Shown: positions 1 through 64,000 of the stretch, one piece after another
Layout of the letters: the number at the start of each line of letters is the position of its first letter
Position numbering within the stretch: the first letter of the stretch is position 1
From: Isurus oxyrinchus
Taxonomy: Eukaryota
Assembly: GCA_026770705.1 (NCBI GenBank)
Contig: JANJGN010000041.1
Coordinates: 5,704,001-5,768,000 of the forward strand
Direction: 5' to 3'
Length of the DNA stretch: 64,000 bases
Notes under the pieces: model-generated
Database searches by the model: none
What the model saw: the letters and a program-made list of their open reading frames with translations, nothing else
What the model was told of the DNA's origin: nothing
Program-made: the position numbers and the translations under genes

Positions 1-359
1 TTCTGACAGTTGTTTAAATTTCCCCTCTGAGACTTTAACTAGCTTTGCCTTTAAATAATGTTGAATCATAACACATAAAAAGTTTACAAACCTGATGTTC
101 GTATTCCATTAACCTAAACTAAAAGCTCAGGTAGAAGTTGGCAACCTGCTTTCTGGTGAAACTCTTTTTTAAATTTGTCGCAGCTTGGGGAAGAGTGATA
201 TTACTGCGCACTCTCTCCAGTATTTCGAGAAAATATTTAATGACCTACCGTCTACTGTTGTTTTATATTTGTAACACTTAATTCCAAATAGCGACCACCC
301 CGTGACAAATGCAATACCCCATATTCTCTGGTTTGGAAAGGAGACTCCTTAACATGAAA

Positions 360-1250
360 CATTTCCCCTAGTTATAGATTCCCTCACTAGAAAAAACATC
401 CTGTCAACATCAACCCTGATAAAACAGCCCTAGAACCTTGGAGGTTTCCAGAATATCTTTTCCAACTTTTTCAAATTCTAATGAACAGTAACCTATCTCC
501 CTGAGCTTTCCTCATAAGTTAGCTTTTCATACCAGTGAGCAGTCGTGTGATCTCTCTTTAAACTGAGCCTAACGCATGTGCATTGTTACTTAAATAAGGA
601 CAGCATAAGTGCACAAGACACCATTAACTTGTTGCAGCAGCACGGCGTCCCCACTTGCATACATCACCCCCCATCCAGTGATTGCTAATATTTTATATAC
701 CTTACTTTTCACTTACTGTACTTGTATGCTGACTCATCATGATTCATATTCGAGAACATCTAGAGCTTTTCTGCTGCAACAGACAGAACACTTTCTCTAC
801 TTTTAAATCTTCAGCCCCTATTATACCTAACAAAGTGACAATCTGACATTTTCTGATATTTTCCTGCAACATGTTTTTATTTTTGAACAAACACTTAACA
901 TTTATTTTTGCGGAGTCTTCGCAACGTTGATCATAATTATTTTTGAATGCATATGTATATCGTCAGTAAAGTTGACCGCACTGCACTATATTTCTTTATC
1001 CAAGTCAACATTGTAAAACGGTTTGGGTAAACTTGAGGCCACAGTATTGAACCCTATGGCACCCCCACCCGTCCAGATACAGTTTTGTCAACTTGAAAAC
1101 GGGCCAGTTGTGTCGACTCTTTTTCCTGTTAAGCCACCTGACAGACATGATGCAACGTTACCCTAAAACCATGACTATGCAACATGTGTAATAATCATTT
1201 CTTAAGTGGAAACGTATCGGATACATTTTGGAAAGTAAAAATAAATCTGC
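360..1250 (-). mobile_element. Degraded CR1-type LINE, 3' portion
   Basis: Reads as the reverse complement of a CR1 3' end (ctagttatagattccctcactagaaaaaacatcctgtcaacatcaaccctg...). No intact ORF. Confidence 0.55.
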
Positions 1251-2199
1251 ATCAAGGAGTCCTTCTCTCCTCATTGTGCTTGTTACATTCCGAAATATCG
1301 AATACAATTATGCACGTTTGTTTTTATTTCAGAAAATCATTTTCACTCTTCCTGATTGGATCATGAATTCCTACAGTTATTGCGATCAGTTCCTTAAAAA
1401 TGCCTTCCTTCTGGAGTTAAGAGGAAAAGAACAAACAGGAAAAAAAAACCTTTCAGCCTCGGTGACATGGTCCAACTGGTGGCAGAACAATTTCTGTTGG
1501 TATAAGAAGGCAGCTTGCACTGAGTGAAAAAAAATTAAACGGAAAATCAAGATTAATGATACGTTAATTGTAAATATAACAAATAACATTTTATTTTAAA
1601 AGAACGTTGACTCTTAATATATGCAGAGTTACGTCACTCGCAAAAGTCAAGAGTTCATGATTTTGCGAATATGTCTTTTTGGCCGAGAAGACCTCCGGAC
1701 GAGTTTTCCTGCGGACAGTAAAAAGTTAATGGCACGGCTGTGGGCCCTGAGTCACATGACCTCTAGACCTATTAAAGTCTCGCATACAAATCGTATGAGA
1801 GCTAGGTAGATTTATTTAAATCATGATTGTTTTAAATAAATAAACAACTTGCTACATATTCCGTATATGTAACCTTAAAAGTAAAGGCAGATTGACTTTT
1901 AGTAACCGGTTCCTTTGTAATTCAATGTTGGACTCATTCAGGCCTTTGAAGGACCGACTTCCATAACGTTGTTTCCAACGTTTATGGTCAATGTTAAATT
2001 TAGGCAGATTAACTGTCTATCTCCACCAGATTGGTAATTATTTATTAAGTCTGTAAGGTTCCACAAGCTGGAATAAAAGAACGATTAGCATTTCTGTTTT
2101 AGTGTTGGTCCCCAGATGTGACTGAGGATCGACTGCGCAGGGTTGGTTTAATTGTACTTTGCCCTCTTCGTTCATCGGTGGTGACCATCACAGCCAAGA

Positions 2200-2470
2200 C
2201 CTGCTTTTGTTGCTGATGTTTAATTGCAGTCCCTCGGTTCAAGCTGGCTAGGCAGTTCAATGTCATCCTTAATTGACTTTTCTGCAGAGTGTCTATAAAA
2301 CTGATTATTTGCTCGGCCATTTCTAAGGGCAGTTAGGAGTCAACCACGTTACCGTGGGACTGGAATAACTTGTAGGCCGTGCAGTGTGAGGCCGAAATTA
2401 AATGGCATTACAGAACAAGATTTTTAAAGACAATCCAATAATGCCATTGTCACAATTCCTGGGTTTATTA
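2200..2470 (-). mobile_element. Fragment of tRNA-headed SINE
   Basis: gggcagttaggagtcaaccacgttaccgtgggactggaataacttgtaggcc resembles the body of the SINE seen more completely at 37955-38340. Confidence 0.4.
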
Positions 2471-3481
2471 TGCAAGGATTTTCTTTCCGGATTTCGTTTA
2501 ATTGGAAGTTTGTTGGGTGTGTAAAAACTATAATGTTTCTTAGAGTTCCCAATTGCGCGAATTCCTTGCGAGTCAACTCCAGCGCTTCCTTTATGATTAG
2601 TTACATGCATTTCGCTGCCTTGAGAACGGTAAGGCCTCAAACCGTGCATCAACTCCCTGTGTCTGCAGACAATTCTGTGTTATGCACGACAACCAGTGCC
2701 ATAAGGCCTCCCATGGTGTATCCCTTCACTGTGTTTATAAACAGTTCAGTTCCCTGGGTTAGAGTTTGCTTCATCCGGTCTTTTTGAAGAGACTACCGGG
2801 TCCAGGCCACTTTCGCCCACCACCACCACCACTCCTGCACGGCAGAACAGCTCCAAATCTCTGTCTCCCTTTTCTGCTTCAAGATAATTTTTAAGACCGA
2901 CCCGATAGACTAAACCTTTGATCAGTTGTCCAGTTATGTTGTGTGGACCTAATGTGAAGAAACCTGAGCCACGTGACTGTGTTAATTGTGTCATATCAAT
3001 ATGAGTTGTTGTTGTCAATTTGCCGTATAATGCTCTATGCAGCATCTTTAGTTGTTTTACTTTGGTTATATTCAATACAACTACACGAGGGCTTCCATTG
3101 CTGCACTTCGGATTCTGTGTCATGCTTTATGTGTGGTTGTAAGGATCAGTGCATGAATCCCGTCATCCCATTCCTCTATCACTCATCGGACAATGTGACA
3201 GGAGGTCCTGGGCCGATCTTCTCAGAGGGAAAACCATGATAAGTCCCTGTTCCCTGAAATCTCCCTGCTCTGTGTTTGGTGTTCAGTGAGAATTTTTTGT
3301 ACGATTTCCACAGACAGTGTAACAGACGTTGCAGAGCCCTGACCACTTACAGATTGAATAATCGTCTAGGAGGTTTAGAAAGAAATTTGACAAAGTAAAT
3401 TAGAAAAATGCTCAAACACAGAAACAATCACCACTATTATTGGCATTCGACTGACTATTTCAGACGTTGAACATATATTTT

Positions 3482-3532
3482 TGAGAGAGAGTATGAGAGA
3501 GATTGAGAGAGAGAGCGAGTAAGAGAAAGAGA
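3482..3532. repeat. (GA)n imperfect microsatellite
   Basis: gagagagagtatgagagagattgagagagagagcgag is directly visible. Confidence 0.85.
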
Positions 3533-3689
3533 ATTTACTGCGTCCGTCACCCACCATGGGCTTGCCTTCCCCCGAGAACGGGTTCATTGCGCTCCCTCCA
3601 GAGAGAAAATTGGTAATTCCCGATCTTCCGGCGAAAATCTCATACTCCCCCACCGTGGCAGGCATATAGTCCCCTGGTCGCTGCTTTTA

Positions 3690-5030
3690 TTGGGTATCGC
3701 TCATCTGAGGGAACTTCTGAAGCTCCTCCTCGCCAGGTATTCATGCTATATATCTACTCCTCACCACTTTTCATGTAATATATGCCACAGGGCCCTAGTT
3801 GTAGGTGATATACATCTTCTTCGCTGATTTACCTGGCAAAGTTCACCCATTGCCGGGTCAAACCACAGAAATAACACACCGTCCATTGGACCTGGCATAA
3901 CCCCACACTCCACCAAGCCAGCCCCCGTAGTGTACCTGGTAGAAATCTCCTTCTTCTTGGAAAATCTTGTTTCTCATTGACTGCCCTGCAGCACGTAATA
4001 TATATTTACCCCTCTGCCAATTAAGCTTTAATATCAACCCCCTGTTCGATTTTCCCCCTACTTTGTGCACGAAGAAACACTATGCCTAGTTTATCTCGCG
4101 AACTGTTCTGCAACCAGACTTATCCCACTGTACTGGTATATATCCACATCCCATTGCGCCGATTATAGCTCTCCCAGTATACTTGGTTTGCCTCCCTAAC
4201 CACACCACCACCAGTATCCTGGCACACCATCGCCCTCTCCTGGTGTTACTGATATAAATAACGCTCCACTGACTGTGCTTCATGACCTCCTTTCTCTACT
4301 TCTACATATCTGATTTATGCCCCATCCCATCAGTTTAACTGGCAGATCAGTTCCTCCATCTGGAGAACATCCGTATTTTGAGCATTCAACGCAGCATAAC
4401 TTGTATCTCATTCATCCCTACCTCCCTGCAGATGTGCATCACCACAATTCAACAATGTTTTTCCCTCCACCCTTTGTTCCGGTATCTCATTCCCTCGTGA
4501 AACTGGTATGACTCCCCCGAACAAGTGTCATGTCTGTTGTATCAACACTATTCCACTCTATATTAGAAAACAAAAGCTTAATCTGGTCTGCAGGGATATC
4601 AGCCACCAGCCAGTAAATCATGCTGTATCATCCCATTTTTTCTTGTCAACCTGGTATATGATATCTGCCCCATTATACCATTAGCACCACTATGCTCACC
4701 GCTTATAATTGGTATACCCCTGTTTTCAACGGAAGTTTTTTTCAACATATAGCAATGTACTTGGCACAATACTCAACCACCCCCACCCCGCTGCGCCCGT
4801 TATTCATGGTGACAGCTTTTGGGCAGGCAGGTGTTGTTGTAATGGAACAGCACGTTTGTGGCGGACCGTGATATTCATGAATCAGTCGGGACCCACCACA
4901 GTTATCGAAGCAGGAGGAGTAGTTAATGTTTGGTCACAGTAGTGGCTAGTTTTCCAACCTGCACTGTTATCATCATTACTAGCCCATATCCTCATCTGCT
5001 CTCCAAAAAGATCGTCTCCACTCTAATGCC
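3690..5030 (-). mobile_element. Possible decayed endogenous retroviral env-like segment
   Basis: Minus-strand translations (with stops and frameshifts) give NITVRHKRAVPL (furin-like R-x-K-R plus hydrophobic residues), VPGYWWWCG and GGWLGGVWG. Motif-level evidence only. Confidence 0.25.
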
Positions 5031-5990
5031 TTCAGCATTTTCGTGATAGCACGTGGGGTGACTTTATTTGACTAAAGACTGGCATTTGCGATACTGGGGA
5101 CAAAAAATGTTGCTTATTTGGATCATCTATGCACATATGGTTGAAATTGTTGCAAATATTTCTGCCTTGTTGTATGCTCTCGTGTGTCCTCCCATCAATG
5201 AGGTTGGGGATGTTTGTGCAGCCTCCGCCTTCAGTTAGTTGTGTTTTTGTTCACAGTCACTCATGTCTGGATGTGGAAAAACTGAAGATTTAAACACTGG
5301 ATCGTTTGTTGGGGGATCATTTTTGCCTGCCCACCATATGTTTCTTTGGATGTTTGTTATGGAAGTTTGAATTTGTTGCAGCTTTGCAATATGATTTTGA
5401 AAGTTTTCATCTCACTTTTAGGAATGTCTGGCAGTGTTCCCACATGCCAGCATCCCACAGCATACCCTCACCACCCACTGCCCGCGCTCTTCTGACAGCC
5501 AGAGTTTAGCTACAGTTTCATATTAATTGCAACGTGAGGTATATGCAGGGCCAAGGTATTACAGCATGTGGTTGCATACAATGCTACCGCCGTTGTTCTT
5601 CCCCCGGCACCTAATGAATGCCCATTTTCCCGTTGTTAGAACTATTCCATTTAACCCGCTCATAGAGCCGCATTATATGATGGTGCATATCTCAATGTGA
5701 GCATGGGAGTTAATCACCAATACAATTGTGAGGTGCTCACTCTTTCTTCTGCTTTCATGTTTTCATGCATCTGAAACAGATAGATTGGTGAGGAGGAAGT
5801 AACATAGATTTGTCTTCCGTGTTGCTGGTTCCTTCACCAGCTGCTACTGAGCCATTCCAGCAGCAATGTATTTTATGAGTCAGACAGTTTGGAAAGCAAT
5901 AGTGTGTCTGAGCCACCCATGATGAAGCGCATTGAAGTTCCTCAAGCAGATTGTGGTTTGTGACCTTGCCAGCCAATAAGATTCTTCCAA
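5030..5990 (-). mobile_element. Fragments of an APE-RT LINE (endonuclease and linker region)
   Basis: tgtgaggtgctcactct...gattggtgaggaggaag...ggttccttcaccagctgc and the 5030-5260 segment resemble the LINE family that recurs at 22850-24200, 49690-50270, 55090-56370 and 63340-63520. Confidence 0.5.
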
Positions 5991-6779
5991 TTGCTTCTCA
6001 ACGCGGAGGAGTTCTGAATCTTCAATTAAACAGAGAATGTTTCAGGGTCTTATCATTTTCTCATTTTTCTTTCTGCCTTTTCTCCGCACCCGAGCTATAT
6101 TACCTCTGTTTGTTTTTCCCTCTCTCTGCACGAGCTATCCATTGCACTCTAAATACAAATAGGGCCGCTCATTTACGTCAATTATACAGACGCCTCCAAT
6201 CTCACCCAGAAGGGAAAGGTGGTTTGCTTTCAAATGTCAGAACAGCGCACCCCACATCCCGCCCCTAAAGCGGAGTGTAAGGCGCGTTCGTCACAATTAT
6301 CCATACCCAAGGCACGTCTGTGTCCACCACAGTCAAACATCGAAGCATTTGCAAACTGGTCACTCTATTCATCCAAATTCTTGAGAACAGTGACATTCAA
6401 CTTCCATTACCTTTCGATACCTCTTCTACCAAAGTGTATTATTTTACCTAGCAATGCATTAAATTGCAACTGCTAATTCACTGCCAATTTTGCTCGTTTC
6501 GCCAAGTCCGATTGCAATGGATTCGTACCATCCTGAGTGGTTGACCGCCACCTTACCATGTGTGTATCTGTAACATATTTTGAGACGTGGTCCTGTGTTC
6601 AAAAATCCTGCTGGTTTATAGAGAGCAAAACGAACACCCGCCAACAGAGATTCTTGGGGAATTCTAGTAGCTACCATCATCCAGGCTGAAACAAAACGAT
6701 TACCAACAGTTTCTGTTTTCAGTAACCAACATTTACTGAATTGTATACAATTGGATAGAGACTCCCTGCTTCTGCCCTC

Positions 6780-8030
6780 TTTCACAGAATGAATATTTTC
6801 AATCACTCTAACGCTTTTCTGGAAGGTCACCTCACCACACATTTATATTTCTAAGTAATTCCTCATTATGCAATTAAATCAGAGGTAGGCCACTTTGGGA
6901 ATCCTTCCACTTTATTTCTATTCCCTTACGTACAAATAACTGTACCTCTCCCTGCTTATCCTGTCTGTTAATCTATATGTAAGCATATTTACACGATGCA
7001 TTCGCCGGCTCTTCTTTCTACCGGGGTTTCTTTACTACATAGTTTACCACACTCTGTCGCTTTTCAACCAGGTAATGCCAACTAATCATTGCCTTCAAAT
7101 GTTCACCTGACACAAGCAACAAAAACAATACTTTGTCCACAGCCAAAAAACTAAGAGCCATTGCCCCTTCAGCTGCATTTGCCTTCGTAACTTGCTGAGG
7201 TATAATTAATTGTTTGCTTCTTAGCTCACACACCTTCCTCAATCTTTCTCTGAAATTCACCACATGGTCCAAAAAAGTAGTTTCTAAATTTTGACTCACG
7301 AAGTTTTCCTGAATCAGTTTGAACTTTCCCCACACTTATTGACCATGCATTCACTCAAAAGGACTGAACTCTGTTGTCACATTAAGGAATTCCTTAATGG
7401 AAAACAACAAGAATGGAATCCCTCCAAAACAACCATGTGGATCGTCTTGATCACATGCACTAATTATAGCTTTATGCACTCATGCCACGTTGCTAAGGCA
7501 CACAGTGATTCAGGGTGATCGCCTGACATCCTAAGTTGTTTCATTGCTAAGCTGTTGATAACTTATTTTAAGCGTTTTAACATGAAATTCGAACACTGAT
7601 CCGACTGCATTTCTTATTTTAATCCACATCTTGTATTGAAAAATGTTTTACTCCACTACAATCAACTTTGCTGCATTTTTCCTTAAAGGTAAGAATCTGG
7701 AAATCTTGTGGACACTTATATGATTGTCGGGAAGCACTGATTCAAACTTTTAGTCCTCAGAAGTTGTCCTACCCAGTCAGGACACTGTTAACTGGTTCGT
7801 CAAACGCTGGCATTTGAATTAAATGTGCAGGTTTAACTGATGCTTGAGGTTTTCCTTTCACTTGACGTGCGACATGTTTAACAGAATTTGGCTACATCTT
7901 TATGTCGTCAAGTCCAATAGGTTATTTTCTACGTTGTAATAAGCTTCCACATGTACAGCGATTGGAATTTTATGAGGTACTCTCAAAATGATGTATCCTG
8001 TCCACTTCCTATTTATAACTAAATAAATAT
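6780..8030 (-). mobile_element. Gypsy (Gmr1-like) LTR retrotransposon integrase, decayed
   Basis: Minus strand gives the HHCC region (LRVPHKIP...HKDVAKFC*TC), the core (QSDQCSNF, HPESL, GIPFLLFSIK, FSPFE) and the C-terminal ORF 7018-7335 (FLDHVVNFRERLRKVCEL...DKVLFLLLVSGEHLKA...VNYVV), followed by HRVNML and LHNEELLRN. Confidence 0.85.
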
Positions 8031-8049
8031 ATTAGAAGCAATATGGGCA

Positions 8050-8480
8050 TGGTGCAGAGCGGATTATTGCTTTGGCACCAGTGATGTTAGATCAATCAGT
8101 CAAATTGAGAGGTTAGAGGCGCTGGGATTGCTCATCTTTTACCGTTGAAGTTAAAAGTGAAATTCTATCGCGGTGATGAATATTCCATGGTTTTTTCAAA
8201 CGGGAGGTGGACATTTTCCCACTGTAAGTAGGATAGGTAACATAATTGCCAAAAGTGTCAGAGTCCATGAAAAGAAAATGATTGTAGTGAGTTGTTACTA
8301 TGTGGAAGGCATTGCCTGCAGACACGTCGAAAGCTGTTTCAGTGGGGAACTGAATAGCTACTTGCAGCCGCTATGGGAAAAGAACAGACACGGGAAACAT
8401 ATCTGGATATTTCTTTTGAAGCCAGCATATGCAAGATCCAAACAATGGATTAATTCTGCCCTCTATAATCCATCGACGTG
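8050..8480 (+). mobile_element. CR1 LINE 3' fragment
   Basis: ggtgcagagcggatt...gagaggttagaggcgctgggattgctc...ttttcccactg follows the typical CR1 RT C-terminus and 3' UTR order. Confidence 0.6.
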
Positions 8481-8689
8481 AAGACATAAATCATTGACAC
8501 CCTCAACTTGTCTATAAAATTTGCTGTCAGCTGTTCTTTTTTTAACCAGATGTTGATCATTCATTTAACCCTGGTATAGGTGACAAAAGAACAGAAAACA
8601 TCTTAAGTTGATTTTCACGTTCTGTTCGCAATTAATTTAGCAGAGAATCAAACATGTCGCAGCTATTGTTTGTGAACTAACGCGACCTG

Positions 8690-11600
8690 ACTCCAATATC
8701 AATCAACCGGACTACTCAATGCTCTGAATAAAAGCTGAAATGATGCCAAACCAAATTAAGGACCCAACGGCCCACATGATCTGAGCCAAACATTCAGCCC
8801 AAATCAATCCCTTTCCCCGACTCTGACAACAGCACCCGAGCCCGATCTGCCAAACACTGATACTTTCCAAGTATCACTTGCACAGTCCAGACAGGCTACC
8901 TTTGATCAACCGTGAAAAAACACCGCATCTCCCAGGCTCCATTAAAAACTGAACCGCTCAAACTACCTGCCCATAACAACCAGATCTGATGATTGGTACA
9001 GATTGCCCCACATAAGAGGCAGACCAGCGAACCCTTGTCGTGTTCTAATTAATCAATTGTAAACGATACATGCCTATCGACCTTCCCACCTGATTGTACT
9101 CCATTCTAGACTCACCTCTGAAGCAATGTCACTACATCTCGCAATGATAATGTCCGACAACCTCTGACCTGATCCGACTATCTACTGACCCTATCAGGCT
9201 GCCGCCGCAAAAACCAGACCCAGCAAGCAACTGACCAAATCCGACTATCCTCCCTACCAAGCAGATGCTACAACACCTGACATGATGTTTCTGCACCACT
9301 TGCAAAGCCGGCCTGAATAACCACATGCCTGACTAGCTTGCGCAAGAAACTGACTGGACCATTCTCCGAATTGATCTGACTATAAGCCAAGCTGACCAGA
9401 CCCAGTCACTCAACTATCACAATGTGACAACGCACACATTGCCCAGGCCTGACTCCCCGCGACTTGCTCCGAATACCTGTGCCATTGCCCATTACAGCCT
9501 GTTCTGAAGCACACCAGTAAATCCTGCAAACGAACACGCCAAATTAGCGAATGGATCCGAAATGCTTACCCGGGCAGGTTGGTTCCACGACCTTGACCAG
9601 ATGATACCCCTAACCTCACCGGTTAATCCCCACAACAGGATTAAACAAAATGCTGAGCTTTAGGAATACATACCCCGACGTTTTTACCTGCCCAGCCCAG
9701 ATTAATACCCTCTGACCTGTCACTCATTGAACCATCAGGGCTAACTCATGGAATGCCTGCCTTAAAGCAGTGTTGCTCTTCCTTCTGACATCCAGGAAGG
9801 ACTAACTCACGACATGACTACATCTTTCCTGACCCGACTACACCTCCAACCAACTTGGTGACATTTTTGAACCAAACTCCCTTCACTCTTCAAACTCCAG
9901 GCGATATTCCCCTCAGCTAGACCCCTTTCTAAAATGGCCAAACTGTCATTCTGGACCTAACTATACCACTACACGGGCTACATACTGACCCGACAAGGCT
10001 ACACAAATACGCCGCTGCCCCACCACCTCCGAACCAAAAGCCCAGTCAAACTGATTATCACCAACAGAGCCCGGCCAATGTCTGAACCGGCAATCCTACC
10101 ACTCAACAATGTCAGCCCCGCCCAAACTCAAGTGACTAATTTCTGCAAACCACGACTAACCAGATGGGCCAAAATGCCCCAGCAATAACCAAAAATCCTC
10201 TGACAAGTCCCCACTACACACGAGAGATGACTACATCCTTGCCCGCATCCGATTACACCTCTGCTAAACCGGACAGAGTCAAGCCCACCTCAAGTCATTA
10301 ACATTGACTCGACCCTCCTACCTCCCTGATCTGATCAACACGTGCAATCCAACCCAACTGCCCTGAGACCTGACCGACTGCAAACCGGTGTTGAGCCAAT
10401 GAAACCCTTCTCCGATTCTAATTACCCATCCTCAACCACAGCCAACAAGGTACCGGACTTTAACTCTATGACCCAACCTGAGAAACCCCGGTCCAATCCG
10501 AGTAACACCCATACACGCCCCAAGTATCCATTCAATTCCCACACATCTTAAATCCACTGCGAATAACCAACAACCTGACTGGATTACTCACGACCTATGA
10601 TGATTGTCTCTAGTTGACAAGATTACACTGCCGAACTCACCGGATATGACTACAACCTTCTGGGTGTGTCTAACACTGCAAGCTCATCTGACTACCCTGT
10701 GTCGAACTATCTTAATGATCCAACAAATCAGACTGAAACGTTTGCCCAAAATTACTACCCAGCGAATCGAATATCCAAAAATGGCAACCATTCCTCACTC
10801 AACCTGACAAGGATGCATTTACTAACTAAATTAAACCCAGGCAATCGCAGCACCTCCAGCCCGAACCAACCTGACGTTACTGCACACTGCAAAGTGAACT
10901 GACTACACCCACAAGCTGACCCATTTTCCCAAACCGGCATGACTGCCATTCAGCACAAACTGAACACTTGTGGCTCCAACCTGAAGACCGAAACAATCTA
11001 CTCATCCAAACAATGAACCCACTATCCCCGAACTGAATAGACTATCCCCCAAGTCGATGCAACTATTCCGATGATCAAAAACAACTTTCCCACGGCTTGG
11101 CCCGTCTACAGCTCGAGTTGCTGAACTAACACCCGACCCGAACAAAGTCTTCTCTGACCCGCCACCCTACCAGATTTTCCACACAAGCAGATTTGATTAT
11201 CCCATGGGTGACGAGGCTTTCCAACACACAAGATCGAGCTACAAAAGTACTCTACCCTAAACCATCCAATTTCCCCAACTTTTCTGGATGATAGATTCTG
11301 CACAATAAATACACCTCCAGCTGATGAAATCCGCATCGACCTGACTATCCCCCAAGTCCAATTTAAATATTTCCCCGATCACTCACGACCTATTATCAAA
11401 TGGGATGAATATCCACATGACCCAACGTACTAGAGCTCCAATCAGAAAAAAAATAACTCAGATCGAGGCACCACTACAATCCAGATACATGACCTCCCTC
11501 TTCCCCAATAACGACTGACCCCATTCACCTCACGAAACAACCGAAACACCCCAGCTTTCCACAATTGATCCAAATCGCTGGACGTGGCCAAATTCACCAC

Positions 11601-12440
11601 TGTCCCCAATAACCGCTTGAAACAAACTGACCCTTTTGCAGGCCAGTTTACTGCTGCCAGACAAACCCATTAAGATTTCGCTCATCCTCGCTGCATTTCC
11701 AAGCACACAAAACCAATTAACCTGAGCTGATTACCCGATTGAACGGCCCCAGTTAACCCCATATTTAACAAACTATCCTCTGAGGCCAGACTACTTACTG
11801 ACTTGAACGGAGCTGACTACATTTGGCCACCCAACAATTCCCATTCAATAAATGAAAAACCCAATTACTTAACTTCCCGCCAAAAAGGACGGCTCCTCTG
11901 ACCTGACCACACTGATAGATTACGTCACTAACCTTGACTCGGCCCGCCCATCCACACGCGCAAATTTCCCAAGCTGCACACCCCACTGATTCCTATCCTG
12001 AAGCGATCAACTTTAAAATAACAAGTCTGGCCAGAATTTACTATTTGACCTCACTGACCCCGAATTTGATGAAAGGAAATGTGAAATGCACACAGAGCAT
12101 CCAGTGTAACTGTAACAAGCACACACGCCCTCAAATAACTTCACTCATTAGCAAACCAGGCTAACCCTGTAAAAAAGCACTGACCTTGCCAAGTGACCTG
12201 GCATGAATATCACCATCTCCGGCCTTGCTGGATTACACACGGACGGATTCAAATGCCCTTTCGAACTTATTGGCTGCCCCATCGATCTGAACGGAAAGCA
12301 TCCACGAATTGAGCTGAAAGAACTGACGCAAGCCAATTGCACATCAGGTCAACATCCCTTACTACCTCATCCGATTATGCAGCAAACAGGCATGTGTATG
12401 GGGGACACCACCCCCATCTACTCCCCTCAACCACTTCCCC
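8690..12440. repeat. Long, highly degenerate C/A-rich tandem-repeat-like tract
   Basis: Recurrent motifs ctgacc(c)gactac and gactatcccccaagtc (about 11040 and 11344). The + strand is visibly rich in C and A and poor in G over about 3.7 kb. Confidence 0.6.
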
Positions 12441-12604
12441 ATATGAATGGCATGTGAGAACATCAGAAGCTTGGAAGCCGGCACCAACGTTTACTGAGGA
12501 GTTCAACCATTGCACTTCATGCATCGCAAGCAATGTTTAATCATGTAAATAGCCCATACCGCGCTGCTCCTGGTGCTGCATTGTTCTACCTGAACATGGA
12601 AGAT

Positions 12605-15600
12605 TAAAAACATAGACAATGGGAGCAATTGTATTCCTTTTGGCCCTTCGACCCTGCCGCGTCATCCATATGGTTCACAGCTCCTCCTCCAAAATAACGC
12701 CGTTACCCAGTTCTCTCCTCATAAGGTTTGACATCTTTAGAGTCTAGAAATCTCCTTTATAGTCTAGAAAACTGTCCACCATATTGTTAAATATATCAAG
12801 TCCGTTGGCACCTGCAGACTTCTTTGGTCGATAAACCCTTACATTCAGCACGCTCTAGGTGGTTAACTTTCTCCTCACCTCAGTCCGAAATGGCTTATGC
12901 CATATCCTGACACAATGATACCTTGTTCCAGGTCGCGCAGCTAGAGGGAACATCATCCCTGCAACAAGTCTCTAAATTGCTGCCGAATTTAATAGCTTTC
13001 AATCGGATGCCCCTTCAATCATCCTGGAAATGCTGGCCGAGACACCACAATCTCTCATTATAGGACAATGTTGCAATCACATAATAAATCAGTCAGGTAA
13101 CGATTTACTGCACTCCCTCTTTGTCAATGTTCCCTTTCTTTGGGAAGTTGATGGAAGCACAAAAAATTAATGTGTGGCCTAACGAAGGCCCTCTAGAGAT
13201 ACAGTAAGTCATCTTTGCTCCTGCACTCAATTCTGGCAGTAATGAAGTCCAGAATGCCATTTGCCTTACTAATTGCTTGCTGAGCTCTGTACACCAACAT
13301 TTCCCCGTCTATCACCATTTGAATAATACTATTACATTCAGGCTTTTTACTACCAAACTGGAATATGTCACACTTACCCAAAAAAACACCGCATCTGTCA
13401 TATCTTCGTCCACTCGGTCAACTTTCCTAAATTGCCTTGAAGCGTCTTTAAATCATCCTCACCCCTTGCATTCCCTAGTATTTTGTTGTCAGCAAACTTC
13501 GAACTATTGCATTTTATTCCTTCATAAAAATCATTGATGTATAATGTGATCAGCTTGGGCTCAGTCCATTATACATCCGGTACCACTCTTGGCAATCCCT
13601 GCCACTACGGAAAAGAGAACATTTATATCTAATCTCTGATTTTGGTCATCAAACTATTTCAAACCATGCCAATCTATTGCCTCCGATCAAATGTGCTTTT
13701 ATTTTGCACACAGACCTCCTTTGTGGCACTTTTCCAGAAACTGTCTGAAAGCCCAAATGCACCACATCAATTGTTCTCCCTGATATTTCTAAATGTTAGG
13801 TATTTTAAAAATTCCCATTAGGTTTGTCAAAACCAATTTCCCTTCCATAAATCCATGATAGCCTCGCCTAACAATGATGATATATTCAAGTGACCTATTA
13901 GCAATCGAACATTTTCCCTTCATTGGTGGTGGCCTGTATGTAATTTTCTATTTTATTCTTCCCTTATTGTTTTGAACATTGTGACGTTACATTTGCCACT
14001 TTACAATTTCCGGGACTGTTACAGAATCTACAAAATTTCAGTGGATGACCACTAACGCAATCTATAATTCCATGGCCATTCAGTTTGCACCCTGCTTTGT
14101 AAATTTTCACTTCCTTGGGATTTATCGGCCGTCAGTCCAACTGATTTTTCCAGTGCTGTATTTTTTTAAAATTTTTCCCCAGTGCTGATTTCCTTAAAAT
14201 TATAGTTCTCGCTGGTTCCTTTTATTTTTCAGGCATCTCTGAGAAATTACTTGTGTTTACTCCTCAAAGTAAGTAAATAAAATAGTTGCTAAAATACACT
14301 GCATTGCCCTGTTTTCACGTATAAATTCTTCATTTTCAAACTGTAACGGTCGAACATTTGTCTTCACTAATATTCTTTTCATTTTCCATGCTTGTAGAAG
14401 ATTTTACACTCCACTATTACGTTTTTTGCAAGTTTGCAATCATGCTCCTTGCCCTCTAAACCATCGCGTGATCACCCTTCGATAACTTCAAAGCAGCTCC
14501 CAAATTGCTACTTTTGCTAAGAAATTAAACCGACTCTTCATTGGATCTACCACTGTCCTTATATATTTTTGTTAGCTGTTTTTGGGATGCTTTTACTTTT
14601 TTTTTCTTATGAAGCCATGAAGGTGAATATAATTGCAACAATGCACAGATTTGGTCCATGAATATTAAAACTTGCCTGAACAGCATGTATTTTAATGAAG
14701 TTCCCAACTCACTGTCTCATATCTTCATAGCTTACTTTGATTGAATGTATGAATATAGTCTTGTATTGGACAATTATTCTTTTCATCCGAATGAAAAATT
14801 CTACCTCACTTTGGTCACCATTCTCTTAAGGACCATGCACGACACGATTATTAACTTTCTCCTTCTCATGGCACGATATTAATCTAGGATAAACTGCACC
14901 CTAGTTGGATCCCCGATGTAGTTGTCTAATAAATAATTTTGCACACACTCGACAATTAATTCGCCGCAGTGTCATTTCTGATTGAGTTTGTCCATCAATC
15001 ATCCATGATTACTGCAGCATGTGTGTTGCATGCATCTCTGCATTTCAGTTTAAAGCCTTTCGTTGCTATACTACTACATTTTGGCCAGCTTTGGACAAAT
15101 CAATAAATAGTTCCGCCCGTGTCTCTTCTTCGCTACAGAAAGACTAAATCTACCTCAGGATTTTCTAAGCCAATATCATTTCTCACAGATGTACTGATTT
15201 AATTCTTATCTTGCAGCCTCGCCGCACCTCTTCTTCACTTTTTCCCTGCCCACTCAAAATATCGAAAACCCTTGTATAATCAATTTCCAGCCTTGGAAGC
15301 CGTGCAGCCCTGTCTCAATGATCAGAAACATTTTGTGCACGTTGACACATATTTGCACTTTGAATTTATGTAGCTTATTTTTTGTGCTCCATGCATTCAG
15401 GTACAATGCCTTTAGAACTGTTTTTCTCTAATACTTTTACAGTATGTAATTCCATTTTGGCCCTATTTGCTGCTAGCCCTATGTTCATTAACTTTCCACT
15501 TTTGTTTTCTAGTATACTTTCATTTCTTTCTTTGTTCGTTCTATTCCCTCTAAGAGGTTATGTGACGTTGGAATTCTCTGCCTCAGAACGCATTCCAGAT

Positions 15601-15950
15601 TCGCAACAGAAGTTCTTCATCCCTGGATCATTGTCGTCGATTTATTATCACCTTCCCTTTTGCCTTCACATACTTCCTCCAGAACGTTGGCCTGAACAGG
15701 AAAGAATACTCCAGTTCAAGACGAGCCAAATTTTTATCCAGTCCCATCAATGCTTTTACATTGGATGCTCCTCAAATCCTCTGTAACATCTGCAACATGC
15801 AGGTCAAGGCTATATTGTAATCTCCGCAAGAAGTTTGACACCACAAATAACATTGCATTCTTATTGATGGAAGCCCCTCCAACAGCTATAGCAATCGCTC
15901 GCTCCATTATCGAGGCACATGGCTTTCCATCTGTCCTATCTAGAGGATGT
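12605..15950 (-). mobile_element. Long, near full-length decayed CR1 LINE (ORF1 esterase-like region to 3' tail)
   Basis: 3' tail catagacaatgggagcaattgtattccttttggcccttcg at the left end. RT-like remnant in ORF 13193-13381 (QQAISKANGILDFITARIECRSKD). SGNH-like ORF1 remnant (RAIAIAVGGASI...HVADVTEDLRSI) near 15750-15900. Confidence 0.7.
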
Positions 15951-16759
15951 TCTGCAATGGGTTACTAAAATCTTGACGGAAAATTCCAAATGTACAACCT
16001 GCACGGCCAAGAAGAACAAGCACAGCATGTACATTGGAAGAATATACCAAACAGCAGCTCGAGGCAGGCATTTTGTCCGTAGAACCTGCTACACCAATCA
16101 ACTCATTTTCAACCTCAAATTGACCTCCACGCACCATCATCGTATCTCTCAATTAACATGGTACATGAAGAGGCAATAAATATATTCATTGTGTCTCTGC
16201 CAGAAATGTATCGCAGTTCTATCAACGTCAATAAATCGGTCTATCTCCCTTTCGAAATTCCCAGATACAGCAACTACCCGAGAAAGACCAATTACTGTGA
16301 AATATTGTGAATTTAAGACTTGGTGTGCATGTGCAACTGGGGGATTTTCAAAGTTCCAAACTTGTTTATGTTTGTCAAAGTCTCATTCTCATGTTGTGGA
16401 TGTTCAAATCCGATTTATTTTTTGTACAGGGTAAATAAGCATAATATTAAATTCTGTGGTCTCTTTATTAGCATAATGGCTTCAAAAATGTGACTGCATT
16501 ATTCACTGCAGGGCAATGTGGTTTTCATATGTCTTGATTAATTGATTTGTACTACGAAATCCAAAAAAGAAAATCAATCTAATTTATTCATAGGTTTTCG
16601 TTTCTCTCAAGGTGACAACCGCGTCGTTTACCAGTTCAATGTCACATCGGTTGTGTTGCTATGATCAACAGATTTCTCATGACTCACACAATGTTTGTCT
16701 GTATGAATAGCATTTCAAATAGAAGGATGAGGTTTTTTTTTCATTTTCCAAAAGAATGC

Positions 16760-17350
16760 GCTAGAGAAGTGGTGATGTTTTAGGACAATTGTACTGACAT
16801 TAGTTGCAGAGACCACACCTAAGGTAATGTGTATAGTTTAGATCTCCAACTTTAAGGATTTCATGAGAAAAATTTCAGAGAGCGTTAACTCTATGGATGC
16901 CTGGAAGTGGAGTTCATGGAGGGTGGTGGTGGTTGTGGCGTAATCTTATTTGATAGATTGGACAACCACTGCCCGTTGAAATTTGGAAAATCTGATGTTC
17001 CCTTATTGAAACAGTTAGGATCCTGAAGAATTTTACCTCCTGGATGTAAACAGTGTGTTTCCCTTGTGGGTGATGTTGGACCAAAGCGAACACATTTTTC
17101 TAGTTTTGGGTCTCCAGTTTAAAACAGAGTTGTGAAGGTCTTGATTTCACTCAGGTTGAACGGCTTTGGAACTCTCTTCTCCATAGAGTGGTAGGGACAA
17201 GCTGATGGAATATTTTTCAGGCAGGGGTATTTAGTTTCTTGACATCACCGATGTGACACGTTATCGGAGGTGGACGGAATGTGGAATTGAGGCCACAATC
17301 AGATGAGCCAAAACGTAATTTAAAGGTGAAGATGACTCGAGGAGCCGAAT
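16760..17350 (+). mobile_element. CR1 LINE 3' fragment
   Basis: agaccacacctaaggtaatgtgtatagttt...gtgtttcccttgtggg...ggaattgaggccacaatcagatgagcc matches the CR1 3' region. Confidence 0.65.
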
Positions 17351-17559
17351 TCTCTCGGCCTGCTCGGGATTTGTTTGTTTGTGTTTTTCCAATACCATAT
17401 GCAGCTGTGTCTCCCTTTGATTGATAGTCTCTGATCATTGCATTTAAAGTACCATTTCCTCATGGATGAATTCATTTGCCCTCGTTCCTACACCAGGTGC
17501 TCTTGTCTCAATATCCCCACCGGCCTCATGATTTTGAAAGCTATGTTCTTTCTCTTCCC

Positions 17560-17720
17560 CCAATTTCGATCACTCACTGGCACTCTTCCCAGATCCATCT
17601 CTCCCACCTCCCTCTAACAGCTTACTTTTCACGCCATTTCTATTCTTTTACTTCTGATGAAGAGCCATGCGGACTCAAAACGTTAACTCTGTCTTCCTTT
17701 CCACAGTTATTATTGTTCTT
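17560..17720 (+). mobile_element. Penelope-like element terminal fragment
   Basis: ttctgatgaagagccatgcggactcaaaacgttaactctgtc contains the ctgatgaag...aaacg motif typical of Penelope termini. Confidence 0.45.
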
Positions 17721-18221
17721 GTTTGATCACTCACTGGTTCGGATTCCAGCTTCTGCTTCCAAATCCATCCGAAAAGTGAAATTGCCAGCCGTGGCTGTCG
17801 GGCTTTTTCCCGTTTTCTAACACCAGCAATTGACACTTTTAATCCAAAGGAATAAACAACCTCCCCCTCCCACTGTCCCTTTGCATCCCAATATATAGTT
17901 TGGAGCAAAATTCCATTTGCATCGTTAGATCCGCGTTCACTTGATTCGTGCATTGAGAACAGCGCCCTCACTCAACACTTCCAGTGGATTGCGTGCAGTC
18001 ATTGTTTACTTCATTTTTGCGATTGCCCCGGGTTCTTGTTGATAATTGTATTTAGATACATTTTTGTGACTGAATGTTTTGCTGAGGTCATTTATCAGTT
18101 TAGATATTTAATGCAACAAAGAGCTGGGGATTTTAGACAAGTTCGAGGCACACTGTTCCCTTGTCTCCATATCTGATGAATCACTTTTGGGTATTTTTTT
18201 TCCTGCTTTTGTCTAGTCCAG

Positions 18222-19450
18222 GTAAATTTCGGGAGCTTTTGTTCCTGAAGGGATGAAAGTTTTAAACATCAAAATATATTTTTGGCTACTTGGAGTGTTT
18301 GGCAGACACCAAATTCCTGGTCGTCATCACCGACCCCCTATTAAGAGGGATCTGTCAGGAGGAACTCCCAGTTTTATTTATGTACAACAGTCGGATGTGT
18401 AAGTGCACTGCGGTTCCTATATCTTCAATCAAAATCACCTCTTTCTGCTTCACAGTCGCCTTTACCTATGGTCCTTTAGAAGATTTTTTTTCAAGAAGCA
18501 CATGCATTTATTCATGCCATTTCCATGTCAATCTATCTAACTATTTATCTATCAATCTATCTATTTATCAATATATGTATGTGTATCCATCTATTCACCA
18601 ACACTCTTGCTTGTTCTCTAATTCGCTTAATCTATAACTCTCTCGTGCTCCCATTCTCTATCAGCCTCGCTCTCTGTGCCTCTCTCTCTCCTTCTAGCTT
18701 GCTATTTCTTTTTTTAATTAATCCATTCAATGTTAGACCTTCTATCTATCTAGCTATCTGTCCATCTATCAGCCTGTCTAACGATGTTGATGATCGGTTA
18801 TGACTATGCTATGACAGATGAGTGTCCAAGCAATAAAAAGTGTCAGCGTGGTACCTTGTATGCTTGCATAACCGATCGGAAAATTTACATACCAAACCTG
18901 TATTGGTGGGATAATTAAACTTTGACCGCGCGCGTTTTTCTTGAACGCTTATTTACCCTCTTCTCCTCAAATTTTGAAATCGTCGGTTGATTTCTCAATT
19001 TGGCTGTGCCCAGGGTTTGCTCTAATTTTCGCGTTTATATTTTTAAATGCGTGCTTTCGCTTGCTGGGGGTTTCGTTATTTTGCCCACAAAATATTGCTC
19101 ATTGGATTGCCAGAGGAATCCACGGACAGATCTGGGCAGGGTATCTGTTCTCTTTAGAAGCTTGAATGTCACAGACAAGCATCCCACATGAGCCCTGTTT
19201 GGATATACAATGGGCCCGGAAACAGAAAACGGTGGCCAAGAACTGCAGTTTCCCCATTACTTCCCCTGGCACTTCAGGCCTTTTGGTTTGCCTATATTTA
19301 CATTGATCTAAATTGATAAAAATTTAATTCTCAGCATCACTTTCTGGGACAATTGTTCACCGCCGTGACCATCCCGTATAGTATTCACCTGTTGCTCACG
19401 AATATACACCCACCAGAATTGTCTTGACAACAGAAATAATTCCTTTTTTT
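18222..19450 (+). pseudogene. GPR139-like class A GPCR pseudogene (main exon), interrupted by a microsatellite block
   Basis: Follows a pyrimidine tract and tccag. Translation: SKYIFGYLECLADTKFLVVITDPLLRGI...FTVAFTYGPLEDF (TM2-TM3, family pattern LVVITDPLL...TVAFTFDRFVAI), later FDRARFS*TLIYPLLLKF*NRRLI (TM5) and GPETENGG (family DPEMENRR). Several stops. Confidence 0.65.
18525..18790. repeat. (TCTA)n and CT-rich imperfect microsatellite block
   Basis: atctatctaactatttatctatcaatctatctatttatc is directly visible. Confidence 0.8.
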
Positions 19451-19794
19451 TGGCGTTTCATTTTGAAAATTTTTCTCTCATAAGGAGAGCGACTGACATA
19501 ACCAGTTTGTTGAATGACTGAAACTAATTTGTTTCTTTAGGGAATATGAATGCGGTAAAGCAAATTTTTCAGCTTTATAAATAGGAGTTTCTCTGAAAGA
19601 ATTATCTCCTGATTTCCAGCAGGCTCTGTATAGCTGCTTCAGCAGCAGTTTCTTAGCGCTTATCACAGTGAATAGAATTTGTTATGCTTCATCATTTGTT
19701 GAACATTTACAAAACTGTTCCAGAAGCTCTCATTGCACCATGTAAGTGGATTCACATATTCCCAGGCCAACAATATACACTGCTGATTTTGCTT

Positions 19795-20090
19795 TTAGTC
19801 ATGGGATGTGGGCAATGTTAGCTAAGCAAGCATTTATTGCCGTTCTGCAATTGTCCTTCAGCATTTGGTGGTGAGCTGTCCTTTCGTGCTGCTGCAGCCT
19901 GTGTGGTGTAGGCTAGGGCGGAAGTCTCGCACTTTGACACAGAGACAGCGAAGTAACAGCGATATATTTCCAATTCAGGACGATCAGTGGTTTGGAGGAC
20001 AACTTCCAGCTGGTTGCATTCCCAAATATCTGTTGCCCTATTCTTGCTAGATGCTAGCGCCTGTGGGTTTGGAATGTTAACAAAAGGACA
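19795..20090 (-). mobile_element. LINE 3' end
   Basis: catgggatgtgggcaatg...gcatttattgcc...ggtggtgagctgtcc is the same tail as at about 55105-55200. Confidence 0.6.
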
Positions 20091-20964
20091 TCATGAATGG
20101 AAAGGATGGCAGCTTTTCTTTGTTCCCTGTTCTGAATGCTGTGGTGCCAGCTCTAACCCGATGTAGTGTGTTTAACTAATGTGGTATCTCCTTCCGGCTC
20201 TCCGGTGATTTTACTGTGTTTTTTTTTTCTTTCTGAAATAAATTTAAAGGATACCGAGATCTGTATGTTTTAATTCACAGCTTCAAATATATGTTGTGTA
20301 TACATCTCAGCAGGAAAGTCTTCTTCGCATCAAGATGGCAAAAATGAGACTTTGCCAGATTGAAGACATTTACTATTCTATTCTCGCAGCTATTAACATA
20401 CCTGGTGAGAGCATAAACACTACCATTGGACATATAAATCGACGTTGACTTTGTTCTCAAATGGTGTTTCTGATAACGGGAAACCGTTTCTTTCCTGTTG
20501 GAGAGTGATCAAAGCTGGGATGCCAAGTTACTCCGAACTTCACCTGATTTCTGACTGCTGCTGCATCTTTCACACTTGAGTTTCCAGTGGTGCCATTTTA
20601 TGTATTCTTTGGGGAATGTTTTGTAACTGGGTGGACACTGCAATAAATGTTATAACCAAGTGCAAACTGAGCTTGAAGTTGTAGTTACCATAATCTGTGC
20701 AAATCAATGCAAGATTCACCTTGAAATAATTGAAAGTGTTTGCTAATGGTTTTCAACTGTTTTGCAATATTGCCAGCACGGAATCCCTGCCAAATCCATT
20801 ACTTTTGAAGAAGCAATATTTTTCCAGTTCAGTCTGCAGGGAGGATTTCTGGGCTTAAAGATAAAGCTGTGTGTGCTGAGGACAATCGAATATCTTCCTT
20901 ATTTCTATATATTGAAAGATATTCATTTCTGTAGCATCTTTTATCGACCACCTTAATGCATTTA

Positions 20965-21270
20965 GATGAAGTGCAGACACAGTAGTAACGCAGAAGTGCG
21001 ACAATCAATTTGTGCTCGGGAAGCTTCCACAAGCAGCACATTGAAAATGACCCGATGATCTTTGTTTGTGAGTTTTAGCACAGGTATTTATATCAGTCAG
21101 GGCACAGGTGATTAAGAACATGTTGTTGTTCGAAATGGTGGCATGCTTTTTTTTATTTATGGTTAATCTGTGAATCCATGTTACATTCGTTCTAAAAGTT
21201 GCTACTTTAGGCAGTCCATAACTATTTCATTACGGCAATAGAGCAATAGCTGAGAATTTTGTTCTCAAAT
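20965..21270 (-). mobile_element. Deu-domain SINE relic (SacSINE1/AmnSINE-like)
   Basis: caatttgtgctcgggaagcttccacaagcagcacattgaaaatgacccgatgatc...ttcgaaatggtggcatg resembles the reverse of the Deu domain as recalled. Confidence 0.55.
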
Positions 21271-21554
21271 ATTGACACCGGAGATAAATCGCTAACATTT
21301 ATCTCATCACAGAGATTGGTACTGAGACATATGTGGTCCAATTTTCAAACACCAGAGCAACCTGAGCACAAATCTCATTCTCATTTTGGTGACCAATTAA
21401 ATTTCTCACCAAAAACTTCCTTCTGCAGTAAACCACACTCCCAAATATAAGTGATTTACATTGAGAATTGAATTGGATTGATATTAAGAATTTTGGGACT
21501 TTCCTGTCCCTTTGGAAAGCTCGCATGGCAAATTACATTCAGGTGCTTATAAAG

Positions 21555-22050
21555 GAGCATAGGAACCTAAGAAATGTGAGTAGAAGTTTGCCATTCGGCC
21601 GCTCGATCTTGATCCATTACTGAAGTATATCATGGCTAGAATCATGTCTAAATCCATTTTATTGCAATATCTCATAGTTATGGAGGCATTTAATGTTTGC
21701 AGATTATGTCACTTGTGCCTTCAACATGCACAATGGCTGAACCACCACCGTGGCCCAAAGGAGACAATTTCGAACATTCATCACCCTCTGAGTGAATAAA
21801 TTCCTCCTCACCTCAGTCCTAAATATATATTTTTTTTTCTGATATTGTTTCTCGGGCTTTCAGGCACCCCCGACATGGGAAGCAACCAACCTGCATCTAC
21901 ACCATTGAACCTGTAAGAAAGTTCTGTGCTTCCGTGAGATCACTCCTTATTTACCAAAGATCCAAAGATCATGGGCTCAGTCTCGCCAATGTCTCCAAAA
22001 AGGTCAATCCCAGCTAATTCCCAATTATCCAAGGTCTAGTGAACTTTCCA
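21555..22050 (-). mobile_element. CR1 LINE 3' fragment
   Basis: cctaagaaatgtgagtagaagtttgccattcggccgctcg...ttcatcaccctctgagtgaataaattcctcctcacctcagtcctaaat. Confidence 0.65.
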
Positions 22051-22849
22051 TGTCACATTCCCTCACCTTTTAGCACACAACCAAACCCCACCCCTCCCCA
22101 AATACGTACCATGGCAATTTTACTTTTTTTTAAAATTTTGGATAGAAGACCAAAAGTGTTAATGATTTACCACTTGAGGTGAGGCTCATTAGTCACTCTG
22201 TTTGCTTTCAATTATTCAATTCCTTCACCAGTGACATTCCATCGTAATTTAGGAAGTATTGGGGCTTCCCGCTCACTGTTGTAGAACTAACATTTACACA
22301 CCCTCTTAGCCTGAATCAGCTTTAGTCTTCATGAAGAAACAGGTCAGAAAGTAACATTTTTAAAGCGTCACTGTGTGAATCAAAATTCATAACGAAGTTC
22401 AAAATCTCTAATTGCTTTCCAATGGCCTTGTAATTTCTCAATCCCCCACAATCAGTCTGTTGGGCACCATGGGTGACATGCCAATTAACTGTAACCGCCA
22501 TGTAAAAGTTGACCTCGAAAATAAGGCCAAACGTTAGAAATTATCTCATCTATTAACATTCAGATTCTGTGCATCATCAACTGCGCGTGCGTTAGGAGAA
22601 TGGTTAACAAACTGAGATTGCCGGGATTATTTCAGTGAGAACAACAACTCAAAAACTCAACACCAGAAGAATGAAGTTGGCTGGTTGATCGGTATCTCAA
22701 CCATCACCATAAATTTTCCACGTGATAATTGCAGTGTTGAGTATATGTCTGGCTTGTGATTACATATTCCGGTTTGTGCACAACTCTGCTGCAGCTGATC
22801 GTTCACAGCGCCTCGTGAATGCCCAATTTTGAGTTGTTGCACACGGTGA

Positions 22850-24200
22850 AATTTACCTCATTTAGCAGAATGTTTCTGCTGCACAACGCGATGCAGGGAA
22901 TCCCCAAGTGAAGGCGGATTTTGTCTGCTCAGGATATGGTCAATACTATCAATACTGCCAAGAGCATATCCACCTTTGCAGGTAATTGGGGCGAGTTCAA
23001 TTTTGTTTTTCCATCTTGTTAATTTCCTGACCACATGAAAAAGACCCAGTCTAGCAGTTTTCCTTATCACGCGGCCAGCTCGGCCTTTAGTGGTGCTAAA
23101 GAATCTCCCTTGACCATAGACACTGAAACCCCTACGTGGTGTAATTTTTTTACTGACATCCCAAAATATTCCTGCATTGATGATCACTCATTCATCGGCT
23201 GAGGCGAACGGTAGTGTTTAATCAGCAGTGGACATTCCTTGCTTAGGTTTACCTGATGCCACGAGATTTCATTGAATTTCCAGTTACTTTTAAGGCTATA
23301 TCAGATGCTTCACATTGAACATAAAAGTTTTTGCAAGAATGGCTTTTAAGAAAGCAACAAAAAATGAGCGATGGCTCGAAATGGAATTGAGAATTACGTT
23401 TTTAGATAAGGTTATTTTACTCAGAGGTTGGTTTGTGATTGAGATGAGCTTTGAAAGCAGTAAGAACTATTAATCTGCAAAAGATAAACTGCTTGAATCA
23501 TTAAGGTCGTGGAACTGCTGTCAATCAAGCAGGCTGCTTTGTCCTAGATTGGTTCAATATTCTTGAATGCATTTGGAGCAAACCTCCTCCAAACAAGTGT
23601 AGTATTTTCCAATCACTCACCTGATCTGAGCCTTGTCGAAGAGGGACAGGCTAAATGACAAGGACTGTTTGTTGGATAATTATTTACTGTCGATGATCAT
23701 TGCCTGTCACTGGTGTAAGACGAATATAACTTGTAGGTTTTCAGCAGAGGCCTGGGTGTTGCCCAGGTTCTGTTGGTTGCCCATATCCTCTGCATTATCC
23801 AGCCCATTCAGTCGTTTCTTCATATCACATGAAGAGAATCACATTGACTGTACACTGGCCCCTGTGATTTCCCCATCTTCAGGAGGGGCCAGAATGACTC
23901 ATCCACTCCTCACTTCAACCTGAATGTGGCTGCAAATTATTTAGCCAGTTTTTAGCACTGATGTGCTGAGCCCCACAATCATTGCCAATGAGGATATTGG
24001 TGATGTGCCTTCTGCAAGTGAGCTTTTGAAATATTCAACAACATTTAAGACAGCATGTGACAGGAATTCACGGCTGTTGTTTGATTATTTGTTTGTTGGA
24101 CCAATTGGCCCTTTCTGTTGTGTGCTGCTTCCGCATTATTGCAAGCAAGTAGACATGTCTTGAAGCTTCTTCAGGTTCAAGCCTCGTTATTTTCTGGGCT
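22850..24200 (-). mobile_element. APE-RT LINE fragments (two pieces)
   Basis: cggccagctcggcctttagtggtgct (endonuclease region) and gcactgatgtgctgagccccacaatcattg...gatattggtgatg (linker region) of the recurrent LINE family. Confidence 0.5.
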
Positions 24201-27200
24201 GGTGGCGCTCCAGACATATGCCGTATGTCGGCAAATATCCTTCTCCAGTATCCTCTAGCACTTGTCCTCGAACACCTGGAAGGTTAATAAAATAGGGACA
24301 CTATTAATTGCACAATCCTTTCCAAGTCACAAACCAAAATGATTAAGAATAATTCACCGTTAATTGAATGACACTGCATCAAAAACCTGGAACTCGCTCT
24401 TAGAGCACTGTGTGTCGACTTGCCTCAGTTCAACTGCAGCACTATAAAAAGATTTCCATCAAGAAGAAATAGAGAATAAGGAATTAGTACTAACCTTGTC
24501 AATATACTGCATAGAAATGAAGTGCCACACCATGCTAAATCTATGAATAATGCCTTCTTCTGCAGGGAAATAATGACCCCAGCTGCCTCATTTGCTCCGA
24601 ATAGATTAAGACTAACATAACATGCTTAAGTTATTTTAAGTCTGGTCGCGAATGATGATCATATATCTTCAAGTCACTGTTGAATATCCAAGTCTGAAAA
24701 CAAAAGGCTTGGCTGGAAATGTTGCCTGAAAAACCCCGCACCTAACACCTTTCAATGCCCCCTCCCCACCCGCAACCCCCGACCCCTACCGACTTTCTAT
24801 TCAGATCTTTAGACGCGTCCCCATCAAGTCAACGATTGCACTGCCGATTGGAAGCAGACCCAGTTTTGAATCTCTCATTGTCTCTTGCCCTGTAAGGTTG
24901 TTATGACTGGTCTGATCGGATCTGCCACAGCCAATCAATATTTGATGCTTGCTATCGATATTCAAAATTGTGAATGAGAGGTAGCTTATCAACTTACACG
25001 CTGATCCAGAAATGTAAACTGCGGTTTATCCTTATTTGACTAATTTTCTTAATGTTTTCAAAGTTTGTCTAAATCATTAATCAACAACTTGTTTAAATAA
25101 TCTGATTCAAGTTATTGATTCACCATCCTATCAACATACAAAGCCACATTGCATTGTTGTTTTCCTAATGCACCTATGCATCAGTCTGCACCATTTTGCA
25201 TAACCTTAAAATAAGTTAATACTTCAGTGAACTCTCAATTGTGAAAATGTGAATTTATCATTCCTAATCTATTCCTCTCGATTGTCACTGGAGATTTCAG
25301 TTGGAAAGTTGTTCTGAACCCTTACCTGATCCATGATAGCCTATCCCTCACAATTGCAACCAGGACTACACACCCAATTACAGCTCAGGATATGCATCTA
25401 GTCTAGTGTTATGTAACTGATTTTGAAATGCATATAAAGATCTGATAAACGTTTGAATTAAGAAATTACATTTCTGGCAGCATCAAATTTGTCCCGTCAG
25501 ATTCACTGAATATGTTTACCCCTCGAAATGCAAATGGATGTTAACTAAGTAAGCAACATAATTTATATGATGCAGCTGGGATTATCCAAGGATCAGAAAA
25601 AAATCGCTTCATTTATACTGATGAGTGAATTTAATCAGTAATTCACATAAATGTTTTAACTGTAAGCCTCTACATAATAATAAAGCATTGAATCAATTCT
25701 CCAACTCACTCAAAGGATTTTGCTTTTTGAAAGAAAATTAAATATGCATTTACCAAACAATTATAAAATGCACTGGCGTTCTGATTCCGCCATATCTACA
25801 GGAAATTAGATAAAAATATTTTTAATTTAAAAATGGATTTGTTAAGAGCTAATTTTATATCATCACGTAATCAACAAATATCAAACTGATTGTTCCAATC
25901 ATATTTTAGCTTTTACAAATTCTTTACCAACACAATTCGATGCGCAAATTGTGGTCAATTTCTCACTGGGTTTTCTACATTTGGTGTCCAACAGGAATCA
26001 CTATTTAGCTTTTCATGTCTAAACAGTTCAGAAGGATGCTGCGCTTGAGATGAAAATGATTCTTTTCTGCCCTTTCGGAAACAAAGTGTTTTGTTCTTCA
26101 CACAGTCAAACAATGGACCACTCTCCTGTGCCCTGAGTAGCAAAAAGCTGAGTTAAATCGCAGTTGAATAATATTTTTTGAATTGCTCATTCAACATATT
26201 TTGGTTATCGCTCTCATTCCCATTGCCCCTGCAGTTTAACATATCGATTCAATGTGCTTTAAAACTGGCCTGGCCAGAAAAAAGGTGATCATGCATAAAA
26301 CTGACTCTGCCTTCAAATTGCCAATAAATATTCTCAAATCAATATGGTCAGTCTGCATGACATTGTCACTTTATCAATTCGGACATTAAACTGACCCCTG
26401 TTCACCACTGACTATACCAAAATTCCCAGCCTGCATAGCAATGTTGCTTCAGTCCTACTTCAATGAAGAAGCGACACATTGATTCTCAACTTTACGTTGA
26501 CAATGCTCAGCCTGCCGATGAATATTCAACTACTCAACATGCAAGAAAACGCCAGCCTGGTCTGCCCTTAACCCCGAATTATCATTTACCCCACCAATCC
26601 GCATAAACATATTTCCTTCCTTGGGTTGTTGTTGAACTCCAACATGAGGGTGCCTGAGTAAGCATTCACTCAGCCTCGTCTATGTGGGACGTTTTTTTTG
26701 TAATCCAGTGACCATTATAACATTTCCTATTTATTACAATTCCACCTATACCATCCCAAGTTCCCAAGCGTGACCAGGGCTATGTTTTGCCTTCAGGTTG
26801 TCTCTCATGTTGCACAGTAAATGTTCTGACCACTTACTGAATCTATTGGACATCCGGCGCACATTCCACCACTACATCTTCCAGAGCATAACTTTACTTT
26901 GCTAAATCTTTATTTTGTGCCCCCATTTCACAGTCCACATTGCACCTTCGCATGCAAATTTGCTCTTTTCACCTCCTGTTTCCCAATTAAAATTTAACAA
27001 GACGAGGCTTTTTCAGTCCTTCAGTCAGTCCAGTAGACATTCTCCCTCAACGTGCTCAATCCTCATTGTCCAGACTTCACTGAGGGTGCTGCTCTCTAAG
27101 CACGAATAATCAATTAACGCTTCACATCCCTGGGCACTCTTACAAGGTTCAATGCATACTTAAAACTCGGTGCTTTTGGAAATCCTGCCAAACATGCTTG

Positions 27201-27326
27201 CGTAAAACACATTAAATGATGCACCAAGAAATTAAACTTGCACTGAATGCCATTTGCTGCAAATGGAAGAAAATAAATGTTCATCTTTGTTGATTATCTC
27301 ATGTTATGTCTATCTCTCTCTCACAG

Positions 27327-27457
27327 TGAACGACGTTGCAATTGTGAGTCTTTCCCAAGGAAAGCGTGGTCTCTCCAAATGCATTACATACTATATAATG
27401 GCAATAGTAGCGACTGATCTGCTTGTTGTTTGTGCTGAAATCATACTGACCATTTAA
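27327..27457 (+). pseudogene. GPR139-like GPCR exon fragment (TM1 end to TM2), truncated
   Basis: Acceptor tctctctctcacag, then VNDVAIVSLSQGKRGLSKCITYYIMAIVATDLLVVCAEIILTI*. This closely follows the recalled shark GPR139-like motif NLVAIVILSRGKCGLSKCITRYLVAMAAADLLVV. Ends next to Gypsy sequence. Confidence 0.8.
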
Positions 27458-27499
27458 TTCTGGTCATTGAAGCCTGTGTTCCAGCTAGCTGCGACAGTG

Positions 27500-29765
27500 C
27501 TTTGTGGAGTCACATCAGCCACTATCTGTTTAACATTGATATCGCCCTTATGGTCATTGAGTTCTGGAATACACTCTGCCGCTGCTTCGTGGTAAGCTGT
27601 CTAACATAACTGTTTTATTTGTGGCTCTTTTTTTCTGTTACTTTTCCAAGTGCCTTAAGGTAAAGCCCTCACCTGCATTATCTTCAATTCCTTCTTTCTG
27701 AACAATGTTATCAAAGGCATTATAAGTTAAAGGAATTTCAACACGTTTTCCCTGACCTTTAGTTTACTGTTCTCCATGTTTCAAGCTGTGAGCCTGTGAT
27801 CTTGTTACTATGCAATCGGGAGAGAACCTAGGATGCTCTTTCTGTAAAACGTATGTTGAAAATACCTGTACATTTGCTAAACTACCATAGACATCAGCGA
27901 CGTTTGTGATCCAGCAATGACATTACCTACAACAAATTGGATCACTATAATTGGCAATTTTCCTGTCCTCAGACAATCAGCTCACCTGTTTTCCACTTAC
28001 TCTTAAGATGTTCACTCCACAATGAACTAGGCTTAGCATCTCCATGAACCCGAATTATTATCACCTGTTCTTGCAAAACTCCCTCTGAACAACAAAAATC
28101 ACTATCTGGCAACATTAAGACTGTCTAACCCATGTCATTCTTGAAATTCTAATATACTTTCCTGCTCTGCACTATACACATGGAAAGACTTCCGCATCAT
28201 TTACAAAATATTTAGACGTTTTCACTAACTGCTCCCCAGAACTCTCTTGCGTTAGTTCTGAACACATGCAAGTCATTCTTGACTTATCACTGATTCTTCC
28301 TTTCTTCACCTCTAAATGACCCGGTTTTTTTTTATCTACCTGAACCTCGGAAGCCACAATAGTTTTATACCCAGAAATTTCCTGCATCTGAATAATTAAT
28401 TCCATGTACTTGCCCTGAGATTTCCAATGCACTGACTTCTTGTGCCCAACTTTATTACTTTGAAAGTACTACAAATTTTGAGTGTCCCTTCTGTCTTTAG
28501 CACCGTCCGATTTAGTCTTTGTCAAAGAAAATGTTCCTTGGAATTTGCACCGACTCCCTCCATCCTGTCCTGAAACGCAATCCTTTCACCTTCCTATTTT
28601 GTATCCCTCACTTATTTAAAAATGCGCCAGAAAATAACCATTAGGTGTACGAGATAACTTCTAACGGTGAGCTATTTTTGCGGCATGTCTTAACGTTTTA
28701 ACCCTCTGTGCCTCAAAATGAGATCTCACTATCGAATGAAGCGAATCTTATATTTAATCTAAATCAACTACTTCTCTAAAGCAGCAAATGATGTCTCTAT
28801 ATTTAATGCCTAGATTTATCAATCGAATTTACTGTAATTACCTCTCCCAAACTCAGTTTACATTTGCCCAGGCTGCTTTCTTATACTCCTAAATTTCTTC
28901 ATTTCTGCCTCAAGATCCAACTCAAATGTACTCAAAATATGTATTTTATCACTTCAAAGTCCACTAGCTTTTCTTCTGACAGTGAGGCATAACCGCAGTG
29001 AGCTCTATCCAATAAACTATACGATAACTACAATGTCAAACTTACTTCTGGCCATTTAATCTGTGTATTATCTTCTCAAATTTTAACAGAGTGTGCCTTC
29101 ACAACTCTTTCGTCAATCTTTGGAAAAGCTTGCACAAGTTTAGATATCTGCCCAACGGGTTATAGGTTTTTCATCATCAGAACATTTATCAGCATCATAT
29201 GTCTCTTTTTGTGAACTCTAACGTATGAAAGTCAGAAGTTTCTGTCTCTTTCCTTCACAGTCTCCACAACTGTTAACCTTTCACTCAGGAGATCCAGTTT
29301 TCACATTTCCATTGTTTTTTTTTGAAACAATCTCTCTTTTGCTTTTCTTTTGCATACAATTCAAGTTTTTCCAGTTCCTTTGCTGATTGAAATTCAAGCC
29401 TCCTCAATACCAACTGGATTTCTACTACCTCCAGATTTGACTCAGTAGTTTCAGTGTTCACTTCCAACTTAAAATGCTGTGCTATCACTTCAACTATGTC
29501 TGCTTTCTTTGCTCCCACATTTAGCCTCAAAAGCAACTTAACCAACAGACCTGTTGCTTACCCTTAGATTATTTTCTTGTTAGCAAATTGGAGATATTCC
29601 TGCTGTTTCCAATAACAATTTAGCATTGATATGGGCATTGGCAGACTTTAAAAATACCTCACACCAACTCCTGAGTTCAACGTGCTTCTCGTACTTGCAA
29701 CCTTAATGTAAAACTACTCCAAGCCATTCAAATATTTTCAAACATAAAGCAACAAGCCCTCATTT
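27500..29765 (-). mobile_element. Gypsy (Gmr1-like) gag-protease region, decayed
   Basis: Gag N-terminus in ORF 29285-29545 (GAKKADIVEVIAQHFKLE), then LVQAFPKIDER...QIKWPE, a decayed zinc knuckle near 28450, a protease-like remnant near 28120 and the pre-integrase linker TAYHEAAAECIPE near 27570. Confidence 0.85.
29744..29762 (-). promoter_or_regulatory. Degenerate primer-binding site (tRNA-Pro-like)
   Basis: TGAGGGCTTGTTG on the minus strand lies between the putative LTR and gag. It partially matches TGGGGGCTCGTCCGGGAT. Confidence 0.35.
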
Positions 29766-29769
29766 TTTT

Positions 29770-30599
29770 ATGATGTGGAAAAAGAAAACTTGATCAAGCC
29801 GTCACAACGGTTTGCAATATGTACTTTTTTTCGAAGTGTCGTGAAGTGACAGGCAAGAAGTCCAGCAATGTTTTTGAAAATGAAATTAAACATTTAATAA
29901 CAACAGTAAAGATTTAAGTCAAATGCATAACTCTACAAATTAATGCAATAACAAATCCTAAAAAGGTCAATTAATTTGACTTCCATTTACAGCCTCTTTA
30001 AGGCAATAGTAAAACAAGAATCACATCCAGGCTAGTCCCCACAACACACTGGACAGAAGAATGCAAAGTGGCGTTTTTTACAGCTTGGATTTCTGTACAC
30101 ATCAGCTTAATCCTCAAACGATGGGGGATTTTCCCAATTTTGTTAGATGTTGCAATATCTCCTTTAAAAGAGAACTTCCACATCCTTGTTACATGTTTTT
30201 CCCGTTAATTGAAAATTTCATTTTCCCCATATGTATTTCGAACATTACTTTTTTTCCCTACAAAAAAAATTACATGGTGCTAATGTTACTGTTAACCTTT
30301 TTGAAAACAAAATATATGCACCGCTTTGCTTGTCTTCGGGATAGGTGTTGCATATAAACTACCCAGATTTATCTAAAATACAGACTCTAGTCATCTCACA
30401 TTCCAAATCTTCAGCCATGTTTAAATATTTTGCATTTCAACCCTTCCTTATTTTGTGTATTCAAGGCCTCCAGACTTATTAATTTAATTGCTGTCTGAAA
30501 TTAAATTAAATGACACACACACACGCACCGAAACTATCTGAAATCCACTATTAAACTACCTAACAATAAAATCACGAGAAATATTACACATTCGTCACA
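29770..30599 (-). mobile_element. Putative 5' LTR of the Gmr1-like element
   Basis: Begins TGTGACGAA on the minus strand, is AT-rich with an AATAAA-like signal, and ends just upstream of the PBS and gag. Confidence 0.55.
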
Positions 30600-31234
30600 A
30601 TATGGTTTTAATGGATTTCTAAAATGCATCACAACAAGCCCTGAAGTAAAGTATTGTTTTCAGTACTGGACACAACACTTTTACAATTATTTGAAAGCAT
30701 ATGGACGGTTGCAGAATAAATTCACCACTATTGCTCTAAGAAAGAGAAATATAAATTGCTTAGCAAGATCGTAGCATTTTACGTGGGAGTGGTTTAATAA
30801 GGCTTGATAGGGAGAGGGTTAATCAACTTCGTGGAGGTTTGAGTTTATTGCAAACAGGGTGGAGTGAATTGCTTTGCAAATGCTCGCAAGGAAAGGGCGG
30901 GTCTGTAGCCCAGGAACCGCCGGTGGTTCAATAAGCCTTGGGGAATGAGCCGGAAATTGACCTGTAAATTCAGCTGCGGGAGGATTTTCATAGAACACAT
31001 GCGCAGCAGGTGCTGGGCGATCAGAATCTGCTAATAAGCCCTGCGAGGGAGCTGGGCTTAATAAACCTCGGCGCCAATGAGGGTGGTGTTGGTGGGGGGA
31101 GGGGGTGGTTTGGTTATGGGGAGGAGGTGGTGGGGTTTAATGTAACTAAGTACCAGGTGGTGTATTACTAAATCCCAGGAGGAGGGAAAAGGCGGGCGCA
31201 GACCTATATGAAACGTGGACAGAAAACTGCTAAG

Positions 31235-31318
31235 AAAGCAAAAAATGAAAAAGCAAGAAAGAAAGAAAGAAAGAGGGAAAGAAAGACAGAGGGAAAGAAA
31301 GCAAGAAAAAAAAAATCA
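31235..31318. repeat. (GAAA)n purine-rich simple repeat
   Basis: aagcaagaaagaaagaaagaaagagggaaagaaagacag is directly visible. Confidence 0.85.
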
Positions 31319-32589
31319 GAGCAGCAATTTAATTAACCCGTTGGACCAGATCCTTGTTTCAACTTCAGGTAGAAAATATGGATCAATAGGCTCAGTTTAT
31401 GGGAACATTTTAATAAACTGCGCTGGGTGCAAGCGGGTTACAAACAACACCAGGTAAAAGTGGCTAATCCATGAATGCCGGTTAGGGGCCCATATTAGGA
31501 TTCAAAGACGTGACTGTTTTCACTAATAAAAACTGGGTGAGAGGGGGCAACGTTGTCAACCTTGATAGCGAGGAAACTGTTTGAAAGCTCTGGGAAGTGG
31601 GGGCTGGATCTTTCATCTCAGCTGAGGGGCTGATAAATAACAGGGTGTTCTGGGGTTAGTGTAAATGGCGATTAATATCAGGGAGGGGGCGTTTCCTAAT
31701 ATAGCCTGGTGGTAGGCTGGCGGTAAAAATGATAGCAAAAACAGTGACAACCGGTTGGTAATAACGCCGGGGAGATGTTGCAAATTATTTCACCCCTGGG
31801 CAAGCATGCGTTTTTATAATTGCATGAAGGGGATTTAGATTAAGAAACCCCAGCAGAGACAGAAGCTTACAAGCCACGGGCCTGGAAAACAAATTTATAT
31901 TCTAAGTAGTGAGCGAATGGTTGATGAAAAAGCACGAAGAGAGTGAGGATGGGGGAGTTAATACAACCTGCGGGAATGGTCTCAGATGTGATTGAGGGAG
32001 TTTTGAACATGGTTTTCAAGAGGCAATTGGTCTTGAGCTTGAAAGGGGAATATTTACCGTGCTACAGGGGAAGGGTGGAGCATGGGGACCAGATGAATAA
32101 CATTTGCAGGCTGCCAATACAGCTGTGAAGAACTGAATGGACTCCCTACCTCCTGTAAACATTCCATGATTTGCAAAGATTAAATTTAGTCACTAAACGT
32201 TTTTCTCGTTCTGCCATTGACAGGAACTGCATTTCAACTTCATAGACAAGTTATTTTGCTTAAATGTGAGAGTGTCCCTCGCTCTCCTCCCTTTTCAGAC
32301 AGTGAGATCCAAAGCCCAAAAAGCCTCTTGTTGAAAAAAGGACTCAATTTCAGTGTAACTTTTCCAACAGTTTCATTGAATCTCTTTAACCTGGACATTG
32401 GCCTCTCTGCCCATGGGAAGATGTTCTAACTATTCACTCTCTCTAGGTTCCCCATAATACTTTAACGCTGCATTATTGGTGGGAGGGTTTTGATGGACTG
32501 TACAATGCAGTGCAGACAGAAGTCTGAGCTTCTCCATTCTTTTTGATGAAATCAGAAAACCTTCAACGCATTGGCACCAATTTCCTGAA

Positions 32590-33150
32590 GGAGAATCTGG
32601 AAAAGTGAATCAATGCAGATCGAATTCTTCCACAACTACAAAACATCGTAGTAGCTGCAGACTAAAGCTCTGGATCAGTGGGTACATGATTCAGATTCGC
32701 CTCAGCAACATGGCAATGACTGCAGACTGGAGATCTGGAGAAATGCATACAGAGTTCAAAACCTTCTCCGCAACATCCCATGTACCACTGACTGCATACC
32801 TGGACCCATGAATACAGGATTGAAGTCCATCTCCAACCGTGGCTGGTGACTCCAGACTGGAAATCTGGATCATTGGCTATATTATTCACTTTCAACTGCA
32901 CAACATCCAAGGACCCCCAGGATGGAGATCTGGATAAGCGGAGACAAGATTTAAATCCTCATTCAACACATCCTTGTCCCTGCAGATTGGAGATCTGTAA
33001 CAGTGTATACAGGGTTTAAGTTCATCTCCAAAATATAATTGTTACTGTAGGCTGGAGATCTGCATCAGCGTATGCAGAATTTAAATACATTTCCAAAATT
33101 TCCATCTAACTGTAGGCTGGAGGTCTGAATCAGGGGATACAGGATTCTGC
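32590..33150. repeat. Degenerate minisatellite, unit about 65 bp, about 8 copies
   Basis: Recurrent actgcagactggagatctggatcagtg..tacaggatt..aa..catctccaa at roughly 60-70 bp spacing. Confidence 0.8.
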
Positions 33151-33741
33151 CAATCAACTTAAGTCGGGATTTCATTATTTTTAAAAGCATGCTTCAATAG
33201 ATAATTCATACTGTTTTTCCAGTTAACTTCCGAAAGCATAAAATGGGGCCGTTATCTCAAGCTCTTTGCTTTTCTGCTCCTCTTCAGTCCCAATGTCTCT
33301 AATTCAATTCTCATAAAAAATTCTTAGGCAAAGAGAAGCATATATCCAAAAGAGAAAAATCTACCCTCATTCCCCTCATCTACTCTTTACATTCATTAGA
33401 ACGTACATGGTCACCAAATTGACATTTTACATGAACGACACCGGAAGTGAGTTCTTCTAATTCCAATTTGATGTTGTGCCTTTTTATCCTAATTCTACAC
33501 CTTACCCTCAATCATTTTCACGGATCGCCATTAAGTTGCAATAGTGAACGCGTCATCTCGTTCATGAGACCTGGGAAGATTTTGTAGGGCAACGTGACGG
33601 GAGTCAGGTGACATGATCGCTCCAGGTCATGAGTTCCAGACTGGTAACGTGGGAGGTGTAGCTCGAGGTCAGCTCACATGCCGCTTTAAATATCGCCTTC
33701 GAAACAGAAAAGTCACGTTTCGGAACAACAAGAACGTTGTA

Positions 33742-33942
33742 GAGGCAGGAACGGAGGGAAAGACGGAAGCAGAGGCTGAAATTCTGAACGTGATGGAGTA
33801 TGATGATTTTCACTCTACGAAAGGAAAGAAACTGGAGGGCTCGGTTAATGCTTACGCTGTTAATGTGCACCGGAAAAGGCAGTATTGTCAGCACAATAAC
33901 AAGAAGGCCGGATTTAACAGGCCTCTGGATATCGTTGCATTA
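33742..33942 (+). pseudogene. SNRNP27: Intronless retrocopy of the U4/U6.U5 snRNP 27 kDa protein C-terminal domain, inside open ORF 33613-33960
   Basis: EGKTEAEAEILNVMEYDDFHSTKGKKLEGSVNAYAVNVHRKRQYCQHNNKKAGFNRPLDIVA aligns without gaps to the recalled SNRNP27 end [62 protein letters not shown]. The stop position reads TTA and the RS-rich N-terminus is absent. Confidence 0.9.
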
Positions 33943-35394
33943 CTGCTTCTTAGCTTGTAATGGCATGATGATAGCATGTGATGCTCGTCAAAATTGGTCC
34001 TGGGCGACAGGAATCATTTCTCATCTGCTATAACTTCCAGGCAGAGTCCTGCATTGTTTATTTTGCACCCCGGAATCATGCACTGGTGGCAGGATGACCT
34101 TGAAGCCTTACAGAGAAGGTATGAATGAATTTGGGATGATTGCTCTGCATTTTGTTTTAAAATTACAGCGCCATTAGCACTGAGTGATTATCGAATGCGC
34201 TGAAAAGGAAAATGTTTTGACAATATCTTTGAAAATGGAATCACACGTTTCACTCCAGGTGTTAGCATGTTTTGCCCTGTTTGTTCTTTCTTCAAATATA
34301 ATTATGTTTTCACAAAAGTAACTTATTAGCCTGTATCCGGTTTTTAATGTTGCTCAAGTTTTGAATTTATTGTTCAATTTATTTCTTCCAAGAAACAAAC
34401 TTGTTTTTTGTTCCAAGGAGCCGCCTGAACTGTTTCCGATTAGCGTTCTTCTTCTGAAAGTTGGAATTTGTTAATCTCCTTAAGCGCCAGCTACGTTTCC
34501 CCTTGAAAGCGGGAAATATAAGCTCATGTCTAGTTTCTTTTAGGAATTCTGGTTTCAGAAACAACTGTGCTCAAGCTTGGTGGTTTTCAAAACTGGTGTT
34601 GAGAAATCCGATCTTCATTGGTCGGTGAGTTTGCTCAGAAGTCCCGTTCTCAAGCACTCTTTCTCGAAAGACATGTAGTAGTAACAAGCAGCATGAACTG
34701 GTAAGGCCAGTCCTCTGGAACACAATTACATTATTCTCTGTCTTTAATGCAAAAAAACTCTTGGGTTCACACGGCGCTTTAATGAATAATCGTCTTTGTT
34801 AAAAAAACACAAGCAATTCATCGTGCCTATAACCCACAGTTCAATGGGTTGATATTTTCAGTCACGTCTGTAAATTTGGAACCTTGAAATCTAATTACGG
34901 CCAATATAATTCTGGTAATCAGAAGGTTATATGATTAACTAAAACGGAAGTGGCTATGAGCACATGATTAACTCCACAGCGTGTTTGGTGGTGGAGGGGT
35001 TTGGTTGTGGGAGTGGAGACAACTTCATTAATAATGATTTTCCTCTTTTGACAATTATGTCAGGAGCCAAACCTGACATCTTTAAACGTTTAAAGAGGTG
35101 CCTGACTCAAGATAAATCCAACCGAGGATCAGCTGCGTCAAAGTTCCAATTCACACTGTGGAACATTAAACACCCCCATTCCCCCTTGGGTGAGCTTGTA
35201 TCTATGTTAAAATTCCCACGTGCTTATGAACACATAATGACGTAAAAGAATTTTTAGTTCAAAACTTTTAACTTTAAACATGTTCTTTAAATTAGGCTTT
35301 CCTTTAATATGACTGATTAAACGTTTCCATATTCAAAGTGTCGAGCCTCCTCTGCGAAATTGAAGTTTACGGAAGAAAAAGCATTAAAAATTCA

Positions 35395-35520
35395 CGTACA
35401 CACGCACAGACACACACATACACAGACACCCACCGAAACATGCACACATACACAGACAGAAATATACACACAAGGAGAAACATGCATGAAAATAACACAC
35501 ACACAGACAAAAGCAGACAA
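35395..35520. repeat. (CA)n imperfect microsatellite
   Basis: cacacgcacagacacacacatacacagacac is directly visible. Confidence 0.85.
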
Positions 35521-35588
35521 ACTATCCACAAGGACTCTTTATTCCTCATTTTACTCTCTCCATTGACGACACAGCTAACGTAACAACA

Positions 35589-35790
35589 CAGAACCTACGA
35601 GAAGTGCTTATGTTTCTTCCTTCTTCTCACAAAATCAGTGAACGGAAGCATCTAAAAGAACAACAGCAATTACATTCATGACACACTTGATGTAAGAAAA
35701 CAGAACCTAAGAAGAGTGCTTTTGTTTCATTTTCCTTCTCATAGATTCAGTGGACGGAACCATCTAAAAGAGAAACGACAATAAAATGCA
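35589..35790. repeat. Direct duplication, period 112 bp, about 85 bp aligned
   Basis: cagaacctacgagaagtgcttatgtttc...ggaagcatctaaaaga versus cagaacctaagaagagtgcttttgtttc...ggaaccatctaaaaga. Confidence 0.85.
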
Positions 35791-37954
35791 ATTATGCACA
35801 GCACATTGGCAGCAGTCCAGGCTGCTTTAGCTGCAAGTTAGTGAGAAAATGCAAGCTGTAAGGAAAACAAATGCTACTCGAAAACAGCTTGTGATTATCG
35901 GCAATAGGGACGCCAAAAATAGGAAAACACATCTAGGAGAACATTGGCAGATGATTTGGCCAACTGTGAAATTCTATAAGTATACTGGGATACGTCTGTC
36001 ATGATTAAAGCTCACTTTATATCTCACATTAATAGTACTGACTGATTATTCCCCCAGACTTCTGCATCAACCCCCGTGTTGAACCAGCTATTGGAAGGTT
36101 TACTGGGGAAAGCGCAGTTGTCAATCTAAGCCAGTGTTATAATAGCCCTTGGAATGCTCGATGGGGGCATTGTAGACAGAGAGTTGTCCGTATCTAAATA
36201 CTTGCTGTACCAGTGCTGAGATGGGTATGATGGGGACAGTGAATAGGGAGGTTGTTTATATATCTCATCTAGTGTTGTACCTTCCCTTAGAGTGTTTGAT
36301 GTCTTTAGAGGGAATTTTTTCTGCATCAAACCACGTGAAATACAAGTTCATGCATCTGTGATTAGGAGCGTTTAGAGGAGACACTCTTCTATATATAACC
36401 AAATGCTATACCTGCCCTGGAAATGTTTGATTGGTCACTGTAGCCTCCCGCCCTGCCCTGGGAATTGTTGAAAATGGTGCTTTGATCTCCCACTGAGAGG
36501 CCTCCCGACTTGCCATGTTTAAACATGAACTATTCATTATTAACCCATAATGATGTACATATCTGATGTTCTGCAGCCACTTTATTAGTTGCTTCATACT
36601 TTGCTTCTAAGTCTACAATCATGTAACTCAATGCATCATACTGTTCACGGTACTATTCCCCATACCCACATTAACCCTTACTCTGCTGAAAACATTAAAA
36701 TTACAATCACCATGCTGCTACCGGCACATTAGCACCATCCTTTAAAACAGACCATCCTCCCGTCCATCTGAGTATAAGCATTTCCAATAAAACCTTTGTT
36801 TGCTACATTTCTCCAACACCAATACTGCCGCCCCGCAACTACCACCCACAGCACCCCCACTCCCACTCTCCCCACCCCCCAACCTCGCGCACCCGGCCAA
36901 TGCTATTACATCATGAATTCAGGTGTCTTAATATTTGACAATTCTTTCACATTCCTGTGTGTTCCGTGTGGATGAATGGTTTAAACAATTTTTTTGAGCT
37001 GACGTTTTCAGTTTAAGTTTGAGATTGTGATGCTCCGTATTTCTCGCACTTGTTTCTTTCCAATTGGATATTTGTGCTCCTTTGAGTTCCCTTTTTGATT
37101 ATCAGCATCCCATTTGATCTGCTCGGGCATCGTATGTTTGTTCCATTCCTTATTAGGAGAATAAGCACTCCGAGCAATACTGGAGTGGACTGGGATTTTC
37201 TTTTTCCGCTAGGTCCGCCATGATCCAGCTGGATGTTGATGTTTGACAAATGGAACATTAATTAAGTTCCACCAAAGTTGTGATTGCTCTTTTATCTTCA
37301 AGTCTTTTTGCACACTTCTGAACATTTTCCTTTAGCTCAGCAATTACTCAGGAAGTTGAGCTGCTTTTCCTTCAGTTATCTGTGAAATCTTTATACAAGG
37401 TTACGTTGACCTGTGCAGTCAGTTCCTTTCAGGTTTTTTACATGCCAATTGACTGCCGCTTTGATTCGCCCAGTCCAGTCTTTAAATCCTGAAACTGCTT
37501 GTTCGAGTTTTCAGTGTCTGGCTTCCCTCTCCCAAATGACGCATCTCATTCTCCATTTTCTTCACAATGGATGGCGGTTTAATTTTTTGGGGGTATTTTC
37601 ATGCTGAAGATCCAACATCTGAGCAAACTCAACCACTGTACGTGAAAGTTAGTTCTCTACACTGACCAGTTTTCGCTCAGCAGCGTCGCTTTCATGAGTG
37701 CCGTGCTGCACAGTCACATTCTTTAAGTTTACTTGACCTATTTGTAGATGAGAATCCTCAACTATTCTGAGAACTTTAACTTCTCCTTGCAACTGCTCAC
37801 TATTTCGCTGATGTTCCCGGTTCTTGATTTCTATTTCAGCCAGGTCACTTTTCAACAACCCTCAGTCCGTTTGAGGAATCCAGTGATTTTTCCTTTTTGT
37901 CTCTTGAGCTTCAGTATCAGATTCGCAAATTACAATCTTTTTCAATCTTTCTTC

Positions 37955-38340
37955 TTTTTTCTTCCACAGGGTGTGGGCGTAGCTGGAAAAAAGACATTTG
38001 TTTGCCTGTAGATTTTGCTTTTGAACTAAACTCACTAGGTGACTGCTGAGCGCAGTTTATAGCCGGCTGCATTGCTGGGTTCTTGGAGTCACTTGTCGGT
38101 CAAAACAATTCAGCAAGGCAGACATTCAATTAACGTACATTGGTGAAGTGATGGGATTTGATGATAATCGATGATAGTTTCATGGTGCCCATCACTGGGG
38201 CTAGCTTGCAATTACAGGTTTAAGAGCTGAATTCTAATTCCTCCAGCCGCCGTGGTGGATGTGGCGCCCATGCTTCCAGAGCAGTAGCCTGGGTCTCTGG
38301 GCTTCCAATGCAGTGACCCTGCCAGTTTGCCAGTGTCCCC
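37955..38340 (-). mobile_element. Near full-length tRNA-headed SINE with LINE-derived tail, inserted in the coiled-coil pseudo-exon
   Basis: Head at the right end (ggggacactggc...cccagagacccaggctactgctctgg on the minus strand). Tail gggtgtgggcgtagctgg with a T-run at the left. Degenerate flanking repeat tctttcttc / tccttcctc. Confidence 0.7.
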
Positions 38341-38519
38341 GTCCTTCCTCTACCTGAAGCAGTGATTTCTCCTTGTCCTTCATGTAGGTTTCACTGTTGG
38401 CCAGGCCAGACTCCGTTGACAAGTGAATTCTTTCAATTCTCCAAATGTTTTGTTCATAGCTTCATCACCTGCTCGCAGCTTTGGAAAAAGCTTTAACTTT
38501 TCCTTTCAATTTCAGCAGT

Positions 38520-39382
38520 TCTGATTCTGATATTGTCCAGCAGAGGGTAGATTGTTAAAGTTGTGTGTGTGATTCTGACATGGTCCAGCTGAGCGTAGAT
38601 TGGTAAAGGCCGGTGTGTGCTTCTGATATTGTCCAACAGAGGGTAGATTGGTAAAGGTATGTGTGTGATTCTGACATTGACCAGCAGAGGGTAGATTGGT
38701 ATAAAGTTTGTGTGTTGTTCTGACTTTGTCCAGCTGAGGGTAAATTGTTAAAGATGTGTTTGTGTGCGATTCTGATATTGTACTTGTGCAGCAGAGGGTA
38801 GATTGGTAAAGGTATGTGTGTGAACCTGATATTGTTCCTGTGTCGCAGAGGGTGGATTGGTAAAGGTGTGTGTGTGATTCTGACATTGACCAGTAGAGGG
38901 TAGATTGGTAAAGGTATGCATGTGATTCTGACTTTGTCCAGCTGAGTGTAGATTGTTAAAGATGTGTGTGTGTGATTCTGATATTGTGCTTGTGCAGCAG
39001 AGGGTAGATTGCTAAAGTTGTGTGTGTGATTCTGATATTGTGCTTGTGCAGCAGAGGGTAGATTGGTAAATATATGTGTGTGTATCTGATATTGTGATTG
39101 TGCAGCAGAGGGTAGATTGGTAAAGATGTGTGTGTGATTCTGATATTGTGCTGGTGCAGCAGAGGGTAGATTGCTAAAGGTGTGTGTGTGATGTTGAAAT
39201 TCTGTCACAGAGGGTGGATTGGTAAAGAGGAGTATGTGATTCTGACATTGGCCAGCAGAGTGCAGATTTGTTTGGGTGTGATTCTGACATTATCCAGCGG
39301 AGGGTTCATTGGTTAAAGTTTGTGTTTGATTCTGACATTGTCCAGTGGAGGGTAGATCGGTTAAAGTGTGTGTGTGTGTGAT
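38520..39382. repeat. Minisatellite with units of about 48 and 57 bp, about 16 copies
   Basis: Recurrent gtgtgtgattctga(t/c)attg...cagcagagggtagattggtaaag. This array produces the spurious ORFs 38512-38886 and 38555-39208. Confidence 0.95.
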
Positions 39383-39670
39383 TATTCGGTCCTTAGGGCC
39401 TGCAAAAAAAAAAAACAGAAAGGCCTCGGGAGCCGGAATGGAGTCAAAGGATGACAAAAGCAGAGATTCGTTGTGCTCTTCAACAGGTAAGGAAAGGGCA
39501 GATGGTCCCAGGCTAGATAGATGGAGAGGTCTCTGCTGGCGTGAAAGCACATCTGTAATGTAATCAATAAGGTGACAAGATTGGAATTTGAAGATTGTTC
39601 CTGTACGTGATCAGCAGTGTATAAAATAAGTTGTCTGCTTGTAGTATGCCATGGTGCTAGCTCATGTTGC

Positions 39671-39780
39671 CTTTACCAATCTACTCTCTGCTGGACAATG
39701 CCAGAATTACACACATACCTGTACCAATATACCGTCTGCTGTCCAATGAAAGAATCGGGCACACACATCTTTACCAAACT
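39671..39780. repeat. About two inverted units of the 38520-39382 minisatellite
   Basis: ctttaccaatctactctctgctggacaatgccagaattacacacatacc is the reverse complement of the unit. Confidence 0.85.
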
Positions 39781-40879
39781 CTGCTTGCAATTTCTCTAAT
39801 AAAAGATTGTGATCTGTAGCTGAATCTCCTGCGGTTCCGTTGTAAAAGTTACTATAACAAAAATCCAGCGTGTTTATTGATTGAATCGAGCGGCATTTGG
39901 AGACTCAGGAGTGGACAGTCAGCGTATTGTCCACACAGACGGGCAGTGAGCTGATGCCACCTATCCTGGGGTGATTCATTAATGCCAGATATTCACATCT
40001 TGTTCAAGGCTCTCAGAAAGGATGGCAACTGGTCACCTCCGTGTTCCAAGCAAATATTTAACAGATTGGCAAAGTGCTCCAAATAACCATGGCAACCAAA
40101 GCTTAGCTGTTCAACATGCAAAGCTTTGCAGACACATTGCATTCTGGACACAAGCAACATTTTACCCTCAACTGTAAACATGAGTTCACTTTAGTCTCCA
40201 GCTAATGCAGACCTCTGGGGTACATTGAAATAGGTACTTTCGTAGAGTGATTACGGCACCACAGGCCATTCTGCCCATCTAGTCCATGCAGCCTGAAGGC
40301 AGTGAGAAGCCATTTTCTCTAGGGTCTGGGAAGAGGAAATGAAAAGCGGAGCGGGTTGGTGAGGAAATGGGGAATAACTTTGGTCGTACAAGAGCCAACA
40401 ATGAGGGGAGACAATTGGGTTGTCTGGGGGAGGTTTGGTCGTGTAGGAGAGTGTACATAGGGGCTGGTGAGATGGACGAGGATGTTTCCTTGCGTGAAAT
40501 CAGAATAGGGTCATTAACTCACTGGGCCCAGTTAGAGAGACCGACGTTCGATAATAAGTAAACAGCTCCAGACGCTGCACAAAGTGTCAGGAACTACCGC
40601 CAGGAGAATGTTATTCTTTCCTGACTGTGAATTCCTCAACAACACTCTCGTTGCACCTAAATCAAATGGGATGCAGTGTTTCAGGACGGCGGCTGACCAC
40701 CAGTTTCTCAAGACCAAATAGGGATGGACAATAAAATATGTGGTCCTAACCAGCGTCTCTCATTGCCCATGGATGACAAAACATCCATCGGCTCGCTAAA
40801 ATGTTCACAGATTTGATTTTATATGTTGTTCAGTGTGTATGAACATATTCATGTAATACATGGATTAAAATGATGCTGG

Positions 40880-41078
40880 TTTGACTCTCAGGAGTTGAAT
40901 ATAATGCTTTTATCCCACAGACAAGCAGTAAATTGCTGCTCTATCTTCAGGGGAAGGTCACTCCCCCGACCTTGCCGAACGGTGCCAGACAGGATAGCGA
41001 CTGGTGACAGCACAGTTCCGTTTCAGAGGCAAACATTTAACCAAAAGAAGAAGTCTTAAATTTAGAAATATTTACCTA
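40880..41078 (+). other. Shared upstream element of defensin-like module A
   Basis: tgccagacaggatagcgactggtgacagcacagttccgtttcagaggcaaacatttaacc...ttagaaatatttacc aligns to 48785-48990 (inverted), 50300-50490 and 54930-55085. Confidence 0.8.
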
Positions 41079-42049
41079 ATGGGGCTAATTTATAATTTAG
41101 GAGAGGAAGACACTGACATTAAGATGCAGGATGAGATGGAGAAATGAGGATAATATACACGGTGGAACAGACGAACGGAGTGAGACGGAGATTAGAGAAT
41201 ATCATCGAGTCAAAGACAGGTAGAGAGTGAGCGAAGGAAGTGGGAGAGAGATGGCAGAGAGGGAGATGCAGCGAGAGAGTGAGAGGAAATACTGATAGAG
41301 AGAGAGGCAGAGAGACTTATCTAGAACCGGATAGAGAAATAAAAGGAGAGGGAGAGAGGGAGAGAGAAGACGGGAAATGTTAAAAAAATGAACAAGTGAA
41401 ATGAGTAAACCCCTGAAGAGCCTTCCGCTTCTCGAGCTTCCCCAAAGCTGGGAACAGACAAACATTTACTACTGAAAGGTCGACAATGTTTCAAGCAACA
41501 TACTTCATCATCGAGTTAATAACAAGGTCGTCTGTTTTTTCTGATACTGCTCAACTGAACAATATCACTTCCTGCGTCCCAGGGAGAACGCTTCATTTAT
41601 TGTCACAATTGACACAGCCGGAGTGGGCTTTTGGAAGATTGTAAGAAACAGATTGAACATAATTGGCAGAGGAACCCGATGACATATGTGGGAAAATGTA
41701 TTTTCACATAGCCTGACCATGTGATCTGTAAGGTTCTTCCTGAAAGGGGAATGGAGGAAGGTACGATGGTGAATTAAAAACGAGGAGATGTGGACATAAT
41801 TGAACGGGTAAACAGAGCGATGACAGAGCAATGGGGAAAGTGAAAAGATCGAGTGGGCAGGATTTGGTAGATATTTCATAACACCCAGCAGAGGCTCAAT
41901 GGACCAAATCGTGCTTTTCTCTTCTGATTGGCTCTTACTTTAAACACCGTTCTGAATTATTTTGAACCTTCACTATGTCACTCATTGCACAGATATGTCT
42001 CTCTATTGATTAACAAGTATCCGGCTTGGGAGACTGTCTCTTTCACATG

Positions 42050-42251
42050 CTCAAAGTGGAGAAAATCGTCATGGTGCGTGTGTTATTATTAACTACTGAA
42101 CAGTCAGTCAGTTCCTATAACGAGCATCCGTACTCCTGTTATCGCATTGGCACTCTGAGGAGATCAAATGACGTAGAAATCTCTGTTTTTGTGCTTGGAT
42201 TAATGGCCATGGCAGGGCCGCTTTACAGCCACAATCATTATACTACCTGAG
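42050..42251 (+). pseudogene. Beta-defensin-like copy A: promoter and signal-peptide exon 1 relic
   Basis: aaagtggag...gtgcgtgtgttattattaactac...tataacgagcatccgtactcc...ctctgagg aligns to 51335-51450. Encodes ISVFVLGLMAMAGPLYSHN, with an in-frame TGA just before the phase-1 donor G|gtcagt. Start codon lost. Confidence 0.7.
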
Positions 42252-42909
42252 GTCAGTGTATTTCACATTAATCGCTATAGATCAATATTGAATGGAAAAG
42301 GAGGTGTCCATTCAGCCCCTGAAGCCTGTATCTCTGATCAGTTGACAATTGGATGATGTGCACTGACCATCATCGCTCCAATTTATTTCCATAACCATTA
42401 AAACACTTATCAAATGTAAACCTATCAATTTCGGTTTTGGATCAATTCAACTAAAATGTATTGATGGCATTTTATTTATTGTAGGTTTGTCCAGTCTCCA
42501 TCAACATCATGCAATAATCTGCCTGTAACCCCCTCATGTGTCTCATTCACATGCTGTCCCTCAGCGATTTATTACATTCACTCTATACCATGCTGTCAAC
42601 ACACACCCTATCCACCATCGTATGATATTGTCTTGTCTGACAACCTTGCAAGATAAGTGGGCACCACAATTCTGCCTGATTCTGTATGCCCTGATATCAG
42701 TCGTTTCCTCATTGACGGCTGTGTCTTCTGTGGCTGGGGACAGATTCTTCAGCATTCCACTAAAACCCCCATGATTATTTTTCTCTATGGAAATTATTTT
42801 TCCTTATGCTACTGCTGAATCGCTCGCTTATCTCTAGATTTTGAATGCAAGATACGAGTTGTTTCCATTTTCGCTGTGCACAGGCAGGGTAACTGTATCT
42901 CTTGCTTAG

Positions 42910-43025
42910 ACCTCCCTTTGAGCACAGTGCCCAGAAGGAATCTCCAAATCCCTCGGGTAGACCACAGTAAGAACACTGTTCACTATTCTGGTATCAACAT
43001 TCCACTGTTCGTCCACACTTGGAAC
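42910..43025 (+). pseudogene. Possible exon 2 relic of defensin-like copy A
   Basis: Acceptor tctcttgcttag. Weak nucleotide similarity to copy C exon 2 (agcacagtgcccagaaggaatctccaa versus tgcacaaaatatggtgggaaatgccga) and to its 3' UTR. Cys codons are lost. Confidence 0.3.
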
Positions 43026-45354
43026 AATGATGGTCATCAATGAATTGTTCCTTTCACTTCGCCGGGCCTCACCATAGAACGTGACCTGATTGGAGGGAGA
43101 CACAGACTTGACAACTGTAAGGCAGTCAGGACCCGCGTCAGACAATGTTGTTGTCTGACATTCGACAGCAACAAGAGTAAGTGAGTTACTACAACTAAAT
43201 GTTTATCATTTGAGAGTTGCCTGAGGCCTTGTCTGAAGCTCACTGTAATTTCTGCAATTCATGATCTGCCAAATTGCTTAGATCTGATGACCCATTGCTC
43301 CCTGTTTCCTAAAAACTGTGAAGAAAACACAGTGCCTTGCACAATGCTTTTTGTCCAGCAATAAAGTCTCAACTTGGATCGGTGTGTTGCCATATTGACA
43401 GGTTTGGACGGGAGATCAGAAAATGGCAGGGCGGCAGTGACATCATGCAGCGGCAATATAGTCATCTGTGCAGAACACAAAACTTCCAAACAATGTCCGA
43501 GGAATGTTTCCCACCATCACTGATATGCCTTCTGATAGTATGATACTAGCAGGAAAGATACTCTAGGAATGATAATAAAGTGCCTAACAGCCGAGACGGG
43601 ATGACATTGAAAGGCCCCAACATTGACTATAGGCACTACAGTGTCTCAAACAGCATCAGGACAAACACGGGAAAGGAAGATTCCTGCTTCATCCCATCTC
43701 CCAGTCTCTGTAAGCAGATGAATATTTAGGTCCCCACCCTCCAACACATTTTTGACACGACTTGAAAGAAAACATGGCTGCGAAAAATGCACCCTGAATG
43801 TCAGTCTTGAATGGCAATTTTCAATTATGACACCGAACACCAGTACAGACGAGTTAGGCCAGGACTAAAAGGACAGACTGTAATGGTTCTAGAAGGCAGC
43901 TCATGATGAACTACTTCAAAAATATGCCCAGAAATGTGAAAGTGGTTGATGTATCTCGGCCTCATCCTGAGTCGTCCAATATCACAGGTATCAAAATTTA
44001 GCCATTTTATTTCACAATGGTATCATTGAATGAGACAAATTCAATACACACAATCTCCGTGCAGTAGGACTGAAGACGTGAATTGCCCCTCAGACAGACA
44101 GTCTTTTCAATTTGAAGAGCAGCATGCTGCTCACACTGTCTTAAAGGGTGTCACACGGGATTGTTTGTTTCACACATTCTCTCAAACAGAGTCCACGCAC
44201 CAACAACCTCTGCCCATCCCAAATGCCTCCAATCCAGCTTTGGAGAATATCATGCAAGAGTTGGAGTGATTAACAGTTTAGTGATCAATGTTTGAACGTC
44301 GCCATGTGTACTCATTATAAGAGCTAGATGACCTTGAGATGGAAATTGCACATGGAGCTTCCAGGAGAGATGGATGAAAACTCTGAAATTGGCCAGGAAA
44401 TCCCTCAGAAAGGATGGCAGCAGCCCAGAGATAAATATGCAGCAAGGTTATCCTCAGAAATATTTAGCCATCTGGGCAGATGGATATGAAGTTTGAAAGA
44501 GACAAGGAGATATAGCACAGGAGAAGGTTGGAGAAGCAATGAGAAAATAGGTAGGCGACCATAGGGCTGCAATGCAATCCGGTTTTCAGAAAGAGGAATG
44601 GTGATAATAGGGAAAATATCTACTTTCAAACAGGGAGCTTTTAGTGTCTGGAATGAACTGACTGAGAGTCAGCAGCAGACAGATTCCATCGTGGCTTTTT
44701 GAAGGGGATTCAATCACTATCTAGCAAGGAAAGATATACAGAGCCACGGTGAAATCGGGTGGTTAGAGCCTCGTTGAGAGTCCCTCGCTGAGTGGAAGCT
44801 CAGTGACGAAGGACAATGTTTACCTTCTGCTTGGGAATCATTGGATGATTCTATGGGGGAGAGGGTGAGTGTGAAATGGAGCAAGAGAAAATAATCGTGA
44901 CACAGTCACGGCAAAAATAACAACAGGTTTAGAGAGGTTAAGGCTGCGGGAGAAATGGATTCAGACAGAGAAAAACAGAAAAGGACAATTGAGTGAGAGA
45001 GTTTGATAACAGTTCAAGGTAAATGCGATTTTTCATTTACTGAATCAAACACAAATGCACAACACGATATAACAGTTTTCTTCAGAAATGTGCAAAAACA
45101 GCAGGATCAGCACCAAAAATAAAGGAAAATACCTTAGGTAGCTTATACTTTAAGTTATGAAACATGATCGTTCACTTAATACTTGTAATGAAAACCAGGA
45201 AAATAAATAAATAAACAAATATAAAAACAAAAATATGGATACATAGATAATTAAATAAGTAAATAAATGGGTACATGAATAAAAATATGACTAAATCAAA
45301 ATAAATAAATATAGATTGATTCCTTAATACGTAAATATAAAGGTAGGTAGGTAA

Positions 45355-45519
45355 NNNNNNNNNNNNNNNNNNNNNNNNNNNNNNNNNNNNNNNNNNNNNN
45401 NNNNNNNNNNNNNNNNNNNNNNNNNNNNNNNNNNNNNNNNNNNNNNNNNNNNNNNNNNNNNNNNNNNNNNNNNNNNNNNNNNNNNNNNNNNNNNNNNNNN
45501 NNNNNNNNNNNNNNNNNNN
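45355..45519. other. N run (gap or masked sequence)
   Basis: 165 N preceded by (AAAT) and (AGGT) simple repeats. Confidence 0.98.
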
Positions 45520-45662
45520 CTGGAAATTCAAAACAAGAACAGAATTACAGTTCAACAGTTCTGTTGAAGGGTCGTGAGGACAGATAACGTCAAATGTTTT
45601 CTTCTCCGCCAATGCTGCCAGACCTGCTGAGTTTTTCCAGGTCATTCTGTTTATGTTGTAGA
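45520..45662 (+). mobile_element. Penelope-like terminal fragment
   Basis: agttctgttgaagggtcgtgaggacagataacgtc...tgctgccagacctgctgagtttttccag. Confidence 0.6.
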
Positions 45663-46110
45663 NNNNNNNNNNNNNNNNNNNNNNNNNNNNNNNNNNNNNN
45701 NNNNNNNNNNNNNNNNNNNNNNNNNNNNNNNNNNNNNNNNNNNNNNNNNNNNNNNNNNNNNNNNNNNNNNNNNNNNNNNNNNNNNNNNNNNNNNNNNNNN
45801 NNNNNNNNNNNNNNNNNNNNNNNNNNNNNNNNNNNNNNNNNNNNNNNNNNNNNNNNNNNNNNNNNNNNNNNNNNNNNNNNNNNNNNNNNNNNNNNNNNNN
45901 NNNNNNNNNNNNNNNNNNNNNNNNNNNNNNNNNNNNNNNNNNNNNNNNNNNNNNNNNNNNNNNNNNNNNNNNNNNNNNNNNNNNNNNNNNNNNNNNNNNN
46001 NNNNNNNNNNNNNNNNNNNNNNNNNNNNNNNNNNNNNNNNNNNNNNNNNNNNNNNNNNNNNNNNNNNNNNNNNNNNNNNNNNNNNNNNNNNNNNNNNNNN
46101 NNNNNNNNNN
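45663..46110. other. N run (gap or masked sequence)
   Basis: 448 N followed by (GATA)n. Confidence 0.98.
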
Positions 46111-46116
46111 ACAGGC

Positions 46117-46235
46117 AGATAGATAGATGGAGAGATAGATATATGGATAGATAGGTAGCTAGATAGATAGATAGATAGATAGATAGACAGATGGATAGAT
46201 GGAGAGATAGATATATGGATAGGTAGATAGATACA
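46117..46235. repeat. (GATA)n microsatellite
   Basis: agatagatagatagatagatagatagacag is directly visible. Confidence 0.95.
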
Positions 46236-46683
46236 TAAATAAATTGTTCAATTATTAGAAACGCAATTAATTAATTTGCCAATCGGTCAACCTATCAAGC
46301 GATTGATTAATTGCACATGCTCCCACACAGACCCATGAAGTTTCTGCTGGAAAAAGCATAGTGGAGCAGTGACTCTGGTACCAACAGCGTATAAGAACAC
46401 AATAACATCCTCCTGTGCCTCTCCTGCTACACCAGCTGATTTGTTTTCTCATCCTGGCCTCACTCTAACCCCTCCCCCACCCCCACGTTCATTGTACAGA
46501 GAAGAGCAATTTTCGAAGATGCCTTTGATTAACAAGTCCGTTTCCCATTACAATTCTAACAGGCGCTCAATATAGCCTAGCAGCAGAACACTTGCTACTT
46601 TTGGTGATGTCCGTTTGAGGCTCTTGATTGAATTCTTCTAACCAAGATATCGCCAGAGGCTAAACGAGGGCTTAACTGGGACC

Positions 46684-46798
46684 TCAGTTCAATCTTCCAT
46701 AATAGCTACAGCAGAGGGTCATGAAGCCCAATTCACTCTTCTGAACTCTCTATCGCATTTATCAGTGACAAAATTACACTGATGAGCCCTCGATTTGG
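46684..46798 (-). pseudogene. Beta-defensin-like copy B, exon 2 (frameshifted)
   Basis: Acceptor ttgattttgtctag, phase 1. Reads KSRAHQ C NFVTDK C DREFRRVNW, then after a frameshift GFMTL CC SYYGRLN*. Shares AAA TGC and CTC TGC TGY with copy C and is 22 nt shorter between these two points. Confidence 0.65.
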
Positions 46799-46859
46799 CT
46801 AGACAAAATCAAGGGGAAACATCTTCCCTACACCCACACAATCAAAAGCTTCAATGGCA

Positions 46860-47560
46860 TGTACAACAACAGCCACTTTTATTTAAAAGCGCCATTTTCC
46901 TTCTGAAGCATCCCGTGGTGCCTCACATTATTCTCTTGAAAGCGATATCGCCATCGGCCGATAGGAGGAGACACTGGAACGGACGACAATGTATTTGTTA
47001 AACGTCGTAGGGTTGAAGGAGCGTCTTACAGGATGAACAAGAGGTGGAACAATTTAGGGTAGGGGTGTGTTGGAATTCAAGCACTTGGGGCCCAAGCATA
47101 GAAAGGCAGAGCCGCTAAAGTTAGGATACATTGTTATGGAGGCTTGCAAGTGCGAGACCAGTAAGGTTCGGGTTCGAATAGACAAGTCCGGATTTAAAGA
47201 ATGTCTGGTGGAGTGTTTCAATAACAGATGAACTGAGATCGGTAGGCACGCGGTGTTACGTAGGTCGAACAGTACGGATTACATAGATTATGTGGCATGA
47301 ATCACAACTTGCGGTCAAATATGACAACAAGTTAGTGAAAGGTTCCACCATGGATATTCGCCAAGGGCTGAGAGATTTTAGTGATATTTATTTAAGGCAA
47401 ATATTTCCACATCCAGTGTTGGTTGGTAGATGAGCAATCCGGCCACTGAGAGACAGTGGAACAGTTGATAGGTGTAATAGTGAGCTAGGGCTTAGCGCCA
47501 TACTTGTGAACAATAACACTGTGTTATTGACTGATGTCTCCGAGGGGCACCACAAATGGA
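46860..47560 (-). mobile_element. L2-type LINE 3' fragment inside the copy B intron
   Basis: caacaacagccacttttatttaaaagcgcc...gggttgaaggagcgtcttacagga...ttgcggtcaaatatgacaacaag is typical of a reversed L2 3' end. Confidence 0.55.
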
Positions 47561-47823
47561 GGTGGGGGGAGTACCGTAATTGAAGTGCAGGGCAAAGCAG
47601 GAGACAGTGAGATATTCAAAATAATGCACTGTTGAATATTTTACAATTACACAGCCGTGAGGTTGTGGCGTCTTTTGATGAAAAGATGTTCAAAGTCCAG
47701 AAACAAAGTGGGTAAACGTTGCTGAGGTGCAGGTTAAAAAACTGCAATTCTATGTTGGAAGAGCCCCGGCGTCCCAGTGCCTATCTATAGCGCTATGTGT
47801 TGGATACTGAGAGATATACTGAA

Positions 47824-47913
47824 GTGCCAATTCTGAGGGTACACTGAACATCGGACAGTAAATGGCTGTTTCAGCACCAAGACACCAAATACCAAGAGCA
47901 GCCTTTTGACCGT
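47824..47913 (-). pseudogene. Beta-defensin-like copy B, signal-peptide exon 1 relic
   Basis: ctgaggaactcagcagaaaACG GTC AAA AGG CTG CTC TTG GTA TTT GGT GTC TTG GTG CTG AAA CAG CCA TTT ACT aligns to copy C. The start position reads ACG. The donor is decayed to ttcagtatatctct versus gtaagtatgtctct in copy C. Confidence 0.75.
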
Positions 47914-47987
47914 TTTCTGCTGAGTTCCTCAGTCACAATGAGATGATTGGAATATGGAACAATTTCGATTGGCTCAGGAAGCATCTT

Positions 47988-48119
47988 NNNNNNNNNNNNN
48001 NNNNNNNNNNNNNNNNNNNNNNNNNNNNNNNNNNNNNNNNNNNNNNNNNNNNNNNNNNNNNNNNNNNNNNNNNNNNNNNNNNNNNNNNNNNNNNNNNNNN
48101 NNNNNNNNNNNNNNNNNNN
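47988..48119. other. N run (gap or masked sequence)
   Basis: 132 N covering the proximal promoter region of copy B. Confidence 0.98.
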
Positions 48120-48784
48120 CATCTTTGACATATAAGAAGAGCCCAGTGATGGAGATCAAGAGTGACTTAATCAATGATTAAATGTGTTGCCAAAGCTGTT
48201 TTTTTTTAATTAAAATCCATCAGTAAGTCATATTAATCATTCTCCTTGGGGGAATTTATAAGAATCACCGGCTGAAATTAAATAAATTAAAAACATGTAA
48301 AATTTAATCCTTGTTGCCTTCCACTTAGTTCATTTTCCAATTATCTTTATTGTGTTTTTACTGGTTACCTAAGCTCCTACTCCCTAAGATAACCCACAGC
48401 GTCTGTGAGCTGAATACTTGGCTGGGACATTTATTTGTCCACCTGACATAACTGAACCAGGTGATCAGGTCATTACCTCTTCAGTGGGAGCTTTCTGTAC
48501 ACCGATTGGCTATCACACTTTCCACATTACATCATTGATGACAACTAAAGATTTTTTTCGGGAAATCTTCCAGAAGTTCTGACGCTGCGAATTATGGTAC
48601 AGAAATGCAATATTTTTTTTTTCTAATTCTATTTGCACCTCTCCATCCATCTTCGTCCTAATACTCTCCCTCCTGCCTCCCTGAGATTATGTTGTTTCTC
48701 TTTCTCTATCTCGCTATGCTTCTCTAACTTATCATTTGCATCTCCTTCTTCACCCATTCCGTTCGCCATCTTTCATTCACTACC

Positions 48785-48990
48785 TCTCCGTTAAATATTT
48801 CTAAATATAAGTCGTTGGTGTATGGTTAAATATTTCCCTCTGAAACGGAAATGTCCTGTCACCAGGTGCAATCCTGTCTGACACCCTTTTTGCGAATAGA
48901 AAGGAATGAGCTGTACCTGAATATGAAGCAGCAGCTCACAGTCTGTCTGTGGAGACAGTACACAATCTCTGAACTAATGAGTTTTCAAAT
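48785..48990 (-). other. Shared upstream element of defensin-like module B (inverted)
   Basis: Reverse complement gggtgtcagacaggattgcacctggtgacaggacatttccgtttcagagggaaatatttaacc...ttagaaatatttaac matches 40981-41078. Confidence 0.85.
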
Positions 48991-49059
48991 CCCATCACAC
49001 TACTTTATTAAAACCTCTGCATTATTCTAGGTTTAATGTTGTCTGGGTCGAAGTATCCA

Positions 49060-49665
49060 CAGACAGAAGGAGACTGGGAAAGAAAGCTGGTGAGTGGGGA
49101 GAGAGAGAGAGATAGAAAGGACAACATAGCTGGTGAGAGAGTAAAAGTGAGAGAGACAGGGCAAGACAGTTTGTGCAGAGTGAGAGAGGAAGAGAGTGAA
49201 TGAGACAGGGCAAGAAATCTGGTGAGAGAGAGCAAGATACGGGGCAAGAAAGCTGGCTAGAGAGAGAGAGAGAGAGAAAGAGAAGGGACAGTGAGAGAGA
49301 GAGAGGGCTTGAAACCCGGTGAGGGAGAGAATGTGCGACAGGGCAAGAAATCTGGTGAGAGAGAGCAAGATACGGGGCAAGAAAGCTGGCTAGAGAGAGA
49401 GAGAGAGAGAAAGAGAAGGGACAGTGAGAGAGAGAGAGGGCTTGAAACCCGGTGAGGGAGAGAATGTGCGACAGGGCAAGAAAGCTGGTGAGAGAGAGAG
49501 AGGGGAGAGCAAGAGAGAGATAGAGAGAGAGAGAGAGGGCAATAAAGCAAGAGAAAGAGAGGGAGCGAGAGAGAGAGACGGGTAAAGAAAACTATTGAGA
49601 CTGAGAGACAGACGCAGATAGGGCAAGAAAGCTGATAAGAGAGAGAGATTGAGAAAGGGCAAAAA
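49060..49665. repeat. GA-rich tandem repeat containing a near-exact duplication of about 133 bp
   Basis: gacagggcaagaaatctggtgagagagagcaagatacggggcaagaaagctggctag...aatgtgc occurs at about 49204 and 49337. Confidence 0.9.
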
Positions 49666-49689
49666 ATTGCATACATCGATAATCTATAC

Positions 49690-50270
49690 CATCACGGGAT
49701 CCCATATTCCTCACATCTGTTATCATCAAGGAAAGTGATCAGGCCTGGTTCAATCTGGAGTGTAAGAGAGAACGTTAGGAACAGCATCACCCACATTTAA
49801 ACTCCGGGACCAACTTTCTGAAGCTGCAACACAGGACTACATGCAAGACAAACAGCGAAAGCAGCAAGCGATACTCAGCTAGGCACTCAAAAAAGCAACA
49901 GTTCAGATCACATTTGTGCGGCCCAACCCGTCCACTTCTAAATGGTGATGGACAGTAGAACAACTAAATGGAGAAGGGGTTTCCTAAAATATCCCCATTC
50001 TCAATGATGAGGTAGGTGAGCTTGCAAATAAAAAAAAGACAAGGCTTAATTATTTGCAACCACCTTCTGACAGTCGTGCTGATTGGATAATATACATGGG
50101 CCTCCTCCTGTGGCCAACCAAAGCACAAATTCCAGTCTTCAACCGTTTCTCTTCACTCCACAGGTTATACATTATATGGCTGAAGGCATTGAATACCATC
50201 GTGGATGACGGACTCTGAAAATGTTTTGGCAGTTTCTAAAGACTTTCACCAAGGCTAGTTCCAGCAACCA
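49690..50270 (+). mobile_element. APE-RT LINE fragment
   Basis: cctggttcaatctggagtgtaagag...aatggtgatggacag...aaatatccccattctcaatgatg...tttgcaaccaccttc, same family as 5030-5260. Confidence 0.6.
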
Positions 50271-50299
50271 CTTGCATTCAATTTATTTTTCCGGTGATA

Positions 50300-50490
50300 T
50301 TTAGACATTCAGCTTTTGTGAGTTTGTGTTTTGCCTTCATAGATCGACAGTGTTCCGCTGGCACACATTCAGGGACAGCTGATTCTTTAACCGTGCTAAA
50401 GGCTGTCAGAGAGGATGGGGACAGAGCAGCTCCTTTTGAGAGGAAAAATGTTAACAAACCGTCAACCCATAAACCTTAGAAATATCTATC
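50300..50490 (+). other. Shared upstream element of defensin-like module C
   Basis: attcagggacagc...tgtcagagaggatggggacagagcagctccttttgagaggaaaaatgttaac...ttagaaatatc aligns to the other three copies. Confidence 0.8.
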
Positions 50491-51397
50491 CACCTGGGCA
50501 GCTGGGTAAAGCTGGGTGAGAGATTCAGAGAGAGAGCAAGAACAACGGGAAGCTGTGGACAGTGGTTGAGGAAGGGACAGACAAAAATGCAGAAGGAGAT
50601 AGCGTGATATAAGCACGAGGGATCCATTGTTAGCTTGACAGGCAGAGAGGAGAGAGGGGAAAAAAAGGAGATGAAGGAAGAGGTGGAAGCATTTATAGAA
50701 TAAAAACAACATTTACATTCGTATAGAGCCCTTAAAACGTAAGACTGTCCCAAAGAATTTCTCCATCAATATTCAAGCGCCATCAGTGATTTAACTTCCT
50801 GGAGACAATTTTCCCTTCGCAGACTACCCCTGATGAATACTAGTTGGCTAATCTTCATCTAACGGTGGCCCCATACTATTATCCAGACTGGGACATCTGG
50901 TGGTCAGCAGAACGACATTGAAAATAATTGCAGACAACAGCAAACTGAACTATATGGAAGCTGAGGAGACTGCCACTTAACACAGTTAGTTGTTGTGATC
51001 TAGAATGCTCTGCCTGACGGTAGGTTCAACAGGAACTTTCAGAATATGAGGTGTAATAATAACTGAAAGGAATAAACTGCAGGACAATGTGGAGACAACA
51101 TGTTAAAGGTGCTGGACTTAGTTTGCTGGTTCAAAGAGAAAGCATCTACTCAATGACTCGAAGGGCGTATTCTGTTTATGCTACTTACTAGAAGGACAGC
51201 AAATGCGTTCTTCCTAAGTGGGATCATTACCCAAATTGGACCATCAGAAATTAAGTAAATCGAATTTCGTTGTGAGACAAGCTTCTTCTTTGACTCCCAA
51301 TACAGTTCATCTAATTTATTGGTTTAATCTTCAATTAAAGTGGAGGCTGTCCGCTCAGTGCGAGTGTGATTATTAACTACCGGATCCTTTATGAGCT

Positions 51398-51405
51398 TAT
51401 ATAAA
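51398..51405 (+). promoter_or_regulatory. TATA box of defensin-like copy C
   Basis: TATATAAA, 60 nt upstream of the ancestral start position (51458). The equivalent position in copy A reads cctataac. Confidence 0.7.
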
Positions 51406-51457
51406 CAGCATCAGCACTCCAGCTATCACACTGCGTCTCTGAGGTGCTCAGCGGAAG

Positions 51458-51547
51458 ATTAAGACGGTGCTTTCTTGCTACTTGGAGTCCTGGTGATGAC
51501 GCAGCCCATCACATCCCAGCAGCTCCATTTCCTTATGGATTTTATTG
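51458..51547 (+). pseudogene. Beta-defensin-like copy C, exon 1 (signal peptide, damaged 5' end)
   Basis: ATT AAG ACG GTG CT- TTC TTG CTA CTT GGA GTC CTG GTG ATG ACG CAG CCC ATC ACA TCC...TTT ATT G|gtaagt reads (M)KTV(L)FLLLGVLVMTQPITSQQLHFLMDFI. It has ATT at the start position, a 1-nt deletion, an in-frame ATG at 51496 and a consensus phase-1 donor. Confidence 0.8.
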
Positions 51548-52039
51548 GTAAGTATGTCTCTACGTAATCTACATTGTGAAATATTGTCAGGTGCAGGAGG
51601 AGGCCATTTCGCTCCTCATGGTATTTTCAAAATAAAAAGATATTTTTTTTCAGATCGATACCTCAACTGCATTAGCGAACATTGATTCTGGAAACTTTAA
51701 TGATGTTTCCTCATATAAAATATATCAAGGTGAATTTCGACTGATTGAATACTATTGAAATATGCTAATATTTGGATGTATGGGCATTATCTCCAACTTT
51801 TTGCCATCTTCCAAAGATTCTTCCTTTCTCCCTGTCTGACTTCCCATCTGTTCGCAGCCACCGCTAATATCAGGTATAAACAAAGCATTGGCTTCCATAC
51901 ATCCGCAGAGGAGCCTAACTTGCCAGCTTGTGGTGCAACCTCGCCGTTTCTTCAACATTAACAGGTGACTGATCGAAAACCCGTATCAGCAAAGTTTTCC
52001 ACCAAATCGAATATATTTATACACCGCTTGGGACAATGA

Positions 52040-52720
52040 CTTCAAGTCCCAAACCAAACTCCATTCCCTGGATACCAGCGCCAGCCCTGTTCTTGGAACC
52101 TGTTTGAGGTGCAGACATAGTGAATTCAAAACACTGTTGTCCTGTTTCAAACACAGGCCTGTGTTATTGCAAAGGGCTCTTCAATCCACCTCAGTATCAT
52201 CGCCCGACCCATCCTCTGTCTCAGCTCATCTGCAGCTGAAGTACTCATCGACACATTTGACACTTTTATACATGACTATCCCAATGCAATCCTGGCTGTT
52301 CGATCGCATTTTAATCACCATAACCTGAGGCCATTCCAAAGCTCTGCTACCTTGGCAACTTAATTCACTTTGGCCCGCATTCATCAATCAAACCCTGAAC
52401 TCACTGAATTATATTGGTTCCTCGTTACGCAATAACCAGATTTTAAAACGGTCATTCTTGTTCTCAAATACCCGGTTGGTCATTCCCGTTCTTGCTCTGG
52501 AATCTCCTCTAGGCAGACAATTGCTGGAGATCTCTGTGCCCCTCTAGTTCGGGACTCTTGAGAATGCCTGCGTAATATCGCTGCGACATTGGCGGCTGTT
52601 AATTCAGGTGTCAGATACCTGAAAACTGGAATTCCTCCTAATTCCTATCCTGCTCCCACTTCCTCCTTAATCCTTTCTCCGTAAATAAATGTTTTGGTCA
52701 CCTCTCCAGTTCACTCCTCA
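52040..52720 (+). mobile_element. L2-type LINE 3' fragment inside the copy C intron
   Basis: tccaaagctctgctacc...attggttcctcgttacgcaataaccagattttaaaac...attggcggctgttaattcagg...ctggaattcctccta. Confidence 0.65.
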
Positions 52721-53155
52721 GGCGATTAGATGTATGATGCTGTTTGATAGAGCTCCTGTGAAGCAGTTTGGGTTGCAATATTGGGTGATCTCAGTTCCTG
52801 TTGTTTTATAAGATACGGAAAGTTCTGCTTGGTAGATGGAGGGAATATACTGTGACTTGTGGTCGGTAGCAACAATCTACGAAACGCCAACATATAAAAG
52901 TCACTAATAAAAGCAAGAAATAACATAGTGGAAACCTTTTTCACTCAGGAAGCAATGAATATGTGGAACTGGCCAGCACAGGGAGTGTTTGTGGTAAATA
53001 GTGTAGATGTATTTAAGATGAAACTGGATAAGCATGTGATAGGGAAAGTATTTCTATGCAACATCACATTCATCATGTGAGTCTAACATCTTATTGCCTC
53101 ACTGTTCTCCTACGCAGTCATACAGAGTGATAAATTTTCTGTTGCTACGTTTCAG

Positions 53156-53271
53156 GTCAATTATTCGGTTGCACAAAATATGGTGGGAAATGCCGAGAAT
53201 TGTTGTGGGGGCCACGTGAGCCTCTGCTACCTCAAATATGTCTCTGGAGCCGTCTCTGCTGCAGGAGTTAG
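53156..53271 (+). pseudogene. Beta-defensin-like copy C, exon 2 (mature peptide, open frame)
   Basis: Acceptor ttttctgttgctacgtttcag, phase 1, matching exon 1. Reads GQLFG C TKYGGK C RELL W GPREPLLPQI C LWSRL CC RS*, i.e. C-x6-C-x4-[W, TGG]-x10-C-x5-CC: beta-defensin spacing with Cys3 replaced. Confidence 0.85.
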
Positions 53272-53395
53272 TCATCTACCATAATGCATTAAGATGTGAA
53301 CCCGTCTGAGGCTGAGGCAGAAGACAATATTTAATCAGGGTTCACTTGATTATAGAGGCCCCGCGATTCCAGACCCACTGCTGTATGGAAATGTG

Positions 53396-53401
53396 AATAA
53401 A
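53396..53401 (+). terminator. Polyadenylation signal of copy C
   Basis: AATAAA 125 nt after the exon 2 stop codon. Confidence 0.6.
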
Positions 53402-54929
53402 TGTTGCTGCATTCATCATCACCTTTATTCATGGTCTCATTTATCACTCAGATCAGCTGATGGTCATGTTGAAATGGAGAGGTTCGGGGAGAGCGGGGTG
53501 TGGGCCATCAGAGAATGGCAGGGTCACATTGTCATTTCATAGCTCCAACATAGCCTCACACACACAGAATATCACCCGTCTGCCAATTCCACAACGTTAC
53601 AGACCCCACATGCCTCGTATGGTCAGTTTCCCTGGGAGGGTGGAAGTAATTGAACACTGGCATTCAGGCCGGCGGACAAGATCGGAGAGCCCTTAACAGT
53701 TAGTACAGATACCGCCCTGCATCATGGCATCAGGACAAACATGATTTTGTGATCTCCATGTCAGTAATCACATTCTGTCCTCCTGATGCAGAGTGGCTCT
53801 GCCATTATAATTAGGGGTGAAAGCTAGCTGTGTGATATGTTAATGAGACACAGTATACATCATCACAGGAAGTGAGGCAACGTTTAATGATCTTGCATTT
53901 TCTTTTCGACTTCATGGCAGGCAGAAGCTACAGTAAAGATATTTCTCAATTAAAACTTAATGTTTTGAATACATCAGTAGAAATTGTAAATATTCTGTGC
54001 AGTAATCACGATACCGTTTACATTATATGATGGCAGTGAGAGAACGATCAAACACAGGAAGTCCTAGCAGGGGCAGAAAGCTAAGAGCAGGCGGTAAATC
54101 TGAACCAGGCAGACACTTGGCTGAGTTGGCGCCTGTTTTTTGGCATATCTTGCAAGATTTGGTGTCTCCCTGAAAAATATAGCTTTGGGCAGGTCAGTGC
54201 GATATTAAAGATTGTTGGTGGCTGTGCAGATAATATCTTCGACTGGAAAGGGAGTGAAGCAGAACAAATATGTTGCAATGAAGTAATAAAAACACCCAAT
54301 GCCTACTTCTGCCTTTTAAATAATACCAATATCCTGCCACTTAGATTTAAGAAGCAATCACAGCAAAAAGGGAAATGAATGAATACACTTAACGACGGCC
54401 TGCATGGACTTGCAGAGAAATGTGAACATGGCAGCTTAATGCTGAACAAAGCAAGAACAGATTAGGCCTTGGAGTCTAGGATGTAGCATTGCTTCACCAA
54501 TTGCAGTGTGTGGATGATTGTACCTTAACACAGGCAATTCATCCCAGCAGAGAAGCTGAGTTCAAGATATAGACTCAATCCATGATTGGTGCTGTCAGGG
54601 GGAAATATGCCGCTAAAGTAAACATAGTTTCAGTGAAATAGGTTAACCTTAAAAACAGAGAGGGAGCCCTGAAAGAAAAGAATGGAAGGCAGGAGGATCG
54701 TACAGCAACTTCCCAGCTAAATGTTTCAGTGTGGTGGGAAGGAAGGGAGAGCGGGTGAAGTGTGGAAATTATCCCTCCAAAGAATTTGGAGGACAGTTGT
54801 TCCAGAAAGAGTGGTGACTTTCAGTTGCAAGTCACAGTCAGATGCTAGGACAGAATAATTGAAATGAAAAAAAAAATAAACATCAAAAGAGAAATCAATT
54901 TCACAGGACATGGCGTCACGTCTTGTGAT

Positions 54930-55085
54930 AATGCATACTGCCTCTCATTCGAAAGGGAGATGCTGGGACAAATTCAGGGGCAGCAGACGCCTCAAACCAG
55001 GCTGGTGTGTCAGAAATGATGGGAGCTGTTACAGAGCAGTCCTGCATCAGATGCAAATAATTAGGAAACCGAAAAGGAATGTGTT
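54930..55085 (+). other. Shared upstream element of defensin-like module D, split by a LINE and resuming at about 56371
   Basis: gctgggacaaattcaggggcagcagac...tgtcagaaatgatgggagctgttacagagcagtcc aligns to 50357-50435. cagaaatatttaac follows the LINE. Confidence 0.7.
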
Positions 55086-55089
55086 TTTT

Positions 55090-56370
55090 ATTGTAAATCC
55101 ATTCACAGAATGTGGCCCCCTTGGCGAGGCCAGCACTTACTGTCCATCATTAAATCTCATTGAGAAACCGCCGGTGAGCTGCCTTCTTGAAGCACTGCAG
55201 TCCATGTGTTTTAAGCCTCATTTCGGTTAGACAGGGGGTTCCAGTGTTTTTATCCAGTGACAGTGAAGCAACAGCAATATTTTTTAAATTAGAAAAGGCG
55301 AGTGGTTTAGATTGGATCTTACAGCGGGTGGTGCCTCCATGCAGCAGCATCCATTGTCCTTGTAGGTAATCTTGGATTTTAAGGTGCTTTCCACAGAATC
55401 GTGCTGGGTTCCTGAAATGCATCTGGTAGATCGTAGATAAGACTGCTACTCTGTGTCGATGGTGGTGCATCATTTGCCAATAAAGCAGCTTGCATTGTCC
55501 TGGATGGTGTCAAGCATCTGTAGTGTTGTGAGACAGGCATTCATCCGGGCAATTGCATCACACTCTTGACGTCCGTCTTCTTGATACTGGACCTCATCTG
55601 GGATGTCAGGAGTCTAATAACTCGCCGCGGGATTCCTGGAATCTGATCAGACCTTAGAGCCATCGAATTTGCATGGCTATTCCAGTTCACTTTCTCGAAA
55701 AGGGAAATCCCCAGAATTAGGCGATGATAAATTCATTGAGTGTCAATTGGAAATGCTTGTGGGAATATTCATTCCCTGGCACTTGTGTGGCGCAAATGAT
55801 ACTTGTCTCTTGTAGCCTTTGCATTGTCCAGGTCTTGCTGCATATGTTCATGGACCGCTTCAGTTCCTGAGGATTCACGAACGGTGCCTAACATTGTTCA
55901 ACCATCCTTCTGTGACCTTATGATGTATAGTTGGTCTATGATAAAGAAGCTTAATGTGCTTCTCCCGCATCCCCGATTCCCAAATAATCCATTTTTGAGG
56001 GGTCACTGATGCCGCATTTGGTCAAATGCAGCCTTGATTTTAAGCACCCTGTCTCCCACCTGAACTCTGCACTTTCGCCTTTTTTTTTCCATGTTTGAAC
56101 CAAGGCTGTAACATGGTCAGGAGCTCAGTGGCCCTATTGGATCCCAAACTGAGCGTCTGTAAGCAGGTTATTGCAGAACAAGTGTCGTTTGATTACACTA
56201 TTAATGACACCTTCCACGACTTTGGTAATCGAAAGAAGTTTAATGGGGCGGTTATTGTCTTGGTTGGATTTGCTTTGCGTTTTGTGGACAGGTCATAGCT
56301 GCGCAATTTTACCACAGCCGGTAGAGACTACTGTTTTGGCTGCACCAGAACATGTTGGCTGGTGGGAAAT
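55090..56370 (-). mobile_element. APE-RT LINE, 3' 1.3 kb
   Basis: Tail ccattcacagaatgtggcccccttggcgaggccagcacttactgtccatc...ggtgagctgccttcttgaagcactgcagtcc. RT-region remnant atttggtcaaatgcagccttgat. Confidence 0.75.
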
Positions 56371-56699
56371 CAGAAATATTTAACTGTATGTGCAGATGGA
56401 TCTGACAGGGTGAGAGAGACAGGGACCTTGAGAATAGGATGCAGAATTAGATGGCTTATCGAGCAGGAACAGTTACTGACACAGAGGGATAGGGCCAGTT
56501 AGGGCAAGGTAAAACCATCAACAACTAGAGAAGAGGGAGAGTGAGAAAAGATGGGGAGATTAAGGCTCTCATTTTTTTTATTCTGAGATGAAGAGAGTGA
56601 TTTAAGTAAATGTTTGCATTGTTATAACACCTCTCACAGGCTGAGAAATTCCAACAGTCATTACAGTCAATGACTTAGTACAGGATTGTGGTCACTGTG

Positions 56700-57895
56700 T
56701 GTCATCGCTCTCTCTTTCTCTGTCGGTCTGTCTGTCTGTCTGTCTCTCTCTCCCAGTCTCTCTCTCACTCCGTATCTACATATCCCCTCTCCATATAACT
56801 GTCTTCCCCACGATATACGGCTTTGACTATCCATTCTCTGTCACATTATTTATTTTTCTCGCTTTCTCTCTCAATTTCTGTTCCTGATTCATTCTCTCTC
56901 TCAAGGTATCCATATTTACACCCCTCTGTAACTCAATCAGTCTTGACTGTCACTCTCCCTCTTTTCTCCCGTTTGTATCTATTTCTGTAACCCTCTCCAA
57001 ATGTGCCTCGCTCCCTCTGCATCTCTCACTGCCAGTCTCTCTCCGAATCTGCATTTCTCCGTGCAATCCTCCCCTGCTGTGTATATCTTTCTCTTTTTTT
57101 CCCCGTCTCTCTCTTTCTCTTTTTACATGTTTGTAGCTATGTATTTATTGCTCTCTCCTTCTTTGAATCTTGGTATAGGTGCCTATCACATTCAGGTCAT
57201 CTGTCCTAATGCATCCATGTCTGCTCCATTGGTTTTCTCTTTCCGTCTCTGTGGCTCTCTCACTCTACCTTTCTGCCCCACGATACTTGTGTGTTTCCTC
57301 TTTTTCTCGCATTCTGCCTGTGCATATCTCTCCCTCCCTCCCACACACACACACATGTGCTTGCACAAGCAGCTGCACACACACTCAGGCATGCACGCAT
57401 GCACGCATTCACGCATGCATACAAATTGCACCATAGACTCAATGCCTCTGTGCCCCTTCCAATTTGAGACTGTATGTTTCAGTAATGCATCTCCCACCTC
57501 CTCTGTGTCTTTCTTCCTCTTCCAAACATCTTTTCTGTTTGCTTCTTCTGAAAAACACTCCCACTGTTTTGCTCACCCCATATGTGCCTCTCTCCCCCTA
57601 TATTTCTCCATGTGCATGAGCATTTCTCCCTCTGTGTCCCTCTCTGGTCCGAGTCTCTCTGCTTACCTTCCTCCTTCTGTCAATTTCGTGGTCGATGTTG
57701 AATTAGTTGGTGGTTTCCAAATGTTGAGGCTGTTGAAGTTGTTAATGTTTTTCAATGTTGATGTTGTTGAATTTGTTGGTGTTTTTCAAATGTTGAGTTT
57801 GTTGAATTTGTTTGAGTTTATGTTTGGGTGTGTGTATGTGTGTGCATACATGAGTGGATCATTCTCTCAGTGTATGTTTGTGTGTGTGTACGTGT
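56700..57895. repeat. CT-, CA- and GT-rich low-complexity tract, including about four 34-bp units at 57695-57815
   Basis: tctctc, cacacac and ttgaatttgttggtgtttttcaaatgttga repeats. Accounts for ORF 57001-57900. Confidence 0.8.
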
Positions 57896-60800
57896 ACTAG
57901 ATACGAACACCCACAGTCGTTGGGACAGTGAGTTGGGCCATCCCAGGGACCAGACCCGAACACACCCAGATCTCGGGACAATGATGTAGTCCAGACAATG
58001 ATCTGAACACGATGAAAACCAAATGTCGGAAAAGGGAGCTGAACGAGAGCAGGGACTATACACGAAAACCCCAAGACCCCGGGACAGTGAGTTGACAGAC
58101 AGCAGTGACTAGCCCCCAAAACTCCCACACCTCGGGTACAGTGAGCTTATACAACCCAGGGTCTAGACACGAGCAACCCAAGACCACCGGACACTGAGGT
58201 GGTCCAGTCCAGTGTCTAGTCCCGCATACCCCCAGGCCACAGGGCTGTGATTTGGCACAACCCAGTGATCAGACCTGGATACCTCCAGACCTCTGGTACA
58301 ATGAGCGAGCCCAGCCAATGGACCAAACATGAAAACTCCCAGACCTCAGGACAGTAAGCTGGTGCAGCCCAAGAACCAGACACAAAAACCCTACAACTTG
58401 GGGGAGTGTGCTGACCCAGCCCAGGGACGTGACCCGAATGAACACAGAGCTCGGAGTAGTGAGCTGGCCCAGCTCAGGGATTAGACACGAACATCTCCAG
58501 ACATTGATTCAGTGAGCTGGCCCAGTTCTGGGACTAGACCCGAACACCCTCAGACATCGGGACACTGAGCTGGCTGAGCTCAGGGAATAGACCCAAACAC
58601 CCTTAGACCTCGGGACACAGAGCTGGCCCAGCTCAGGTACTAGACACGAACACCCTCAGACCTCAGGACAATGAGGTGGCCCAGCTCAGGGACTAGATGT
58701 GAACATCCTCAATTCTCGGGACACTGCTCTGTTCCAGCTCAGGAACTAGAAACAAACACCCCCAGACCTCGGGACAGTGAGCTGGTCCAGCTCAGGGAAT
58801 AGACACATAAACCCGCAGACCTCTGTAATGTGAGCATGATGAGCCCAAGGACTAGATCTTTATGCTCCCAGACCTCGGCAGAGTGAGCTGGCCCAGCCCG
58901 GGGTCCTGAATCGAGCACCAAAAGACCTCAGGACAGTGAGCGCCCCCAGCCCGGAGATTGGATATGAACATTCTGAAGGCTCAGGTGCAATGAGCTGGGC
59001 CAGACCAAGAACCAGAAACAATCACCCCCAGACCTCAGTACTGTAAGCTGCTCCATCCCAGTGACTAGAGGCGAACTCCCCTAGAAAACGGGACAGTGAG
59101 CTGGACCAGAACAATGATCAGACCCAAACACCATCACACCTCAGGACAGTGAGCCTGCCCAGCTTAGTGACCAGATCCAAACACCACCAGACCTCGGAAC
59201 AGTGAGCAGAGCCAGCCCAGGGACTAGCTGTGAAAAAACACCAGACCACTTCTAGATTGAGCTTTCCCAGCCAAGGTACTGGACACGGACACTCCCAGAA
59301 AATGGGACAGTGAGCTCACCCCGAACAGGGACTAGACCCAAACACCATCTGACCTCGGGACAGTGAGCTGAGCCAGGCCAGCGACTAGACGCAAAAAAAA
59401 AAAGCAGACCACTTGTATCTTGAGTTTGCCAAGCCCAGGGACTGGACGCGGACACTCCCAGAAAACGGGACAGTGAGCTGGGCCAGAACAGGGACGAGAC
59501 CCAGCACCCCTTGAGCTCTGGACAGTGAGCTTGTTTAGAACAGGACCAACACCCGAACACCGACAGACCTTGAGTATAGTGAGCTGGCCAGACCAGGCTC
59601 TGGAACAGGACACCAAAGAACTTTGGGACAGTGAGCTCTACCAGTCCACGGACTAGACTTGAAGACCCACAGCGGTCAAGTACAGTGGGCAGGCCAGGCC
59701 CAGGGACAGGACAGGAACAATCCCAGAACTAAGATCAGTGATCTGGCCCAGCGCAGGGACTAGACCCAAATACTCCCAGAGTACGGGACAGTGCTCTGGC
59801 AAAGTTCAGGAACTGGAACTGAACACAACCAAACATCGGGACATTGAGCTTATATAGAACAGGGACTACACAAAACACCAACAGACCTCGAGTACAGTGA
59901 GCTGGCCCAGACCAGGCTCTGGACCAGGGCACCAATGTACTTTGGGACAATGAGCTGAAAAAGTCCACAGACTTGAACTGAATAACCCCACAGGTTGGGT
60001 ACAGTGAGTAGGCCCAGGCCAGGTGCAGGAGACGAACCATCCCAGACCACGGGGCAGTGAACTGACATAGCCCAGTGACTAGACGTGAACACCCCAAAAC
60101 CTTGGGACAATAAGCTGGACAACTTCAGGGACAAGAGACGAAATCCCCCAGGCCTCGAGTACAGTGAGATGGTCCGCACCAGGGACCAGACCCGAAAAGC
60201 CCCAGAACTCAGGACAGTGAGCTGTTCTAGCCAAGGGACCGGACACAAACACCCCCAGAACTCAGGACAGAGAGTTGTCCCAGCCCAGGGACTGGAGTGG
60301 AACACCCACGGGCCTCGGGACAGTGAGCTGGCCCAGCACAGAAGCGAGGCCAGAGCACCGCCTGACCTGAGGACAGTGTGGTGACCCAACCCCTTGACCA
60401 GACACAGACACGCTCAGTTCTCGGAACAGAGAGCTGACCTAGCCCAGTGTCTAGACCCAAAAAAACACAGACCTGCTTTACAGTGAGCTCGCCCAGCCCT
60501 GGTACTAGACCCGAAGACCCGCAGTGCTTGGGGAAGTGAGAGGGCCCAGCCAAGGGACCAGACCCAAACAAAAACAGTCATCAGAGTAGTGAGCTAGTCT
60601 AGCCCAGGAGCAGGACTCGAACACACCCCAGTCCACGGGACAGTGAGCTAGGCCAGCCCAGGGGCAGGACTCGAACACACCCCAGACCTCGAGATAGTAA
60701 TCTTGCCCTGCCCAGGGACTTGAATCGAGAAGTGAGCTGGTCCATGCAAGGCTCTATTACCAAACAACCCAAGACCTCGGGTACAGTGAAGTGGCCCAGA

Positions 60801-60900
60801 CCAGGGTCTAGATCCCAACACCCACAGAACCTGAGTCCGTGAGATGGCCAAGTGCAGTGAGCAGACCCGAACAATACCAGACTCTGGTCAGTGAGCTGAC
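57895..60900. repeat. Satellite array, unit about 53 bp, about 55 copies
   Basis: Consensus gggacagtgagctggcccagc(c/t)cagggactagac(a/c)cgaacaccc(c/t)cagacctc repeated head to tail. Confidence 0.95.
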
Positions 60901-60944
60901 TAAAAATGTCATACAGACATTAGCATAAACTTTATCATGCAGCA

Positions 60945-61585
60945 GGTTGTTAGGATCTGGAACGGGCTGTCTGAGAGTGTGGAGGATGGCGGGTGAATCG
61001 CGGGGTTAGGACTTAAATGTGCAGCCTGAGAGTGTGAGGGAGGGAGGGTATATCGAGGGATTGGCATTTCACATGCGTGGGCTGGGAGTGTGTGGCCAAT
61101 CGGGGGATTAGGATCTGGAATATGCTCCCTGAGACTGTGGGGGATGGAGGGTCAATCGAGGGGTCAGGATTTGGAATGCACTGCCTGAGCGGCTGGGGGA
61201 GGAAGGGTTAATCAAGGGGTTAGTACCTAGAACGTGCTGACTGGGAGTGTAGGGAGGGAGCATCAATCGAGGGGTTAGGATCTGGAACGCACTGCCTGAG
61301 ATTGTTGGGGTAGTGGGTCAAACGAGTAGTTAGGATCTGGAATGCCCTGCCAGAGATTGTGGGGGAGGGAAGGTCAGTCAAGGTGTTAGGATGTGGAACG
61401 CAATGCCTGAGACTCTCTGGGAGGGAGGGTGATTTGCGGTGTTAGGATCTGGAATGCATGGCCTGAGAGCGTTAGTGAGGGAGGAACAATTGATGGGTTA
61501 GGATCTGGATTGCAGGGCCAGAGAGTGTGGGTGAGGGTAGGTCAATCGAATGGTTAGGAGGTGGATTGCGCTGCCTGAGAGTGAT
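60945..61585 (+). repeat. G-rich minisatellite (about 56 bp, 11-12 copies) derived from a CR1 3' segment
   Basis: Unit gttaggatctggaatgcactgcctgagagtgtgggggagggagggtcaatcgaggg. CR1 3' sequence continues after the array to about 61740 (gcacagatacgacgggccaagaggcctccttc). Confidence 0.85.
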
Positions 61586-61999
61586 TTGGAAAGAGGGCCT
61601 ACTGAGTGGTTCCAGAGGAAATCGGTTTGTTATCTGCGAAGGAGGACTGTGCTGGGTTGACGGGATCAGGGGGGCATATTGATTATTTCCTCACTCACAA
61701 AGTCAGCACAGATACGACGGGCCAAGAGGCCTCCTTCGGCACGGCAACTGGAACAACAGGGTCTGCATTGGAATCTGTGCTGTCAGAGGGTCTATTTTTA
61801 GAAGCAGGCACAAACTGAAAACAGAAAGTGAGAACGTAAACTGGAAATGTTATAAAAATATAAAACAATGAAAGGAACTAGTCCCTGCACCTTACAAGAA
61901 AATGAAAACGAAAAAAGAAAGTTGTGGGGAAACGGAATCCGATTGAGTCCATATCCAGCGTCGCAGAGCCATCCACTACCAGTAGCGGCTGATCAGGAG

Positions 62000-62748
62000 T
62001 GTTATGAAGCACTAATATAGGTAATATTATCGGAAGTGTTTTTCATTCAGAATGGAGGTTTAGTCTGTGGGTGTGTCTTAACTGGATTAAAGCCAGCTGG
62101 TGATCTGCAGTAGTTTTGATACAGAAGTGAGGTAGAGTGAATTTGCATTTTTCTGAATGAAGCATTGAAGAAGTGGAGTGAGAGCTGACACCTGCCCAGC
62201 AGCTACAAAGCAATATTGTTTATATTACTGATAAAATCGGCACTATGAAAGGGGTTTTATTTGTTAAAGGAGTTTGGTTCAGATTTTGTTGATGATATAT
62301 GAATTCACATTCAATGGGGTGGTGAGTGTAACTTCAGCAGTTTTCGGTTGTGCAGGGCAGAGGTAATGGGAGATGAAAAGGCAGCTGTGAGCCTCCAATT
62401 GGCTCCACTGGAAGCAAAGTGAATAGAACATCATTTTGAATTCGCAAGGTGAAAACGTTTTGCCTGTATCTCGTTAATTCTAATGGTTGTTGTTACCTTA
62501 TTGGAGATTGGTTTGGGAATTTGCTATAAGTTATGATAGTATTAATTTTTAATCATGTGTTTTAACTAGTGCAAAATAATAAAATGTTTCATTTAGTTTA
62601 GTGTGAAATCTCGAAAACTGGTGGTCCAATTCATGAATTTAGTGTCGTATCTTAAACATAACACTTCAAATTGCAGGTAATGACACTTGTTTAAAGTTTG
62701 CCGCTGGGATTTTGAAATGAATTCATTTTACCAACTACATCGGTCAAA
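62000..62748 (+). mobile_element. Putative solo LTR
   Basis: Starts TGTTATG, contains AATAAA near 62578 and ends in a decayed ggtca.a terminus. No PBS or gag follows. Confidence 0.5.
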
Positions 62749-63154
62749 ATGAGAGTCCAGCGGTGCAGTACAAGCGGGCTGAAGAAAAGTCGAGGTGGAA
62801 AATGAGCAAGCACAAAAAATGCTTGCAGGGTTGAGCAACTTCAGTTCCATGGATCGATTGAAGAATTTGGGACTGTTGTCCTCAGAGATGAGATGGTCGG
62901 GAGAAGAGCTGCTCAAAATCATGACACGTCTGGGCCAGAGTGATTCAGGAGAAGCTGTTCACATTGGGGGAAGGAGGAAGAATCAAAGGGGTACAGGTTG
63001 AAGAGTACAGACTCACCCCAAGTCCTTGACATCCCCCCAAACCAAAAGTGCCAGTTATTGACGTGTGCCTTATTGCATGTGTAATGCATAGTTTTCAATG
63101 AACCATAATTCACTTGAAAATTCATGTTTAATTTAGACTCATTTTGCATTGCAG

Positions 63155-63285
63155 GCTACCAATGGTAGCTACGTCAGTTTTTAGTGTTTCCTTAGCTTGA
63201 TTCTTGTATGGGGCCAAACATCATTGGCTGAAAAAATATTTTTTGGAACTCCTGAGCCCATTAAAGTCTCTTCAAATATGCAGAG
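63155..63285 (+). pseudogene. Possible exon 2 relic of defensin-like copy D
   Basis: Acceptor ttttgcattgcag. ttgtatggggcca, aaatattttttggaac and agtctcttcaaatatgca resemble copy C ttgtgggggcca, aaatatgtctctggagc and agtcatctaccataatgca. Multiple stops. Confidence 0.3.
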
Positions 63286-63517
63286 CTTGCATTCATTATC
63301 TCTGCCTCGCTATCAGCCTGTGTCTTGATACTTGCTGTTGGAGTGTGTCCTCAGTGAAAAGAGCGGAATTCACCTGCATTCATTTTGAGAGGCGGTCACT
63401 CCTAATAAAACAGTTGTCATGGGCAGATGAACGTGGGTTGGTGAGGATGATGCTATGTAGGTTTTGTTGCCCCTGTCAACAGGAGACACCTGCCCAAATT
63501 TTCGGGACTATCCTTTA

Positions 63518-63812
63518 AGAACAAAGTGCCTAGGAGCAGAAAACGGTCATTAGTTCCATCGATGAGATCATGGCTGACCTGATAATCCTGAAGACCATTT
63601 TCCCGGCCTTTCCCCCATAAAACTTGATTCACTTACTGATTAAAAATCTATCTGTCTCAGCCTTGAATATACTTATCCATCCAACCTCTACATGCCTCTG
63701 CGCTAAAGACTTCCACAGATTGAATACCTTCCTCCTCATCTCTCTTTTAATTTGGCGGCCCATTACTCGGAGTTTATGCCCTCTGACCATAAACTCTCCC
63801 ACAGGGCGATAC
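63518..63812 (-). mobile_element. CR1 LINE 3' fragment
   Basis: gagatcatggctgacctg...ttactgattaaaaatctatctgtctcagccttgaatatactt...ttcctcctcatctc. Confidence 0.75.
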
Positions 63813-64000
63813 AACCATCCTGGGCAATGCAGCCCACTTTAATGGCACCACGTCTAAGAACATTCACTTCCTCCACCAGCGAGACACAGTAGCATCAATG
63901 TGTACCATCCAGAAGATACACTGCAACAACTGCCAAAAGCTCCTTCGACAGAGTTGCACAAATCCTCACCCACTACCATCTAGAAGGACTAGGGCAGCAG

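What the first reader, a model, noticed from the sequence alone, without database searches (positions are those of the whole stretch)
40880..63285. Cluster of up to four paralogous two-exon beta-defensin-like gene modules whose coding exons are missed by the ORF track
Seen: the same ordered cassette recurs: ~200 bp upstream element, GA-rich tract, CR1 3' piece (seen in A, C and D), promoter with TATA, signal-peptide exon, intron, Cys-motif exon. It occurs as A (+, 40.9-43.1 kb), B (-, 49.0-46.7 kb), C (+, 50.3-53.4 kb) and probably D (+, 54.9-63.3 kb). Known: vertebrate beta-defensins have a signal exon joined by a phase-1 intron to a C-x6-C-x3/4-C-x9/10-C-x5/6-CC exon, and evolve in clusters by birth and death. 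Inference: this is a cartilaginous-fish beta-defensin-like locus whose exons are too short for ORF finders. Functional paralogs probably exist nearby or elsewhere in the genome. I cannot confirm whether it is already annotated.
Basis: partly seen in the sequence, partly recalled or inferred. Interest (0 to 1): 0.85.

Follow-up and report, generated by a model that had tools for sequence, protein, structure and literature searches.

The report
Decayed beta-defensin-like gene relics, duplicated
This stretch holds the worn-out remains of a small gene for a secreted, cysteine-rich defence peptide that was copied several times and then decayed, so it is a gene graveyard rather than a working cluster.

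Summary
The repeated cassette is real but smaller than claimed. A ~200-bp upstream element occurs five times: four as reported, plus a new copy at 39888-40074. A purine-rich tract and a promoter/signal-exon block follow it only in A, B and C. Only A and C also share a block covering the second-exon end and the 3' flank. D and the new copy are lone upstream elements.

Copy C alone keeps a readable unit: TATA, signal-like exon, GTAAGT donor, phase-1 acceptor, C-x6-C-x4-W-x10-C-x5-CC, stop, AATAAA. That combination is expected about 7e-4 times per 3.3 kb by chance.

All copies are broken. None has an in-frame ATG before the hydrophobic core. A has stops, B has lost its donor, and C has Trp where Cys3 is expected.

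Beta-defensin membership is not shown. Pfam, PDB sequence, fold and two large protein searches gave nothing, and no contig from four runs covers the exons. A protein-language-model search did place C's exon 2 nearest Defensin_beta clusters (0.85), which is a lead only.

Best reading (0.6): pseudogene relics of a beta-defensin-like family that evolves by birth and death. The scan's first readers noted similar clusters elsewhere on this genome piece; those notes are unchecked.

The parts
39888..40074 (+). Fifth, previously unlisted copy of the ~200-bp upstream element. It stands alone: no GA tract and no exon follow it.
   Evidence: nhmmer E 9e-17 with a profile that did not contain it. The next 250 nt have purine fraction 0.49.
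40861..41108 (+). Copy A, upstream element
   Evidence: BLAST against B, E 4e-24; alignment A1; nhmmer.
41109..41358 (+). Copy A, purine-rich (GA) tract
   Evidence: Purine fraction 0.77 against 0.49 for the window.
42042..42324 (+). Copy A, promoter/exon-1 block. The exon-1 relic is 42167-42251 and the donor GTCAGT is at 42252. The ATG at 42168 is in another frame and is followed by TAG. The signal-like frame ends in TGA just before the donor.
   Evidence: C alone finds it at E 1.9e-17; frames; motif positions.
43078..43184 (+). Copy A, second-exon relic, placed by position only. Laid gaplessly on C, it has Cys at the places of Cys3 and Cys4 only. The places of Cys1, 2, 5 and 6 hold Arg, His, Ser and Asn.
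   Evidence: The 3' anchor alignment starts at 43168. The gapless diagonal has 33% identity, z 1.9. Translation. The Atlas gave no usable hit.
43168..43670 (+). Copy A, exon-2 end and 3' flank, homologous to C 53258-53744
   Evidence: Reciprocal nhmmer, E 1.7e-8 and 1.3e-10; alignment.
48771..49007 (-). Copy B, upstream element
48521..48770 (-). Copy B, purine-rich tract
   Evidence: Purine fraction 0.68.
47988..48119 (.). Assembly gap inside copy B, where the 5' part of the promoter block would lie. Left unread.
   Evidence: N run listed. B's homology begins at 47985/47986.
47774..47986 (-). Copy B, exon-1 block. The signal-like relic is 47916-47830. There is no in-frame ATG in the read sequence. 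The donor position reads GC (or TT in the other alignment), so the donor is lost.
   Evidence: An A+C profile finds it at E 5.2e-11. Translation. ATG positions. Alignment.
50290..50521 (+). Copy C, upstream element
50522..50771 (+). Copy C, purine-rich tract
   Evidence: Purine fraction 0.69.
51326..51620 (+). Copy C, promoter/exon-1 block. TATATAA is at 51398. The signal-like frame 51463-51547 is preceded directly by TAA. The first in-frame ATG (51496) lies after the hydrophobic core. The GTAAGT donor is at 51548, in phase 1.
53156..53271 (+). Copy C, second exon. The acceptor AG is at 53154-53155. The 37-residue peptide reads C-x6-C-x4-W-x10-C-x5-CC, with net charge +4 (counted by hand). The stop comes two codons after CC. 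The Trp codon is 53206-53208.
   Evidence: Nearest Atlas clusters are Defensin_beta.
53396..53401 (+). Copy C, AATAAA, 125 nt after the stop
53258..53744 (+). Copy C, exon-2 end and 3' flank, homologous to A
54901..55112 (+). Copy D, upstream element only. It is followed by a dispersed repeat and, from 57.7 kb, by tandem arrays.
   Evidence: No exon-1 or 3' block was found.

Best explanation
The region is a graveyard of an old, locally duplicated gene unit of about 3 kb. The unit once encoded a small secreted cationic peptide with six cysteines, of the beta-defensin type.

THE UNIT, IN ORDER: a ~200-bp upstream element; a purine-rich tract; a dispersed-repeat tail; a TATA promoter; a signal-peptide exon; a phase-1 intron of about 0.8-1.6 kb; an exon for the mature peptide; and a 3' flank of about 450 nt.

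WHAT IS SHOWN: the unit was copied in both orientations, and the copies have since drifted to about 50-66% identity. A and C keep both exon relics. B keeps the first exon. D and a fifth copy keep only the upstream element. Every copy carries disabling lesions.

WHAT IS INFERRED: none of the copies makes a peptide. The ancestral product would have been exported by its signal peptide, folded on three disulfides, and acted as a cationic host-defence peptide. This follows from what is known of beta-defensins in general. Working relatives, if any, lie outside this window.
For: HOMOLOGY BLOCKS
- Upstream element, pairwise E 4e-24 to 6e-7, plus an independent fifth copy at E 9e-17.
- Exon-1 block in A, B and C, confirmed with the tested copy left out, E 2e-17 to 2e-9.
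- Exon-2 end and 3' flank shared by A and C in both directions, E 1.7e-8 and 1.3e-10.
- None of these blocks occurs elsewhere in the 64 kb.

COPY C
- It has TATATAA, a hydrophobic signal-like frame, GTAAGT in phase 1, a pyrimidine-rich acceptor in the matching phase, five of six Cys at beta-defensin spacing, a stop two codons after CC, and AATAAA.
- The compound pattern (5-of-6 Cys, stop within 6 codons, phase-1 acceptor) occurred 38 times in 174 Mb of second-order Markov sequence. That is 7e-4 per 3.3 kb of one strand. It occurs once in the real window, at C.
- The 37-residue peptide has net charge +4 (counted by hand).

COPY A
- Laid gaplessly from the 3' anchor, A has Cys where C has Trp, and Cys at the place of Cys4.

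FAMILY RESEMBLANCE
- The Atlas feature search on C's exon 2 gave best named clusters PF00711 at 0.85 (183 of 256 features) and 0.82, and PF13841 at 0.77. Recognition was 2964. All ten best hits fall in one family or clan.
- A control peptide from the same locus, A's relic, gave no usable hit.

NOT A HIGH-COPY REPEAT
- Contigs of four runs at >=80% likeness pile on known repeat pieces, but none lies on the upstream elements or the exons.
Against: - No Pfam family at E<=10 for C exon 2, C exon 1 or B exon 1 (0 of 3).
- No PDB sequence match at E<=10.
- The AlphaFold model was poor (pLDDT 63.2). Foldseek gave 0 matches at E<=0.001, and none of the 25 weak matches listed is a defensin.
- The exhaustive phmmer search of 1.84 billion representatives gave 2 hits at E 5e-4. 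Both are long repeat proteins, not kin.
- The word-indexed search found no candidate for either accepted query.
- No six-Cys motif occurs anywhere in the window.
- A loose 5-of-6 Cys pattern alone is cheap: 4 in the window, a mean of 1.15 per simulated window, and 69.5% of 200 simulations had at least one.
- My compound criteria were set after I had seen copy C.
- The Atlas score is under 0.9, which the tool calls a lead only. A third of shuffled proteins also get ten hits in one clan.
- A's exon body is barely above noise (z 1.9; 105 of 2999 diagonals do as well).
- No RNA run was listed as holding the stretch, and no contig or splice joint covers the exons.
- The taxon was not verified.
Confidence: 0.6

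Rival explanations
1. These are relics of a different, lineage-specific family of small secreted cysteine-rich peptides. The cysteine spacing only resembles beta-defensins by convergence, and the unit is not a member of that family.
For: Every direct family test failed: Pfam, PDB sequences, fold search and protein searches. Only 5 of 6 Cys are seen. Short disulfide-rich peptides are known to converge on similar frameworks (general knowledge, recalled).
Against: The exon plan (signal exon, phase-1 intron, mature-peptide exon), the spacing C-x6-C-x4-?-x10-C-x5-CC with Gly two residues before Cys2, the short tail after CC and the positive charge all fit beta-defensins. The Atlas's nearest named clusters are all beta-defensin families.
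Confidence: 0.2
2. No gene was ever here. The cassette is a duplicated piece of non-coding or transposon-derived DNA, and the 'exons' of copy C are a chance reading.
For: No long ORF, no transcript evidence and no homologue were found. Partial Cys patterns are common: 32 windows ending in CC with at least 4 Cys, and 1.15 loose 5-of-6 hits per simulated window. The region is full of repeats and tandem arrays. The upstream element has no ORF and no conserved RNA fold.
Against: The compound exon-2 signature is expected 7e-4 times per 3.3 kb. It sits in the right phase downstream of a signal-like exon with a consensus donor, and that exon is conserved in three copies. The blocks occur nowhere else in the 64 kb. 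They drew no contigs at >=80% likeness, while true dispersed repeats nearby drew many.
Confidence: 0.13
3. At least one copy, most likely C, is still a working gene. It would use an unseen upstream start or a non-AUG start and make a five-cysteine variant peptide.
For: C keeps TATA, donor, acceptor, an open second exon, a stop and AATAAA. The runs available were small and kept as contigs, which cannot show absence.
Against: A TAA directly precedes the signal-like frame, and the first in-frame ATG lies after the hydrophobic core, so no signal peptide would be made. Cys3 is Trp, which leaves an unpaired cysteine. No listed run holds the stretch, and no contig lies on either exon.
Confidence: 0.07

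Closest known systems
Vertebrate beta-defensins (Pfam PF00711 Defensin_beta and PF13841 Defensin_beta_2), described in bony fish and in other vertebrates
   Same: A two-exon plan with a signal-peptide exon joined by a phase-1 intron to the mature-peptide exon. Cys spacing C-x6-C-x4-(C)-x10-C-x5-CC, with Gly two residues before the second Cys. A short tail after CC and a cationic mature part. Clustered paralogues in both orientations, with pseudogenes. The family features are recalled; the features of this locus come. Nearest Atlas clusters.
   Different: There is no HMM match. Only 5 of 6 Cys are present in the best copy, and none of the copies has a start codon before the signal core. No expression was seen. 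The host appears to be a cartilaginous fish, a group for which my seven literature searches found no described beta-defensin. The 2019 review PMC6795676 (section 14, read in full) names only transferrin, squalamine and kenojeninin I as cartilaginous-fish antimicrobials.
Big defensins of amphioxus, molluscs and horseshoe crabs, proposed ancestors of beta-defensins (recalled; no paper read here)
   Same: A beta-defensin-like six-Cys C-terminal domain encoded on its own exon.
   Different: Big defensins carry an extra hydrophobic N-terminal domain. Here the first exon encodes only a signal-like stretch of about 28 residues.
Birth-and-death beta-defensin clusters of mammals and birds, which include pseudogenes (recalled)
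   Same: Local duplication of a few-kb unit in both orientations, followed by decay of most copies.
   Different: The copies here are far more diverged (50-66% identity), and all five are dead. The duplicated unit carries a recognisable 200-bp upstream element that also survives alone.

Membership tests
Vertebrate beta-defensin (PF00711 / PF13841) | Six cysteines spaced about C-x5-7-C-x3-5-C-x8-11-C-x4-7-CC | tested here: not met
   No six-Cys match in any of six frames. C's exon 2 has five, with Trp at the third place. A's relic has Cys only at the third and fourth places when laid gaplessly on C.
Vertebrate beta-defensin (PF00711 / PF13841) | Match to the family's profile HMM | tested here: not met
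   hmmscan against Pfam-A at E<=10 found no family for any of 3 peptides: C exon 2, C exon 1, B exon 1. HMMER's filters drop very weak matches.
Vertebrate beta-defensin (PF00711 / PF13841) | Signal-peptide exon joined by a phase-1 intron to the mature-peptide exon | tested here: inconclusive
   In C the donor GTAAGT (51548) and the acceptor AG (53154-53155) fit phase 1 and keep the frame. No read or contig shows the splice.
Vertebrate beta-defensin (PF00711 / PF13841) | Precursor starts with Met followed by a hydrophobic signal peptide | tested here: not met
   Hydrophobic cores are present in A, B and C, but none has an in-frame ATG before the core. A's ATG is out of frame and followed by TAG. 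C's frame is preceded by TAA.
Vertebrate beta-defensin (PF00711 / PF13841) | Three-stranded beta-sheet fold held by three disulfides | tested here: inconclusive
   The single-sequence AlphaFold2 model has pLDDT 63.2 and pTM 0.28. Foldseek against PDB gave 0 matches at E<=0.001. The model is too poor to decide.
Vertebrate beta-defensin (PF00711 / PF13841) | Cationic mature peptide | tested here: met
   C's exon-2 peptide has 2 Lys and 4 Arg against 2 Glu, net +4 (hand count on the translation).
Vertebrate beta-defensin (PF00711 / PF13841) | Paralogues clustered in tandem or inverted arrays | tested here: met
   Three copies of the exon-1 block and five of the upstream element lie within 15 kb, on both strands.
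Vertebrate beta-defensin (PF00711 / PF13841) | Detectable sequence relatives among known proteins | tested here: not met
   phmmer against 1.84 billion representatives found only 2 spurious repeat proteins. The word-indexed search found no candidates. A 37-residue query has little power at this database size. The Atlas feature search points to Defensin_beta at 0.85, a lead only.
Vertebrate beta-defensin (PF00711 / PF13841) | Conserved neighbouring genes of beta-defensin loci | not tested
   The window shows no long ORF that looks like a flanking gene, and sequence outside the window was not available to me.
Dispersed transposable element | Many scattered copies across the genome | tested here: not met
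   The blocks occur only between 39.9 and 55.1 kb of the 64 kb. They drew no contig at >=80% likeness in 4 runs, while repeat pieces at 50980-51017, 52961-53034 and 55053-55200 drew many. A whole-genome count was not possible.

The most novel reading that the evidence does not exclude
This window is one decayed corner of a large, unannotated beta-defensin-type gene family in a cartilaginous fish. The family would be spread in many clusters over several megabases of one chromosome. Each unit would carry its own conserved ~200-bp upstream module. If intact, expressed members exist, this would be the first such family described in this vertebrate class. It would place the two-exon, phase-1 beta-defensin gene plan at the base of jawed vertebrates.
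Probability: 0.35. Interest if true: 0.6.

Novelty: new member of a known kind. Interest (0 to 1): 0.4.

Why it matters
Beta-defensins are a main class of vertebrate host-defence peptides. In the papers I could search, none is described from sharks, rays or chimaeras. If the relics here belong to a real family with living members elsewhere in the genome, that gap would be filled. The age of the two-exon gene plan could then be dated, and annotation pipelines that miss such short exons could be corrected. This window by itself adds only dead copies. Its value is as evidence of long-running birth and death, and as a source of search probes: the exon-1 block, the exon-2 peptide and the 200-bp upstream element.

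Tried and rejected
WHAT LED NOWHERE OR WAS REJECTED
- Strict and loose Cys-motif scans. There is no six-Cys motif. The loose pattern alone is not beyond chance, so I rejected it as stand-alone evidence.
- The 5-of-6 hit in A's intron (42480-42557) is Ser/Thr/Pro-rich and its first Cys would be cut by the nearest acceptor, so I took it as chance. The hits at 35.4 kb and 58.2 kb lie in low-complexity arrays.
- A search for second exons in A, B and D by Smith-Waterman, tblastn, an acceptor-plus-ORF scan and nhmmer found nothing on its own. A's relic was recovered only through 3' flank homology.
- D has no exon-1 block, no 3' block and no GA tract.
- Pfam, PDB sequences, AlphaFold plus Foldseek, protein searches and Rfam gave nothing usable.
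- The upstream element read as a coding exon has no frame open in all copies. Read as a structured RNA, its consensus energy is -1.14 kcal/mol with 1 compensated pair of 12.
- Special constraint on the upstream element: its pairwise identities (53-66%) are no higher than those of the exon-1 block (53-59%).
- RNA evidence: 5 runs of the same species label were listed, none holding the stretch. Four were laid at >=80% likeness and only repeat pieces were covered.
- Literature: seven searches found no paper on beta-defensins of cartilaginous fish. I read section 14 of PMC6795676 in full, and passages only of PMC10707392, PMC7350212 and PMC9363672. Subscription journals and database annotations are outside this search. 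No supplements were opened.

Full report
WHAT WAS CLAIMED

THE REPEATS
- A self-comparison of the window at normal sensitivity linked only A and B, over 97 nt.
- A more sensitive BLAST showed the ~200-bp upstream element in A (40871-41074), B (48997-48792, minus strand), C (50299-50488) and D (54916-55071). E-values ran from 4e-24 to 6e-7. It also showed a second collinear A-C block at 42053-42320 / 51337-51616 (E 2e-13).
- The four elements align at 67% mean column identity.
- A profile of them found a fifth copy, not used to build it, at 39888-40074 (E 9e-17). It found nothing in the first 39.8 kb.
- A purine-rich tract follows the element in A, B and C, but not in D or the fifth copy.

THE FIRST EXON
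- The promoter/exon-1 block is present in A, B and C. Because B was in my first profile, I repeated the test without it. An A+C profile finds B at E 5e-11, C alone finds A (2e-17) and B (6e-10), and B alone finds C (2e-9). A alone does not find B. No other place in the window is hit.
- The shared frame reads as a hydrophobic signal-like stretch in all three copies. B and C share 8 of 13 residues in the core.
- None is intact. In A, the ATG at 42168 is in another frame and runs into TAG, and the signal-like frame ends in TGA just before the donor. In B there is no in-frame ATG in the read sequence, and the donor reads GC or TT depending on the alignment. In C the frame is preceded directly by TAA, and the first in-frame ATG lies after the hydrophobic core.

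THE SECOND EXON
- Only C has a readable one. After a pyrimidine-rich acceptor (AG at 53154-53155), and in the phase left open by the GTAAGT donor at 51548, 37 codons read C-x6-C-x4-W-x10-C-x5-CC. A stop follows two codons later, and AATAAA lies 125 nt further on.
- No six-Cys motif exists anywhere in the window.
- A loose 5-of-6 pattern is cheap. There are 4 in the window, a mean of 1.15 per simulated window, and 69.5% of 200 simulations had at least one.
- The compound of pattern, nearby stop and phase-1 acceptor is rare. It occurred 38 times in 174 Mb of second-order Markov sequence, or 7e-4 per 3.3 kb of one strand. It occurs once in the real window, at C. These criteria were fixed after I had seen C, so the figure is generous. 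It still makes chance an unlikely explanation.
- Direct searches with C's exon 2 found no sister exon in A, B or D.
- C's 3' flank, however, matches A at 43220-43670 (E 1.7e-8). The reverse search finds C (E 1.3e-10). The alignment begins inside the exon ends, at C 53258 / A 43168.
- This places a second-exon relic in A at about 43078-43184. Its body is nearly saturated: 33% gapless identity against 25+/-4% on other diagonals, with 105 of 2999 diagonals doing as well.
- On that gapless register A has Cys where C has Trp, and Cys at the fourth place. The other four places hold Arg, His, Ser and Asn. Between them the two relics show a cysteine at all six expected places. That is suggestive, not proof.
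- B has no recognisable second exon or 3' block in the 1.7 kb read downstream of its first exon. It could be lost, or it could lie in the gap at 45663-46110.
- D has none. The 8 kb after its upstream element is a dispersed repeat followed by tandem arrays, including a 53-bp array of 53 copies.

THE GAPS
- The two gaps at 45.4-46.1 kb lie between units, next to simple repeats.
- The gap at 47988-48119 lies inside B, just upstream of its exon-1 relic. B's match to the A/C block starts at the gap edge, so part of B's promoter block is unread and continuity cannot be verified.
- No coding frame crosses a gap. I filled nothing.

IS IT A BETA-DEFENSIN?
Direct tests failed.
- Pfam gave no family at E<=10 for any of three peptides.
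- PDB sequences gave none.
- The single-sequence model was poor (pLDDT 63.2), and Foldseek found nothing at E<=0.001.
- phmmer against 1.84 billion representatives gave two hits at E 5e-4. Both are long repeat proteins sharing a short motif.
- The word-indexed search found no candidate for C's exon 2 or for B's exon-1 ORF.
- A 37-residue query has little power in such searches, so these blanks are weak.

One independent lead points the other way.
- The Atlas feature search put C's exon 2 nearest clusters carrying PF00711 (0.85 with 183 of 256 shared features, and 0.82) and PF13841 (0.77). Recognition was 2964, and all ten best hits lie in one clan.
- A's relic, used as a same-locus control, gave no usable hit.
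- The tool rates scores under 0.9 as leads only.

EXPRESSION AND COPY NUMBER
- No listed run holds C's unit.
- Contigs of four runs of the same species label, laid at >=80% likeness on 50200-55200, cover only short dispersed-repeat pieces: 50980-51017, 52185-52259, 52961-53034, 53829-53895 and 55053-55200.
- No contig lies on the upstream elements or either exon, and no joint was seen.
- The runs are small and kept as contigs, so this does not prove silence. It does argue that the unit is not a high-copy repeat.

THE UPSTREAM ELEMENT
- It has no frame open in all copies and no conserved RNA fold.
- It has no Rfam match, as with the rest of the window.
- It is no better conserved than the exon-1 block.
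- I take it as a non-coding part of the duplicated unit. Whether it was regulatory is unknown.

LITERATURE
- Seven full-text searches found no paper describing beta-defensins in cartilaginous fish.
- The 2019 review PMC6795676 (section 14, read in full) lists beta-defensins for teleosts. For cartilaginous fish it names only transferrin, squalamine and kenojeninin I.
- This does not cover subscription journals or automatic genome annotation.
- The family's defining features as I state them (Cys spacing, the Gly-x-Cys motif, exon plan, disulfide pairing, big-defensin ancestry) are recalled, not taken from a call.

EARLIER NOTES OF THIS SCAN
- First readers noted beta-defensin-like clusters 900 letters beyond this window, and about 1.1, 4.2 and 4.5 Mb before it and 0.97 Mb beyond it. 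Some are said to be intact. All are unchecked, and I could not read those places.
- One note on this window says copy C keeps a transcription unit with three coding lesions. My reading of C agrees: no usable start, a frame shift between the ATT-AAG frame and the signal-like frame, and Trp at the third Cys place.

VERDICT
There are two two-exon relics (A, C), one first-exon relic (B) and two lone upstream elements (D and a new one).
The resemblance to beta-defensins is real in gene plan and cysteine spacing, but membership is unproven and all copies here are dead.
- The taxon was not verified, because organism names are coded.
- Interest is moderate. It rests mostly on what the wider family might prove to be.

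Noticed in passing
window 57896-60720: A G+C-rich minisatellite with a 53-bp unit and about 53 copies, 62% matches.
   Followed up: partly
window 38522-39378 and 39669-39780: A tandem array with 48/54/108-bp periodicity just upstream of the fifth upstream element, with short inverted pieces of the same unit at 39669-39780.
   Followed up: no
window 49204-49537: A purine-rich 133-bp unit repeated 2.2 times at 99% identity, which implies a recent duplication. It lies on the plus strand right beside B's upstream element, which is on the minus strand, so that element has purine-rich tracts on both sides.
   Followed up: partly
window 61097-61580: A 56-bp tandem array (8.7 copies) whose unit resembles the tail motif of the dispersed repeat seen at 50980-51017 and 52961-53034.
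   Followed up: no
window 53842-53906, 44082-44163, 44405-44488: Weak partial copies of the upstream element lie downstream of the 3' flanks of C (inverted, 72% over 65 nt against D's element) and of A (nhmmer E 0.0035 and 0.012). They may mark old unit boundaries.
   Followed up: no
window 45172-45354 and 46117-46241: The two larger assembly gaps are bordered by A+T-rich simple sequence and by an (AGAT)n run of about 31 copies. The 143-nt island at 45520-45662 between them looked to me like repeat-derived sequence, though I ran no test of this beyond a weak chance tblastn match (E 0.07).
   Followed up: no
window 55053-55200 and 40658-40734: A dispersed repeat that drew many contigs in all four runs sits directly after D's upstream element. 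An inverted copy (73% over 77 nt) lies just before A's element.
   Followed up: no

Follow-up and report, generated by a model that had tools for sequence, protein, structure and literature searches.

Structure of the locus

The window, by which we mean the whole stretch of 64,000 nucleotides analysed here, C41:5704001-5768000, carries on its forward strand a two-exon unit, called copy C below, of which promoter, exons, intron and processing signals can all be delimited. The genome is a shark's, to judge by its RAG1, whose identity amounts to 92-95% with three sharks, 87-88% with three rays, 85% with a partial chimaera sequence and no more than 83% with the remaining vertebrates listed. A 16-nucleotide upstream motif (51365..51380), common in the alignment to the defensin subtypes examined, is followed by a TATA box TATATAAA (51398..51405), and this same TATATAAA is present in 19 of the 21 copies of the subfamily described below. 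The coding part of exon 1 (51458..51547), a former signal peptide with a short pro-piece, measures 90 nucleotides, against 91 in intact copies. It is separated from exon 2 by a phase-1 GT-AG intron of 1608 nucleotides (51548..53155; 1589-1642 nucleotides for the orthologous introns of the paralogues), with G/GTAAGT as donor after 51547 and TTTCAG/GT as acceptor before 53156. The coding part of exon 2 (53156..53292) encodes the defensin core, with the pattern C-x6-C-x4-[W]-x10-C-x5-CC, followed by the old C-terminal tail; it is open as far as an early TAG and keeps five of its six cysteines. A polyadenylation signal AATAAA, found in 20 of the 21 copies, stands at 53396..53401. The original prediction, which described TATA box, donor, phase-matched acceptor, open exon 2 and AATAAA as intact, was accurate in all these respects.

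The first ATG downstream of the TATA box (51496..51498) is an internal one, which encodes a methionine of the old signal peptide, is in frame with exon 2 and has its counterpart in 12 of the 19 paralogues aligned. Translation from this codon confirms the spliced product of 55 amino acids and five cysteines that had been proposed. With TGG at the third cysteine, that product lacks the six-cysteine motif and, given the ATT start and the frameshift, it lacks a signal peptide with its hydrophobic core as well: in the hydropathy proxy that we used for signal peptides, its peak over nine residues is 1.39, against 2.99-3.34 in four of the four intact precursors tested. The stop-start overlap TGATG at 51494-51498 was considered as a designed re-initiation signal and rejected, being a chance by-product of an inherited GTG-ATG pair.

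Elsewhere in the window, an older defensin relic with a broken signal exon and a decayed cysteine exon lies on the plus strand (42074-43330), and its intron houses, at about 42900-43030, a piece related to a satellite with a 51-bp unit. On the minus strand (about 47957-47850), another older relic consists of a signal exon that has ACG in place of the start codon, and no exon 2 was found for it. The window further contains a long degenerate minisatellite (57896-60720; 53 copies of a 53-nucleotide unit) and another one, with a unit of 48-54 nucleotides, at 38522-39383, in a segment that is inverted with respect to the duplicated block discussed below.

A subfamily of 21 copies

Searching the genome at the DNA level with exon 2 recovered 21 copies, two on the contig of the window, C41, and 19 on contigs C39 and C56, and a search with exon 1 gave a like result. 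The 20 other copies were aligned with copy C, and lesions were scored against the 19 copies of C39 and C56. Thirteen members of the subfamily are intact and encode a 75-residue precursor; three depart from this only by an ATT start, two contain stops (L026, L029), one is frameshifted (L035), and copy C and its duplicate L021 complete the set. The phase-1 intron occupies an identical place in all 21, so far as a two-exon structure can be predicted from genomic DNA.

The three ATT-only copies, L022 (C56:777 kb), L023 (C56:372 kb) and L027 (C39:8.35 Mb), are otherwise intact and have a purine at -3. The ATT start, present in five of the 21 copies, is scattered on the intron tree, and each of these three has close ATG kin; either a null state was spread by conversion, or there is low-level expression from AUU starts. 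In six other loci (L039, L040, L030, L031, L036, L038) exon 1 ends with Lys-Arg or Asp-Arg, followed by a short hydrophobic stretch before the core. This dibasic or Asp-Arg site is a possible candidate for cutting by a convertase, and its arginine is absent from the branch of copy C and from the nearest paralogues.

The duplicate, L021, is situated 1.16 Mb away, at C41:4.60 Mb. It is approximately 99% identical to copy C (17 of 1607 intron sites differ), holds all four lesions described below, and differs in exon 2 by two synonymous changes, too few to test. On the intron tree the two form a single clade (support 100), with a branch of 0.074-0.079 and tips of 0.005, and copy C is diverged by about 14% from the C39 and C56 copies. 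The duplication is segmental: the block aligns over most of the window, and alignment was obtained again with a probe some 80 kb beyond it but not with one placed 100 kb before it. The duplicate is unlikely to be an uncollapsed allele, as the identity of the block is 95-98.6%, with an inversion and large indels.

Relation to beta-defensins

All 13 intact and all three ATT-only copies display the arrangement C-x6-C-x4-C-x10-C-x5-CC, which agrees with the motif reported for avian beta-defensins, C-x4-6-C-x3-5-C-x9-10-C-x5-6-CC (PMC3161384). Beta-defensins other than those of teleosts are described as having two exons, the first with the signal peptide and the second with the six cysteines, whereas in teleosts the cysteines are split over exons 2 and 3 (PMC11541337); in the present subfamily, as its genes are predicted, all six stand in one exon of a two-exon gene. 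The intact precursors also possess a signal peptide according to the hydropathy proxy, in four of four cases.

Exon 2 of copy C gave no family match in Pfam; against PF00711, with its cut-off of 21 bits, one of four exons of the subfamily matched weakly, at 12.2 bits and thus under the cut-off, and one of six more distant relatives reached 23.3 bits. A profile built from 12 family sequences retrieved from the PDB crotamine (E 0.0027, the best match) and human beta-defensin 3 (E 0.0041). Profile searches of large protein collections with the family returned no match, which, with queries so short, is no proof of absence.

The model of an intact paralogue, L037 (pLDDT 70.8), shows a helix and three strands. 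Its best 18 matches in Foldseek are all beta-defensins, with a probability up to 0.97 and none at E <= 0.001, and so are its best 8 in VIA, where the top one, to CpoBD13, has a Z of 4.2 and an rmsd of 1.4 over 34 residues. Crotamine comes only 30th and 15th in these two comparisons. It belongs to the venom peptides of defensin fold, which share their cysteine frame with the shark family; in contrast, exon 2 carries in this subfamily a charge of just +2 to +6, and nothing indicates a venom role. The AlphaFold model of exon 2 of copy C, a weak one made from a shallow alignment, has a pLDDT of 54.8 and a pTM of 0.21.

The ancestor of copy C is therefore best filed as a beta-defensin and, to judge from models and sequence, would have worked like one. 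The family call of the original prediction is supported by the PDB profile matches and by the fold matches of L037, with one relative above the PF00711 cut-off. The intact paralogues share with vertebrate beta-defensins (PF00711; human BD-1, -2, -3 and -6, crocodile CpoBD13, mallard AvBD3) the cysteine spacing, the succession of a signal-peptide exon and a six-cysteine exon, and the predicted helix and three strands. Copy C differs from them by the loss of start codon, signal frame, third cysteine and tail. In beta-defensins the disulfide bridges pair cysteines 1-5, 2-4 and 3-6.

The coding lesions and their reality

At 51458..51460 the start codon is replaced by ATT, where 16 of the 19 paralogues have ATG and L021, L022, L023 and L027 also have ATT. 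One base is absent between 51471 and 51472: all 19 paralogues have an extra base there (G in 18, C in one), and L021 shares the gap. The frame opened by the ATT ends at TGA 51494-51496, after only 12 codons. In exon 2, the third cysteine has become tryptophan through a TGG (53206..53208), also seen in L021 and in an X1 contig, against TGC or TGT in 19/19 paralogues. These three lesions had been recognized at the outset, and all three are real when judged against the 19 paralogues. The deletion had moreover been placed beside a T run, and on this point the run has to be dismissed as a cause: since the missing base is a G, outside any run, a homopolymer slip is ruled out and the short T run is a product of the deletion. 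A fourth lesion, which was overlooked, is seen in the sequence as a premature TAG (53269..53271) that removes a seven-residue tail; all 19 paralogues continue for seven codons to a TAA, and the window still holds the old TAA at 53290-53292.

The suspicion that the deletion might be an assembly error called for a check of raw reads around it and around the TGG. Short-read contigs of the X1 set, with a depth of about 80 and possibly from the assembly's own sample, show neither difference nor gap with the window over 51386-51511, while over 52621-53548 they depart from it by six substitutions and one gap, all of them away from the lesions. The second sample, S2 (a single sample with raw reads X5-X7, of which about 4% per run were read), lists no reversal at any lesion; it covers exon 1 with about 8 reads and exon 2 with about 2. 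As differences are listed only from three reads upwards, the support from S2 for the exon-2 lesions is thin. A single X6 read has the other letter at 53132 as well as at 53217, with one further difference in each case, and, as we interpret it, leaves the TGG unchanged. L021, the X1 contigs and the thin S2 reads thus agree with the window, against the notion of an assembly error, and indicate, for at most two samples, that the lesions are fixed rather than errors or rare alleles.

For all that, the window represents the species imperfectly, because some 14 private letters over 2.7 kb are unseen in the S2 reads; none is a lesion. At 12 substitution sites where the window differs from L021, 44 of 45 S2 read observations carry the other letter, and none of the private letters of L021 is listed among the S2 differences. 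The 105 S2 reads that fall between 51000 and 53700 correspond to a depth of about 5.5x, where one haploid copy should yield 1.15x. The genome may hold four or five nearly identical copies, or those in the assembly may be private haplotypes. The transition/transversion ratio of 0.67 between copy C and L021 was considered as a sign of assembly error and discarded, as deep pairs also give 0.65-1.0.

Age of the lesions and meaning of the intact signals

Neutral decay was simulated from an intact paralogue. At a branch of 0.079 it produces on average 2.3 lesions, with a probability of 0.20 for at least four, which falls to 0.037 at 0.04 and to 0.005 at 0.02. When the tail stop is ignored, the probability that a first core hit is followed by two more is 0.04-0.05 at 0.01 and 0.12-0.14 at 0.02. 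The lesion count is thus compatible with drift, and a very recent death of copy C is disfavoured because there are three or four lesions, which tells against the adjective "recent" that had been attached to the pseudogene. Only a loose date results. The argument from age would be weaker if the TAG were harmless and the ATT acquired by conversion, as may be the case.

The transcription unit had also been described as complete, which is no sign of life. Seven of the eight broken copies of the subfamily keep the same TATA, splice and polyadenylation signals, and under the neutral null TATA, GT, AG and AATAAA are all spared with a probability of 0.27-0.52; for these two reasons their integrity is uninformative. 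The 16-nucleotide motif and the core signals, about 34 sites together, are unchanged, with a rough chance of 0.06, derived from branch length, if the whole branch were neutral. Promoter, exon 1 and intron show about 6% of changes specific to copy C, and exon 2 shows 4-5%. Coding change is thus about equal to intron change, but the same holds in intact lineages, which evolve at a like speed with similar counts, so this rate test has little power and cannot separate drift from constraint; dN/dS, with no power at 75 codons, was rejected as a test of function.

What copy C is, and what it is not

We consider it very probable that copy C is a duplicated beta-defensin gene with four coding lesions, most likely a dead pseudogene that makes no working defensin. 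It retains the parental intron and promoter and carries disabling changes against intact paralogues, as is expected of a duplicated, non-processed pseudogene, and the pseudogene option offered by the original prediction is the one that we favour. According to the alignment, the ancestor was a two-exon gene for a 75-residue precursor, presumably secreted, like the 13 intact copies. Amid many such copies constraint would have been lost. The lost start, the frameshift, the replacement of Cys3 by Trp and the early stop all accrued before the segmental duplication on C41, because both copies carry all four. A search of sequencing runs listed none with RNA for this sequence, a result that speaks neither for nor against expression. 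Were copy C transcribed, ribosomes scanning the message would begin at the internal ATG, which would give the 55-residue peptide without the hydrophobic signal core, whereas initiation at ATT would, by the computed frame, yield only a 12-codon peptide. By the general rules of secretion, the 55-residue product would stay out of the endoplasmic reticulum and be unable to form disulfides. It would then remain in the cytosol without a three-disulfide fold, probably to be degraded.

It is worth asking whether this very product could have been put to use, copy C being expressed, in a new role as a cationic peptide that acts in the cytosol or is released by an unconventional route. A purine stands at -3 of its ATG, which splicing joins in frame to exon 2; the net charge of exon 2 is +4 as against +2 to +3 in the nearest intact copies, and neither assembled copy interrupts the reading frame, their differences in exon 2 being synonymous in two cases out of two. 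We find this unlikely: the methionine is inherited and no innovation, the signal core is gone, the lesion count and the intact signals are compatible with drift, and exon 2 of copy C is modelled with less confidence than the intact paralogue (pLDDT 54.8 vs 70.8, a weak indication, as the alignments are shallow). Nor did positive evidence emerge for the odd-cysteine, non-secreted variant that the original prediction had listed among its options. A yet different service, as an RNA or as a donor of gene conversion to intact copies while giving no useful protein, would account for the intact promoter motif and processing signals, and the ATT starts scattered over five of the 21 copies, with close ATG kin, do suggest exchange among copies. 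Such a service appears very unlikely for copy C, which lies on a different contig and is some 14% diverged from the C39 and C56 copies; moreover, flanking diagnostic letters confine the shared ATT tract to about 15 nucleotides and the promoter changes at the rate of the intron.

That the gene should be intact in the species, the lesions being assembly errors or a segregating null allele, is scarcely credible. Private letters of the window are contradicted by the S2 reads, and read depth hints at more near-identical copies than were assembled, but no private letter is a lesion, L021 and the X1 contigs have all four, S2 lists no reversal, the deleted base lies outside a homopolymer, and four separate changes would have to coincide. 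The polymorphic null allele put forward in the original prediction is unlikely on the same grounds, because both assembled copies share four lesions that predate a duplication diverged by about 1%. Copy C as a dead pseudogene remains our preferred reading, and in itself it is just one more gene lost in the usual course of gene birth and death.

A probable large defensin repertoire

Genome-wide, the 16-nucleotide promoter motif is matched exactly 384 times, and its reversed control twice. Among 100 matches listed, 78 fall in the first 2.0 Mb of a 5.3-Mb contig, C45, and 7 are single on large contigs, about the chance rate. Sixty sites, 4 on C41 and 56 on C45, were examined from the listed matches, chosen regardless of content. 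All 60 lead into a signal-peptide exon with an ATG, 51 have a cysteine-rich exon within about 3 kb, and 44 were scored as intact by script. For the 56 sites of C45, an unbroken six-cysteine core was found in 43, of which 28 are distinct, with charges from -2 to +5. The part of C45 from 2.1 to 5.3 Mb was sampled in twenty 10-kb pieces at even spacing, which contained 14 motifs, 14 signal starts and 22 six-cysteine cores; extrapolation gives about 370 (from motifs or signal starts) to about 590 (from cores) defensin-like units on C45, for one assembly.

About ten beta-defensin-like subtypes were observed on C45 (loci L041-L051, L076-L131, L133-L152), most of those sampled having an unbroken six-cysteine exon. 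Two subtypes with a first exon of 69 nucleotides (L093, L119, L084, L086) combine a strong donor in phase 0 with an acceptor in phase 1; on sequence, such a mismatch would imply a micro-exon or an unusual donor, and neither was found at these four loci. Others (L087, L096, L047, L051) have long proline-rich C-terminal tails, with extra cysteines after or within the core. Between the defensin genes of C45 is found the satellite with a 51-bp unit, one frame of which reads as cysteine-rich repeats. On the minus strand of C41, four near-identical intact genes of another subtype (L072-L075, at 2.28, 3.39, 4.30 and 6.76 Mb) are spaced by about 1-2.5 Mb, which suggests megabase-scale repeat units.

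By way of comparison, 66 beta-defensin genes are reported for the Komodo dragon (PMC6716921), 63 for the lizard Podarcis lilfordi (PMC12278569), and up to 28 per species for mammals among the rows listed in PMC10562630. The shark genes are likewise clustered, with shared signal exons, diverging mature peptides and recent duplications. They differ from the reptile clusters of 63-66 genes by an estimate of 370-590 units on one 5.3-Mb contig, by further clusters on three other contigs, and by spacing with satellite DNA. As for cartilaginous fish, the antimicrobials given in section 14 of a 2019 review are limited to transferrin, squalamine and kenojeinin I, with no shark defensin among them (PMC6795676); in a shark skin proteome paper the word defensin occurs only in the references (PMC10707392). 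Among the papers listed by literature searches, none describes shark beta-defensins in its title or abstract opening, though the gene table of a shark genome paper might include them.

We lean towards the view that copy C is a remnant within a family of some 300-600 beta-defensin-like genes, mostly intact and of at least ten subtypes, which share one promoter motif and reside mostly on a single small chromosome. This would be the largest known vertebrate defensin repertoire, in a lineage for which we found no beta-defensin repertoire described. These short genes were missed by protein databases, yet they were found at once via the 16-nucleotide promoter motif. Should several hundred intact genes prove real, the innate defences of sharks would include a large arsenal that has escaped annotation; the two-exon beta-defensins of vertebrates would then date back to the shark lineage, and the family would constitute a natural peptide library, with core charges from -2 to +5, that is directly testable.
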